In this document: one piece after another, positions 1 through 64,000 of the stretch
Layout of the letters: every line of letters begins with the position of its first letter
How positions within the stretch are numbered: the stretch's first letter is position 1
NCBI RefSeq assembly: GCF_037042905.1
Contig: NC_087254.1
Span: 24,614,001 to 24,678,000, forward strand
Direction of reading: 5' to 3'
Origin: Lytechinus pictus
Lineage: Eukaryota
Length of the DNA: 64,000 nucleotides
The notes under the pieces: model-generated
Seen by the model: the letters and a program-made list of their open reading frames with translations, nothing else
Database searches by the model: none
What the model was told of the DNA's origin: nothing
Program-made: the position numbers and the translations under genes

Positions 1-230
1 AGATTTTAAAATGCTGTTTAGCCATAACTCAAGTTTTTTTTAATAATATGTCCCTTGTGCTTTCTGAATAGGTCAAGTGAGGTATTGTGAAATAATTGAT
101 GGAAGCTTGATTGATCGGCAGGTACTCATTTACCTCACCTGGGTCGAGTGTGACGATCGTAGACTAATGTATCGCCAAATATCAGCAGCGCTAAGATGGA
201 TTTGATTATTCAAAACAAGGAAAAAAGAAC

Positions 231-314
231 CATTCATGAGCTCGGGGTCTTGTTCACGTCTTGCCATGCCATATCCACCGTCCGCGTCTACCCCCTTGTC
301 CAACACTATTAAGC
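231..314 (-). CDS. Candidate downstream exon of the C16orf89-like gene (GLIVLDKGVDADGGYGMARREQDPELMN)
   Basis: Acceptor attcag|GC at 315/314 is phase-compatible with exon 3200-3554. The stretch is open and GC-richer than its flanks. The donor (gttctt) is weak. Confidence 0.3.
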
Positions 315-2032
315 CTGAATATGTACATGTACACTCTAAAAACAATGAGACTGGATTAATGTCTTTATACAATATGAAATCTGAAAGGAAAAAAATATAC
401 ATGAATTCGAAATCGTTTCTACTTCAGATGAACATGGACCTATAGGTCTATGATATGAATGAGTCTGATTGAAAACTTTTTGCCTTATGTAGTTGTATAT
501 CATATTTTAACGAACCCATTCGGATGATATTCATGACTAATCGAAATGGATTCAATGTACTTTCCAAACATGATGATCCATGTCTGATCACCTATCTTAT
601 TTCTCCCAGGAGAAACGTTTTCTTTCTTTTTTTTCAATCCCCTTTTTCATCAGTATTCCTAGATCTCATATAATGGTAATATCGTCCTTGTTATTCCACA
701 GTGACGATTAGATAAGTGAAATTATCTGGCCCTTGAGTCTGTATCCATATTCATTCCACTTTCTTAACTGCATGACTAAACGGTGAGTGATGCAAGGAAG
801 TATCCGCCGAGAAAGAGTGAATCAGTTATATGCTTCATCATTACTACATTGACGTCGTTTCGTGTACATTTAATATACTGGAATCTATACTTTTTAAATA
901 CTTTTTGCAATATCCCCATCGTGACTGAGGTGATCTCCAATGCCCTGTAAAGTTATACCGTGTTTTCTTCCGAGCAGATGGTAATTAATCCTTCTCCGAT
1001 TGAGGCTGATCAGTTCAAGATGAAACAACTAGGTCATCTTGATCTTTTAATCCACCGATCACTCTGTATAACCAATCGCTATATCCCCATACTTTTAAAT
1101 CTTACCTTTTTGTTATGAATTGTCTGAAGACCGTCTGTGTACAAACCAATGGTCAATTTATATATTTCGTCAGGGACACCACTCTCTTGTTATTCCCTCC
1201 GCGCCACTCCCTACCCAATCTCTCTTACTCCCTTGCGCCCCCTCTCCTCTTCCCTTCTCTATTTCTCCCTTTCACCCCCTCTCCCTTTATTTTGATTTCT
1301 CCATTTGGTATCATTCCACCTATCTGCCCTCCATTTTTTTTCATTGGTCTAACTTTCTGAACCTCTCTCCAAGTGAAATTGATCTAATTATTACCCATCG
1401 AAGAACTTCCTGGAGAGCGAAGAATTTTAAGAGAAGGGTTTCATACGAAAGTATGAAGCCATTGTCATTTACAAATAAATATCCGAGTCCGGTAATGCAC
1501 CGAGTTACGTCTCTGTGACTCCATGACTACGGCATCATTACGACCTATATACTCTCGATGCCAGTGTCGTATAGATTTTTTCTTTGAGGGGGGGGGGGGC
1601 TTGGGGCGCCTACTCTCCCAAATTTGTCATGACCAAGGGAAAAACAGAAAATGAAAAAGACAAGGGTGAATTATGATATTAATTTCTGAATATCGTGTCA
1701 AAATCTTTCACAAAATTTAATTTTCGTAATAAGAATGTCAAAAATATTTACTCCCTCTCCACTTTTTATAAGTTTTGCCCGATCCGCCATATGACCCCCT
1801 TAAATTTTCCAATTATTGGTCGGATTGCACTCGATCTCGTAAATATTAGTCTAACAAAACTCATGTACCTGATACTCCTTAAACTCTTTTTTTGCACGCC
1901 GAATCACCCCTAGGGGATAAAAATAACAATTTTTTTCAATGTATTTTCTTTGAATCTAGATTTCCAAATTGAACCTAGGATACTGATTATCAACATGATC
2001 ATAGTATAGATGTCACCCAATAAACATTAGGT

Positions 2033-2325
2033 CATGGCCCTGTGAAGCGGGGGTGTCGAAGCATCCCCAAGATATACATGGGGGTGCTGCGAGGTGTTAT
2101 TCACTATGGGCAGCATCCCCTGGAAATCTGGTAGCTATGCTACATTGCTAAATAGTAAGAATTAACCCAAATTACCTACATTTTGTAGTGAAAACCTTTT
2201 TTGTTTCTTTTTTTCTTGGTTCGTCAAGTTTCTTGAATGAACCAAAATCAAGTTGATTTTTTAGCGAATTTTTTTTTCACATTTAAGCCAGCACCCCCTG
2301 TTAAGAAATCGTTCCTAGTGCCCTG
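2033..2325. mobile_element. hAT-type MITE (CATGGCCC...GTGCCCTG)
   Basis: Degenerate 8-bp TSD cattaggt/tattagct; related copy at 62384-62615. Confidence 0.6.
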
Positions 2326-3199
2326 TATTAGCTTCTCATGTATTTTATTTCTATAATTGGTAGTCAGTTTGTAGTTATATTTGATTTGTATATGTATTTG
2401 ATGTATAAGATGGAAAGGAAAAAGTAAAGTTGAACTTAAACTAAAAGGTAGAGAAGAAAAATAATCATTATAAATATTGAATATAGTCATCATTGAGACC
2501 TAATGAAATACCTAATCTTGTTTGTAATACTGTTACACATCCCCCATTTTCAATCAAGCTTCTTCGTCAATCAAAAAGTGAAATCTTAACATGATAATTA
2601 AGATTATTTTTCTCTGAAAATTCAATGGAAGGTCAAAGAGCGGGAGAGGAACACTCTCCTTATACATGTTATATAGTTAGCGAAATACCAAATATTCTCC
2701 TAGCAAAAGAGCGAGTTTTCGTGCCCCATTTGTCATGACACACTACACACCACTGATCGGTATATTAAAAAAAATACCATAATTTGTTTTCATGACAAAA
2801 AATTTACTTGAATGTAATTTACATTAAACTATATCTCGCAAAATGTTAATTCAGGCTCTAATGGAAGGTTTCTTTGAATGTCCCCACCTGTTTCAATTTT
2901 GCTTCCTTCCAATTCATCCAACGTCAGTATAATATTTGGTTAGCTGATGATCCAAAATGTCACACGACTAAACAAAAGATGAAATATTTCCCTCTCTCTT
3001 TCCATTATTAAAAATGAGTGTTGATAGATTATAGGTTTGGAAGCGACAAACCATTATATCATCATATCCTTAAACATTTTATCATTGTGTGCAGAAATAA
3101 TGTAACGTCAAGATACACCAGTTACATTTTATATAACCTATAACGCCAGTGTTAAATTGGAGATGATAAAAAACGGAAAATTATCTTGTTTTACGTTAC

Positions 3200-3554
3200 C
3201 ATTTGAGATCTTTATGCCTAATAAGGCATCGACGAGAAGTTCATCAGTATGTTCTTCGAAGAAGTTCAAGATCTTCTCTATGCCGACCAGAAGTCTCCGA
3301 GGAAGTGTCGCGATCCCCGCGAGCTCTGCAATATCACCTCCTTCCAACCACCGGAGCATCCAGTTTCGGAAACCCTTGCTGAGTCCCGTCCCAAAGGCTG
3401 GACCAGCTCCACGACTATCGAACTCGTCCACGTTGTCATTGGGAGGTTGGTCGATGTCGGAAAAGTCAGCGTTAACGATTTGGACGTTAATCAGTGATAA
3501 TAGGAGGAGAGCAAGCGCAAGATCGAGCAGCACCGTCTTGGTTTGAGCCATCAT
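3200..3554 (-). CDS. C16orf89: First coding exon of a secreted UPF0764/C16orf89-like protein; the gene probably continues beyond the left window edge
   Basis: ATG at 3554. Signal peptide MMAQTKTVLLDLALALLLLSLINVQIVNA. Segment LLVGIEKILNFFEEHTDELLVDALLGIKISNG resembles, from memory, human C16orf89 ILSALERATVFLEQRLPEINLDGMVGVRV. Phase-1 donor G|gtaacg at 3200/3199. Confidence 0.6.
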
Positions 3555-6314
3555 TAGAAGTTTATGTCGCTCCGTAGTCAAGTGTGCGTTCAGTAAGTGT
3601 GAGTGATATGGATGGGTGTGTGGGTGTGTATGTACAGTGCAATGAATATGATATAGCTGATCAAAATGTGTGACGAAACTTGCGTAACAAACGTGTTACC
3701 TCAACTCAACCCAGCCTTCTATGCTCAAGCCTGTCATCTTGCCTATACTACTCAAGTTTTAATAGTTTACAGTATAAAGCTTGCACTGTAGAGCCCTTCA
3801 TTCGTGCGAAATCACAAAGTTGTGTAATTCGAATACTAGTAGATTCCAACAAACCACGGATTACTCGGCTACATGGGAGGAATATTTACAAATCAATCAT
3901 TGAGATATATTTTTGTGTCTACCTCGTCCATAAAGTATATTCTACAAAAATTAAACGTAAAATGCCTTCTTTGAAATTATCAGGGTTTACATGCTTTAAA
4001 CCATCTTATTCCTCTGCTACACGTTTAACTTTAATTGCTGATCATTTTGTCTGTGATAAAATGGACCGAAACATGTCACGGTGGGGGGGGGGGGGTAGAC
4101 CGACACAGAACTTTGTATCTTCTTCCACTGGTTTTAATGGTAAATGATAGTTCACGGAATTATATATTACAACACCACCCAGTAAAAAAATCAAACGTTA
4201 AAAATATGTCGATACACAGGGAACTGCTTGATACGATCACTAATATTGATGAATTTTGATTCTCATTTATTATTGTTTTGCCTGAACTTAGACGGGGGGT
4301 TCCTGAGTTGACCCTGTCGCTCCCCAACATAAAAAAAAATCGTTCAATAGTTTGGTGGATGGAAAAGTTCCAGGGTTTCCATCAAATGACCCCGCCCCCG
4401 TCCACAATAAATCCAACTGAAATGTGTATCGGGAAAATTTTAACTTTTTTCTAATTCAAACCCCCCCCCCCACAAGAATTCCTGGCTATACGACCCTGGA
4501 ACATTTAAGCTGGTTCATTATTAACAAAGGAAATGTATCAAAATTCCGAAATGATTCTTCATGTTTGTCAATTGTACATGCTTAGCTTTCCTAATTGGAG
4601 TACACTGTGAATTTTAACATGTTCATCGGAATAGCTTTAACGATGTTGTCAACTTTACGTCCAATAATCTTCTAAATTAGATCCCTATAGACATCCAATA
4701 TGGACATCTATTAGTTGTTAATTGACACGGTAAACGAACAATAGTCGAATCCAGGTGGAATGGGCGTTAAAGTAATATAATTCGATCAGTTATTAAAGTA
4801 AGGAAGATCAAAACAGCGATAATATCATCAGGTGGATGTTGTCCTGGCAACCATACTTTTGAGATATTTTGTAATCCCATCATTCTGAGTGCCCGTGCAA
4901 AAGGAGCATCAGTCTAAAGTACATCTACGCTTCCATTTTTATTTTTTATTTACAAATTTAAATGTTAAGGCTTCACCGGCCGGGGTAAATGTGCTTAGGA
5001 ATCAAATCAAAATTTAAATAAAATGTTTACCGAATTGATATGGGTCGAAAAACTGTAATGATTTAGATTTTCAAAGGCAATTCCTTGCCCTAGCCGAGAG
5101 AGGGGGCTATGCTACAAAAACCTTCAAGACCGTTCAGTAAGATCTGAAAAGTTTGATTCATGCAATCTTAAACTTAAAAAAAAAAGTTGTGCAAATAGGT
5201 ACATGTATTTAGAAATAAAAAAAAAAGAATTTAAGAAGTAGAAAATTAATCAAAAAGAATTGGTTGTAATTGTAGGGCAGAATACATCGGTTTTATATTA
5301 GATATAAAAATACAAGTCATATCTTTTTCTGAATTATATTTAGGCCTATTTTTTCATTCATTTATATTAGTTTTTGCATATCTTTTTTTTGCCTTCTACT
5401 TACTTTGTCTTTTACTTATTATAATCATTCATTATCATTATTTTTCGGGGTGGCAAAATTAAATAATGAGAAATAGCTCAGTTCTGACCACAAATAGATG
5501 TTTTTAGCACGAAAGGCTAACTAACGTTAAATCGATGCAAAAATGATACACCTAAAAGCATAATGAAGTAAATGATAACAGAACTCACAAACAGATTACT
5601 GCGACAAGTGGAGAGAGTAAAAACAAATCAAGAGTTGTAGCATTATATGTATAGGTTTATATATGAAATGTCGGGAAAAGGTTACAAGAAAGAGAGGGGG
5701 TGGCGAGGAGAGAAAAAAATTGCACATCAGTCAATGTTGAAAAGCAATGTGAATTTAGGTGACATGTTCTTTTGTATAAACTAAAGATTTTTTTGCATTT
5801 TCTTGATGTCATTTGATATTGATATTGACATTATTTGACATATTTCATATAATTATGAACACAATACAAAAACAATATAACATCCGAAGAAATAACGTCG
5901 TATAAAAATAAGACATGGCAGCATTCATCTATACAGCAATTTGAAATCAAAGACAATTAAAAAATATGGTGAAATATGAGGGAACCTGCATAAAAAAAAC
6001 AAAGCTTGTCAGGTCTGCAGGATCCAAACAAATTGAAGTCTTAATTTGTAGGAGAGGACGATAAAATTAAACTAATACATAAAGATATGCCAATGTATTA
6101 CAACTGTTGGCATTTAGAGTGTACATTAAAAAAATAGAGAGACAAAAAAAAAACGTGTTTGCCACTATTTTCAACTATTACTCGCGCATTAACAATATAA
6201 TAATAATAATAATAGTTGGATTTATAAAGCGCTTTTTGCCAGAGGATACAAAGCGCTGCTATTATTACCCCGGCTTTAGCTCGAGCTACCATCATGTATA
6301 TAACCTATACAGGA

Positions 6315-6917
6315 AAATTATAATAATTAATCAACGTCAATTTCAATTTACGTTTGAAAATATTCAGAGAGGTACTATGTACCACTTCATTGGGAAGACT
6401 GTTCCAAAACCTGGATCCTTCAAAAGCTATTGTTCTCTTTGCGAGGAGAGTACGAGTACGTGGAAGGTGATAAGAGTCACTTTGCCGGGTGGGGAAACTG
6501 CAATAAAACTTTATTCGACAAAATATTCACAATGCAAAAACGAGCAATTAGGATGATCAATCAAGTTGGGTATCATTCCCTCACAAATCCTTTATTTTTT
6601 TCAATAATAGAATACTTAGAATGTCTGATTTATATTCATGTTTCAGCTTTCAAAAGATGAATTGCCTGATATATTTACGCCTATGTTTCAAAGGAATAAT
6701 CTAGTCCACACGCATCCCACCAGGCAAAGTGACTCTTATCACCTTCCACGTAGTCGTACTCTCCTCGCTAAAAAAATACATTTCACACTTGTTGCATCAC
6801 ATACATGACATATGAATTATGGAATACTGGGGAAACTGCAATTAGGATGCTCATGCAATCAAGTTTAGTATCATTCCCACACAAATCCTTTATTTTTCAA
6901 TTATAGAATACTTAAGA
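6315..6917. mobile_element. Rearranged CR1-group LINE 3' fragments (minus 6315-6492; plus 6490-6775 and ~6810-6917)
   Basis: Translates to RT C-terminal motifs (WGNC..QKRAIRMI..TNPLF; HPTRQ..LPRTRT..FWNSLP) similar to those at 16534-16986. Confidence 0.75.
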
Positions 6918-7337
6918 ATTAATACAGAAATATTGTATGACTTTGACCACCAAAATAATGCGTTTAAGGTTTGTTTTGAAGCCCAAGACATGTGAGTGCG
7001 TGTGTGTTCGTGCGTTAAGGATGGATGGGGTCGAATGATACATGCGTGTGTGTAAAGATACTGCACCCCTACACCTATCCCGGAGGAATGACAGGCTAAA
7101 TACTTGAATTATACTGAAGTATGGATTTCATCTTAAAATTGAATATTAAATGGACCATGTTCATGATGTTGCATTTATATCAGAGCCGTTCGAGATACTG
7201 ATAATACTGCAGAGTGATGTTATTCCAGCGTACCCCGAATGACCCCTAATATGACTAGAACGCTTGACCGATTCATTCTGTTTCATCGCACCGCAAATTC
7301 AATACCGGCAATATTATATTAGCGTTTAGTTTCGTAA

Positions 7338-7550
7338 AGGTGTTGTGGCTAAATCTCTGGATTTTGAGCCATATGATCCGGGGTTCAAATCCCACCGTAG
7401 CGCTTGTGTCCTTTTGCAAGGCGTTTTTATTTCAAAGCTGGGGGCCCAGGTTCGAATCTCGGCAGAGACATTTTTTCGGCATCACCAATTTTTCCAAAGG
7501 GCAGATAGCTCTGGCCTGGGGAACCTTGATTTAAGCTACGCCTACCATTG
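7338..7550 (+). mobile_element. Degenerate tRNA-SINE fragments
   Basis: Two B-box motifs (GGTTCAAATCC and GGTTCGAATCT) with a SINE-like continuation. Confidence 0.5.
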
Positions 7551-7595
7551 TTTTCTTCATCCATTTATTTCACAAAATTATATATATTATATATA

Positions 7596-8380
7596 CAGTG
7601 CGTCCCACAAAAAACGAAACCGAGATTTATAGATGATTTATCATAACATAATCACAAATACAATAGACAATTGACGTACCATTGTAAAGCTTAGAATCTC
7701 CACTTTCATCTGAAATTACTTAGATTATTTCTCATTCAAGCATGAGTGAGCAGAAACAATTTGAAGAGGGGATACCAAAAAGTCATTTGGCGTGCTGTAT
7801 CTGGGTTTAAAAAAAAAAAAAAAAATTAAAAAGTTCAATATCTGCTCTTTAATTTGATACCTCAATTACAGAAAATGGTCGAGAAATAAGAAAGTTCTGG
7901 TTATTTGAAATAAGGCTTGAATTTCAATAATATCATAAAATGAAGAGGTTTTACAGGCTAGCGTTCAAACTCACTCGACACTCCGTTTTGTTGACGATCA
8001 GCCATGCATTAAGTCTTTTGTTAACCATGCGATAGCTTAATATGTGGGAAACCGGTAAAAACACGTATATTTAATGAAATTATGGAAATACAAGCATTGT
8101 TTCGAGGGAACATAACTTTTTTACTTCTTGACCATTTTTTGTGATTAAGGTATCAAAGAAAAGAGCAGATATTGAACTTTTTAGGCATGTGATTTTCTTT
8201 TTGAAATTCAGATACCCCCCGCCAAATGAGTTTTTGGTATCCTTTCTTCAATATTGTTTTTGCTCACTCATGCGTGAATGAGGAACAATAAGTAATATCA
8301 GATGAAAGAGGAGATTCTAAGCTTTACATTGGTAGGTCATTTATCTATTGTATTTGTGATTAAGTTATGATAAATCGTCG
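7596..8380. mobile_element. Tc1/mariner-type palindromic MITE, right TIR missing
   Basis: TA|CAGTGCGTCCCACAAAAAACG start. About 7635-7940 is an inverted repeat of about 8070-8380. Confidence 0.7.
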
Positions 8381-10403
8381 TTCATAAGTTCTCCATTAGT
8401 TGATTGTATCACGCACGAATGAAAAAAAAAACGGCAGCCAATTAGTTTTCACCTTATTAAAACAAATGCAGCCGTCCTTTCTGCATTAGAAAGCACAGTT
8501 GTTAAGAGTATGAAAACGCGTGATACAGGATCTATCGTGCAAATAACGATGATTAACCAATATAAATTAATGTCTGGGGAAAAATAGATAGTGGAGAGTT
8601 TTCGCATCTGGACGGAAACCGATTTCATGAACACAGAAAATGTATTGACAATGCCCTTCACGACAAAGGGCGTTTCGTTCAAAATAAACGTTTGAGAAAG
8701 TACTTTACATTTGTAGTAATTTGTTATAGAAAGCTACTGTCTTTCTTGGCTTTAGAAGGTGTTTTGATAAACAAGACAAAAATCAGCAGATATCTTATTT
8801 TCATCGGGCATCCAATCAATTTAAATCCTGATGTAAATTTTATCAATATAACATATTTTGGGGTGTAATAAACTAAAAACACGTTGTATTGGTATATTTT
8901 ATCTTTCACACCACAACCGTTTTGGGGTTCATGTATTAATATATATGTCCTTGGGGGGTTACCAAATCAATACATGCCAAAGATAGTTTTAAACTTACCT
9001 ATTAAAAGCTAGTGTAGCCTACAAAGCGTATCAAACTAAAGTTACACAAATTTTGGGGTAAATAAACACACAAGCGTACAATGCGAATGTTAAATATTCT
9101 ATTTTCTTTTCTAAATGCTCATTTTGTTCCCACGCGTTTTTAGCTGCCCCCAGAAGGTCCCACTATTAGAAAATTGCAATGGATGCGATATCTGATTTCC
9201 ATGTACGAATGGACCATATGGAATATTTATTTTCCCACTTGACATTCTGCTTGTTTAAAGAAACATTATACTTTGAGAAAAAAGTGCTTGAAATCAACTA
9301 TGTAAGCCACTTATCAAATGACTAACATAGGTTAGACGTACTGAAAAGTTTGAAAAAAGAACTTTATATTTTTATTGATTTGTTTCATTGTATGTCTTAA
9401 GCGCCAGCTGCCGAACACCCTAACATAATATTTTATGCTTACCTACGATTAAGCTGCTTAATTCAATTCAAGGTTGTTTAATTGGTTGGATTGTATCTGT
9501 TTTGTTTCCATGGACTTAAAAATACGAAGAAAAATGATAAATATAGGTTCCTTTCATAGCCTCACACGGTGTGTATTTTTGTGTGCAAATCATTTTCTGG
9601 GAGTTTTTCAATATGGTAGGCGTAACAATATGCCCGTAATAGTGTTATCTGGTAGAGGAGATCTAAAGACAAGACAATGTGTGACAAAATACACAATACT
9701 AAACGGGTGATACTGTAGGCCTACATGAAAATACTAAACGTTATGATAATGCTGTCGGATTTAATGTACAAAACACACATAAAACATGATTAGCGTTGCG
9801 ATATTAGTCAACATTCAAGGGCAAATATATCATGTATATTGATTTTAATTAGTGAGATCGGAAACAAGATTAGCAACTTGTATTATAGAATCGAAATATT
9901 TCATCACTATTTACTAATCAGAAAATGAAATACATGTACACGATTATTGTGTTTTTTAATTCCTTTGGAAAAAAATGTTGGTGACATCCCCCACCACAAC
10001 TGCTTACTTGTGAGTAATCAAATTTCACGGATGAGTGTTGCCTCGGCCCCGCGAAGGGAGGGGGACACGACCTAACGCCTTTTCCATTTTCCTAATGAGA
10101 ATTTGAAATGATAATATACCTCGACTACCACATCGCCAATCCCTAAATAAGCTTTTCTTTCTACTGAAAGACGTTGCACGGGGACGAAAGAGTAAGCAAC
10201 TTATTTTGTTTTGCTGCGGAGGTTGTACACAGAGGTAAGGCCCCATTTTTTAAATTAAAAAATACTTTATTAACTATGATTTTATTGTTTTTAGTATACT
10301 TTAAGATATATAGTTTAGTTTTAACATACTGTAATTGGTTTGATGTCAGAACTTTTTAAGCATTATTTTAATGATTTTTTTTTATAATTTTCGTAAGTAT
10401 GTA

Positions 10404-11256
10404 GGGGAAGGCGGGGTAAGTTGAGCATAGGGGCAAGTTGAGCCACCACCCCCAGGCCAATAATGAATGAGTCAGACATTATGGTGGTGTCATGTATTGA
10501 TGACCCATTACATAACCCCTAACCTCACCACGTTGTTTTCATCTTGGAAACAAAAAGTACTGTTTAGAGGGGAAAATACAAATTTCAGCCAAAAAAGTAA
10601 AAAAGGGTTTGAAATAGATCAGTGCTTTTTACCCACATACGTCTTTAAATATAATAAAGAAATAAGAACAATATTGTTAGTCCAGGTATGGATTCTCATT
10701 CTTGTCATAGTCTTTTACATGATGGATGCATGTGGATGTGAAAATATGGCATAAAGTTCGGACTGGGGTAATTTGAGCCAGCCAACATGGGGCAAGTTGA
10801 GCCATGGTAATTCTTATGTAATGTATAATGATAAAAAAAAAACTTACAAAGCCGTTGATATGCAGGCAGAAAGGAGCAAATTCACATGACAGTTCTTTTA
10901 CTTTTAGAGGATGTTAGTATTAATTTTATAGAGAATTAGCAAGTGAAAAGAATTTAAATAAAAAAATGACATGCTGGTTCTTCCCGCAAACATTTTGTAC
11001 TTAGTTTTTGTGGCTCAACTTACCCCAGAAGGTGGCACAACTTACCCCACAGATGGGGCAAGTTGAGCCATTTGACATCGCTTTTTTTCAAAGGTCAAAA
11101 TGGCTTTCAGTGTGGGGGTAGAAAGTTATATATAGGTGAAAAATATTTCCCAAGAATCAAATTTAAAGGCAAGGTACTTATTTCTACAATATTACTAGTC
11201 ATATGAATTCTAACATGCAGAATGCAAAAAGTGTCACAACTTACCCCGCCTTCCCC
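10404..11256. mobile_element. MITE with TA TSD and subterminal GGGGCAAGTTGAGCCA repeats
   Basis: TIR GGGGAAGGCGGGGTAAGTTG ... CAACTTACCCCGCCTTCCCC, TA on both sides. Confidence 0.85.
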
Positions 11257-12806
11257 TACCGCTTTTCATAATTTCATGACAACATCATGCCCAAAGAACT
11301 AACTGAAAAAAAAATGCTGGAACTCCGGAGAACTAGAACATGCAAAAATCCGAAAAATTATGAGTCTTTCGTAGATTAGTTGGAAATTTACTAAATATAA
11401 CTTTACTAAAAGTAAATTTGCATTTGGCGAATTTGCTTGATGATATATTTTGAACACTTCCCTTGTTGCCATTTTCTTTGTTTAACATTGATGTGCTTTG
11501 TATCATACGAAAATGCGCCTTATAAATGACAAATATTGTTATGATTATTATTTTAAAAATCATCAATATAATTACTTTTTATATGGATACCCCTATGTTA
11601 GTAAAGGTACATTATGCAATATGACGGACTATAATAGTACACTATGTAACAGAAAGCAATACTTTGTTTCACTGTTTATACTCTTGCTGTTGGTTACCGT
11701 TTGGGCGAGTTCGGTCGCTTTTGTCCCACTTCTCCCCAATTTGTTCAAATCGTATTGTTTAAATAAAAAATCTAAGAGTTTGTGGCCATCATACATTGAT
11801 AAAGTACACAAGGTATAGTCATTATGCACATAAATACAAATAAAGTCAAATTTATCGATTCGGTTTTACATTCATGCTATGGATTTTGTTAATCAATTAT
11901 TTTTGAGGAATAACTACTAAATACAACGTCAAAATAAAACGTTTTAATTACCAAACGCTGATTTATTTTTAGGAAAATGTATTATCAATAATAATTTGAT
12001 GCCAATGAACATTACCATATTTTACCATATTCTTCAACCATTGTAGCAGAGTTTAAAGTTATACAATTAGCTTTTTATCCATATTAATTTGATGCCAATG
12101 CACATTACCATATTTTCTTCAACAATTGTAGCCATGGTAGCAGAGTTTAAAGTTACACAATTAGCTTTTTATAATACCCATTGTAGTACATCGCATGCAG
12201 GTCGTGGTAAATACGTTGAAATCATTATTATAATTAATATTGGTATATAGATCTTGTAGAATGTTGACTGTATTTCCCCCATTCAAGAGTCGACCTCATT
12301 TTGTGAAAATGGTTAAGATACATACATCTTTTCAAAACTATATTAGGATACCGGAGCATTGATAATTTGCCATGTTTGCTACGAATACCTTGCGTGCTAG
12401 GATATTGTTTCCAATATATTTCATTTCAAGGCCAAATGCATTCAATTGAAGCGAAGCAGAACAAAATGATGCTGGAATGCCTCCCATGATAAAGATCATG
12501 CTAAATTTAAAAAAGAATGATCATTTTAAAAGAGATCCCGTGGTACAACATAGCAATAATAAAGACGACAGTTGTAGGCCTATATGATTACTTTGTCTGA
12601 TAATGGGGGGGGGGGGGGGGGTTAAGTACGAGCAACGATTCAATGACATTCATAGGTTGCTGGTTATTACTCTCTAAACTCTGCAGGTCTTTAGCCGGCC
12701 ATGCTTCATATAGTTTCAGCTAGTCAATTCATGAAAATCGCTTTGGTATAATCGTTCAATTTTTTGATACAATTTTTCTTTTCATTTGTTTTTAGAATAA
12801 CGCCAA

Positions 12807-15800
12807 ATGTGGATGCTCATGAGGATGATCGCCATGTCTTTGCTGGCAGGTAACCACAGTTAAAATGTGAAAGGATTTCCTTTGTAGCAAATATCAATGG
12901 TTTTTATTTTCATTTTGTTAATTTGGCGCTAAGCTATGATATGTTCCTGATGGTTATTCACCTAATATATTTGTTACCTAATTATTTTTCACACATTTCG
13001 AGTTTGAAATGTGGTATTGCGGCGTACCTTTTGAGGTGCATGTGAATGGGGATGTGCATACAGATAATAAACATGAGGGCGTGGCTTTGTGTGTGAGGGT
13101 GTGTATGGGTAGGTGGGTTTCAGGTTTTATGAATATGGGTGTATGTACTTACTCACACAGGCAACTGAATATCTACAAATGATTTTAATTTATACGTTCT
13201 GTTTAACGAAATTTATGTAATCTATAATCATTATTGAACCCTTTTATATGTGTTATGGAAATGTTAAATATTGTTGTATTTTTATTATGAAGATGTATCT
13301 TAGTCTTTTATATACTTCAATATATAATAATAAAAGTAACAACCATTACAATAATGATGAGAATAGTGTATACTAATATGCCAAAAGAACATATAATAAT
13401 GATAGGAATAACAGTATTTATAATAATTATGATCAATATTGGTATATTCAAATTGAGAATGACAATGATACAGCAATTTTATTTTTGATAATGATTTTAG
13501 TTTTGTGTCATAAACAATGACAATTGTAACTAAGCTTTGATTCCTTTGAGAATGATTGTACAAATTACCCATGCACTGTCCCTTGAAACTTGTAGGTCGT
13601 TCCCCCATTCCTTCAGCCATCAAATGATACCTCAGTTGGTCGGCAAGTTTCAGAAATCGGACGTAGTTTTGATAGAACTTTATTTTCAATTTATCTATAT
13701 ATCATTATTTCCAAGCGACCATACCAAAAGCATCTCAAGGTGAATATACCTGGGTTCAAATGTAATTAACTAGTTTTAGTAAAGGGTGAACGCCATGAAG
13801 CGGAGGCATTTAGAAGGGGTGCTGTTTGCAGCCATTAAACGTCACGGAAAAGACAACCAGCTATTACCATGATAACAATGATTCTACTTCCAGGGCTCTC
13901 AACAGTCAGTGCCTGCGCGCCAGGAGACAGCGGAGGTGGTGGTAGCTCCGGTGTCGATGAATATCTAGACACGACGCCAGAATCGCCTGTGGATCCCATC
14001 CATGCCACAATCCTCTTCATCGTATCAAATCCTTGTCGGTCTATAACTGGCCCAGATGGTTTGACCAGTCAACTGGTTCCTGGTCCCATACCTGACTTAG
14101 CGAACATCAGGTTTCCCAGTATTTCAAGATCTCTCGTGTGTCAGCTGCCTTGTAAGTGCTTTCGGGATTTCGGGAAGTTCATTGCTCTACCACTAATTTT
14201 GTATCTCTTTTATTAATTTCAAAGTGTATTTTCAAATTAAAATCATCATGCGTTTATAGTGTTCTTTTTTCAAATTCTTCATTTTATTAGATAATTATTT
14301 CATCAGTTGAATGGCATAACAGAATAAATTTTAATATTTGATTTTTTTTAAAGAAAGGACATCAGTATCGATTACTCGAAAGCGCAAAAAAATTGCCATA
14401 GTATGCTCACTCATTATTCCCTTCTTACGGTTTTTCCCCCTTTTTTTTCAAGCAATGGCAAACACTACATCATCTGAGATCACGGGGACATCCACAACTG
14501 AAATGCCGACGACCGAAGAGATGATTACAACAAATAGTGTCTCTACATCGACGATTTGGACAACAATGACCTCTATGGTGGGTTATTCGACCCCGACAAC
14601 GTATGCGGCAATGACAACACCTAGTGTATTCAGTCACCTCGGTAGGTGCTGGAATATATTCTGTCAAACTCGTGAGAAACATGTTTAGAAATGCGTACGT
14701 TATCCCCATGTAGGCGTATATATATTTTCTTGTCTTTGCCAGAAACAACAATACATTATTGCATCGTGAATTATATCTCAACAGTCTCTTTGGCCATTGT
14801 ATAGGCAATTCAAACATGAAACCTCAAATTTCTTTTCCTTAACAGGTGAAGGTCCGATAATGCTTATCCTTGACAGGTCGAGGAAGACAATCTTCGTTGG
14901 AAGTGCTCTTAATCTTCAGTTTGCGACACACCTGACCATTCCTCAATACGTGGACCCGATTGGAATGACGATAAGCACTTCCAACTTTCGGGTGTTCTGG
15001 ACAGATCTTAAGACCAACCGAATACACGGTTCGAACCTTTTGGGTGAATACCCTAGGATATATTCCTTGGGCTTGTTCGAAGGTATGTTAATTGATATGA
15101 TTGCTGATAATTAGAAGATATTTGAATGATAATAAATAATAGCGTACTTTAGCATCCATTTCGCAGACGATCTCTGCAACATTGAAAATGCCCACCGTCA
15201 AATCGTAATGGACACCACATCTTCTTCAGATTCGGACCGGGCAAAAAATTTATGTTATTAGTTCACCGATTTTCGACGAAGGCTGCTTTGTTATGAAGGG
15301 CTTTTGACAAAATATTCTCTGCATTATAGAAAGCGTCTGAGAAGCGATTGATACAATGCCCTATTGACGTTCCTTTGAACAGGGCAATTAAAAGATACCA
15401 ATGCAAGATGTGTTTGATTAAATTTTTTTATAAAACCACGTTGTGCTTTCTATTATTCAAAACTATGAAAGTTGTTTATTATTTTTTTACTTTTTAAATA
15501 ACTTGATTAAAAAGTTTAAACAGTTGTTTAATTTTTTTAAACTGTAGTTGTTAGAGTGACGGGCTTAATTAACGTATTAAAAAATGAAACAGCGTTTTTA
15601 CAGTGTATTCTACATATAATGAGGTTGAAACGGAAGGGAAACTAATTCATCGTAATATATTCCATTAGAGTCATTATTTTTGTCAAGCCATAATAGGTAT
15701 CGCTGCTTTGAAAACGTATCATGTAATATATATACATACATATATATATATATATATACATACATATATATATATATATATAAAAGAAGACTTAATAGAA

Positions 15801-18800
15801 ACGCCGTGAGGAAACATAATCTTCAAAATTTTCGGTCATAGACCTTCTTCATGGATGAAGGTCTATGACCATGATGACCGAAAATTTGGAAGATTATGTC
15901 TCCTCACGGCGTTTCTATTAAGTCTTCTCTTGTTTCTACATTATGACGCCGACGCGGAACTCTTTGATTTTATATATATATTTAGATTTAGATTTAGATT
16001 TATTCATTTTCCGTTCACAAAGCACAACAAAATCAAACAATACATAGTCAAATTTGAAGTACAACCTCAATCGGAGTAAGGTATAAACAATGAGAACTAA
16101 TGCGAACTAAAGTAACTTTGACTATAATGACTATATAAAACAGAACGGAGGGGCTTGCCAAGAAAAGAAAAGCTTGTATGAGAGGCAAGCCCCCGTAACT
16201 TAGTTTCAGTACGTATATTACAAAACTATAATATAAAGGAGAGACGGAAGACAGTTTAAAAGGAGGCTATACAAAATATCAAAGGTAACAACGAAAGAGT
16301 GACACAAATTAGAATAAGTGATAATAGTAATAATAATAATAAAAAAATAATAACAATATGGTTACAATTATTGTGATAATGAGGGAGGAACTGAGAAGCA
16401 AATGTAGGGAGAGAGGGGGGGTGCAGGTACAATTGGAGGTGCAAAGAGGAGCATGGCAGGTGCGGGAAAAGGTCGGCAGGCAAGTTGTATCCTGGGAGGT
16501 TAAACAAAAAGTTTTTGTTGTATATAGTTTTGGTTATATGGTAGATTGACTTGTTTGTGTAAAGTATTGGCAAATAAGCATCTTTTTAAGGTTATGTTTA
16601 AAAATTGTGATGCTTGGGGATTCCTTAAAGGCGTTGGGCAAGGAATTCCAATATACGGGACCAGAAAAGACAAAATAATTTTTTGCAAGTAAAGTTCGGG
16701 TTGGAGGTAGGTGATAAGAGTTTCGTTGTCTTGTAGGATAATCATGTACAGAGGAGTTTTTGCAGAACATAATTGAAAAAATTGCGGGGAGATCATCTTT
16801 ATTTAGTTTGAAAATAAATTGGCCGAGTTGGAACAAATATATATCATTAACTTTAAGGATTTTATTTTCAAAAAATAATTTATCTGTGTGACATCTGAAA
16901 TGTGTATGAAATATTATCCTAAGTGCTTTTTTCTGTAACAAAAGTATCCTATGTAATTGTGTTTGGATTGCACAACCCCATGCCAAAATACCGTAATTAA
17001 TGTATGGTAATATTAAGGTGTGATATAGTGTAAGTAGTGTACGAGATGGAAGAAAAAATTTGAGCTTGTTGATAATTCCAATATTTCTTGAAATTGTTTT
17101 GCATATATTGTCGATGTGTGGTTTCTATAATAATTTATTATCAATAAGTACACCCAAGAATTTTGTTTCAGAAACATTTTCAAGGACAGTGTTATAAAAA
17201 ATGAGATTGTCGGGCAAACTATTTATTCTATTACTGAATAGCATGTAATTTGTCTTTTGTAAGTTAAGTGAGAGTTTATTTGCCTTGATCCATTCAGTCA
17301 CATGCATTAGTTCAGAGTTAACAATCCTAATAAGTTGGTTTATGTTATCATGAGAAAAGAAAATGTTGGAATCATCAGCAAAGAGTATGAATGAAAGTAA
17401 ATTTGAAGTTTTGTGGATGTCATTAATGTAAGTGATAAAAAGAAGAGGGTCGAGTAAGCTACCCTGTGGTACCCCGCATGTAATTGGAAGGTTGGATGAA
17501 TTGTGATTGTTTATTGATACAAACTGAGTCCTGTCTGTAAGGTAGCTCTTCAACCACTCCAAGGCCTTCTCCCTAATACCGTAATAGAATTTCGTGGTTA
17601 ATGGTGTCGAAGGCCTTGGAGAAGTCCAGGAAAATACCGACAGTGTGACAACTTTTGTCAGTGGAAGTAGTGATTTTGTTAATGAAAGATAAAATTGCAT
17701 GCGAGGTGCTGTGATTTTCGCGAAACCCAAATTGAAAGTCCGAAAAGATATTGCTATTTTTAAAGGACGCACTAGTTCGTGTATGGACAAGTTTTTCAAG
17801 AATTTTTGATAACGAGGTGAGCAATGATATGGGACGGTAGTTGGAGACGAGCTGATTATCTCCTTTTTTTAAAAAGAGGGACTACTTTTGCGATTTTCAT
17901 AAGACTGGGTACCCTTCCTGTGTTCAAAGAAATATTAAATATTTATGCACCAAAGGATCGACGATAGCCAAAATAATTTTCTTAAGTAGGAGGTTGGAAA
18001 TACCGTCATACCCCGGGCACTTTTTGGACTGCAGACTGTTAACAATATTTATGATTTCTCTTGAACTTGTGGGATAAAAAAAATGGAGTTTGGGTTTGGG
18101 TTGTCGAGAAAATTGTTGTAAGATTTATTCGTTTGAGGGATTTTGCTTGCTAAATTGTTGCCAACTTGTGAAAAATATGAATTAAACTCTTTTGCTATTA
18201 TGTTATTGTCATCAGTGATGGTATTGTTTGATTTTATTTTTGTAATTGTAGAACTCTTCTTCTTATTGTTTAATGCACCATTGATGATTTTCCATGTGTT
18301 CTTCATATCATTTTTGTATAAATCGAGTTGAGAAGTGTAATATTCTTTTTTCGCAATACGGAGTAAAGATGTAAGAGTGTTTTTATATGAAGTGTACTTG
18401 TAGCGAGATGTATCACTTGGTTTAGTTATGTATTTATAATATAAGTTGTTCATAATTTGATCTTCTGTTGGTTGTAAGGGGAACATGGGTATCTAGAGAA
18501 GAGGTAAGTATGATAATAAAACAGTTGTATGCGTCGTCAGTGTCCGAGGAGTCATATACAGTAGACCAGTCTGTTATGTTTAAATTATTAATCAAATTGG
18601 TTATGTTGTCGTCAGTTATCTTTCGGAATGTAGGATTAAATGTTTCTTTATTGACACTTTTATTCGTAGATAATTTGGCAAAAATTGGAAAGTGATCAGA
18701 GATGTCACTAAGAATAATACCAGCTTTATGATTTTGTCGAATTGTATTACTGAAAATGTTGTCTATTATAGTGGCTGAGTTATTCGTCACTCTTGTCGGC

Positions 18801-19655
18801 TTCGTAATAAGGGGCAAAAAAGAATGTGATAGAAACATTTCAAGAAACTCTTGCGAGGTGCTATTAGAGTTGCAATTTACTAAGTTAATATTGAAGTCAC
18901 CCATAAAAAAAAATCTTTATTTTTCAAAAGAGGATTTAGTAAAATTTCATTCAGGGTTTCTAAAAAAGCATTGGCATTTGAATGTGGAGGTCTATAAAAT
19001 ACACCTAGCATAAATTTTTTACCTCTTGGATTTCTGATTTCAACAAAAAGTGTTTCTAAAACATCGTTAGATATGGTCATGTTAGCTATAAGAGTATAGT
19101 CGTATTGTTGCGGTATGTAAAGTGCGACACCACCCCCTGGTCTTTTTGTTCTATTATTAACAATCAAATTAAAATTGGGGAGTGAGAAGAGGGAACATGG
19201 GTTGTCCGAGAACCACGTTTCAGTTAAACCAATGAATGACGATTGCGGAAACTGGTTATTAATTTTTGCTTGCACTGCGAATGTTTAAATGGAGAAGAAA
19301 GGGGTTTTCCTCGGCTTTGTCTGACGTAACGAATGATCTGAAATGTTGTTCTGTGAAATATTGTGACGTAACGAGCTGCCCGCATTGATCATTGGAATCG
19401 AAATTGTAATTAAGATCAGCGGTATTGTTATCCATGAAATTTCGTATGTGTGTATCGTAATTGGAATTTTCATGATTATCTAATGTTTGAGTAGTGCCAC
19501 GTTGCGCCGAGAGAGTCAACAAGTCATAATTGTTCAAGAAGCTAAATGGAAACTAAGTTAAGTCGGTCATTAAAAAAGGGGAGGAATTAAACAATAGTAC
19601 CTAACGAATAGAATACACTATGCCATATACTTAACTACCTTTAAATAATTTACAG

Positions 19656-19686
<31 letters not shown>

Positions 19687-21403
19687 ACCGAGGGGCGACT
19701 GGCAAGTTTTGAACCTATCACCTTTAACATTTCTTAATTCCAACAAATGTCTAGGTCATAGTAATATCTAGTCTTATTAAACAGGTTCCTAAATTTCGGT
19801 ATCTGGGGCCCGATGCATAAAACTTTTTACCTGAGAAAACTCAGGTTGTTTTTACCTGAGTTTTTGACCTGTGTTAAAGTCAATGGCAGAAATCAGACTA
19901 ACCTTAGTTTTCAGTTTTTACCAGAGTTTTCTCAGGTAAAAAGTTTTATGCAACAGGCCCCATGTGTCTCTTGAAAAATGGTCAAACCTGACTCGATGTT
20001 ACAACCCAATACACAAACCAATATCATTTTTTTTATGTTGCTCACCTATAATGTTCTTGCATTCCTATTCTTATCCTAACAGATCCTGTAAGCATATCAT
20101 ACATCGAGTCTAGTGGATTGATGTACTGCGCATACTCTGAGTCAAATAAGATTACAAGACTCCATCTTGGATATCCAAAATGTGAAAAGGAACTAATTAT
20201 GTACACACCAAAACCAAGAGCACTCGCCATTGATAAATCAAGAAGGTTTGCAATAATAAAATATGTATAAAACTGGTGATGGTGTTGTTGCACGGTTGAC
20301 ATTTATTTAATTGAAAATGTTTTGTAACGCAGCTAGAATATTCCACATCGAGATGGAAAGTCAATTAATGTTGATCAAAGAACGAAAGCGTGAACTTGTT
20401 TTCGATTGAAATTTCGATGATATATTTAACTTTTTGTAGAAACGTGTAATACACAACTTAAGAAAAATATCATAGGCATCTTTTAGTCAAGTCATCAGGA
20501 ATCGTGTTTTTGACAAATCCCCAAATTTCAAATCGTCATAATAGAAAAAAGGTGCAGATGACCATCAAGAAAGCTGCTGGGAGAGGCGGTTTGCCCCTGC
20601 TTTATTGGATTCAAAGAAGTTAACAAGGACTTTTCCATAATGCCTAAACAAATCCCATCCATATGCACGTAATATTAACTCAATTAAAAAAAATATGTGT
20701 TTGTTCTTATTCAAATTATATCTATCCAGGTCACTTTACTGGTCACGCGACGGTGGAATTGAAAGAATAGACCTCGTTTCATTAAGGCGACAAACCATCT
20801 ACCACAACCCTGAACTCAGGAACATTACAGGACTTGCTGTTGATTCAGGTAAAGGATGATATTATGGAAGTTTAAAACAAGTTTGAAGAAATAAATTAAA
20901 ATGAGTGATATGAATAATATGAATAAACATTTATTCTGTACGCGATTCCTGTTCATGTGATACCTGTCGGATTATACAGCTTGCAGTCATAATAACCGTA
21001 ACTGTAAATGTCATTTACTTGAAGCCAAAGACAAAAGTACTACCTTTTGATAATATGTTCTCCTTTTTACCAATGTCAGAACCTTCTTTTTCTACCAGGC
21101 TCAACTACAGTCATCGCTTTCCTAGACACTGTTATTCACCAAGTATTCTACATCGACCTCAATGAACCCGACAATGTCGTCGAACTTACCTCGTCTTTTC
21201 CAGCCCTTGACTTCCCCTTTGTGACACAGCTGAGCGTATATGGCCTGGACATGTTTCTCACGACGTCCGGTGATGCAGCCACAGCCGGTGCGAAGCCTGG
21301 CGTCTTCTGCATGATGAACTACACCAAGGACTCTCGTGATTTGCAGTTCACCGCGGTTGATTCGTTAGACGATCCGGTCGGGATATTCATCGGCCAGTTC
21401 TAA
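12807..21403 (+). CDS. Gene A: secreted protein with signal peptide, N-terminal Cys module, Ser/Thr stalk and C-terminal YWTD-like beta-propeller, 437 aa. join(12807..12849,13894..14151,14453..14641,14846..15082,20083..20245,20730..20848,21099..21403)
   Basis: All introns are GT-AG with consistent phases (1,1,1,1,2,1), giving 1314 nt without a stop. Signal MWMLMRMIAMSLLAGLSTVSA. Thr-rich exon 14453-14641. Blade motifs PIGMTI..RVFWTD, PRALAIDKSRRSLYWSRD and ITGLAVDS. Confidence 0.85.
15785..15970. mobile_element. Penelope-like pLTR remnant forming a ~144-bp fold-back with two degenerate minimal hammerhead cores
   Basis: 15785-15848 is the reverse complement of ~15858-15928. Each arm carries an A-rich core, a ggtc-tat-gacc hairpin and GAAAATTT. 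Flanked by (TA)n. Confidence 0.6.
15981..19655 (-). mobile_element. 5'-truncated, frameshifted CR1/L2-group LINE (APE endonuclease plus RT) in intron 4 of gene A, antisense to it
   Basis: APE motifs HLNIRS, GLTETW, GGGVALY, YRPP, GDFN, IDNIF and SDHFP. RT motifs QFGFR, FLDFSKAFD, GVPQGS and FADD. Tandem 3' tail (TCTAAA)n at 15981-16003. (TA)n on both sides. Confidence 0.9.
19805..19961. mobile_element. Short palindromic MITE
   Basis: TIR GGGGCCCGATGCATAAAACTTTTTACCTGAGAAAACTC and its near-perfect inverse. Confidence 0.8.
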
Positions 21404-21710
21404 GTATTTTTAATACTAATTTAGTTTCATATTTCGATTGCTTCACCGCAAATCAATATCATGTTATATTCTGTATTTTTCTAAATAGGTAATTAGTTCT
21501 ACATTATTTAAATGTTATATTCTGTGACTTTTGTAACTCTTTGTGTGCTATTGCAACTACGTTATGTTATTTTTGTAATATTCTATCAAATTATGTATAT
21601 GGCGATTCCAAGCAAAAGCTGACATTTTCCAAAAATTCATACTGGCTCTATTTCATATCTGGATCCAATAAAAAGTTTAAGTTTTTTTCATACGCATCTC
21701 CCTATAGTGG

Positions 21711-22060
21711 AATCCGAACCATACAATTATATGCGTGGAACTACATATATATTTTTTTCCTTCATTTTAATTCAACAGAAAACTATTGTTTGTTCTGTAA
21801 AATTTTCAGTTTGATAATCTGAAGGTCTTCAATCTGAACCATACAATTACATGCTTGAACTACATATATATTTTTTTCTTCATTTCAATTCAACAGAAAA
21901 CGTTTGTTCTGTAAAATTTTCAGTTTGATAATCTGAAGGTCATCAATCCGAACCATACAATTATATGCGTGGAACTACATATATATATTTTTCTTCATTT
22001 CAATTAAACAGAAAACTATTGTTTGTTCTGTAAAATTTTCAGTTTGATAATCTGAAGGTC
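21711..22060. repeat. Three ~115-120-bp tandem repeats downstream of gene A
   Basis: Unit AATCCGAACCATACAATTA...GATAATCTGAAGGTC at 21711, 21831 and 21944. Confidence 0.9.
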
Positions 22061-22410
22061 ACCATATTTTACATCACATATTTTTTTTTCAAATGTAAGT
22101 TGCAGGAAGGGTTAAAAAAATGTCAAATTTGTGGTGTCAGAAAAGTCTAATGCCACTGACCGTAATGCGACAGACCGGATTTTTTGTATCCACAAAAGAA
22201 ACTTGAAGTTGCTTCCCAAATTCAAATGTCTTATGTGAGATGGATGTATGTTTTGCAGATATTGAAACTGGTAAAAGTGTTTTTATTTGAAAGAATTATA
22301 TATCAAAAAAGTAATCAGTCATTTTTCCGATGTCCTTTTTGTGTAATGCGACTTAACGATTTTTTGGGGACGTCATGGCGTCCACAATATTAGCATACAA
22401 CCTTTCTGTA

Positions 22411-22600
22411 CAGGGCGTAGGCTGGTTTGTGCATTGGGAGGTGCACATCCTGGGGAGGTAGAACAAAGTTTGGAAACCAGCTGTTGAAAGCAGAAAAATG
22501 GGGTACAAATTTCGTTTTGCTTGCCAGTGTCGGAACTCCTATGCCTCAGCTGAAGGGTGGGGGTGCAGGTGCATCCAGTGCATCCCAGCCTATTTCCTTG
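22411..22600. mobile_element. Degenerate hAT-like MITE
   Basis: CAGGGCGTAGGCTGG ... CCAGCCTATTTCCTTG imperfect TIR with GGTGCA repeats. Confidence 0.45.
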
Positions 22601-23811
22601 CAGTATGTATCGTTTTAAAGCCTCGATTGTCAAGATAAATTGACAGTATAAACTTGACAGAACCCCTGTAAAACTGACAGCACCAAGTATTAGAAAAGGC
22701 ATGTAAACGTGTAATACGAATGATCATGGATCATGGATAGGTTTTTGAACTAACTGATCAATAAAGACTATTAAACATTTTTTTTAATGGCAATTGATGC
22801 CATTTTGGAATTAATGAGTAGAATTTCAATGCCTCGCAACATGATGTTCATCATGTTAAAGCTAATAACCTGATTGATCGACTGTGATAACTTGTTTGAA
22901 ACCTGACGATCACGTATTTTATGACTAGAACCGGATCCGACAGCTTTATAATCCTATGTCCTTTTATAGAAGACTAATTTCATATCTTTGTTAGAGCAGA
23001 TTAGATTTATTTTGTTCAACAAAATAATTTAATCGAAGTAACAGTACAAGTACATGTTCAAAATAATACATACAGTTCAATTACATTTCATTACAAATTA
23101 TTAAAGAGAGCTTGTATAAGGGCAAGTCCCTAAACATAGTTAATCCACTATATCATGAATTATAATGCAGGTTTCTGTACTTGACAAATTTCATGAAAAT
23201 TAATGTCTTTCCTTTACAATATAACTTTATCTTTTTGTTTAATTGTGGAGGTTATGAAGCAGTAATATGTAGTAAAACGCCAGTTCACGAATAGTGAATT
23301 AATGAATGATAATATACCTGTATACCTTATTTCCATTTTTTTTTCTTTGAAATGAAAACCTTTCATAGTTTTACATGTAGCTCGAACTTGATCTAAATAA
23401 TACATATCATTTTGAAAAGAAATTGTAAGAAACTTTGTCGCATTCCTTTCAAAGACTTGTGTCATTCTACAGTATGAAAAAGTCATTCTTATTTGTGACC
23501 TATGTGACTGACAAGGGGAATAATGTTAAGTACAAAATCGGTTATTATTTAAGCTTCGATAATATCTACGTGGCGCCAAAAATAAATTGGCCAATCATTA
23601 AGTTCTTTAACAAATATTATCAAAGATTACATACCACATGGTTTTTGTTACAAATCTATGCTACAGTTACCAATGTACCATGAAACATGATACAGTGTCG
23701 CTAGTATCGAATGTGAAGAGTGATTGCGTTATTGGTTTTAAGTAGCTGTTTTTGATAACCATATCATATATAGCAGTTTTAAAAGTCTTATTCTGACGTA
23801 AATGCTGTCGG

Positions 23812-26800
23812 TTAATCATCTTCTTCTTCTGACTCCTCCTCCCCCTCCTCCATCCCATCTAAATTTGGCATGATGACAGTTTGAATGTGCATGCGGCGTG
23901 GCGCCGTGTATGTGGATGCCACATGCTCTACAAAAGTCGGGGATGCATCCAAATGGTTGACTTCATAAATAGCCGTCGGGTTGATATTCAATAAATATAA
24001 TTTTTGGTTGAAGAAGGCGATATCACTGGGCTCATATGAACTTGTTAGTTCGGTAACTGAGTTCGTATTCAAGTTCAAGATAAATACCTTTTTCCTTCCA
24101 CTGTCGGAAAACAAGAGTCTTTGACCTGCAATGCAGAAAATAAGATACACATACACCTATTAAAATCACCAAGAAACTACGAATATTTTAATCTCGAATT
24201 CAGACATATCAACAGTTACACCGTAACAACTTTCCAATGGCTATAAGGATAATTTTCTGGCAGTTGTTGATGAAGTACTTAGGGCATTTTAGCAATCACT
24301 TCACAGACGCTTTCTATAACGCAGAGAATCTTTTGTCGAAAGCCCTTCATAACAAAGAAGCCTTTGTCCAAAATCAGTGAATCAAAACATCGGTGTCGTA
24401 CTGGACTGTGGACAAATGACATATTTGCAATTTTTTTCGTCCGGTCCGAATCTTCAGACTTCTGTCCCGGTCCACCAATTTTCGACAATGACCTCTAGTC
24501 TGTCCATTGTGATTTGACGGGCATTTTCAAAGGAATTGATGCGTTGTAGAAAGCGTCTGCAAAGTGGGTGCTACAATACGCTTTGGACATCATAGTTACC
24601 AACCAAGTGAATGTCAAAATATTACGTAATGCAATGGAGATCATGTTATACATGTAGAAGAACATGATTTTTGAATACACAAAATACCCATTTGCCCTGC
24701 CTCTCTTCCTCTTTCTCTCTCAAGATGATTGATCTGACCTGAAACATCAACGGAGAGTCCGTCTATATCTGAAAGATCTTCATTGTTGTATACTTCTGCC
24801 TTGCTGCTGCCGTCCTTCCCTGCCTTGTCTATACCTTTGTCACGTGTCCAATAAATGACGCTGATGAATAAATATATATTACAGTTTATGCAACAAGAAG
24901 TCTAGGTTGATTCAATCTTCAAAATAACGGAAGTCATGCTCTTAGTAATAAATACTATACAAAATTCGTATCGAAAAATCTTTAAGCTATCGGAGAAAAT
25001 ATACAGAATATGGAAATGAGGAAGTAACTCCATGAACAAATTTTGATTGACGAGAGATGGATACGTTATTTCTTAAAATGACTATGCATAAATAAAAATA
25101 ATAATGAATAAATAAAAAAAACATCGAATATTTTTTCTAGTTTTTTTTCAAACCTGTTACATTGGTTATCATTCTTTTATAGCCCAATTTATCGTTCCTA
25201 TATATATATATTTCTTTTTATTCATATGAATGTAGAATAAAAAACTTGCTGAATTTGAATAAATGATGGAATGAACAATAAAAAGTTGCCGTCCTATATG
25301 CGATATTATTAAAATAAATACTTACTTTTGCTCGTCGTCAACTACGATAGCCCTGGGATTGTTCCCTGTAGGATTTATAATTACCATCTCAGAGCCTGGG
25401 CTATTGAGGTCGGTAGCAGTTACGACATGGCTACCATCATACGCACAAAAAGCCTGACGAGATGTTTGGGATATAGCTAAGCCTTTAGGGCCTGCAACAA
25501 GTTGACCAACATTGTATTAAAGACGTAATATCATGAAGATAGAAAAAGTAGTATATCTGCATGATCTACGGCACACACTTCCGTGCAGTATTCACAAAGG
25601 TCACATGGCATATTCTTTTTGCAAATGATATTTTGCCTGATTAGTAAATCTAAAGGTAAATGAACTACCTTTTCTTCCATATTCATCATTGAGTTGTCCC
25701 AAATAAGGGAAACACTAAGATGTTAGGGAGCGGAAGGGGTGGGGTGACTCGCAGTTGAAACTATTTTTACATTCACAATTTTCTAATATTCATGAATATT
25801 TACTTAGATGTATTGGGCATTTGTGTTGTGCGGATTCATACATCAAATATTATGTTTATTGCAGTTATTTAATCTTGATTTAATTTTGGACGTTATTCAA
25901 TGTATTTAGGTTTTTTGAAAAGTAAGCTATAGTCACTTCAGAAAAATATGTTTCAGATCTACTGCTCTTCGGGTTTTCTTTGGTGGAAGAGACCTAAAAA
26001 GAGCTCAAAATTGGGTATGGGAGTGCCGTAATGTTCACCAGAAGATCAATCATGAATTTACACCTACACTATTCACACTATCATGCATAAAAGTCATGTC
26101 ATTTTACACACAACTTACCATCATATGTGCTTGTCCTTATCCTCACGGCATTGGAACCATCGATGTCTGCACGCCATAAGCCATTATCTGATATATCAGT
26201 CCAGTAGATCTTTTGTCCCGTTTCATCAAAATCAATATCCCACGGTTCACCTTGAAGAGATATATGAAGTTGGAAAGTGAAGGTCGATAGATCTGCCAGA
26301 TATATCTTTTTCTGTGCATCGGTTATCAGTATTTTGGTGACGAGGTTGCCTGGAACCTGGGTGGCTGTTGTCTGATCATATTGCGTCGGTAGTGGGCTTA
26401 CCGATGTACTTTGAAATGTGGTTGTGACCTCCTCAGTGGATCTTCCTTGGGTCGTCGTGGGTGCGTCAGACGTCTCCTCTTGAGTTGACGTGTTTATTGT
26501 CGTTAAACTTTCTGTTTTCTCTACCAAATGCATAACAAGAAAATCGTCAATAATAGTTAACTTGTTAAAAAGAGATTAATGTCCAGTAGGTTTTAATGAA
26601 ACGGTTCAAACAGTAGTTTCTTTATTTAAAATAGATTCAAAGTACAGCATCTTAAAGAATGTTTGGACTTGTAAAAAAATGTAAATGATCCATCGCGTCA
26701 TGCATTAATTATTTTAGCCCTCTTTTGAATTCACAAAAAGTACCCTGAATACACGCAATCATTTTAAGAAATCATAATACTTGGCTTCATCAAACATGAC

Positions 26801-29800
26801 AAACGCCAATGATACGTAGTGCTTACAGTATCATCAATGTAATATTCACAGATGGAACAGCAAATGGCAGAAGCCAATAAAGCATTTGATGTTCGTAACG
26901 CTACAACTAATGGCGGACGTCAATAATTTTTAAATGATTACTTCATACGATACACACGTTTAGTATGGAACTGCATGTTTCTTACTTCGCCAACATCTTT
27001 GTCCCATTTGTCGAGCGTGGTCAGTCAACAGCTGGTGACCTGCCTCATTTTCACACCACGATCCTGGACACCCTGTCTTGAGACACTCTGTGAGTTAAAT
27101 ACGAAATGGTAATAAAATAGAGGGTGGCCACTTCAGCTTTTTTCTTTGCAGCTACGATAGTCAATTTGAAAATTATGAAAATGATAATAATTATATCACA
27201 ATAATAATATTCGAGTGATTCTCTCCATTTAGCGTAGGTTAAGCTAGATCGTCACAGTTGTCATATATGAACGTATACCCACCGCAACATCTTGTAGACA
27301 GAGATGGATCATTTCCTTAAGAAAGAGGAGAAATATGTATTCCGATTTTTAAAACTGTGAACACGGCTGCAAACATATTCCCTTTTTTTGCATAGAAATT
27401 CGTCTTCTTGTAACATATTATGGAGTTTGACCAGAGTTTTTTTTAAATTGTAGTGGTAATTTGATTTGATATGATTGTTTTCTTTTGCATTCATATAATT
27501 CGTATAATACATTTTTCAATAACACAACAATCATAGTATAATAAAAACTGCTTTAGGCCTACATCATAGAAAAAAGATTTGATAACAGAATATATTTATA
27601 TACAAATATGATCTACTACCAAATTATAACAAAAACACAATTTGAAGGAGAAGCATTGTCATCATAAGCAGATTGCTTGAAATAAAAATGACAACCCTAT
27701 ATTTAAAACTAATTAAAATTAATAATACCTCTATACAGCAGAATTGAAAATATCAGTTCATAATTTGAATAATGAAGATGAAGATGATAAGGATGATGAT
27801 GGTGACACTGTTGAAGATGGGGTGAAGGATGAAGGCCATGGAGATGATGATGATGGTGATGGTGTAAGCTGATGGTGATGATTATGTTGATACAGAAAAT
27901 TTACTTCAAATATTCTGATAATAAGATGGATCTAACGTTAACCTTAAATGAGTAAAGAGACGAGCAATTTTTTATATGCTCTGGTAGAGAGTTCCATAAA
28001 TTGGGACCATGGTGTCTTAAGGCCACCGCACATCTTACGACTGTTCGCGATCCGATTTGGGAACAAATTGAATTTTGCTCATTTTCTGGAAATGTGAATG
28101 GAACATATCATTTAATTTGAGCTTAAAATTAATTGAAAGAATACTTATGTAAACATTTTGAAAGATTGCACGCCTTTAATTTGGAGTATAGGCCAAATTA
28201 GTTTCAAATCGTAGCCAATCGACTGCTATGACGTCATTACGACTAGATATTAAATTCGCTTTTATTCTAAGAAGGATGATAGCATAATCACAGATTTGAA
28301 CATAGGTATTCGTACGATGATTTAGAACATTACACAGTAAGATATTCTAAGTCTCAATATTAGCATCAAATTCTACTACATTTTATTCTGGAATCGGGTC
28401 GCAGACCAATCGTAAGGTGTGCGATCGCCTTTATAGATCCCTGCGCAATAAGCAATTTTGGGTTGATATTGGAAGAGTTACGTGTAGGGTATGAATGAAT
28501 AGATGTGTTCTTATAGTATAAACATTGTGGAATGAATATGGGAGCATGTTGTTTACGTACTTGAACATCAGCAGTAAACTTTGAAGTGAATTTATGTCAA
28601 ATACTGTCAGAGTCTTTAGTTTATGGAATAAAGGGTTTGTGTGTGAGAAACATTACGAATCAGTACAAATTCGAAAGGCCTTTTTCTGTAGTAAGTATAT
28701 TGTATTAATATTAGTTTTTGCACAAGATGCCCAAAATATATTGTATATTGTATATTGTATATTGTCACGAGCGAAACTGCTCTAGTTAACTTATTAATCT
28801 ACAGGCTACTTAACCACCCTGAATAAAAGACCAAAGGATATTCAAGATATAAATGAAGTGATCAATTTAATGTCACAAAATATAATAAGCCATTAACATT
28901 CAATCATTGAGAACATAAGTATATTGGCAAATGGATATTCAATAAATCTTTGCATATCGAAAATCATAAAATTGCATATATACATAAGAGGAGTATAATC
29001 TTCATTGATTGTTTATGGGAAGAGATCGATCTGAAAATAGGCCTTTAAATTATGTTACCGAAAGTCTTAATCGGGTAAATGTGGAGTTCGAAAAACAGAA
29101 GAGATCGACAAACCACGGCGACTACGAAGAGGCGACGATTACGACGAAGAACATGTCGATGATCGATGACAACGAAGAACAATTATGGGACGATGAAAAC
29201 GCGACGCACATCATCAGCGAAGACACGTGTCCTTGAAGAACGAAGAACCATAGTTGAGTTGAAGCTCTATAACTAGGAATAATTATGGTCGAGTCCGACG
29301 ACAGAAGCTTCGGCTGACTGAAGTGAGTCATTCCCCTCTGTGACTCATGACCTTGACATAGCGGGTATAGGTGCTACCCTGACCTACGTACGTTGACTCT
29401 ACATTAACCCTGGGTTGACCCTAGGTTGACAGCCGCCTAAAATAGGAATAGACCAAATACTTAACAGCAAAGACCCTAACAATTTTCTATTCACAAAGAT
29501 GTCAGCTTATCGAAATTAGCTGTCATATTATCAAAGTAAATAAATAACAAGCTTTTATTAGCATGAGCTTTGTGATAGTCAAAAAATACATAACAGTGTG
29601 GAGAAATCTAATGTAATTAACTTTCTCTCTGAATCGTAGATCGATTATATAATTGACTTTAACAGACTTGCAAAATACGTTTCCTTCACCGGAGGTATCA
29701 CATGAAATATTCATAATTTGCAAAACAAGCTTTTTATAAACGACACAGAATTGTACGACTTTAAATAGCAAAATACAACTTTGTTCATTTTAGTAAGGAT

Positions 29801-32800
29801 AATTGTATTCACTTTGAGGAATGGAGTAAGATAAGAAATATATGTAATTTGGTGACAAAATGAGCAGAATATATATATGTAAATCTATCTTTCTTTCCGA
29901 AAACAGACATGCCATATTAAGCATAAGAATTGTATTAACATTAAAACCATATAAACCAAACATTACTTACAATTCGGCATGAGTAGAAAGGAACCTGCCC
30001 GCACTGTGGCACACGCCCTTTTCCTTGGTTAGGAAACACCCCAAAACGGACCTTCCTCTCCAAAATCAGAAGTCAGAGTGAGCTGGCTTGGCTTTTCTTG
30101 CCAGCACACCGAACAGAAATATGTAACACAAAGAGTCTGTAATCCTACACACCTGTTAACCTATAGTCTACTTATTATGACAACCCAGCCTGTTGAAATA
30201 CCAGGCAACCTATCATGCCTATAGTTTAGTTACTAAGGTATGCAGTCCACATCTGTACATTGAGTTTAACAAAAGAGTTTAACAAAACATGGACTTTAAC
30301 AAAAGGGTTATCTAACTTTGAATAAGATCCTACAATTGCTCCCCAATTTCAAGAAAATGCTCTGATTTTCTTCCAGAAATGAGTTTAATCTTATTCAATG
30401 TGTAAAAATATATGATTCGCAGGATAAATGTGAAATATTACTATGCTCACTATATAGCACTTACAGTAATTTACTACCTTGGTTTAGGTGTATAAAGAAT
30501 CGACTTAAATGTTTTCCAAATTTAAATCAAATTAAATCAGTTTTATTTTGCAATACAATTTTCAATCTTTTAAATTGCATGCATTTCAATTTTCGGTGCC
30601 TTTTTTCTTACAACCTACTGAGAAAGTCTGCTCCTACGTTCTCGGAGCCGCGAATTGCCTCAATGCGGTAGCGAAATGGCTGGAGGGAAAGGGCCCACCT
30701 CATTACCCTACTGTTGATACATTTTGCTCGATTGAGGTATATAAGTGGTTTGTGGTCTGTTTCAAGGACAAAGTCTGTACCTTCAAGGTAAACACGGAAT
30801 TTACTTATTCCCCATACCAATCCGAGACATTTACGCTCAATAGTCGAGTAGGCTTGTTCACGCGGAAGAAGCTTGCGACTTGCATAAGCAACAGGCTGTT
30901 TCTCTCCATCATGCTCCTGAAGGAGTACAGCACCAAGTCCAGTAGAAGATGCATCTGTTCTTAAAATGAACTTCTTCTGAACATCAGGCAGACAAAGGAT
31001 GGGGCTCTGTGTGAGACTTTCCTTCAAAACTTTGAAGGCGGCCTCTTCTTCAGCAGTCCATTTCAACTGGTTAGGCTCCCGATTCCTTGTCTTGTCTGTC
31101 ACACGTGATGCTTTCGACGCAAAATTTGGGATAAAGCGCCGGTAATAGCTGGCTAATCCGATGAATGCACGAAGCTGCTTCTTAGTTTCAGGCTTCTTAG
31201 CATCACGGATCTTCTCTACCTTATCCAACATGGGTTGGATCTTACCTGCTTGGACAATATGCCCTAAGAATTCTACCTTTGTGCAACCGAGTTGGCACTT
31301 GCTGGGTCGAGCAGTGAGCCCTGCTGCTCGCAATCTTCCCAAAAGCTCATACAAGGTAGATATGTGTTCTGACCAAGTTGAAGTATGAATGAGAATGTCA
31401 TCCAGATAATTAGTGACGTGTTTCATGTCTGCCAACAAAGACCTCATAACCCTGCTAAAAGTGGCAGGTGCATTGACCAAACCAAACGGCATGACACGAA
31501 ACTGGAACAATCCACTTGGACTCTGAAAAGCTGTCTTTGCTTTGGCATCTTCTGACAAAGGGATTTGCCAGTAGCCTTTGCTTAAGTCCACCTTAGAAAA
31601 GTAACAAGATCCAGAAAGACTAGCGAAGATTTCATCTGCACTTGGCAAAGGTTCTGCATCAAATATTGTGATGCGATTCAGTCTACGGAAATCTATACAG
31701 AAACGATTGCTGCCATCTGATTTCTTTACTATGACTATTGGGGACGAATAAGGTGAATTTGACTTCTCTATCACTCCCATTTTGACCATCTTCTCTGTCT
31801 CATCCTGTATCACAGAACGAAATGCATGTGGGACGGGATATGGTCTTTGTCGAATGGGATCAGCAGAAGTCAAACGAATAGAATGACTGCCTAAAAGTGT
31901 TTTACCTGGCACATCAGTCATCACATCCGGAAAATCCTCAAGTAGAGAACTAACTTCATGTCTCTGTTGAGTCGACAAATCAGAACCAAGTTCAACATCA
32001 TCAATGGTTTCCTGTGCTTCTAACACTGGGATACCTATCCTTATACTACTTGGAATAGAGGGAGTCTCTTGACTATTATCCTCATACCCATCTATAACTG
32101 AAGCTCCAACAACTACCTCTAAAGCTCCAGCAGAAGTGGTATCTTCCTCAGACTTGTCAACAGACGAAGGAACATCAGGCTTTTCTGCCCGGTCAATGTA
32201 TCTCTTTAAGAGATTAGCATGAAAGGTTTTCACTTTTCCGTTCATGTCGAGACGATAATCAAGATCACTCAATTTATGGACTACCTTGAAAGGACCCTTC
32301 CATTGTAACAGCAATTTGTTGTGATCTGATGGAAGGAGAAGCAGAACCTTATCTCCGGCAACAAACTTCCTAACCCTACTCTTGGCATTATAGTATCTCA
32401 TATTTCGCGAGGTTGACTTACTTAACTCTTCCTGTGCTACTTCCATGGTACTCTCAAGCCTATCCTTAAGATCAACAATGTACTGATATGTAGTCTTCAA
32501 TTCAGAATCATTAGCCTGACCACTCCAAAGTTCCTTAAGTATCTCAAGAGGACCTCGAACCTGTCTGCCATACAAGAGTTCGAAAGGCGAGAAGCCAAGT
32601 GAAGCCTGAGGGGCTGCTCTGTACGCAAATAGAACAGGTGCCAAGTACCGGTCCCAATCACTTGGACGGTCTGCACATACTCTCTTCAAGATCTGCTTAA
32701 GTGTTTGATTAAACCTCTCAACTAACCCGTTACAAGCGGGGTGGTAGGGTTTGGTTGTTAATTGTCGAATCGACAATAACCTCCCTACTTCTCACATCAT

Positions 32801-35800
32801 CCCCGAGGTAAATTGGGTACCACGATCCGATAGAATCTCTTGGGGAACCCCAACTCTACAAAAGACCTCTACCATAGCTTCAGCTACTGTACTAGTCTCA
32901 ATGTTTGCCAACGCAACCGCCTCAGGATAGCGGGTTGCATAGTCTACTATCGTGAGAAAATACATGTTCTTTCTAGCAGTTACTGGTTTAATTGGGCCTA
33001 CCAAATCGACAGCTACTCTAAGAAAAGGAACATCTATCACAGGCATCTTGCCTAGAGGGACCTTAGAAATTCTGCCCTTGGGGACTGTTCGCTGACAGAT
33101 ATCGCAAGACCTACAATACCGAGTAATATCTGCTTGGACACCAGGCCAATAGAAATTAGCTAAGACCTTATCAGTGATTTTCTTTACACCTTGGTGACCC
33201 CCCATTATACTCTCATGAGCTAACTTCAACACAGCTTGCCTATAAGGTTTAGGAACAACTAACTGCCTAACTTCATTACCACTAAGCACAGACTTTGGTT
33301 GAAAAACCCTGTGTAACAATCCACCATCAAAGACAAAATATGAACTATGTCCTGAAATTTCACTATCTTTACGATCTTTACTATTCAAACTAGCATACTC
33401 CATTGCTTTTTTTAGCGTTGGGTCAGCCATCTGAGCCTCTTTGATGTCTTCTGAAGAAACATCAGGTATGGCTGACGGAACCTTCAGAGTCGGCCGTGGC
33501 CGCTGAGCTTCACGAACTTGAGCTCGAGTCTGAACTGCCATGTTCACATTGTCATGCGACTTGCATGGTTGACCAGGTTTCCAATTTGGAATTGGATCCT
33601 TCGCTGGTCTCACATTGTCAATTTCACCAAGAACTACGTCAAATACAGGCGTCTCTACGCACAACGCTTCTACCTTGCCAACAAACCAAGGAGAATCAAT
33701 GTTGACCCTAGCTATTGGGAATTTCCTAATTGTTTGGTCAATTAAGACACACCACTTAGACTGACCAGTAAACTGTTCTGGCAATATCAGTGACTTCTTC
33801 ACGATTACACCTGAACAACCTGTATCCCTAAGGACACTCACATCATGTGATTCAAGTTTTCCATTCCTAACTGGAAGCTTATCATGCCAACGTCGCTTAC
33901 AAGTAGCACACATACTAGTGACTTCCCTATGCTTTTCTATTTCTAGAATTTCTTTAGAAGGAGATTCAATATACTCAGCAGAAGACACTAAGAACTCTCC
34001 TAACTCTATACTGTCAGTGATCTGAGTTTCCTGAGACCCAGAAGAACTACAAGTGGGACAACTACCTGATGTCTGTTTCCCTACTAAATCTTGAGTTTCT
34101 CTTAACTGATTCTTTTGGTTCCTACGCTTACCTATTGGTGGCTTCTGAGAACTAACTAAACTCGCGCCTTGGAGTCTAACATTACAATCTTGCGCAAAAT
34201 GACCCATTTTGTTACAAACAAAGCATGGACCCTTCCTACGATGGCCTGATTGTTCACCCTTAACCTTGTTCTCAGCAATTGGCGCATTGGATACCGCAGT
34301 ACTACCCTTAGGTTTACTCTTATGGTTCAAGGGGGAGTTCTTTTTAGGTACTCCATAGTGACCCCCATGTGCCTCAACAAATGTATCTGCCAGACCTGCC
34401 ATTTCATCTGCAGATTTTGGTTTTCTTTCTTTTAGAAATAATGCTAGTGCTTGACCTCCTTTTTCTAAGACTTGCTGCATTAGAAGTAATTGTACAATAC
34501 CATCATATGAGTGCTGAGCTTCAGACAATTCTATCCACGTATCTAAATAATGGGACAACCTCACAACAAACTGACTAGGAGTCTCTCCTACCTCGGGATT
34601 AGAAAATCTGAACTTCTTACGGAAATCATCTGCCGTGAGTTCAAATCTCTTCAACAAAGCATCCTTCAGTGTTGCACAATCTTTTGCCTGATCAGCTGAC
34701 AACCTTGAGTACACATCTAACGACTTACCACGAAGTAAAGCACTAAGACTTATTACGTTCAAATCTATTAAGATATGCATCCATACTATCCTTTCCTTCC
34801 GTGAAAGGAGGGAGTTTAGGGGAAGGGGCCAAAGAACGACGGTCACCGTCACTACTTCCTACTTCAGAACTACTCTGGATACGAGCTAATTCAAGTTTCT
34901 TATCTAATAACATTCCCTCTTGTTTTTGTAACTCGATCTGTTGTTGCCTATCTTCCCTAGCTGCATGTCGCTCATCTCGAGCTAATTTTTCTCTCTGTTC
35001 AACAAATGACAAAAGGTCTTGACCTGTAAAGCCTAACTCTCTCCCTAACTCAAACAAATTTGAATCCATGGTTGATCCTAAACTGTTAGAAATAAATATG
35101 TTAGGTTAACAGACTCTTTGTTTAGAATTTGCTTTCTCTTACCAATATCCCAATGTCACTTGCTTGTGCCAGAAGCTTGCAACCACAGTGCGAGAGTTCC
35201 CGTCTCCTCGAACCGTCACAAATGTCACTGATCTGAAATACCTAATCAGAAGGACAAAACCAATAAACACATCTCATGAACATACATGTTACACTCGCAA
35301 ATTTCAACATCAATAAGCCTTGAAAATTTATAGGAATATGACAGTTAACTATTTCCCTTCAACATGAATAATCCTTGACTTTAACTAGGAATTTTACAGC
35401 TAAGTACCTCCCGGACAAGCCCCCAAATGTCACGAGCGAAACTGCTCTAGTTAACTTATTAATCTACAGGCTACTTAACCACCCTGAATAAAAGACCAAA
35501 GGATATTCAAGATATAAATGAAGTGATCAATTTAATGTCACAAAATATAATAAGCCATTAACATTCAATCATTGAGAACATAAGTATATTGGCAAATGGA
35601 TATTCAATAAATCTTTGCATATCGAAAATCATAAAATTGCATATATACATAAGAGTATAATCTTCATTGATTGTTTATGGGAAGAGATCGATCTGAAAAT
35701 AGGCCTTTAAATTATGTTACCGAAAGTCTTAATCGCGTAAATGTGGAGTTCGAAAAACAGAAGAGATCGACAAACCACGGCGACTACGAAGAGGAGACGA

Positions 35801-38800
35801 TTACGACGAAGAACATGTCGATGATCGATGACAACGAAGAACAATTATGGGACGATGAAAACGCGACGCACATCATCAGCGAAGACACGTGTCCTTGAAG
35901 AACGAAGAACCATAGTTGAGTTGAAGCTCTATAACTAGGAAGAATTATGGTCGAGTCCGACGACAGAAGCTTCGGCTGACTGAAGTGAGTCATTCCCCTC
36001 TGTGACTCATGACCTTGACATAGCGGGTATAGGTGCTACCCTGACCTACGTACGTTGACTCTACATTAACCCTGGGTTGACCCTAGGTTGACAGCCGCCT
36101 AAAATAGGAATAGACCAAATACTTAACAGCAAAGACCCTAACAATTTTCTATTCACAAAGATGTCAGCTTATCGAAATTAGCTGTCATATTATCAAAGTA
36201 AATAAATAACAAGCTTTTATTAGCATGAGCTTTGTGATAGTAAAAAAATACATAACAGTGTGGAGAAATCTAATATAATTAACTTTCTCTCTGAATCGTA
36301 GATCGATTATATAATTGACTTTAACAGACTTGCAAAATACGTTTCCTTCACCGGAGGTATCACATGAAATATTCATAATTTGCAAAACAAGCTTTTTATA
36401 AATGACACAGAATTGTACGACTTTAAATAGCAAAATACAACTTTGTTCATTTTAGTAAAGATAATTGTATTCACTTTGAGGAATGGAGTAAGATAAGAAA
36501 TATATGTAATTTGGTGACAAAATGAGCAGAATATATATATGTAAATCTATCTTTCTTTCCGAAAACAGACATGCCATATTAAGCATTAGAATTGTATTAA
36601 CATTAAAACCATATAAACCAAACATTACTTACAATTCGGCATGAGTAGAAAGGAACCTGCCCGCACTGTGGCACACGCCCTTTTCCTTGGTTAGGAAACA
36701 CCCCAAAACGGACCTTCCTCTCCAAAATCAGAAGTCAGAGTGAGCTGGCTTGGCTTTTCTTGCCAGCACACCGAACAGAAATATGTAACACAAAGAGTCT
36801 GTAATCCTACACACCTGTTAACCTATAGTCTACTTATTATGACAACCCAGCCTGTTGAAATACCAGGCAACCTATCATGCCTATAGTTTAGTTACTAAGG
36901 TATGCAGTCCACATCTGTACATGGAGTTTAACAAAAGAGTTTAACAAAACATGGACTTTAACAAAAGGGTTATCTAACTTTGAATAAGATCCTACAACGA
37001 TGTATAAGGTAATATTTTTTTTCTTTCAATCTTTATTGATCAAAATATAAATTACAATATAAATCAAACAAATCAACAAGCTATTTACATGATTAAACAG
37101 AGCAGCACTTAAGTATGTATAGATTTGTAGAGACAGATCAATAAGACAAATTAAATATCAAATCTCCATTTTTTTTAAATGTACAGGTAATTTACCATTT
37201 TTCTTCTCCAAAAAAATATTCAATATCCATAATGGCTTTGATACGAGCTTTGAATTCCACAATATTGGGGGTTTTGTTATATTAATGAATTGTATAGTGT
37301 GACTTGGGTTGTATGTGGAATTATGTGTTTCATTTTGTACAGTAAACCGACTTTTCTCTAGATAATGGTGGTTATACAACGTATATGTTCGATCCAAGTT
37401 AAATTTTCATCTAAAGTGACACCTATTTTTTTTTCTTTTTAGAGGAATATTGTCTATTGTTATATTATAAGGAAATTCAGCAATATGTGAATTTGTATGT
37501 TTGATATATATATATATATATATACGGGCCGTGTGGTCCAGTGGTTAGAGCATTGGACTCATAATCGCAAGGTTGTGAGTTCGAATCCCAACTCTGCCAT
37601 TGTCTCCACTTTGATAAAAAGGCCCGAGAGTAATATATGTCGTCTATAAGGTCAGCCATTATGACTGATTAACCTAGACGTAAAATGTTTTCTAGGTAAT
37701 TGGTTACATACCAGCTTGGCGTTTACCAGCTAAATGCTGTCCTGCCGAGTTCCTACGGGAATTACCATAAACAGAAACAGTTTGTTTTATCTAAGGATAT
37801 TTTAATAAAAATACTAGTGGAGAGTGACCTGAAAATTTGCATTTCCTTCGACCGGATGTTTCATAACTACAGGACACCGATGAACCAGTGGCATCAGTGA
37901 CGGACAAAGCTGGAAATAAAGAACAAAATATGAAAATATTGATAACTTTTATATCAGCTCACAATAATCTCACGACTGTATATTATTGACCTATCACATG
38001 CATAAAATTTATTTACCATGGCCCTGTTATTCTGCTTATTAAACCCATAATCATATTTCTCAAAAGATGGGACAATTATTCCAGTCTTATCAAATAATTT
38101 TTCTTTGTACATTTATATGTCTGATGACTAGATATCTTGTTAGTGATCTTTTCTCATTTGACTCAGTTTTAATAGATTTCATTGTAATTTCAGCAATGAA
38201 TAACAGTTAAATCTTGCCTGTTTTTTTCACATAGCATTGTTTCGTTTAACGTTTATTTATCGGGCTATTTATACTATAGACCTTTTGTGTTGTTCATTGT
38301 GTATATGTTTATTAAGTTTTTGCCCTATCATTTACATAGAATCTTCATTTATAGTGGTTAATTTTCACATCCCACTGCATTTACTCAAGGGCTTAGTTCA
38401 AGGTAAACATAATGACATTTTAATTAAATAAGATCTCATCACCAATCATGCCAATACTGGAATGAATTCTGGACCTTCCGAAAACTGCATTATTTTTTCT
38501 TTTAAACACAGCATATAAAAAAGGTGAAAATATCATAGATGTCATTCTAAGAAAACATAAGGTTGAAAAAAGTGAAATCGATTCGAGTCGAAGAGAAAAA
38601 AAGTAGAGAATTACGTAGATGTAGGTTACCTATGAGCACGATGAGGAGGACGGTATGATAGAATACACAACATCTTATCTGCTGGGGAGACACAGAGCTC
38701 TGTAAAAATCAGGGATTATATAGTTAAATAAGATGACAAGAATACCAAAATCAATAACACAAGTGATTGTAATACTGTATCATTTATAGATTTAATAGAT

Positions 38801-40249
38801 TTAAATATTTCCTGTCATGCTTCCTAACTTGCATTCTTGGCGGACTTTAGGGGTTTATGCTGGTTAAAGGGGCCAGGTAGAAGCAAATATGCAACCAGTC
38901 TAAACATAAAGCAATGAAACGCTTTAACGTGATGATGCTGTCATCTTAAAGGTCAAGTCCACCCCAGAAAAATACTGACTTGAATAAATAGAGAAAAATC
39001 AAACTAGCATAGTGCTGAAAATTTCATCAAAATCGGATGTAAAATAAGAAAAATATGACATTTTAAAGCTTCGCTTATTTTTCACAAAACAGTGATATGC
39101 ACAACTAGGTGAGTCTGTCGATGATGTCCATCACTCACTATTTCTTTTGTTTTTTATTGTTTGAATTATACAATATTTCATTTTTTTTATAGATTTGACA
39201 ATAAGGACCAACTTGACTGAACCATATAGTATTAAACAATGCTAATTCCACATGTTCAGGGAGGAATTAATCATTGTATCACTTGACAATGAGGAGAAAA
39301 TAAAAAATATTTAATATTTCACATAATAAAATACAAAATACAAAAGAAATAGTGAGTGGATGACGTCATAGTCTCCTCATTTGCATACCAGCCAGGGTGT
39401 GCATATAACTGTTTTGTGAAATTAAGCGAAGCTTTAAAATGTCATAACTTTCTTATTTTACATCCGATTTTGATGAAATTTTTAGTGTTATGCTTGTTGG
39501 ATTTTTCTCTTTTTATTCAAATCAACTTTTTGTTGAGGTGGACTTGTCCTTTAACATTGTGTATAGTGGGTCAGCTATTTTTGACAGGAAATTGTTTCTA
39601 GGCATAAACACCTTTTGTTTGTGCTTACTTCCTACCATGTACACGTATCTGCAAATTAATGTAAAACTACAGGTGGTGACACTACAATTGCTCCTGCGAT
39701 AATTGCTCCGGTCTTGATGTCTCGGAGGGCATCAGGGTTAGAGTTAGGGCTGTAATATAGTTTTTGGTTCAGAATAATGTAAAGATAAGGATTTGGGGTT
39801 TATTTAGCTTTAGATGTAACGTTTTATGTTTAGCTTAACGTGCAAATTTCCCATCGGAGCAATTGTCGTCGGAGCAAAAGTGATGGAACCAGATAGGTTA
39901 TTGATCTTAATTGGATTTTGCATGGTGAAATAAAAACAAACAAACAAAACAAACATGATGGTGACATTTGACATCTTTTTTCATGTTTCATCGACGCATA
40001 TTGCTACGTTAGACATTTATCACTTCAAGCGTTCATTCAGGCGTGTGTGTGCGTAGGCGCGCGAGGGTGGGTGTGTTTGCGTGTAAACAGTTTAGACATA
40101 GTTAGATATATGGAATGAAACAAAGGGAAACGAAGCACAAAAAATGCAGTTATACGGTACAATACAATTGGGCATAATCATCATGATCATGCAATGGTTG
40201 AATCGAAAATCATTAACTGTTTTATACTTACCCACTTTGAAACCTTCAT
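23812..40249 (-). CDS. Gene B: secreted paralog with Cys-loop mini-exon, Thr stalk, YWTD propeller and acidic tail, 390 aa. complement(join(23812..24125,24739..24860,25326..25491,26119..26520,37829..37909,38630..38699,40232..40249))
   Basis: GT-AG introns, phases 0,1,1,1,2,1, 1173 nt open. Signal MKVSKW|SSVSPQQIRCCVFYHTVLLIVLI|ALSVTDA. Motifs PWDIDFDETGQKIYWTD, PRAIVVDDEQNVIYWTRD and LLFSD. The 5' exons are supported by homology of exon 37829-37909 to gene D exon 63830-63913. Confidence 0.8.
24290..24575. repeat. Interspersed palindromic repeat family; other copies at ~15145-15350, ~45480-45750 and, partially, ~57830-57890
   Basis: Shared AAAGCCCTTCATAAC...GCCTTTGTC.AAAATC core and CAGACGCTTTCT / AGAAAGCGTCTG arms. 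Confidence 0.65.
28020..28430. mobile_element. Harbinger-like MITE
   Basis: AGGCCACCGCACATCTTACGA ... TCGTAAGGTGTGCGATCGCCT, with long internal inverted similarity and TTA-like flanks. Confidence 0.7.
28763..30334 (-). repeat. 3' LTR (1572 bp)
   Basis: Differs from the 5' LTR by about 9 substitutions and one 3-nt indel (counted by eye). Confidence 0.95.
30608..35069 (-). pseudogene. Disrupted gag-pol polyprotein (gag, PR, INT, RT, RNase H)
   Basis: ORFs 34743-35069, 32792-34852 and 30608-32776. Frameshifting lesion near 34750. In-frame TGA at 32792-32794 inside the integrase (QFTSGMM*EVGRLLSI). Confidence 0.9.
35408..35425 (-). promoter_or_regulatory. Primer-binding site complementary to tRNA-Pro
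   Basis: TGGGGGCTTGTCCGGGAG, 2 nt inside the 5' LTR; 16/18 match to the canonical tRNA-Pro PBS TGGGGGCTCGTCCGGGAT. Confidence 0.85.
35428..36996 (-). repeat. 5' LTR (1569 bp)
   Basis: Direct repeat of 28763-30334; immediately followed on the minus strand by the PBS. Confidence 0.95.
37014..37470 (-). mobile_element. 3' fragment of an L1/Tx1-like LINE
   Basis: Poly(A) tail and AATAAA on the minus strand. The C-terminal peptide EKKNGKLPVHLKK resembles Tx1/L1 ORF2 ends. The 5' boundary is approximate. Confidence 0.5.
37527..37775 (+). mobile_element. tRNA-derived SINE
   Basis: A box TGGTCCAGTGG, B box GTTCGAATC, tRNA-like head with CAT loop, then a non-tRNA body. Preceded by (TA)n. Confidence 0.75.
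38950..39550. mobile_element. Kolobok-type MITE
   Basis: TTAA TSD; termini AGGTCAAGTCCACC ... GGTGGACTTGTCCT; second copy at 53295-53851. Confidence 0.8.
39672..39890. mobile_element. MITE with CAATTGCTCC subterminal inverted repeats and TTAGGG-like internal repeats
   Basis: caattgctcc ... ggagcaattg arms; internal gggttagagttaggg. Confidence 0.5.
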
Positions 40250-40593
40250 CCCCAGAAACTCATTCATTACTCCTACCATCCCTTCAAAAATGACGGAATT
40301 ATTTAACTATCATAATGTTTATCACATCAGGTCAGTACAAGATGAGAAATGGTCTACTTAAACAGTGATAGTGATGAAACGAGCTAGGCACAGTCCTTCA
40401 CCTTCAAGTGAAAGTGTATAACTTGACTTATTTCCGAGGACAGCTTGCATGCATAAAAGTAACAAAGCATGCATAATAGGTTACGAATTCGATACAATAC
40501 TGGAGCCCACTCCCCGCCTCACATCCATACTACTCTCCCTCTCTCCATACACATGTTTCCTTTTTGCAGTTATCTATCTTGTCTCTCCCTCTT

Positions 40594-40603
<10 letters not shown>

Positions 40604-40655
<52 letters not shown>
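40604..40655. repeat. (CT)n microsatellite between the divergent genes B and C
   Basis: Direct reading of the sequence. Confidence 0.95.
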
Positions 40656-41641
40656 AAATGTCGGTTTGAAATTGGTGTGATCAAATTAATTATATATATG
40701 CTACCTGTATTGATCTATTCTTTTTTTTAATTAAGTGTATTGATACAGACACTAAATGTTGTGGAGCCAAATAGCTTATTTGAGCCCTACATGCTATTTT
40801 TCATTCCCCCTCTCTCTCCGCCCTCCTTTTCTCTGTCTAAAGGTCTATTCTGTATTCGCTCTAATGTCTAATATACCTATACGCTCCTTCTGTTTTATGT
40901 AATTCCCTGTCTCTCCCCCCCCCCCCGCCCTAACACTCTTCTTTCTCTCTGTGTCTCTCTCTTCCCATTTCCCCCTCGATCGGTCATTAGTGATGTCAAT
41001 TTAGATCGCTGTTCGATCAATCCGTACTACATCCATTTACGACGTTATCCACGCATTCTGTATATTGATCCATTAATCGTTTTAGTTATTAAATGAAATA
41101 ATACAGACATTGTCTTATGACATAACTGATGTGAAATCCCTAATAGTAATAGTCAGTTATCCTCGGGAGATACTTGTATCTGTTTTAACACAAAAACTGT
41201 TGAGTATTTTATTTCTCACGTTTATCTTACTTTGTCTTCTCCATCTTTCCCTTTATATTTTTTCCTCCTCCCCTGTTTTTCTTCACCTTCATCTTCAGCC
41301 TCTGTCACACTCACCCTTTATATCTCCATTTTCCCGCCTCCTTCACTTTATTCATCCTTACTAGACTAATTGAGTCACGTGCCCTTTATTCACCAATATA
41401 CATTTAAAAATATCCACTGCCAATTGTTGCAAGCTTTTTCTAATAAAATGCCGAACTCCGAGCTCCGGAAATTACAATATTTTAAAAGAAGCGTGGGATA
41501 TCATGACCTTGTGTCTTCTAGACCTCTTAAATCTAATAGTCATTATCTTCCCATAATTGCTCAATTCTATAATTTCTAAAGACCGCAGTAGTAAGTAGAT
41601 CAGTATATTCAAATCAATTCAGATGCACTGGAGACCTCAAG

Positions 41642-43689
41642 ATGAATGTATACATGGTGAGTTCCATCTTTACCAATTAAGATTCTTATACACTGTAAAA
41701 ATGAAGTGCTAATTTAGCACTAACAGTGCAGTCACTATACAAGCACTGTAAGTGCTAAATTAGCACTTTATTTTTTACACTGTATAAGTTTGGTTTAGTT
41801 TTAGATTTTTTTGGGTCAGATTTTGGCTTTATTGCTGTAACAGATTGAGCATATACCCATCTGATTGTTATTCAACTAATATTTTTCGCTTGCTTTGATG
41901 TCTGTATAAATGTCTGTATCATTGGTATTTACATTAGATGTGTGATGTTTGAGAGCACGTAGTACTCTGTTTGCATTAAGGAACTTTAATCCGATCTTCT
42001 TCATTACATACGAAATACCAGCTTCGTAAACGTTTAATGATAATAATACGATGTTTTGGACTGATAAACTCAACGGGGGTTATATATTGTCTTTGTCTTT
42101 ATATATTTTTTTCATTTTTTTTCTGCTAATCATACCCATGACTGTACTATCAAGAGTGTAATTGTTTTAGAGATGTGCACTTAAATATATGTACCAAGGG
42201 AACAAAACATTCATAATCATTTAGGCAAAGTGTTGAAAATGAATCAGGCATATAATCTTGCATTAAAAGGTATATGCCTATAAAACGATTAAAGCGCGAA
42301 TAGGACATATTGGTGCAAAGAGGGAATTGTATATTGACATTGTGGAAAATCTCGATTATACAATAATAATTGTAAGTCACGGTAATTATTGGTAATTTAC
42401 AGTTACTGATAATGAATTGATGGGTTAGACTGGTACATAAGACTGGAATGAGTGGTTAAAATTCAATCGAGATTTAATCAAATTTTTCTTCTTTTTTAAA
42501 ATATTTACTGTGGAGGGAATATCCGTAGATTACAATGAAGATGGTTTTATTTTACATAAATTTAATTTCATAATGAAATCATGCTGTCTTTTAAGAGTCA
42601 AATGATTTTTGTTTTCTATGTCAGCGGAATGCTTTACTCCATTTCCATCATGAGATGATTTTCCAAAAACCTTTTCACAATCAGAAGAATTTATTCATAT
42701 TCTATATATTTTGTTGATTCAGAAAACAGGAAGACGCTGTTGGACGCTAGTGATCCTTCTCACCATGGTAACGGGTAAATACAACAAACACTCTTCTTTA
42801 ATTTCGGTAATCATTACTTGTGGTCATAATAATGGCAGTCAATATAGGATCGGTTGATTGGCCTCTCCTGAAAACATCTTTACTTCGCTCAATAATGACA
42901 GCGGACTGTTGATTTATTTTTAAAACAAATTGTAAAGAATATGATAAAGACAATAAATTGAGATTGATTCAAATAACTAGCTCATCAAGAATATCAAATG
43001 CGTCAAGGTCATTGATTATGTGACATCATTAATTATCTCGAGCCGATGCAAAATGTGATAATACTCTTTACATGTGTACTATATACAATTAAATATAAAA
43101 GCAATATATTCATCTCTATCTCTCCTCCTCCTCTCTCTCTCATTTTCTATTTCTATCCCCTTATATATATATATATATATATATATAAGGGGATCTGTCT
43201 TGGCTGGACAAATACAATTTTTATAAATAATTTCAAGAATTTCTCATAGGTTTATTATCATTATTATTGCTCTACTCTCCTCCATACATTATTAACAGTT
43301 GATTTCAAGATAGAGTGATTTGGGAGGCCATTGTCACCTCCTTTTATCGTAATTTATTTTCTTGATATATTATAAGCCTTTATCCTTTCTATTCTTGCAT
43401 TTTCATGATTGTGGTGGCGTCATAATAAGTGATTGTTACGTAACAATGATATCCTCACGCGATAATTTTTACAGCCTGCGCCTCCAATATGCTTTTTTTA
43501 TTATTATTATGATGGTGATGCTGTTTTGTGCGCGGTTCCATGACTACCACAATCATGAATGTTATTATTTCAGTTCTTGTCTCTGTGAGCTTTATTGTAT
43601 CCCTGAGGAAGACGTATGTTTAACGTCGAAAATTTGGAATTCAAAATAAACTGTTGGAACAAAGTACAATGCATTACCACTTTGCCTCA

Positions 43690-43733
<44 letters not shown>

Positions 43734-43736
43734 TTG

Positions 43737-43777
<41 letters not shown>

Positions 43778-46700
43778 TTATTTCTTGTGTTGCTTCAAAT
43801 TTAAATTTCTTTTCAAGCTTTAAACGACCGTGTTTTTTGTGTAGTTCCCTTTTATTTCTTACTAAGTTACTATGATAATTCGCGTGGCTACTTTCACAGA
43901 CTTGATCCTATCAATTTCCTTTACGAAATTAAAACGTGGAAGGATAAGATACAATAGGCAATTTTTTTTCCATGCTTTGCGCTCCATTATTATCGTCATC
44001 ATTATAACTTATTTTTATATGCTATAATGCCTATATTATTGTTTCCATTCTCGTTATTTTTAGCATTGTCGTTTTATTTGTTTCGTCGTTTCGTCTTTGT
44101 TAGTACTACTATCATTAAACATGCATATATTTGAGCATTTAAATTACACTATTCCACTTGAGCATACTTTACGCGCTTTACAATTTAAGTAGTTCTACTT
44201 TCCAAATGCTTACATTGTACATGATATATAAACATGATAAAGTGGATGTGATGTTATAGAGAAAATGAATATTTCAAAGCTTTTTTAATAATTGTAATGA
44301 AGGGCAATAACATTATTGTTATTATCAAAACTGTAAGAATCATCATTATCATTGTAATCACTGTTATTTTTGTTTTCATTATCATAATTTCAACATCGTT
44401 ATCTATTAATTCGTATTCGTTATCTATCAATTGTATATTTGTTTTGTATTACTTCAATTCAATTCGGTTTATTAAATATAAAACAGAATACAATGCTGTA
44501 GTCCGAAGACTAATTGTGCAATGTTTACATTGAATTTTATTTACATTTGAAGATTGTACATACACTTTAAAAATTATTCACATATAAATGAGAAACAGTT
44601 GGTTGACTGAGTCATGCATAAGTGAGATTTCATTAGATAATACTAGCATGGGATTCTGATAATTGTGTATTGGGGGAAAAAACTGTTTAAAACTTAAAAT
44701 CATACAACAAAAAGGTCAAAAATATAATTCAGATTTGATTGTCATTATGAAGTTATGAAATAGAGATTTAGAATCAAGTTATTGCAACAGAAATAATCAT
44801 AGTTATAGAACATTTAAATAAAAAACACAACCTTTGAGATATGAAATCCATTAAGAATGGAACAGAGATTACTTTGAGATATGGGATTGAGGCTGATAAA
44901 ATAATTCATAATAATTCTAAAGAAAATATATCAATTAATAAGAACAAATACATGCATATAAATTAAAATCATTCACATAGCTAAACATTTACAACTGAGC
45001 ATTGACCAGTTTGACAAGTGAGGGTACACTTGATTTCCTATTTCGTTCAGTTCTAGTGTAAGGAAGGTCCAAGTGATGAGAATTCCTCAGTATACATGTA
45101 CCTCGCGAGACATGCTGCCGTTCTTGTTTTGAACAAAATATTGGCGAATGCCAGTGACGTTCTAATAAATTCAATTCAATTAAATTATATCACTTCGTTG
45201 AATATATTTTTTAATTACATTTACATTTCTTCCACTCCCTAGTGCCAAGTCTATCTTCTGGGAGCAAGTGCACCCCAGATTCAAACTCCGGAAGGACCAT
45301 CAACTACACTGTTCCGAGGATGCACCATTGTCCCCTCAAGACACAATTCGATGGGACAGTCGTGGAAACCGTTCCGAAGCTTATCAGACGCGTGTTCCCT
45401 GTATCAGAATGTGAAGATTCAGTTGTAACCGGTATTCAGATATGCCGTGTTCCAGGTATGAAACCGTCAAGGCATTTTAACAATCACTTCGCAGACTATT
45501 TTCATAACGCAGATAATCTTTTGTCAAAGGCCCTTCATAACCAATCAGCCTTTGTCGAAAATCGATGAATCATAACATCAGTGTCGTCCTGGACTCTGGA
45601 CAAACGATATATTTGCTATTTTTTGTCTGATCCGAATCTTAAGACGATGTGCTCTCACGATCCACCAACTTCTGGACAATGACCTCTAATCTGTCAATTT
45701 TTGTCATTTGACGGGCTCGATGCAGAAAGCGTCTGCGAATTGGATGCTGAAATAGGCTACTTTTGGTTTCTGAAGCAGGAAAGCTCGCCGCAAAGAGCAT
45801 GCTACAGTCACATTATGAAACTAGGCCAATCGTAACTACATCACACCATTTTGTATATTATCGCCTTGGTTTTTTGGAGTTCGTTTCGTAAAGTTGACTG
45901 TTCCTTCAACAGGATTTATATCTCACAGGTTTTCTTCATATTACCAAAAGAGATGGGAAAATAAAATGGCGCCACTTCGTGTTTCACAGGCAGAAAACGT
46001 CTGCCAATTGGATGCTCAAATACGCACTTTTGGTATCTGAAGCAGGAAAGCTCGCCGCAAAGAGCATGCTACCGTCATATTATGAAACTAGACCAATCGT
46101 AACTACATTACACCATTTTGTATATTATCGCCTTGATTTTTTTAAGTTCGTTTCGTAGAGGTGACTGTTCCTTCAACAGGATTTATATCTCACAGATTTT
46201 CTTCATATTACCAAAAGTGATGGGAAATATATAATGGCGCCACCTCGTGTTTCACAGGCAGGAAAAACTGCAAAGGCCCCCCAAAACTTGTGAACCTGGT
46301 TTTAGATTTTAGAATGATGTCAAAAACATCTAGCCCATTTAAAGCCCCCCCCCCCCCCCATCCTGCCTATATCGTGAAAAGAAACCTGCATTTCAATTCC
46401 CTCCATTCAATAAAAAAAAAACAGCAGTGTTTTACTTATGTTTTGTTATTATTGACGCGGAAAAGAGGAACAAATTTTTAATCGTTGTAAATTGCAAAAT
46501 CTGTATTAAACGAGTTGAATGTCAAGTCCACTCTAACACAAGTTGAGTAGTTTAAATAGAGAAAAATAAAACGAAGTCGTTACATCAAAGTCGATGAGAA
46601 TCGGATGTAAAGTGTTAAAAAATGACATTTTCCATTTTTGGCTCATTTACACTTAACATGCTGAAAGGGCAGACGAACCAGCAGACAATAAATCCCATCT

Positions 46701-49700
46701 CAAGTCCCACTATTCATATCTGTCCAAGTTCATTACTTATAATACAACATTTTCAGCAGTGCAGTCTTGTAAGGTAGGCCCACTCAAATTATAAAACACT
46801 AATCCACTAGTCTATAATAATCAAGTTAAAAACAGATCGCTTTTCTCTGAAAAAAAAAACATATTAGTCCCTCTACACAAATACAATGGCAGTGTAATTC
46901 ATCTTCTTTATTATTAACAGTCGCCTCAAAACATAGTTTCAAGATTAGCCATTTATAACACACTGTCAATGAGAGATAACAAACATAATTGGTAGATCGC
47001 TCCCCCCTACTGAAGTCCGCATTCAGTAGTTTGTAGTGGTGGGCAAATGAAGGAGGGAATGTTCTAACGCAATTATCTTAAACTATAATAAGTATTCAAA
47101 CAAACCTTAGCTAAAACCAGGGGGTGTTTCTCAAAGAGTTAGGGGTGGCTTGTGGGGTGTTGCATGAAACTTCCAATCGATTGCTAGTCAATTTAGGTCC
47201 CCAAATCAATCATAAGTCTACCAATTAATTGTAAATTTGCAACCGATCGCTGGTCTTCTCCTTGCATCAACAACTATACATTTATTTGTTTTAGATAAAA
47301 TTGATCTATAACCTGTAAATTCACTACTGAAATTTGCGAACGATATTTTCTTGAAACACTCCCTTAGAGAGTATAGTTTACTTCTAAATGGAGAGATTTG
47401 GGACACGTTTTACAAGAAGTTACAATTAATCCGATCAATCGCAACTATGGAAGGCCAGCAACATCAACATCTAAAATACATGTTTGCTCAAAATATATTT
47501 CTAGAAATGACGTATATTCATGCATTCACTGTTTCCTTGACAATTCATTATACTTCTCTTTGTTTTCAAAGGACATTGAGCAACTTTCCTGAAGGAAAAA
47601 TTGTGACATTGATGGATTTCCATATATTTGAAATCAATCGTAACTCTTTGTAAGACGGGGCCCTGGTCACAAGAATAAAAAGGTTGCAGACAGTTCAACG
47701 AAAATGTACATACGATTTTTTTAAAGACAGCATGTAATGGTAGATCATAAGGCAGCTAATGATGAAACTTATTCGAAATAACAATCTCTGATTTTTTTTT
47801 TTTGCAGACTGTGGTGTGAATCCCTGTAGAATAGGATGGTGTGAAGAAACTATAGATGGTTATAAGTGCCACTGCCCCACGGAATACACCGGAACGAATT
47901 GCGAATATAGTATGGACGGTAAGTCATCAATAGAATCAGTGTGATGCCATCATATTCCTCATCACAGGTCTACATTTGGTCATTTTGATAAAGGCTGACT
48001 TTAATTCTATAAATATATGCATGTTTATTTACTAATCCTTAATCTTAAGACTGTTAAAGTAGCCTAAACATTAATAAAAATGAAGTGTTAAATGTAGCAA
48101 GCTTGTAGAGTGACTGCACGTTAGTGGCTGTTTTTTCAGCACTTATAGGGTGCTACAATATGCACCTTTTATGCTTATTGTCGCACACCACGTGTTGTTT
48201 CTAGCACATTTAGCACTACTACACAATTTTCTGAAATTAACACTTTATCGTTTAGAGTGTAAATTTTTCAGATTACCGCAACTTCAAATATTGTTAACGT
48301 CAAAATATTTCGGTTATATTCTCGCGTTACGCTTGAATTACTGAGCACAATGACAATGGTATACGATCCAAGTAAAGGCATTACCAAGTCAATATCCAAT
48401 TGCAGATAAAGATCATTTTTAAAGAAATACGGTGAAGTTCGATCGGTTGATAGCATGTCAGAAAAAAGTTTGTGTTTTGACAGCCATGACTCCACTGCCT
48501 GAAATCAGAGAATATTCCTCGCCGGAAGGATCTTTAGATCCTCAGTCCACGACTACTTTCAACCCAGACCCTTCCTCTACATGGACCTCTGGATCGACAC
48601 AGTCATCAGAGGATCCTCAGATGACGACAGAAGCAACATCAACAGAAGGTCAAGTCTTGAACTCAGTTACTACAGAGCTAGGTATTTGATAGAGACGTTC
48701 TTATATTTATTTTTAAGTTTTATACCTCCTCTTCATCAACGTTAATCAGTAAATACAATACCATCCATGCAGATCTCGCTGTGTCAAAGAAAAATTGTCA
48801 TGACGCAGTGGGAACGCTACAGCGTACTGAGGGCGTAGCGAGAACTTCTATGGACATAAGGCCCCCATCTCACTAGGAAGGCGATCGTGGCGACCATGGC
48901 GATCTGTGTAAATCCCGCAAATCGTAGCAGAATCTTCCTCGAATTCTATTTTTAGCCTGCGAGACGATTGCACTGCAACTTCTATGCGACCGACCTGCGC
49001 TGAAGGCGATGGTAATACGCTGAAAGTACGACGATGCCACTTTCTTGCGACGATTCGAGGCAGATGTGATGCGCTGCTTCTGCGATCAAAGCGATCGTAC
49101 AACGAGGCTCATACGCTAATTAGGACCTCGGTACGGTGGTGCTACGAATGAAGCGATTATGTTACGTTCATGATGGGCTCTTGAAACGATTTCAAGCAAT
49201 CGGCATACTAATCGCGGCACATGGCACATTTTTCAGTCGATTGCCAACCTCCGACCAACATGGATGTCCAGAATTAGGTTGGACTTATACATCTTGGCAT
49301 TCTAAAAGAACATCAGTTAAAAGTTGAATGCGAGGACAGGAGAAGGAGGAGGCCAAAAAGATACAGGGTCCGATCCTGGCTGTCACCTAAGTCATAATAT
49401 ACAATATTTCTAAAATTCATTCAAAAGATGTCGATGAGCCTAATAGTTAATATGAGGGATGCATCCAGAATTTCATAAAAGAGCATAAAAATCTTTGATA
49501 TTCTGTTTATTTTTTTCCACAAAGTTTGTCACTCAAAAATATTTGGTAAATTCCTTTCAAATTTGCTGACAAGAAGTAGTCTACTGATGTGAGAGCACGC
49601 ATAAAAAGGGAGGGGGAGGGGGGCACAATGCCAGAATCTCCCTAAAGATTGCCTTTCCCAATCAATACATTAGTGATCGCATCATTAACAAAATTTGATG

Positions 49701-52700
49701 TTGTCTACTGTCACTGTGGTTAGAATTCAATTTTTTTTTCAAAACATAATCAATTTATTTATTTCTGCAGAGGTAACTCATTTCGTCATCAAGACATGTG
49801 AGCGTTTTTTTTCTCTTTCCAGCTGGCTAAGCAGTAAGAATTCCATCCTCCTCCTGTACCCCCTCCTCTTCCTCCTTTACCTCCTCCTCCTCTACCACCA
49901 CCATAACCCCTTGATCTTCCTCTTCGACCGCCGGCCTAAGAGGGGTAGCTTGGGCAGCTTTCCCTTTTCTGGTCCTTTTTCTGGGAGGTATGTTTGAAAA
50001 CGCCGTGGTATCGCCTCGTAATCTGTTGCAAATATGATAATCCGCCACCATCGGCACGGCGTTTTATAGCAGCGCGGACGGTTGTTGCGCAATCGCTGCC
50101 CAGTCATCAGCGGCGCAGCAAAAGCGCAACGCGAACGCCTGTAGCGGGCTGAGAACGTGTGCCACATGCCACCCAAAGAAGGAAGCGTCGTGGTGGAAGC
50201 TGTGTGAAGCGTGTCGAGCGCAAGGCATTCGCCTTGTAAACGGAAGCAGCGTAGCAGAATTGTCTTGGGAACGGGCCTGAAAACCACGGGCGATCGGTGC
50301 CGCTTTTAATGCGCTTATACTACGCTTTATGCGTTGGGGCTCCGTTACAGCTACGAATATGTCGTTTGTAATACGCTCATGACTCGATTGTGATGCGCTT
50401 TAGCACCTCCGCGATCTCGCTACGTAAGTTTTGAACATGTTCAAAATTTTGTGGCGACCATAAAGATGGTGGCGATCCTTGCCGCTTCAGAAAAGATCAA
50501 GGTACGACGGAGAAGATTGAAAAGATCAAGGCACGATCAAGCCACGTTATACCACGCTTTGTCGATTTTTGACGATCGCAGTGGAATCGACATCTAGTGA
50601 GATGGGGGTATAACGTAGTTTACATGATATCTGGACCCCGTCTAACAAAGAGTTGCGATCAATCGCAAATGTGGACGGCCAGCAAGGTCAACATGTATTG
50701 TGCATGTTTGTTCAAAATATTTTCTAGCTATGATGTATATTCATGCATTAATTATTTTCTTAATAATTCACTATGCTTCTCTTTGTTTACAAAGGACATT
50801 GTGCAAATTTCCTGTAGAAAAATGTATGACACTGATGGATTTCCATAGAGTTACGATTAATTGGATCAATCACAACTCTTTGTAAGACGGGCCCCTGGAG
50901 ACCTATTTTCCGCCACGTTAACATGTTCACAGTCCTGTTAGCGCCGTCTGAGCAGTACGTAGTAATGACAATAAAATTAAATACTTTTTTTTAATAACTT
51001 TCAACAACACTAATTCTCAACGGCAGATCAACAAACTAGTGATTCGACAACCTTGGATGTATCATCTAACCCTTCTACTGTAACCTCTACACCCCTTCAA
51101 GTGACCACCACCCACCATCCAATAATGTCTACTACGAGCGAAAACAGTCCGTCTCCAATGTCCACGCCGCGTGCCACATCAAACATGATGACGCCGACGA
51201 ATAGAATGACAACGACCATGACGACGGGTTACTCTACAACAGGAGCGCATGAAGGTGAAGAAACGACTGCGAAACCAGAATCTTCGGCTACCACTACGGA
51301 GACGGGAACAACGAATTCAGGTTTATTGATAATTTTCACCTATCTAAACGTTTGTATCCTCGCGAAGCACAACTTTGACCTTTCATAAATTATCTACTAT
51401 TAAAATTCGCATTATTTTACTTCAGTATCTATTTTTTTCCGATTGTAGATTTTCAAAATAACAATAATCAATTAATTATTTAACATGAGACGAGGTTAAA
51501 TAAAATGAAACAAGCTTAATTGAAGCACGTACATTGAGGTATGTGATTGAATAAAATGAAAAAGACCAAACACCCTGAAAAAAATACAATCATTTATAAT
51601 TATTTCTTCTAACTTCAAATTAAGTTTCAAAATTTTAAAATGTTACTGTTTCTAAGAGCAATCTCCCATCAAGCACCTAGCTTTTAAGACGAAAGTTGTG
51701 ACGCCTTGGTACAGGTATCAAATGTTGCAGAATATCTTGCAGTCTAGCTACTTGCATACTGTCCCCAGAAAAGCAAATTCATGTATGAATGAAATGCAAA
51801 TGGCCTTTTTCGACAAAATTAAGAAATTGTGATATTTTCAAGGAGGATACTTGCAATTGAAGAATGGTATTTTGGCTATTTAACCGAAGAGTAAAGAATG
51901 ACTACGACAACAGTGGCATAAAGAGTATATTGAGTTAAATAATTGTCGGAATTTGTTGCACATAGAACACGGCTCTAATAACATTGCGTAATGTTCCATG
52001 CATTGCTGATTTTCTCACAGTAGGAACCCCAGCAATTATTGGAATTGATGAGTGTAGCGGAGACATACTCATATTTGATCTCGGTTCTATAAACTCGCCG
52101 ATAGTTTTAGAGAATGCCTTATTGAGCGAGTGGCCAGAAGACATAGCCTTTGAATCTGACGAAAAACGGGTGTACTGGTTACGAACTGGATACACAGATG
52201 AGATTTGCAGTGCGACGCCTGATGGGAATAATAAGATTTGTTGGGATGTTACAGGAAACTGCTACGGTGAGATAACATTCATTCCATAATCAATTTCATA
52301 AAATGAATGAATAAATACATATATGAATAAATATATGAGTAAATAATACATTTATGAATTAATAAAAAGATATGAAGAAAAAATAAACAATCAAATAGAT
52401 AAATAACTAAATATACGGATAAGAAAATATATTAACAAATACATAAATGAATGGATGAAAGAACGAATAAATACATAAATAAATAATGATTAACATTACA
52501 TAGTCTTTACAGAAGCATTAAAATTATGTTTTCTCCTGCCTTGGAGGCGAGCATAACCAAACATTACCAAAATGTATTGACGTATCTAATTTTTATCATA
52601 CAGGTGCACTAGATGACGAGAATTATTTCCAAATTGTTCTGAAAGAGATATAAGCTTGTTCAACCTGTTTCTTAGTTTACATTGTTGCATTTTGTTCCGG

Positions 52701-55594
52701 TTGGAAGGTGCGGATCAAAGGATTGCAATCAAAGGATACGAACCTTCTTTTAGTTTATTTTGTCCCCTCTCTCTCTCTCTTCCACCTGTTTTTTTTTCTT
52801 TTAATATTAATGCCTTTATTGTTGTCATGTTCATGAGTGTTATTATAATTATTATCGCAATCACTGTCGTTGTTTTCATTATTTTTCGCAGAGCCAGGAG
52901 GGATTGACATTGATATGGTGAAGAGGAAGGTTTACTTCTTCTGTGAGGAATCTGTCTCTTCTATGAACTTAGATGGTACTGCATTGCTATTAAATGTTAC
53001 TCACACTGGAAGTCGAGACATAGATTACATGGCAGTTACAGACCGGTAGGGTTCACGGATTCATTTCATTATTATTTGTATTCGTATTCGGTATTTCAAA
53101 TATAGGCCCTTTTCTGTAAGCGCCGCTTCTGGTATTTTCCGTCTTTGACATTTTGATATAAATATACTCTGTATAGGAAGATAGGGTCTGATGATTTTAA
53201 TCGTAAGGCGTAGTCCTGTGTTTTCTCTCCATGTTATAATTTCCATCATGGATGTATTATAGTCGTTCCCTCTGAACAATAGGCAATAGATTAAAGGTCA
53301 ACCCCAGAAATAAATGTTGATTTGAATAAAAAGAGAAATATCGAACTAGCATAAGATAAGAAAGTTATAACATTTTAAAGTTTCGCTTATTTTCCACAAA
53401 ACAGTGATATGCACAACTCAGTGACATGTAAATGAGACAAACGATGATGTCCCTCACCCACTATTTCTTTTGTTTTTTATTGTTTGAATTTTATTATACA
53501 ATATTTCATTTTTTACAGATTTGACAATAAGGACCAACTTGACTGAATCATATAGTATTAAACAATGGTAATTCCACATGATGGGGAGGAATTAATCGTT
53601 GTATCACTTTTATTTTTTCCCATTTCATATAGTAAAATACAAAAGAAATAGTGAGTGGATGGTGTCATCAGTCTCCTCATTTGCATACCGACCGGGATGT
53701 GCATATAACTGTTTTGTGAAATTAAGCGAAACTTTAAAATGTCATAACTTTCTTATTTTACATCCGATTTTTGATGAAGTTTTCAGTGTTATGCTTGTTG
53801 GAGTTTTCTCTTTTTATTCAAATCAACATTTTGTTGTGGTGGACTTGTCCTTTAAACATAATTTTTAAAACATAAACCTGATAAACTAAGACCTCAAAAA
53901 ATAACAATGCTTCACCACGGTAATGAGTAACGACAGTGGCGTACCTAGGATTTTCCACAAGGGGGGCAATTTCGTCCGCCAAAAAATTTGACATGCAAAA
54001 AAAAAAAAAAAGGTCTTCAGGACTCGTCAGGGGGGGCAGGGATATGTCCCTTGCATGGGTTGTGACTCGTCAGGGGGGCAGTCTGCCCCCCCCTTAGGTA
54101 CGCTAGTGAGTAACGATCTCTTTAATAAGATATTTGTCATGCTTGTGTATGATCTAAACTTATATTGATATCCAACTCGAAAAAGGGGTCAGATTAGACA
54201 TGTTTCAACCCCCTATGTAGCCCTATAACGAACACCTTCCAACCTCCTTACTTTTGTGCAACCCTTTCTATTGTCTCCGTGATTATACCTGTGTATTTTT
54301 TTTCACAGAGCAATCTTCTGGGCAACCTCAAAGAAGATATACAAGTCAACCCCGCAGCGAACCAGTACAATGCTTTCGATCCCATCTCAATCCATTCAGG
54401 AAATACGTGGACTTTCCGTTGATTTTGTCCGTAAGTAGCTCTTGAATCATAATAATCTGAATTGCCACCCCCCCCCCCAAAAAAAAAGTCCTTGCTTCTA
54501 ATGTTATATTTATGGGCAAGGTTATTGATTGATTGGTTGGGATTTTTTACCTGATTGCTAAGAAAGCATGAATGCTTGTAAGCAAGCAACCAGAGGACCG
54601 ACGGCTTAAGGTCCTCTCCGAAGGACCTGGTAATGATGATTAATGCCTTACCAAAGGGCAATAGCGCACCAAGTGTGAATCGAACCCGGGTCACCGGAAT
54701 ACGAATCCCCCGCTCTACCGACTGAGCTATCGCGCCTATAAAATGTGTTACTTGATTTCTACCAATGGCAGGTCATTGAAACTTTCTTCACTCCCATTCC
54801 CTCCGCCCTATGCTCCCATATTATCTAATATTTAACGTTGTGATGTTCTGTATTATGCCTAGAAATTCAATTGAATAGACAACCATTTTCATAATAGTAT
54901 TTTAAAGAATTAAATCCTAGGGGTAGATGTACACCCCTTCTAATTTTGGGAAGATATTTTAAGCTGCTTAACATTGACTTTGATACAAGCCCTATCCGAC
55001 CGGATTTTATATATTTTCCTTCTGCCATAGACTAGGCCTTTACCTTTGAAAATGATTTAAATAAATGCAATGACAGTACAATATTTCTGTTTCGTAAACC
55101 AAAAAATACCCCTTTTACTATATAGAACATGGTCCCCGTTTCACAATAAAGATTAGAAATAGCAAGTTGCATCGGAAAGACTGTTTTCATGGCTAACGTA
55201 TTCTCAGTGCTAGTCAGGCAGTCAAGCGTCACAAAATGCCCAATCATAAACAATTAACTTGTATAAATGCATTTTCTAATAATTTTGGCCCACATAACCA
55301 CATCACTATTTTGATACATATATGTACACTTATTAATTCGCAGGAAATCGAGTTTTCTTCGTCTTAGATTTTTTCAATGGAAACGTCGATATCATGCAAA
55401 TGGATCTCTCCGGAAACGACATGGTGCTCAATGTTACTTTGTCAGAGGGACTGGTGTATGTGGATGATTTTATGGTGTTTAAAGGCAAGATCTACTACAC
55501 GTCACAAGGGAATATATATCAGGTTAACAAAGGAGCAATTACCGATCACATAGAATGCCCTCATGTCAGTGAAATATATCTTGGAGAATATTAA
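41642..55594 (+). CDS. Gene C: secreted paralog with N-terminal Cys module, EGF domain, long Ser/Thr stalk and Cys-rich YWTD-like propeller, 551 aa. join(41642..41656,42723..42774,45243..45455,47808..47918,48484..48681,51027..51320,52021..52266,52892..53045,54309..54430,55344..55594)
   Basis: GT-AG introns, phases 0,1,1,1,1,1,1,2,1, 1656 nt open. Signal MNVYM|KTGRRCWTLVILLTMVT|VPSLSSG. Motifs PEDIAFESDEKRVYW, PGGIDIDMVKRKVYF, AIFWAT and IRGLSVD. Confidence 0.82.
41691..41782. mobile_element. 92-bp palindromic MITE (CACTGTAAAAA ends, TA flanks) in intron 1 of gene C
   Basis: Near-perfect inverted arms AAGTGCTAATTTAGCACT / AGTGCTAAATTAGCACTT. Confidence 0.7.
43187..43692 (+). mobile_element. 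Penelope-like element 3' remnant inserted in (TA)n
   Basis: FQDRVIWEAI at 43303-43332 resembles the GIY-YIG RxxxEAI helix. Hammerhead core at 43600-43638. (TA)n on both sides. Confidence 0.55.
43600..43638 (+). ncRNA. Minimal type I hammerhead ribozyme-like motif
   Basis: tcc-CTGAGGA-a-[gacgt/atgttta/acgtc stem II]-GAAA-ATTT-gga; stem I is tcc/gga. Confidence 0.55.
45722..46260. repeat. ~268-bp tandem duplication
   Basis: GCAGAAA.CGTCTGC...GTGTTTCACAG occurs twice. Confidence 0.9.
47120..47662. mobile_element. Adjacent MITEs: GGGGGTGTTTC...GAAACACTCCC (47120-47363) and a copy of the 50634 family (~47399-47662)
   Basis: Terminal inverted repeats; similarity to 50634-50894. Confidence 0.6.
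47808..47918 (+). CDS. EGF-like domain exon of gene C (phase 1-1)
   Basis: DCGVNPCRIGWCEETIDGYKCHCPTEYTGTNCE has the six-Cys EGF spacing. Acceptor tttgcag, donor gtaagt. Confidence 0.9.
48860..50610. mobile_element. Non-autonomous PIF/Harbinger DNA transposon (internal deletion derivative) in intron 5 of gene C
   Basis: TIRs CCCCCATCTCACTAG / CTAGTGAGATGGGGG with TAA TSD. Transposase-like N-terminus RRRRRPKRYRVRSWL (+, 49260-49390). Convergent acidic/basic ORF remnant (-, ~49777-49991). Confidence 0.75.
50634..50894. mobile_element. MITE with CTG TSD (Harbinger-like)
   Basis: GACCCCGTCTAACAAAGAGTTGCGAT ... ATCACAACTCTTTGTAAGACGGGCCC, CTG on both sides; second copy at ~47399-47662. Confidence 0.75.
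53295..53851. mobile_element. Kolobok-type MITE, same family as 38950-39550
   Basis: TTAA TSD; colinear similarity to 38950-39550. Confidence 0.8.
53934..54108. mobile_element. hAT-type MITE
   Basis: CAGTGGCGTACCTA ... TAGGTACGCTAGTG with a perfect 8-bp TSD AGTAACGA (53926-53933 and 54109-54116). Confidence 0.9.
54526..54737 (-). mobile_element. tRNA-derived SINE
   Basis: Head GGCGCGATAGCTCAGTCGGTAGAGC...GGTTCGATTC; core GTCCTTCGGAGAGGAC; (CAAT)n tail. Confidence 0.8.
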
Positions 55595-55632
55595 ACCGAC
55601 GATTCGATTTTTATTTGTGCGCTGAATTTCTC

Positions 55633-56690
55633 AACAAGTGGAACGCCTCTGGCAGTCTCGCCTGCATCATTACGCGTTTCGATATAGCAACAGTGCTAAC
55701 TTTCAAAACAGCTATTAATTAATTATTCACAAAAGAAAACACTCAAATGATAATAAAATACTATGTCCATTGACCCAACATGACCTTTGATCATGATAAT
55801 GTGACCTATAACATGTGCAAAACGATCATTCATGCTTGATTACCCTTATGGTTATGTTTCATGAACTACAAATTGTGTAGATTAATAAACTTTCTAAGTT
55901 ATGATACCAATTCAACAAATACCCCCGACACGGCCAAAGTTCATTGACCCTAAATGACCTTTGATTTTGGTCATGTGTCAAGAAACAAGCACAAGATATT
56001 AATGGATACATGGTTACTCTTATGTCCCAAGTTTCATTAACTATATCTATAAACTTTAAAGTTATGATGACAATTCCACCAATACCCCTATCCATTATCA
56101 AAGTTCGTTGACCCTAAATGACCTTTGATCTTGATCATGTGACCTGAAACTCGCACTGGATATTCAGGAATACTTAATTGTTCTTTGTCTAAGTTTCATG
56201 AACTAGATCCATAGAATGTCAAGGTTATAATGACAATGCCACAAATACCCCCCAAAATGGTCAAAGATCGTTGATAAGCAACATTTGACCTTAGTCATGT
56301 GACCTAAAACTCAGGCAGGATCTTTTGTGATACACTATCACACTTATGATCAGGTTTCATGAACTCTGTTCATATACTTTATATTATGACGACATTTCAA
56401 AAGTTTAGCCTTGGTTAAGATTTCGATATTGATTCCCCCAACATGGTCAAAGTTCATTGACATTAAATGACCTTTGACCTTAATCATGTGACCTGAAACT
56501 TAGGCAGGATGTTCAATAATACTTGATTAACCTTATATCTAAATTTCATGAACTAGATTATATACACTTTAAGTTATGATGATATTTTAAAAACTTTCCT
56601 TGGTTAAGATTTCAATGTTGACGACGCCGCCGCCGTCGCCATCGGAAAGGCGGCACGAATAGTTTCGCTCTGCAATTCAGGTGAGAAAAA
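55633..56690 (-). mobile_element. HINE/Helentron-associated (pearl/Tsp-like) non-autonomous element with internal tandem repeats
   Basis: Inverted, more diverged copy of 60741-61694. Has the subTIR GTCTCGCCTGCA, a (GCC)n tract and the core repeat TTCATTGACCCTAAATGACCTTTGA. Confidence 0.7.
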
Positions 56691-58922
56691 ATGAAATCAA
56701 ATTTATTTTAGTTTTTTCAGTATAAGAGATAATTTGACAACATATTTATTGAAGATTACAATAATCTAAACCCCTCAATAAAGATTGGAAATCTGGGTTT
56801 GACCATTAATTTCTCCCAACTTCTAATTTTACACAATGCACATTTTATATCATTCAAAAGATCATTTAATTATGTTTAAAATGATACAATGCTTGTTATG
56901 ATCATGCCATTACGAAAAGAGCACGATTCAAAAGTGTTGGATGAGGTCTGAATTTAAAAGCTGCAAAACGAGCAGAAATAGTCATGATGTGTCAATAAAG
57001 AACATGATTCTTTCGTCTGTGTCAATAAAGATGAAAATCCATTCAAATCAAGCCCCTGCTTCTTCATTTTTGATGTTTTGGTGTGGAATGTTTAGTGATG
57101 GTTCTGTTAGATAACATGGTTTGAGTCGTGCTTTGAAATACCCATGCATGTTTGTTTGTTTGTTTGTTTGTTTGTTTGTTATGTGCTTGCTTGTGCAGAG
57201 ATGTGTTTGATTCCACGTTAATGTTGACGTTGAGGTGCATGAAAACAAAAGAAACCGCTGAGAAACTCATCACCACGAGAAAAAATAACAGTGACTTTCA
57301 ATATTGTGTCATTTTGCAACTTTTCAATTTTGACCTTGCCCCACATTTCAAGGCACTGCACCTCCATGTGAACCAAAATTATATCATGTAGGGTATCATT
57401 TTAAAGAAAATTATGATCTATTCATTGGTATCAATCAGGCATTAATGTTCACTAAAAACGAGGAGTGATTATCGATCAAAGTCAGATTTCCAAACTTTTT
57501 TGTAGACAGACAACTGTGCGCTCTGAATGGTGGTAAGCGTTTCTGCACCATACGAATGTAACTATTATCATTGATATTACCATTGTTATTACCAAAGTTA
57601 CTTGGTTTTATTATCCAGTTGTCCAATAGTGCATTCATTTGCCTAATTATATTTTTATATTGCGCACAATTTCACCTTTTTTAAAGGTGCAAAATTATAC
57701 CAGAAAATATTTTTCCATTGTGGGCTTTTACCCTTAAATGTAAAAAGTGGCATATTTTTCTTAGGGTTCCCAGCGGATGAGTATGAATTATACCGTCGGA
57801 TTTTGTTCGGATTCCAGGACGAAACTGCTGTTTTGATTCACCAGTTTTCGACAAAAATCTCTTTGTCATAAAGGGTTCTTGACAATAGATTTTCTTTGTT
57901 GTAGGATCCGTCCCTGTCGCGACTGCGAAAAACCCCTAGATTAGCTTTCAATTGGACCTGAGAAAATGATATTGGCTAGTATACTGGCACGTTGGAAGAG
58001 CAATATTGGGTATAGAGGATAAATGTCGTTTAAAGCCTTAAATACCATATTATTGAGATGACTGTAAAGTTTAATTGTACATGCTTTCCTACTCACCATA
58101 GCTCATTAATTGATTGAAAGAACGGAAATTATATTGTTATTATGTGATACGCATTATTGACCAGATGTAAACGGGGGTAGCTACTCGCTAATTAATTTGA
58201 TTCTTGATTATTTATCGTGGTGATGTTATCATATATCAATGGTAACATCCTGGACGTCTGTAATAGGCAAATTGGCTGATCCGTTACAGAAAAGGCAAAA
58301 AAAAATAGAGATAAAAAACACGGATATTGCGGGGTCCAGCATCCAATTAATTTAATAGACAATATACCAGATAATTATGATTAAAGGGGAATCCAACCCT
58401 TTTTCATAAAATGCTGTGTGACGGAGGAGAAAATATGTAAAACAGATTGGTGAAAGTTTGACAGAAATTGGACAAGTAATAACAAAGTGATGGCTGTTTT
58501 AAAATTGAGATTCCTAAGACTGTGTAAATTGGCAACTGGGTAAGTAAATTATCACAAAAGGTAAGGATAACTTTCACCTAGGCCACGCGTGCCCCCCCCC
58601 CCCCCCCCTATCTTCCTCTGGGACAGTAATCATAATGTAACACATGCAGCAAATCTCCCCCGAAAAATATTTTAAGTAAACTTAAAAAAATATACATGTA
58701 TAACGTGTGGGGAAAAAAAACTGACACCTCATAAATCCCCAATTTAAGAAAACGTATTTCATGAACATGATTTCATGAACAAAATTATTTAATAGTTATC
58801 GTATATGGCCTTATAGATTATTTTCTCACAAATGATTTAAAACTATTTTTATGTGTTATGTGTTAACGCTTGGATAATCAGGAGGTTTTTTTTTTTTTAC
58901 CGTGGTGTAAAGTTCGATTTGC

Positions 58923-59150
58923 GCCAAAGTAAGGCATGGCTGCAATGAATGAATCCAGATGCCAATGATGTCATAATCCTACATGAGTTAGTAAACATAT
59001 TTCAATGAAATTAACTTGAGAATCGATATTGTTTATTCTTTTGTTGATTATTGACAAGGTTTTTTGCAGTGTATCTTTATACAACCCTTGTAAGATTATG
59101 ACATCATTGACATTGGGATCCATTAATTGCAGTCATGCCTTACTTTGGGC
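58923..59150. repeat. Inverted-repeat element (probable MITE)
   Basis: CCAAAGTAAGGCATGGCTGCAAT...GATGTCATAATC and its reverse complement at 59095-59150. Confidence 0.65.
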
Positions 59151-60090
59151 TAGGTAAAATATAATCAATGTCATAGTAATTATTAGCCTTTCATTTCATA
59201 TATATCAAATTTATCTATGACAAAAAAAAAACAATTAAATACGAAGTGTTCCATGACCTTAAAGTTTTGTTACCTCTGGTTACATACTCATGAATTATTT
59301 TCCAAGGTCTGTCAATATTTTGTTCTTTTTCTGCAACAGGATCTCTTGATTAGTTCAAGCCTGAATATCTGATTATAGAAAGTGCTTAACGAGATACGTT
59401 ATTAATCATGCATCATTGCGACTGCAGTGTGTATTTCCGAGCGCGTTATAGGGGTGGGGGTGGTGGAAGGTGCGGGAGAAATGGCTTCATTTGCGAGTGA
59501 AAACCCTGTATTATTTTGTTGCTGGCTTGTCTATAGACTGCCGACGACGTAAGCAAGGTTTTGAACTTGAAGGGAGGGGCATTTGTATCAAAGGGTATGG
59601 TATCTCCACAACCCCGAGGCATGCCAAGGATAGTATAGCAACGGCGGAAGGAATTACAACTTCGTCTCTTATTCATAATCGATCTCATTTTATATGAGAA
59701 AGAAATGACTGCCGAGAGCAATTGATTATGAAGGTACAGATATTTAACGGTCACATGAGTCTATGGATGCCCTGTGTGTGAAACCGCCATATGTATGGTA
59801 TTGACTTGTTGCCGGTATAATCTTATTCACCATCATCTCTTGCTTTTAAGGTTAGATGCGATTAAAATAACCAAACATTCAAAATTCAACACATTTTTAA
59901 GAAAACAAAAATCGGATAAGGAATATGGTTGTTGGTTATATGATATATTGTTGCTTTCTTACGGTCAGTCGAGTTAAGAGTTTTAAATGAGCATCAAAAA
60001 AGACTTTCTTCATCGTTCATAGAAAGTCTCATGAGGTGCCGGTCAGTGCAGACTTTGAGGTAGTGGAAATTGCAAGTGCAACGTACAGCT

Positions 60091-63000
60091 ATGGTGAGTT
60101 CACTGATTATTCTCCCATAATTTTGTGGTTACTTTTTCTTCGATTATGCATATTAGGTTACATAAATCCCTGTACACGTATGTACATAATTCACATAAAT
60201 GATGTCGAATTTATGCACTCATAATGAATTTTAACAATTATAAAGTATAATACTGATAGAGTGATAGAGGGCATTTGCGATATTTTCTGGCATCTAATCT
60301 ATTAATGTTTGATTTGATTAAAATAGAAATGAGATAAGAATTCATTACGTAAAGTATAAATATCTAGTTTATCGATTTCAAAAGCAAATTCATATTTTTG
60401 TCCCAGCATTTAACTCTTTAGAAAATAATATATATGCTAATAAAAAGATGATCAACAACGAACGTAGAGGGCGTCAAAATTACCAAGGCTGAAAAATGCC
60501 AATTGTAAATTTTAACGGCTAAAAACACATTCAGTGACTTTTGTTCTTTTGTAATATTTGATTGTTGCATGATGTTTGAGTCCAGTTTACATGGCTGATT
60601 CTTTACCAAATCCTTAAACGGGCATCAAAGACACAGACTGTACCCAAAAGTGGAATTGACACATATTAAAATACCTGTACCAATTACCAAACGAAAGCTT
60701 AAAAACTGCTTAACACCGCTCTACAAGCTTTATGCATTTTTGTCTCACCTGCATAGCAGAGTGAGACTATAGGCGCCGCTTTTCCGACGGCGACGGCGGC
60801 GGCGGCGTCAACACCAAATCTTAACCTGAGGTTAAGTTTTTGAAATGACAGCATAACTTAGAAAGTATATGGACCTAGTTCATGAAACTTGGCCATAAGG
60901 TTAATCAAGTATTACTGAACATCCTGCCTGAGTTTCATGTCACATGACCAAGGTCAAAGGTCATTTAGGGTCAATGAACTTAGACCATGTTGGGGGAATC
61001 AACATCAAAATCTTAACCTAAGGTTAAGTTTTTGAAATGTCATCATAACTTAGAAAATATATGGACCTAGTTCATGAAACTTATACATAAGGTTAATCAA
61101 GTATCACTGAACATCCTGCATGAGTTTCACATCACATGACCAAGGTCAAAGGTCATTTAGGGTCAATGAACTTTGGCCGAATTGGGGGTATCTGTTGAAT
61201 TACCATCATAACTTTGAAAGTTTATGGATCTGATTCATGAAACTTGGACATAATAGTAATCAAGTATTACTGAACATCCTGTGCAAGTTTCAGGTCACAT
61301 GATCAAGGTCAAAGGTCATTTAGGGTCAATGAACTTTGGCCAAATTGGGGTATTTGTTGAATTACAGCCATAAATTTGAAAGTGTGTTGGTCTAGTTCAT
61401 AAAACTTGGACATAATAGTAATCAAGTATCACTGAACATCCTGTGCGAGTTTCAGGTCACATGATCAAGGTCAAAGGTCATGTAAGGTCAAAGAACTTTG
61501 GCCACGTTGGGGGTATTTGTTGAATTGCCATCATATCTCTATAAGTGTATTGGTCTAGTTCATAAAACGTGAAAATAAGAGTAACCAAGTATCACTGAAC
61601 ATCTTGTGCGAGTTATAGTAGTTTTCAAAATCAGCACTGCTGCTATATTGAATCGCGTGATGCAGGTGAGACGGCCAGAGGCATTCCACTTGTTACCTCT
61701 TACCATCTGTTTTTGCCTAAGAATAGCTCCAATTATCGGGTTTCGAAAATAGGTTTTCTTGTGCTTTGCACCGGTCCCAAGACCATGACGTCATGTTGTG
61801 ATTCCGTAGGTTTGTGCACAGAAAAAGTTGGCGTCTTTTTTTTTCCTTCTTTTTTTTTGGCTTTTCAGATTCCGCGTTTTATTTTCTTTACTTCTATCAG
61901 ATAAAGATATCATGAATATCTTTTCTTTGAACTGATTAGATCTATAGCCTTGGAATACTTTCTACCATATTTTTTATCCCGCTCACATGGCGCAGCTTTC
62001 CAATTCAAACCGCATTCAGATTTTGTGTAACAACTTTTCCAGGCATAGCAATTTGGGCCCAATAAGAGCCAAGCAAAGAAATCGCCAAGAAAAAAAGAAT
62101 AATCACTGAATGTGCCGCTTTCCTCTAAAATTTGATTTAAAAACATCTAATTTATGATCTACATATCCAAATATTTAGAAGCTCGATAAGGCCTACTGTC
62201 GAAACCCGTTAATTTGTATTTTTCTTACACTTTTATTTAGCTTGTATATTCCCTATTTGTCAATTTCACTTTTAGCTTCAGTCTGGGTCTTTAGATAATT
62301 TGTAATATTCGGTAATTTGGAGAGAATTCTGTCAATGAATTAACCAATCTACTAACAAGGCTAGCTTCACGTGATCACAGTCACATGGCCTTGGCAAGCG
62401 GGGTACTGAGGATGCTGAAGCACCACCAAATTTTTGTTGGGGATGCTGCGTGTAATATTTCCCCATAGGGTGCACCCAAGGTATTTGGAAGGTGCTATAA
62501 GGGGGAAAATGTAACCAAAATGACCTTCATTTTATAGTTAAACCCTTTATTTTATTGTTTTGCTTTTCAAATTAACATCAGCACCCCCAGTAACAAAATT
62601 GTTCCCAGTGCCCTGCATAGCTGCATAGCCAAGCTCAGTTTTGTGACCTACTAATTGAGGGTTGTGAGAATTAGCAAAAGAATACTGTCACTATCACCGT
62701 GATCAGACTATCCCCCGCTTACCGAGACATCCTCCGGAAAACTCAGTATGAACGCTCGAGAGAAAAATCCACCGTCTCCTGTTTTCTTTCCCCGGGATTT
62801 TAGAAAGATAGGCGACCAGGGAGATATGTCCCGGTAAGCGGGAAATAGTCTGAACACTGCTTTTTTTCTTTTCATAAGATCCACAGGACGACAACAATGC
62901 GTCCATTAGCGAAGGTATTAACAGTTGGCCAAGTGCATTGTAAAAGCAACGTCTCAAAATGCTTTCAATGAGAACAGAAAGGCTATTAGCTCTATAACAA

Positions 63001-63913
63001 AGATAACGGATTCAGATGTCAAACTTTGATTTAAAAAACCCGCGCTGTTTGGACATAAGGTATCGTGACATGGCCGGTTTAACAACTGATCTGTATATGC
63101 CTATATATGTACAGAAACGCTAAACACGTTTATGTGCGGCCGGTACTGGTCTAAGCGATATCTGTATCCTGCTATCTCCATGATATCTGGAATGCTTACG
63201 TAATTTCTTGCTTTGAAATCTCAATTGAATATCAGTATCATTGTTCACTTTGAACGCACAAGAAAATGCATGTGTTTTTGTATTGTGTTTGCTTTTATTG
63301 TTGGTTGTATACCAATATCAACTATTTAATTTGATATAATACAAATGATGTTATCATTTGCCTCTACCATTGATTTTGCGTTTCAAGGACACACCAGCAA
63401 TAATCATCGCCAGCCTGATCTGTCTCCGTAAGTTAATTTTCATTCAGGTTGTTCTTATTTGAATGATAGCGTTTTAGATATTGATAAAGCAGTGAGTGCA
63501 TTATGAGGCTGAATGCTTAATTAAGCTTACGCGAATATTCCCTATCAATACTTTGAAAATTAATTATAATTACAATCTATGAGTTCCATGCGGCTTTTAA
63601 AACAGCCATGTGAACATGGTGAAGAATTCCATGTTTTTGGTATTATTATTACTGGAAGATGCTAGGAATCGACTCATAAACAGATATTTTTATCTTTTTG
63701 TGGTAGAAAAGAAAATGCGAAATTTAAAAGAAAGCTAAAATATCTGACTTAAGTTCGATCTATACCAGTGACTGTGTGAAAGATAATAGGTGTGATCGAA
63801 TTTATGTCGATTTTTTTTTTACCTTGAAGTATTTGGATTATCGGTATCTGGAATGTCAGAAATCACGTGTTACGATGGTGAGACTGGAGGACGTCGAAAA
63901 TGTCAATTTTCAG
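60091..63913 (+). CDS. Gene D (5' part): probable fourth paralog, continuing beyond the window. join(60091..60093,63388..63427,63830..63913)
   Basis: ATG|gtgagt, then a phase 0-1 signal exon DTPAIIIASLICL, then a phase 1-1 exon LFGLSVSGMSEITCYDGETGGRRKCQFS that matches gene B ALSVTDATGSSVSCSYETSGRRKCKFS. Upstream non-coding exon part from 60023. Confidence 0.72.
60741..61694 (+). mobile_element. HINE/Helentron-associated (pearl/Tsp-like) element with a ~162-bp tandem array
   Basis: T-run insertion site. subTIRs GTCTCACCTGCA ... TGCAGGTGAGAC. (GGC)n microsatellite. Core AGGTCAAAGGTCAT recurs at ~60951, 61143, 61305 and 61468. Confidence 0.75.
62384..62615. mobile_element. hAT-type MITE, same family as 2033-2325
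   Basis: Shared termini and internal GCACCCCC motifs. Confidence 0.55.
62703..62853. repeat. Inverted repeat with ~33-bp arms in intron of gene D
   Basis: TCAGACTATCCCCCGCTTACCGAGACAT vs ATGTCCCGGTAAGCGGGAAATAGTCTGA. Confidence 0.6.
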
Positions 63914-64000
63914 GTGAGAAATTATTATTGCTTTCCTTCAAGCTTTGCACTTCCGTGGTGAAGTCGAGCTTTTGATATAATAAACGTATGTTTTAACTTC

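Follow-up and report, generated by a model that had tools for sequence, protein, structure and literature searches.

Propellers of the YWTD type have been studied almost exclusively within large receptors, where they are capped by EGF modules and require a dedicated chaperone; indeed, the canonical propeller packs against the EGF module that follows it. The window analyzed here, a stretch of 64,000 nucleotides from Lytechinus pictus (contig NC_087254.1, positions 24,614,001 to 24,678,000 of the forward strand), contains three genes, called A, B, and C, in which that module is missing. Each encodes a short Cys/EGF-like module, a Ser/Thr-rich stalk of 55-166 aa, and, at the end, a propeller of about 255-280 aa, and the stop codon comes directly after the sixth blade, with no trailing EGF; the proteins are 341-551 aa in length. 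An earlier note, made from the sequence alone, had described a Ser/Thr stalk with a C-terminal YWTD propeller, and this architecture, with no LDLa repeat, trailing EGF module, or membrane span, was borne out in all three genes. The features are collected in Table 1.

Table 1. Features of the stalk-propeller locus; positions are counted from the first nucleotide of the window.
Feature	Position	Strand	Remarks
Gene A	12807-21403	+	seven GT-AG exons, 437 aa
A exon 1	12807-12849	+	ATG, first half of signal peptide, phase 1 donor; in XP_063962222.1 model
A exon 2	13894-14151	+	end of signal peptide (LSTVSA) and 85-aa non-EGF-like 4-Cys stretch
A exon 3	14453-14641	+	Ser/Thr-rich stalk, 63 aa, 49% S+T
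A propeller exon P1	14846-15082	+	
A propeller exon P2	20083-20245	+	MYCAY motif
A propeller exon P3	20730-20848	+	119 nt, LYWSRDGGI
A propeller exon P4	21099-21403	+	includes stop codon
Gene B	37909-23812	-	spliced, intact; RNA contig and sequence
B exon 2	37829-37909	-	LSVTDA..., then Cys motif ending GRRKCKFSG; upstream of RefSeq start
B exon 3	26986-27087	-	degenerate EGF-like module, 4 Cys; X1 contig piece 26986-27090, joint to 26520
B exon 4	26119-26520	-	Ser/Thr stalk (55 aa) and propeller P1 (IYWTD); RNA joints
B propeller exon P2	25326-25491	-	AFCAY; RNA joints
B propeller exon P3	24739-24860	-	122 nt, IYWTRDKGI; RNA joints
B last exon	23129-24125	-	propeller P4, acidic tail, stop 23812-23814, 3' UTR to at least 23129
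LTR retrotransposon	28763-36997	-	8.2 kb, within gene B intron 2; outside family
Gene C	41642-55594	+	ten GT-AG exons
C exon 1	41642-41656	+	ATG, MNVYM
C exon 2	42723-42774	+	hydrophobic core of signal peptide
C exon 3	45243-45455	+	N-terminal 4-Cys domain; no Pfam family
C exon 4	47808-47918	+	canonical six-Cys EGF module; Notch1 EGF match, E 2.4e-8
C exon 5	48484-48681	+	stalk part 1
C exon 6	51027-51320	+	stalk part 2; whole stalk 166 aa
C propeller exon P1	52021-52266	+	
C propeller exon P2	52892-53045	+	
C propeller exon P3	54309-54430	+	122 nt
C propeller exon P4	55344-55594	+	includes stop codon
"D" exon	63830-63913	+	homologous to gene B exon 2; LSVSG..., GRRKCQFSG

In all three genes the propeller is interrupted by three introns of equivalent position, with phases 1, 2, and 1, and the penultimate exon is 119, 122, and 122 nt in A, B, and C, respectively, just as the earlier note had it; the motif pairs it listed for A and B (MYCAY/AFCAY and LYWSRDGGI/IYWTRDKGI) are present as well. 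A small Cys module is found in each protein, as also claimed, but its type differs: A has a non-EGF stretch with four Cys residues, B a degenerate EGF, and C a 4-Cys domain followed by a true EGF, the latter being the only module recognized when the N-terminal part of C was looked up in the ESM Atlas. The stalks contain 43-49% Ser and Thr, or 51-54% when Pro is included, over 55-166 aa, and in the predicted model of C the pLDDT stays below 30 throughout the stalk; they are thus long, low-complexity, predicted-disordered Ser/Thr/Pro-rich segments and in this sense mucin-like. A signal peptide had been assigned to each protein; by hydrophobicity it is clear at the N termini of A and C, whereas only half of it is seen in B, namely in exon 2. 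No hydrophobic 19-mer was detected beyond the signal peptides with which A and C begin, and the highest 19-residue Kyte-Doolittle window outside the signal peptides is below 0.7 in all three proteins. Neither a C-terminal hydrophobic signal of the GPI type nor, by Pfam, a NIDO, G2F, or thyroglobulin module was found in A, B, and C, and Ldl_recept_a (LDLa) had no Pfam match in them or in their orthologues.

Complete spliced models had been proposed for all three genes, and those of A and C coincide exactly with RefSeq: the translation of gene A is identical throughout to XP_063962222.1 (L. pictus, 437 aa), and the exon chain of gene C is that of XP_063961719.1 (L. pictus, 551 aa). In the case of gene B, four introns were confirmed by a spliced RNA contig from run X1 (26986/26520, 26119/25491, 25326/24860, 24739/24125; each a minus-strand GT..AG junction), but the exon with the ATG was not found by scans for short hydrophobic ATG exons, by similarity to exon 1 of A, or by six-frame reading of the blocks conserved in L. 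variegatus, which gave no convincing candidate. The RefSeq model of gene B uses an internal Met as the start and has no signal peptide, its 5' end being truncated. Upstream of that start, exon 2 was identified by tblastn with P0030 (67% identity, E 4e-6); it has splice sites and corresponds to a 94.5% conserved block in L. variegatus, in which the changes are mostly synonymous. This 5' exon is distant from the rest of the gene because the LTR retrotransposon sits within intron 2; the element is absent from the orthologous place in L. variegatus. A tRNA candidate at 37527-37599, matched by Rfam, was unconfirmed by ARAGORN and was rejected.

At the other end, the last exon of gene B is identical to XP_054763732.2 and is supported by X1 contig pieces at 23129-24030 and 24001-24082 as well as by the joint at 24125. 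The coverage in run X1 continues unspliced for about 680 nt beyond the stop codon, and the transcript hence does not splice on to downstream EGF or transmembrane exons, an outcome that the earlier note had named as fatal to its proposal. Genes A and B are arranged tail to tail with their stop codons 2.4 kb apart, so that there is no space for extra exons between them. As to expression elsewhere, the exons of gene B had zero reads in three deep RNA runs (X6-X8), in which reads fell on repeats only, a result that is limited to those runs and says nothing on other tissues. In a sequencing-run search, furthermore, the 5' part of A gave shares of just 0.12-0.21 in runs of unknown type, which is a weak hint of its expression.

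A fourth paralogue, D, had been counted in the cluster from its 5' end, but its similarity to B is confined to one 5' exon. In the 30 kb beyond this exon, past the window, EGF exons alternate with C-type-lectin exons, and no stalk or propeller exon was found there. D as a fourth paralogue was therefore rejected, and the cluster consists of three stalk-propeller genes; the D exon appears to belong to a gene that continues outside the window as EGF/C-type-lectin repeats.

Assignment of the propellers rests on the predicted fold and on phmmer instead of Pfam, in which the matches of exons and proteins are sub-threshold. Indeed, Ldl_recept_b (PF00058) stays below its gathering score of 21 in every member, with 20.5 bits for the best (the orthologue P0008), 19.5 for B, 12.8 for A, and no match for C; the match of exon 4 of gene B is likewise weak, and a YWTD-like motif is kept in two of the six blades (IYWTD and IYWTR in B, VFWTD and LYWSR in A, VYWLR and IFWAT in C). 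AlphaFold2 nonetheless predicted the propeller of B as six-bladed with 24 strands (pTM 0.79), and that of C was also modeled as six-bladed with about 23 strands (pLDDT 65-88); a missing six-bladed fold would have spoken against the earlier proposal. When the B model was compared with the PDB by Foldseek, LRP4 (3v64), LRP6, LDLR (1ijq), and nidogen (1npe) came out on top with E of about 1e-16 and TM of about 0.7. The propeller of C matches the same solved structures at an rmsd of about 3 Å. Over the Foldseek searches with the two propellers, the matches, including ApoER2 and LRP2, had E from 1e-16 to 1e-13 with a probability of 1.0. In terms of sequence, phmmer with the first propeller exon of B gave 4915 library matches and hit multi-YWTD proteins with E down to 3e-88, and whole-protein searches against the PDB paired B with LRP4 (1e-53; single propellers about 4e-12), A with LRP4 (3e-24), and C with LRP6 (5e-5), C having the weakest similarity of the three to known propellers. 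The propellers of A and B are 27% identical over 213 aa (E 8e-27), and those of B and C match with E 2e-7. By homology, and for B and C also by the predicted models, the three propellers thus belong to the YWTD/LDL-receptor class B six-bladed fold.

The distribution of the family was examined within camarodont sea urchins. L. variegatus has one-to-one orthologues of A, B, and C in the same order and orientation, in line with the synteny that the earlier note had proposed to check. A and B have relatives in Strongylocentrotus, and the one-to-one pairing with that genus shows the paralogues to be old; the protein P0164 is related to C. In older models of S. purpuratus, the stalk was apparently read in the wrong frame. 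Also, two further paralogues are present in L. pictus on another contig (C5), and in one of them (C5:916227-919849) an EGF and an S/T/P stalk of 165 aa precede four propeller exons, with the stop codon again directly after the sixth blade; a protein search found no annotated proteins for either.

The family had been called fast-diverging, which is true only of the propeller of C. Against L. variegatus, dN/dS of the propellers is 0.15 in A, 0.35 in B, and about 1.4 (1.36) in C; further comparisons with L. variegatus gave 0.17 for A, 0.33 for B, and 0.23 for the stalk exon 3 of A. By these ratios, A and B are evidently under purifying selection. The value for the C propeller comes from 34 non-synonymous and 7 synonymous changes and is not different from 1, and the pattern would fit relaxed constraint as much as adaptation.

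Taken together, it is quite probable in our view that A, B, and C are old, intact, transcribed (or RefSeq-modeled) stalk-propeller paralogues that act as secreted binding proteins. The linker would be O-glycosylated into a stiff mucin-like stalk, and the propeller would form a free head that binds proteins in the way the propellers of LRP4/5/6, LDLR, and nidogen do, while the N-terminal EGF/Cys module may provide a second contact. The proteins would then be soluble or matrix-associated binding proteins and not endocytic or signaling receptors, and a role as decoy, carrier, matrix component, or immune molecule may be envisaged.

Tethering to the cell surface or to a specific matrix such as egg coat, cuticle, or mucus, with the N-terminal Cys/EGF module or a partner as the means of attachment and the proteins working as tethered recognition molecules, is possible albeit unlikely, and would be a refinement of the secreted stalk-propeller reading, not a contradiction. 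A stalk would keep the head off a surface, the N-terminal 4-Cys domain and EGF are the best conserved part of C (75% identity to P0164, compared with 53% for the propeller), and a 5' exon is common to B and the neighboring EGF/C-type-lectin gene; against this, the proteins have neither a membrane span nor a C-terminal signal of the GPI type, and there is no known partner. We are somewhat more doubtful that the family is echinoid-restricted, with a YWTD propeller released from the EGF cap and the receptor setting to serve as a diffusible recognition head, and that at least one member, C, is adaptive at its propeller in the manner of gamete-recognition or immune molecules.

It might also be argued that some members, C above all, are functionless decaying duplicates whose frames are open by chance or recency, and the dN/dS of the C propeller, its replacements spread evenly across strands and loops, and its low similarity to known propellers would be consistent with such decay. 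The frame of C is, however, intact over ten exons in both Lytechinus species, and the more distant urchin protein P0164 is intact too, with a propeller 53% identical and the C terminus kept (EIYLGE, as also in P0157). Many of the C replacements are conservative, dN/dS of its N-terminal domain and EGF is 0.36, and A and B are clearly constrained, all of which makes decay very unlikely. Least probable, and largely refuted, is the idea that the three are fragments of conventional LRP- or nidogen-type genes with transcripts running into missed EGF, LDLa, or transmembrane exons, since for all the automatic names ("LRP4-like," "LRP6-like," and "LRP1-like") and the EGF-rich exons downstream of the window, each propeller is closed by an in-frame stop, the B transcript continues beyond its own stop for at least 680 nt without splicing, A/B are convergent and B/C divergent and hence not one transcription unit, independent RefSeq models of two Lytechinus species end at identical residues, P0164 ends the propeller of C at the same motif, and the EGF/lectin exons are those of the gene after C, beyond a separate 5' exon.

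Searches of the literature by accession, locus name, and architecture yielded nothing on A, B, and C, and no characterized family was found for them, in agreement with the earlier note. The stalk-propeller family has been predicted in databases but never studied and represents a known domain in a new architectural variant; it is uncharacterized and putatively secreted, and L. pictus carries at least five of its loci. As anticipated, automated annotation has named B "LRP4-like" or "LRP6-like," with A and C left "uncharacterized," and current names of this kind are misleading for the family. If our reading is correct, propellers of about 260 aa that end at blade six and are carried on a mucin stalk would demonstrate that the fold can exist by itself in animals, and they would offer small, tractable proteins for finding what a YWTD head binds. 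Since L. pictus can be both bred and gene-edited under laboratory conditions, knock-outs are realistic.

In comparison with known systems, the YWTD-EGF modules of LRP4, LRP5/6, LDLR, ApoER2, and LRP2 have the same six-bladed propeller and are the best structural matches, with significant sequence homology. Unlike the LDL-receptor family, nonetheless, A, B, and C have no LDLa, post-propeller EGF, or transmembrane/cytoplasmic part; their propeller is single and preceded by a mucin-like stalk, and the blade motifs are degenerate enough to fall below the Pfam cut-off. Nidogen, the G3 domain of which binds laminin and is a top match (1npe), likewise is secreted and has a single YWTD propeller near the C terminus, but it adds NIDO, G2F, thyroglobulin, many EGF, and a post-propeller EGF, all of which A, B, and C lack, and nothing in the evidence points to orthology. 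A metagenome/genome library also contains short proteins, P0139 and P0143 among them, that consist of a single YWTD propeller; they are about 300 aa long, carry a signal peptide, and align colinearly with the propellers of the A/B/C type, but they have regular, strongly YWTD-like repeats and a C-terminal anchor, have neither stalk nor EGF, and are not specific relatives. Drosophila hemomucin and olfactomedin proteins such as sea-urchin amassin are also secreted with a beta-propeller head on a glycosylated or extended region, but their propellers, strictosidine-synthase-like or five-bladed olfactomedin, are unrelated to YWTD, and the resemblance to the stalk-propeller proteins is one of analogy only.

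Genes A, B and C, which lie in AT-rich DNA of animal type with spliced genes and retroelements, support a family of small extracellular proteins in which a free YWTD propeller (the six-bladed LDL-receptor class B domain) terminates a mucin-like stalk. Gene A has seven exons with GT-AG borders, and its 437-aa product is identical to RefSeq XP_063962222.1, "uncharacterized protein LOC129270010". A predicted signal peptide of typical form, interrupted by a phase-1 intron, is followed by 85 residues with four Cys of non-EGF type, a 63-residue stalk (Ser+Thr, 49%) and a C-terminal propeller region of 273 residues in four exons. Gene C, with ten GT-AG exons, is identical in every letter to XP_063961719.1 (551 aa); its product runs from a signal peptide through a 4-Cys domain (~70 aa) matching no known family, a canonical EGF module (top PDB matches, Notch1 EGF repeats; E 2.4e-8) and a stalk of 166 residues over two exons to a propeller of 257 residues. 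Also, the in-frame ATG immediately preceding exon 2 of A opens a peptide (MITMILLPG) similar to the end of exon 1 (MIAMSLLAG), and this likeness suggests a possible alternative start or duplicated leader.

The 5' end of B was found to be longer than annotated. One contig of X1, a sequencing run, aligned to B in five pieces, and its four joints, all GT..AG on the minus strand, bear out the junctions for which the earlier note had wanted RNA mapping. Across the last exon, the cover by other contigs runs on unbroken to ~680 nt beyond the stop; since the X1 cover tracks exons, X1, whose record is silent on its type, is cDNA-derived in practice. RefSeq XP_054763732.2 ("LRP4-like"; "LRP6-like" in an earlier version) equals our B model but starts from an internal Met, and the frame remains open 5' of that start across a degenerate EGF-like module with four Cys. 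The X1 contig extends a further 67 nt into one more exon. This predicted outer exon was placed far upstream because the N-terminus of P0030, a sea-urchin relative of B, is 67% identical, because the splice sites are good and because the block is conserved in L. variegatus (94.5%, with mainly synonymous changes). The outer exon starts with LSVTDA, the counterpart of the signal-peptide end LSTVSA in exon 2 of A; as it has an acceptor and no ATG, a first exon is still missing; it was not found by scanning for ATG exons that are short and hydrophobic, by similarity to exon 1 of A or in blocks conserved with L. variegatus. The two exons 5' of the RefSeq start gave a dN/dS (Nei-Gojobori, against L. 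variegatus) of 0.22, which supports their coding status. Together with the open reading frame and the RNA contig, this ratio shows that B has two or more further coding exons 5' of its RefSeq start.

Positions of features in the window and, where stated, at other loci
Feature	Positions	Strand	Remark
ORF, 147 aa	3138-3581	-	hydrophobic N-terminal stretch, no Pfam match; may be an exon or small gene
Gene A	12807-21403	+	ATG 12807; stop 21401-21403
In-frame ATG 5' of A exon 2	13869-13893	+	
LINE-type fragments	16500-19540	-	5-kb intron of A; reverse-transcriptase and endonuclease-like ORFs (RVT_1, E 4e-16)
Gene B	37909-23812	-	stop 23812-23814; last-exon cover to 23129
B joints	26986/26520, 26119/25491, 25326/24860, 24739/24125	-	
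B EGF-like module	26986-27087	-	
Outer exon of B	37909-37829	-	
LTR retrotransposon	28763-36997		LTRs 28763-30335 and 35428-36997
Marginal tRNA match	37527-37599		Rfam 32.1 bits (cut-off 29), none by ARAGORN; may be a tRNA-derived repeat
Repeat, two copies	39356-39601; 53599-53868		between B and C; in C intron; ORF contains ...AYQPGCAYNCFVKLSE...
Gene C	41642-55594	+	propeller 52021-55591
Exon D, gene after C	63830-63913; L001 3608-7961; L004	+	
L. pictus paralogue	C5:916227-919849		EGF and 165-aa S/T/P stalk in a single exon, then four propeller exons, stop
L. pictus paralogue	C5:867230-880155		TAA inside match to last propeller exon (loci of both C5 paralogues: L002, L003, L007, L008)
Top family-profile match, whole genome	G000:C11:32320769-32321341		99 bits; four blades, single intronless open frame

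The intron between the outer exon of B and the next exon holds an LTR retrotransposon of 8.2 kb, which is young; its LTRs (1573 bp) are 99.2% identical, and the element is not present at the orthologous position of L. variegatus. It has two long minus-strand ORFs, and its Pfam domains are, in order, gag (SCAN-like, CCHC), integrase, reverse transcriptase and RNase H; the integrase thus precedes the reverse transcriptase, an order that recalls Gmr1-like Ty3/gypsy elements.

A reading of these genes as fragments of larger receptors finds little room. None of the three proteins has an LDLa repeat, an EGF module 3' of the propeller or, apart from the signal peptide in A and that in C, a hydrophobic span. 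The stops of the convergent genes A and B lie 2.4 kb apart, and B and C point away from each other; the genes are hence separate transcription units without room for hidden 3' exons. D, in turn, had been taken for a fourth stalk and propeller paralogue, a claim that we do not uphold. Its exon encodes LSVSG..., ends with GRRKCQFSG and is a paralogue of exon 2 of B, but a stretch of ~25 kb downstream, beyond the window, holds EGF exons (Pfam, 31.5 bits) alternating with C-type-lectin exons (25.9 bits) and no Ser/Thr exon, and a whole-genome profile search confined propeller exons in this part of contig C10 to A, B and C. By its exons, therefore, D looks like a different gene that shares a 5' module with B. 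This gene after C, whose first exon is homologous to exon 2 of B, seems to run on through five or more units, each of EGF plus C-type lectin.

The three propeller introns lie at equivalent alignment positions with phases 1, 2 and 1, and the penultimate exon is of 119, 122 and 122 nt in A, B and C, respectively, as had been proposed. The propellers of A and B are 27% identical across 213 residues (E 8e-27). The match of the B propeller with that of C has E 2e-7, and A connects with C solely via B and via profiles. None of A, B, C and their orthologues reached Pfam's own threshold, because a YWTD-like motif is kept in only two blades per protein. The first propeller exon of B nonetheless matched 4915 proteins in a representative library, the top ones being multi-repeat YWTD proteins, and phmmer with the whole proteins against PDB gave LRP4, LRP2, LRP6, LDLR and nidogen. 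An AlphaFold2 model of the B propeller, on a 13-row alignment, is all-beta with 24 strands (pLDDT 76.5, pTM 0.79); Foldseek matched it to the propellers of LRP4, LRP6, LDLR, ApoER2, megalin and nidogen (E ~1e-16), and a cluster search of AlphaFold DB agreed on the families. In the full-length model of C, the N-terminal half is disordered, and the propeller (pLDDT 65-88) superposes on the structures matched by B with an rmsd of ~3 Å.

The synteny check proposed earlier found one L. variegatus orthologue each (P0154, P0008 and P0157) on a single chromosome, with order and orientation kept. In S. purpuratus, the A-like XP_011672855 and the B-like XP_011672854 have consecutive accession numbers; in the old models of this species, the repeats of the stalk are translated in different frames, and these models look mis-annotated. 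P0152 (S. purpuratus) and P0030, relatives of B, have a long tandem repeat 5' of the propeller, whose frames yield Asn/Asp/Pro/Arg-rich or Lys/Gln/Arg-rich text; the frame of the older models is probably wrong, and compared with Lytechinus the stalk seems to be far longer. P0164, a relative of C with a duplicated N-domain and EGF unit, is 75% identical to C in that unit and 53% in the propeller.

From exact exon alignments with L. variegatus, dN/dS (Nei-Gojobori) was 0.17 for whole A (propeller, 0.15), 0.33 for whole B (propeller, 0.35) and, in C, 0.36 for the N-terminal domain and EGF, 0.68 for the stalk and 1.36 for the propeller. The family had been called fast-diverging, and this holds for the head of C only, not for A or B. 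With 34 non-synonymous against 7 synonymous changes, the ratio of the C propeller is not distinguishable from 1 (p 0.57); it exceeds those of the propellers of A (Fisher p 9e-5) and B (p 0.01) and of the N-terminus of C (p 0.02). The replacements, many of them conservative, are equal in strands and loops; such a pattern would fit relaxed constraint and adaptation alike.

A search of a library of papers found no description of this family; as the loci are already predicted in RefSeq, what is new is the architecture and that it has been recognised, rather than the loci as such. Judging from sequence and from the same domains elsewhere, the proteins of A, B and C would be secreted, glycosylated and able to bind ligands.

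Follow-up and report, generated by a model that had tools for sequence, protein, structure and literature searches.

In a gene cluster of the sea urchin Lytechinus pictus, two very short exons, one assigned to gene B and the other to gene D, encode the same compact, cysteine-bounded motif ahead of proteins whose bodies are otherwise unlike. The explanation we favor, and hold with about even confidence, is that both are genuine coding leader exons, that each would specify an uncleaved, disulfide-closed basic loop at the N terminus beside an EGF module, where it would serve as a docking or capping element, and that the two genes share this loop as a cassette. The case is built from the splice signals and codon differences of the two exons, from their counterparts in two other sea urchins, and from the exons with which they could be joined.

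Two mini-exons and their shared motif

The window, a 64,000-nucleotide stretch of L. pictus DNA (contig NC_087254.1, 24,614,001-24,678,000), holds the two mini-exons 26 kb apart (Table 1). Read directly, the gene B exon has a polypyrimidine/AG acceptor and a GT donor (...ttccag/CT...TCAG/gtcact, with slashes at the exon borders), and the gene D exon reads ...ttgaag/TA...TCAG/gtgaga. Each contains two split-codon bases at its start and one at its end, making both phase 1-1, and with these good AG and GT signals the positions and phase assigned in the original prediction were confirmed. The consensus offered there, in which three or four residues separated the first cysteine from ET, survived in part: the shared GRRKC-x-FS motif stood, but the spacing did not, as the exons read C-x2-ET in B and C-x3-ET in D, giving a common motif of C-x(2-3)-ET-[SG]-GRRKC-x-FS. 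No runs of N were met in the sequence examined.

Table 1. Positions of the features discussed, in window coordinates.
Feature	Position	Strand	Length and phase	Sequence or basis
Gene B mini-exon	37829-37909	minus	81 nt, phase 1-1	encodes (x)LSVTDATGSSVSCSYETSGRRKCKFS
Gene D mini-exon	63830-63913	plus	84 nt, phase 1-1	encodes (x)FGLSVSGMSEITCYDGETGGRRKCQFS
Tentative first coding exon of gene B (low confidence)	39890-39974	minus	phase-1 donor G/GTTCCA	MSNVTIMFVLFVCFYFTMQNPIKINNLS
Exon X of gene B	26986-27087	minus	102 nt, phase 1-1	E-CLKTGCPGSWCENEAGHQLLTDHARQMGQRCWR-K
Gene B coding exons	27007-26986, 26520-26119, 25491-25326, 24860-24739, 24125-23812	minus		mapping of P0151
Gene B exon with Ser/Thr-rich stalk and first YWTD blades	26119-26520	minus	phase-1 acceptor	
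Remaining gene B propeller exons and acidic tail	23812-25491	minus		stop within 24125-23812
LTR retrotransposon in the intron between B mini-exon and exon X	28763-36997	minus	8.2 kb	

Judged by sequence, the resemblance between the two exons is not due to chance. When a degenerate pattern for GRRKCxFS followed by a GT donor (GGN MGN MGN AAR TGY NNN TTY WSN G+GT) was run over the 811-Mb genome with a reversed-pattern control, the B and D mini-exons were the only matches and the control gave 0; a motif search of the kind that had been proposed yielded, in the animal's own genome, just the two copies already noted. Allowing one mismatch added 3 matches against 7 in the control, which is noise. 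Within the locus, the open segments of B and D align in BLASTP with an E-value of 3.5e-4. At the DNA level the likeness is restricted to the exon's 3' half and concentrated in the last 30 nt adjoining the donor, and the introns of the two mini-exons gave no alignment with each other. Over the last 11 codons, from ET to FS, six codons differ synonymously (GAA/GAG, ACA/ACT, GGT/GGA, CGA/CGT, AGG/CGA, and TGC/TGT) and two differ by replacement (S/G and K/Q only). It is the peptide rather than the nucleotides that is kept, and the mini-exon peptide is under purifying selection.

Other sea urchins carry the exon as well. In the Lytechinus variegatus ortholog of B (L011, ~8240-8336) it precedes the annotated start of the gene by ~1.65 kb and has kept its splice sites, and it differs from the L. 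pictus exon by one V-to-I replacement and two silent changes. An old Strongylocentrotus purpuratus model of the B ortholog, P0012 (UPI000222787C), contains SSVSCSYQTISGRRKCTFS and, ahead of the orthologous propeller, retains SGRRKCTFS within the stretch ...DSSSVSCSYQTISGRRKCTFSG...; this model matches the window in tblastn with an E-value of 1.4e-6 and was the sole match in an N-terminal motif search of public proteins (293-933 aa). The prediction had been staked on conservation of GRR in orthologs, and the tripeptide is present in the B orthologs of both species. In all four sequences (L. pictus B and D, L. variegatus B, and S. purpuratus B) G-R-R-K-C-x-F-S is invariant, and the residues preceding the Gly differ (SYETS, SYQTIS, and YDGETG).

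The bodies of genes B and D

An L. pictus protein annotated by NCBI as 'LRP4-like' (P0151) maps exactly onto the window and defines the body of gene B: a Ser/Thr-rich stalk, six YWTD-like repeats (KIYWTD, VIYWTR, and others), and an acidic tail. The NCBI model accounts for at least 341 aa, and we put the protein at 400 aa or more. Compared with the Pfam family Ldl_recept_b (PF00058), the propeller scored an E-value of 0.0014 and 19.5 bits, below the cut-off of 21, and phmmer returned LRP-like multi-YWTD proteins with E-values to 1e-71. Fifteen of the phmmer representatives were unrelated, apparently microbial YWTD-repeat proteins bearing signal peptides. A structure predicted by AlphaFold from the single B sequence had a pLDDT of 33 and was unusable. 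Gene B is like the YWTD (class B) propellers of the LDL-receptor family in its six YWTD-like repeats and in its phmmer matches to LRP-like proteins. It is unlike that family in having neither LDL-A repeats nor a membrane span, in having one degenerate EGF-like exon, in the mucin-like stalk set between that exon and the propeller, and in falling short of the Pfam threshold.

The probable splice partner of the B mini-exon is exon X, which is bounded by an acceptor, ...aactcacag/AG, and a donor, CGAA/gtaaga, and whose frame is open back to the acceptor. In L. variegatus the frame is likewise open, and both changes inside CLKTGCPGSWCENE are silent. The phase-1 donor of the mini-exon is compatible with exon X and also with the stalk exon directly, and the spliced B message would carry ...AAATGCAAATTTTCAG ahead of the boundary at 27087 or 26520. 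Exon X encodes four cysteines, and its C-x4-C-x4-C-E spacing is similar to that in gene C's EGF exon (CGVNPCRIGWCEE...), although a shuffle test (p = 0.11) showed no significance; a comparison with Pfam gave no match. An EGF-like nature for exon X is at most suggested by this spacing.

In L. pictus the mini-exon and exon X are separated by an intron that an LTR retrotransposon, with gag/pol ORFs at 30608-34852, has lengthened to 10.7 kb. Identity between its two LTRs (28763-30335 and 35428-36997) is 99.2%, so the insertion is recent, and the element is absent from the B locus of L. variegatus.

Gene D, which the original prediction had placed among the stalk-propeller genes, has a different body. 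The next exon in phase with its mini-exon is an EGF exon 3.7 kb downstream and beyond the window (L006, 3634-3771; phase 1-1), and the junction of the two reads ..QFS-A-VLACDSNPC... This first EGF exon has six cysteines, scores 31.9 bits against a cut-off of 21.5 for PF00008, and matches Notch EGF domains in the PDB. It is followed by a C-type-lectin-like domain on two exons, and the EGF/lectin unit repeats until about seven lectin domains have been encoded; the stop comes directly after ...CQILI at about window coordinate 89985, ~26 kb past the window, for a protein of roughly 1400 aa. Seven lectin copies carry W-x-D-K-x-C and QPD/QPN, and a single lectin exon scores 21.8 bits against PF00059, where the cut-off is 22.6. 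A tblastn search with the B protein over 60 kb downstream of the D mini-exon found no propeller exon. D is, as its exons read, a secreted multi-(EGF/C-type-lectin) protein that shares only the leader cassette with B, rather than a fourth paralog of the stalk-propeller kind.

The alternation of EGF and C-type-lectin-like domains in D, with their WxD and QPD/QPN motifs, recalls the group of selectins, lecticans, and thrombomodulin. D is unlike that group in its approximately seven lectin units, in having no membrane span, and in stopping directly after the last lectin domain. The lectin-tail and EGF stretch of E-selectin aligned over the D loop and its EGF. Descent of the loop from the C-terminal strand of a C-type lectin was considered as a source for the motif and rejected, as z values in shuffle tests ran from -1 to 1.7 and the phases of the exons do not match.

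Upstream exons, transcripts, and public gene models

A search upstream of the B and D mini-exons for an exon encoding a signal peptide established none for either gene, and the position just after signal cleavage that the original prediction gave is an assumption. For B, of the ATG-led, hydrophobic, phase-1 exons upstream, one candidate alone, at 39890-39974, retains its ATG, frame, and GT in L. variegatus, and P0012 of S. purpuratus shows EQPIKINKMS at the matching place; against this candidate stand a weak donor at the edge of a dispersed repeat and zero RNA reads. A second candidate at 40474-40402 (MHALLLLCMQAVLG...) was dropped, as L. variegatus preserves neither its donor nor its frame. 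For D, exon 1 was searched for and not found; near 60023-60224 a long ORF opens with GTG and a nearby ATG meets a stop, and a start there was rejected. No signal-type exon was found between either mini-exon and its partner. The repeat beside the B mini-exon was also searched for a tRNA-like gene, and none was found. In gene C, the neighbor whose EGF exon resembles exon X, homology to exon 1 of the L. variegatus model places MNVYM at 41642-41656, and KTGRRCWTLVILLTMVT is a candidate second exon at 42723-42774. Joined, MNVYM and KTGRRCWTLVILLTMVT would form a good candidate signal peptide leading directly to the EGF exon of C, and this gene seems to have no loop.

RNA was checked over region 36760-42300, which has the B 3' exons outside it, in three rRNA-depleted runs at ~6% of each. 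At this sampling the runs gave zero depth on 37870-38794 and on 39905-41569, and the mini-exon and every candidate exon upstream of it had zero depth. The depth seen at 37500-37780 and 38946-39900 derives from dispersed repeats, and the repeat adjoining the mini-exon ends at 37780. A further run, X1, had scattered low depth in unique DNA, like low-coverage DNA, and because it behaves in this way its word share of 0.25 is not expression.

The NCBI models of B do not include the mini-exon. Both of them, that of L. pictus and that of L. variegatus (XP_041473044.1), begin MGQRCWRKK... at an internal Met of exon X (27007) and have no signal peptide. For the ortholog of gene A, too, the NCBI model opens with the first Met in the stalk exon. 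The A and B models are 5' truncated, and for this reason the missing mini-exon weighs little as counterevidence.

These observations bear most directly on a reading in which the mini-exons are relics, or rarely used 5' exons, and B is transcribed from a start in exon X. We consider this unlikely, although it draws on several of the results above: the B models of both Lytechinus species begin in exon X, the three runs (~6% of each) placed zero reads on the mini-exon or upstream of it, and the 99.2% identity of the LTRs marks as recent an insertion that, if the exons are relics, may have uncoupled those upstream of it in L. pictus. L. variegatus, however, has no such element, and its NCBI model nevertheless has the identical start; the equal truncation of the gene A model also speaks against taking these starts at face value. 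A start in exon X would give a mucin stalk and YWTD propeller without a signal peptide, which is an implausible protein, and relics would not be expected to show purifying selection at the peptide level in two paralogs and three species with their splice sites kept.

A basic loop and its possible processing

In the explanation we favor, each mini-exon would encode the first ~20 residues of the mature protein. A disulfide between its own two cysteines (C-x9/10-C) would close a small loop that presents E/Q-T-x-G-R-R-K, with the invariant Gly-Arg-Arg-Lys preceding the second cysteine and the invariant x-Phe-Ser following it. That these cysteines pair with each other is inferred from the even cysteine counts nearby, six in the D EGF and four in exon X. 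In D, phase-1 joining would place the loop ahead of an EGF exon; in B, the exon so joined would be cysteine-rich and EGF-like. One cassette would then head two bodies, a stalk and YWTD propeller in B and about seven EGF/C-type-lectin units in D. The presence of the same cassette on differing bodies suggests that it was copied within the cluster, either by duplication or by phase-1 exon shuffling. Left uncleaved, the loop would be an exposed basic knob that could dock an acidic or sulfated partner or act as a structural cap.

Basic residues at such a place also invite proteolytic readings. A convertase might nick the chain after RR or RRK without amidation, giving a two-chain, disulfide-held N terminus or an activation-type cleavage, and we judge this improbable. 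Dibasic sites are the usual targets of convertases, and the basic triplet is invariant in 4 of 4 sequences. However, the R-X-K/R-R furin consensus is absent, the site reading [ST/G]-G-R-R-K-C with no P1 Arg accompanied by a P4 Arg. The loop spans 10-11 residues, its second cysteine directly follows the basic triplet, and this cysteine would occupy P1' or P2'. The C-x-F-S beyond the site is conserved equally to the site itself, and because invariance runs across the cleavage point into these residues, we read the block as a folded motif and not as a processing site.

The original prediction had raised a more specific possibility, in which GRR is a joint prohormone-convertase and PAM signal and a short amidated peptide (...CSYETS-amide from B, ...CYDGETG-amide from D) is cut out while remaining tethered by its disulfide; to this we now give very little credence. 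A Gly with a basic pair after it is the canonical signal for amidation, and all four sequences have it. Yet the residue that would become the amidated C terminus varies (S, IS, or G) and the K-C-x-F-S downstream does not, so that invariance extends across the presumed cut and the variation falls within the would-be peptide. The same signal is used in echinoderm neuropeptide precursors, which are small, dedicated proteins of ~100-160 residues (PMC4772807), whereas B and D read as large mosaic matrix-type proteins with one site each, in chains of at least 400 aa and roughly 1400 aa, respectively. The likeness to amidated neuropeptide precursors is the G-R-R tripeptide; the differences are a single site lying within a Cys loop, conservation that continues past it, and very large, nonpeptidergic carriers. 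The accompanying idea of a 'peptide-plus-propeller precursor' is weakened further, as D has no propeller.

Constraint at the nucleic acid level, with the 3' half of the exon acting as a splicing enhancer or regulatory element, would suit the clustering of identity in the last 30 nt by the donor but is highly improbable, since 6 of the 11 aligned codons differ synonymously only, including AGG against CGA for Arg.

For the uncleaved loop, binding of an acidic or sulfated partner would fit the pattern of conservation, and this is the role we prefer. The Cardin-Weintraub patterns XBBBXXBX and XBBXBX do not occur in the sequences; what is shared is the BBB core (RRK) only, and the position of the flanking basic residue is K in B, Q in D, and T in S. 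purpuratus. A Ser-Gly glycosaminoglycan site was also considered as the conserved function and set aside, for it is found in the B orthologs but D reads Gly-Gly.

A bolder and rather doubtful extension would make the cassette of signal and loop, with or without the EGF, a portable 'address tag': the shared basic loop would send two structurally unrelated secreted proteins, a mucin-stalk propeller and a multi-lectin, to one partner, matrix, or secretory compartment. If so, sea urchins would have in this loop a small targeting or docking module that is new and confined to them. Use of the exon would by itself have more modest consequences: the public B gene models, in which a secretory-type protein now lacks its signal peptide, would be corrected; a multi-lectin neighbor would share its leader with a propeller family, and the pair would be a modest but clear instance of a 5' cassette shared through exon shuffling; and the basic loop would become a candidate docking motif, although no long-standing question would be opened by it.

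Exon-shuffled mosaics built from EGF, lectin, and LDL-receptor modules are a close parallel, with phase 1-1 units such as the mini-exon, exon X, and the EGF exons of D also are. What sets the present case apart is that the unit shuffled here is a 20-residue loop that belongs to no Pfam family and has two genomic occurrences only. The recombination of phase-1 exons into differing extracellular mosaics within one cluster is ordinary for sea urchins.

Truncated and frame-shifted models of A and B orthologs

For the B ortholog, NCBI's models in both L. pictus and L. variegatus take the first Met within an internal exon as their start and carry no signal peptide; the L. variegatus model of the A ortholog likewise starts at the first Met of such an exon and carries no signal peptide either. 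All three models are truncated at the 5' end. For the S. purpuratus ortholog of B, the public protein models P0012 and P0152 disagree on the reading frame of the long tandem-repeat stalk, one giving VQRQPKVYQQPKHRLK... and the other NDNPRYTNNPNTDSRY...; a frame shift affects one of them or both. The true S. purpuratus stalk is probably a Thr/Pro-rich repeat, longer than that of Lytechinus.

Features at the locus and beyond the window (numbering continued past 64,000)
Feature	Position	Strand or source	Evidence or content
NCBI models without signal peptide	12800-21400 and 23812-27007	L011 (L. variegatus locus of B ortholog)	Starts at internal-exon Met
Non-LTR retrotransposon remnants	16500-19540	minus	Reverse-transcriptase and endonuclease-like ORFs
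LTR retrotransposon, complete-looking	28763-36997	minus	gag/pol ORFs and LTR pair
Dispersed repeats	37535-37780 and 38946-39900		RNA reads from other copies
Probable gene C 5' exons	41642-41656, 42723-42774, 47808-47941		MNVYM / KTGRRCWTLVILLTMVT / D-CGVNPC...
Gene D	63830 to about 89985 (window-extended)	L006, L009, L007	C-type-lectin-like domains and EGF exons

Mobile elements in and around gene B

An intron of gene B holds the LTR retrotransposon, with gag/pol ORFs at 34852-30608 and LTRs of 1573 bp that are 99.2% identical to each other. The B ortholog of L. variegatus lacks the element, which is therefore a recent insertion and may influence 5' splicing of B. Hundreds of RNA reads originating in other copies match the dispersed repeats at 90-95% likeness. 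One block of these repeats (38946-39536) is an insertion specific to L. pictus relative to L. variegatus, and a relative of it lies within a gene C intron at about 53300-53870. The non-LTR remnants occupy a gene A intron.

Architecture of genes C and D

Gene D encodes a large secreted protein in which about seven C-type-lectin-like domains, marked by W-x-D-K-x-C and by QPD in units 1-2 or QPN in later units, alternate with EGF and calcium-binding-type EGF exons. Lectin-to-EGF junctions are in phase 2, and a stop immediately follows the last lectin domain.

The three exons listed for gene C, in the order tabulated, probably form its start: a two-exon signal peptide with an EGF exon joined directly after it. 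The T-G-R-R-C of its n-region faintly echoes S-G-R-R-K-C in the cysteine loop of the B mini-exon and G-Q-R-C-W in exon X, the 102-nt cysteine-rich exon of gene B, a likeness that may be due to chance.
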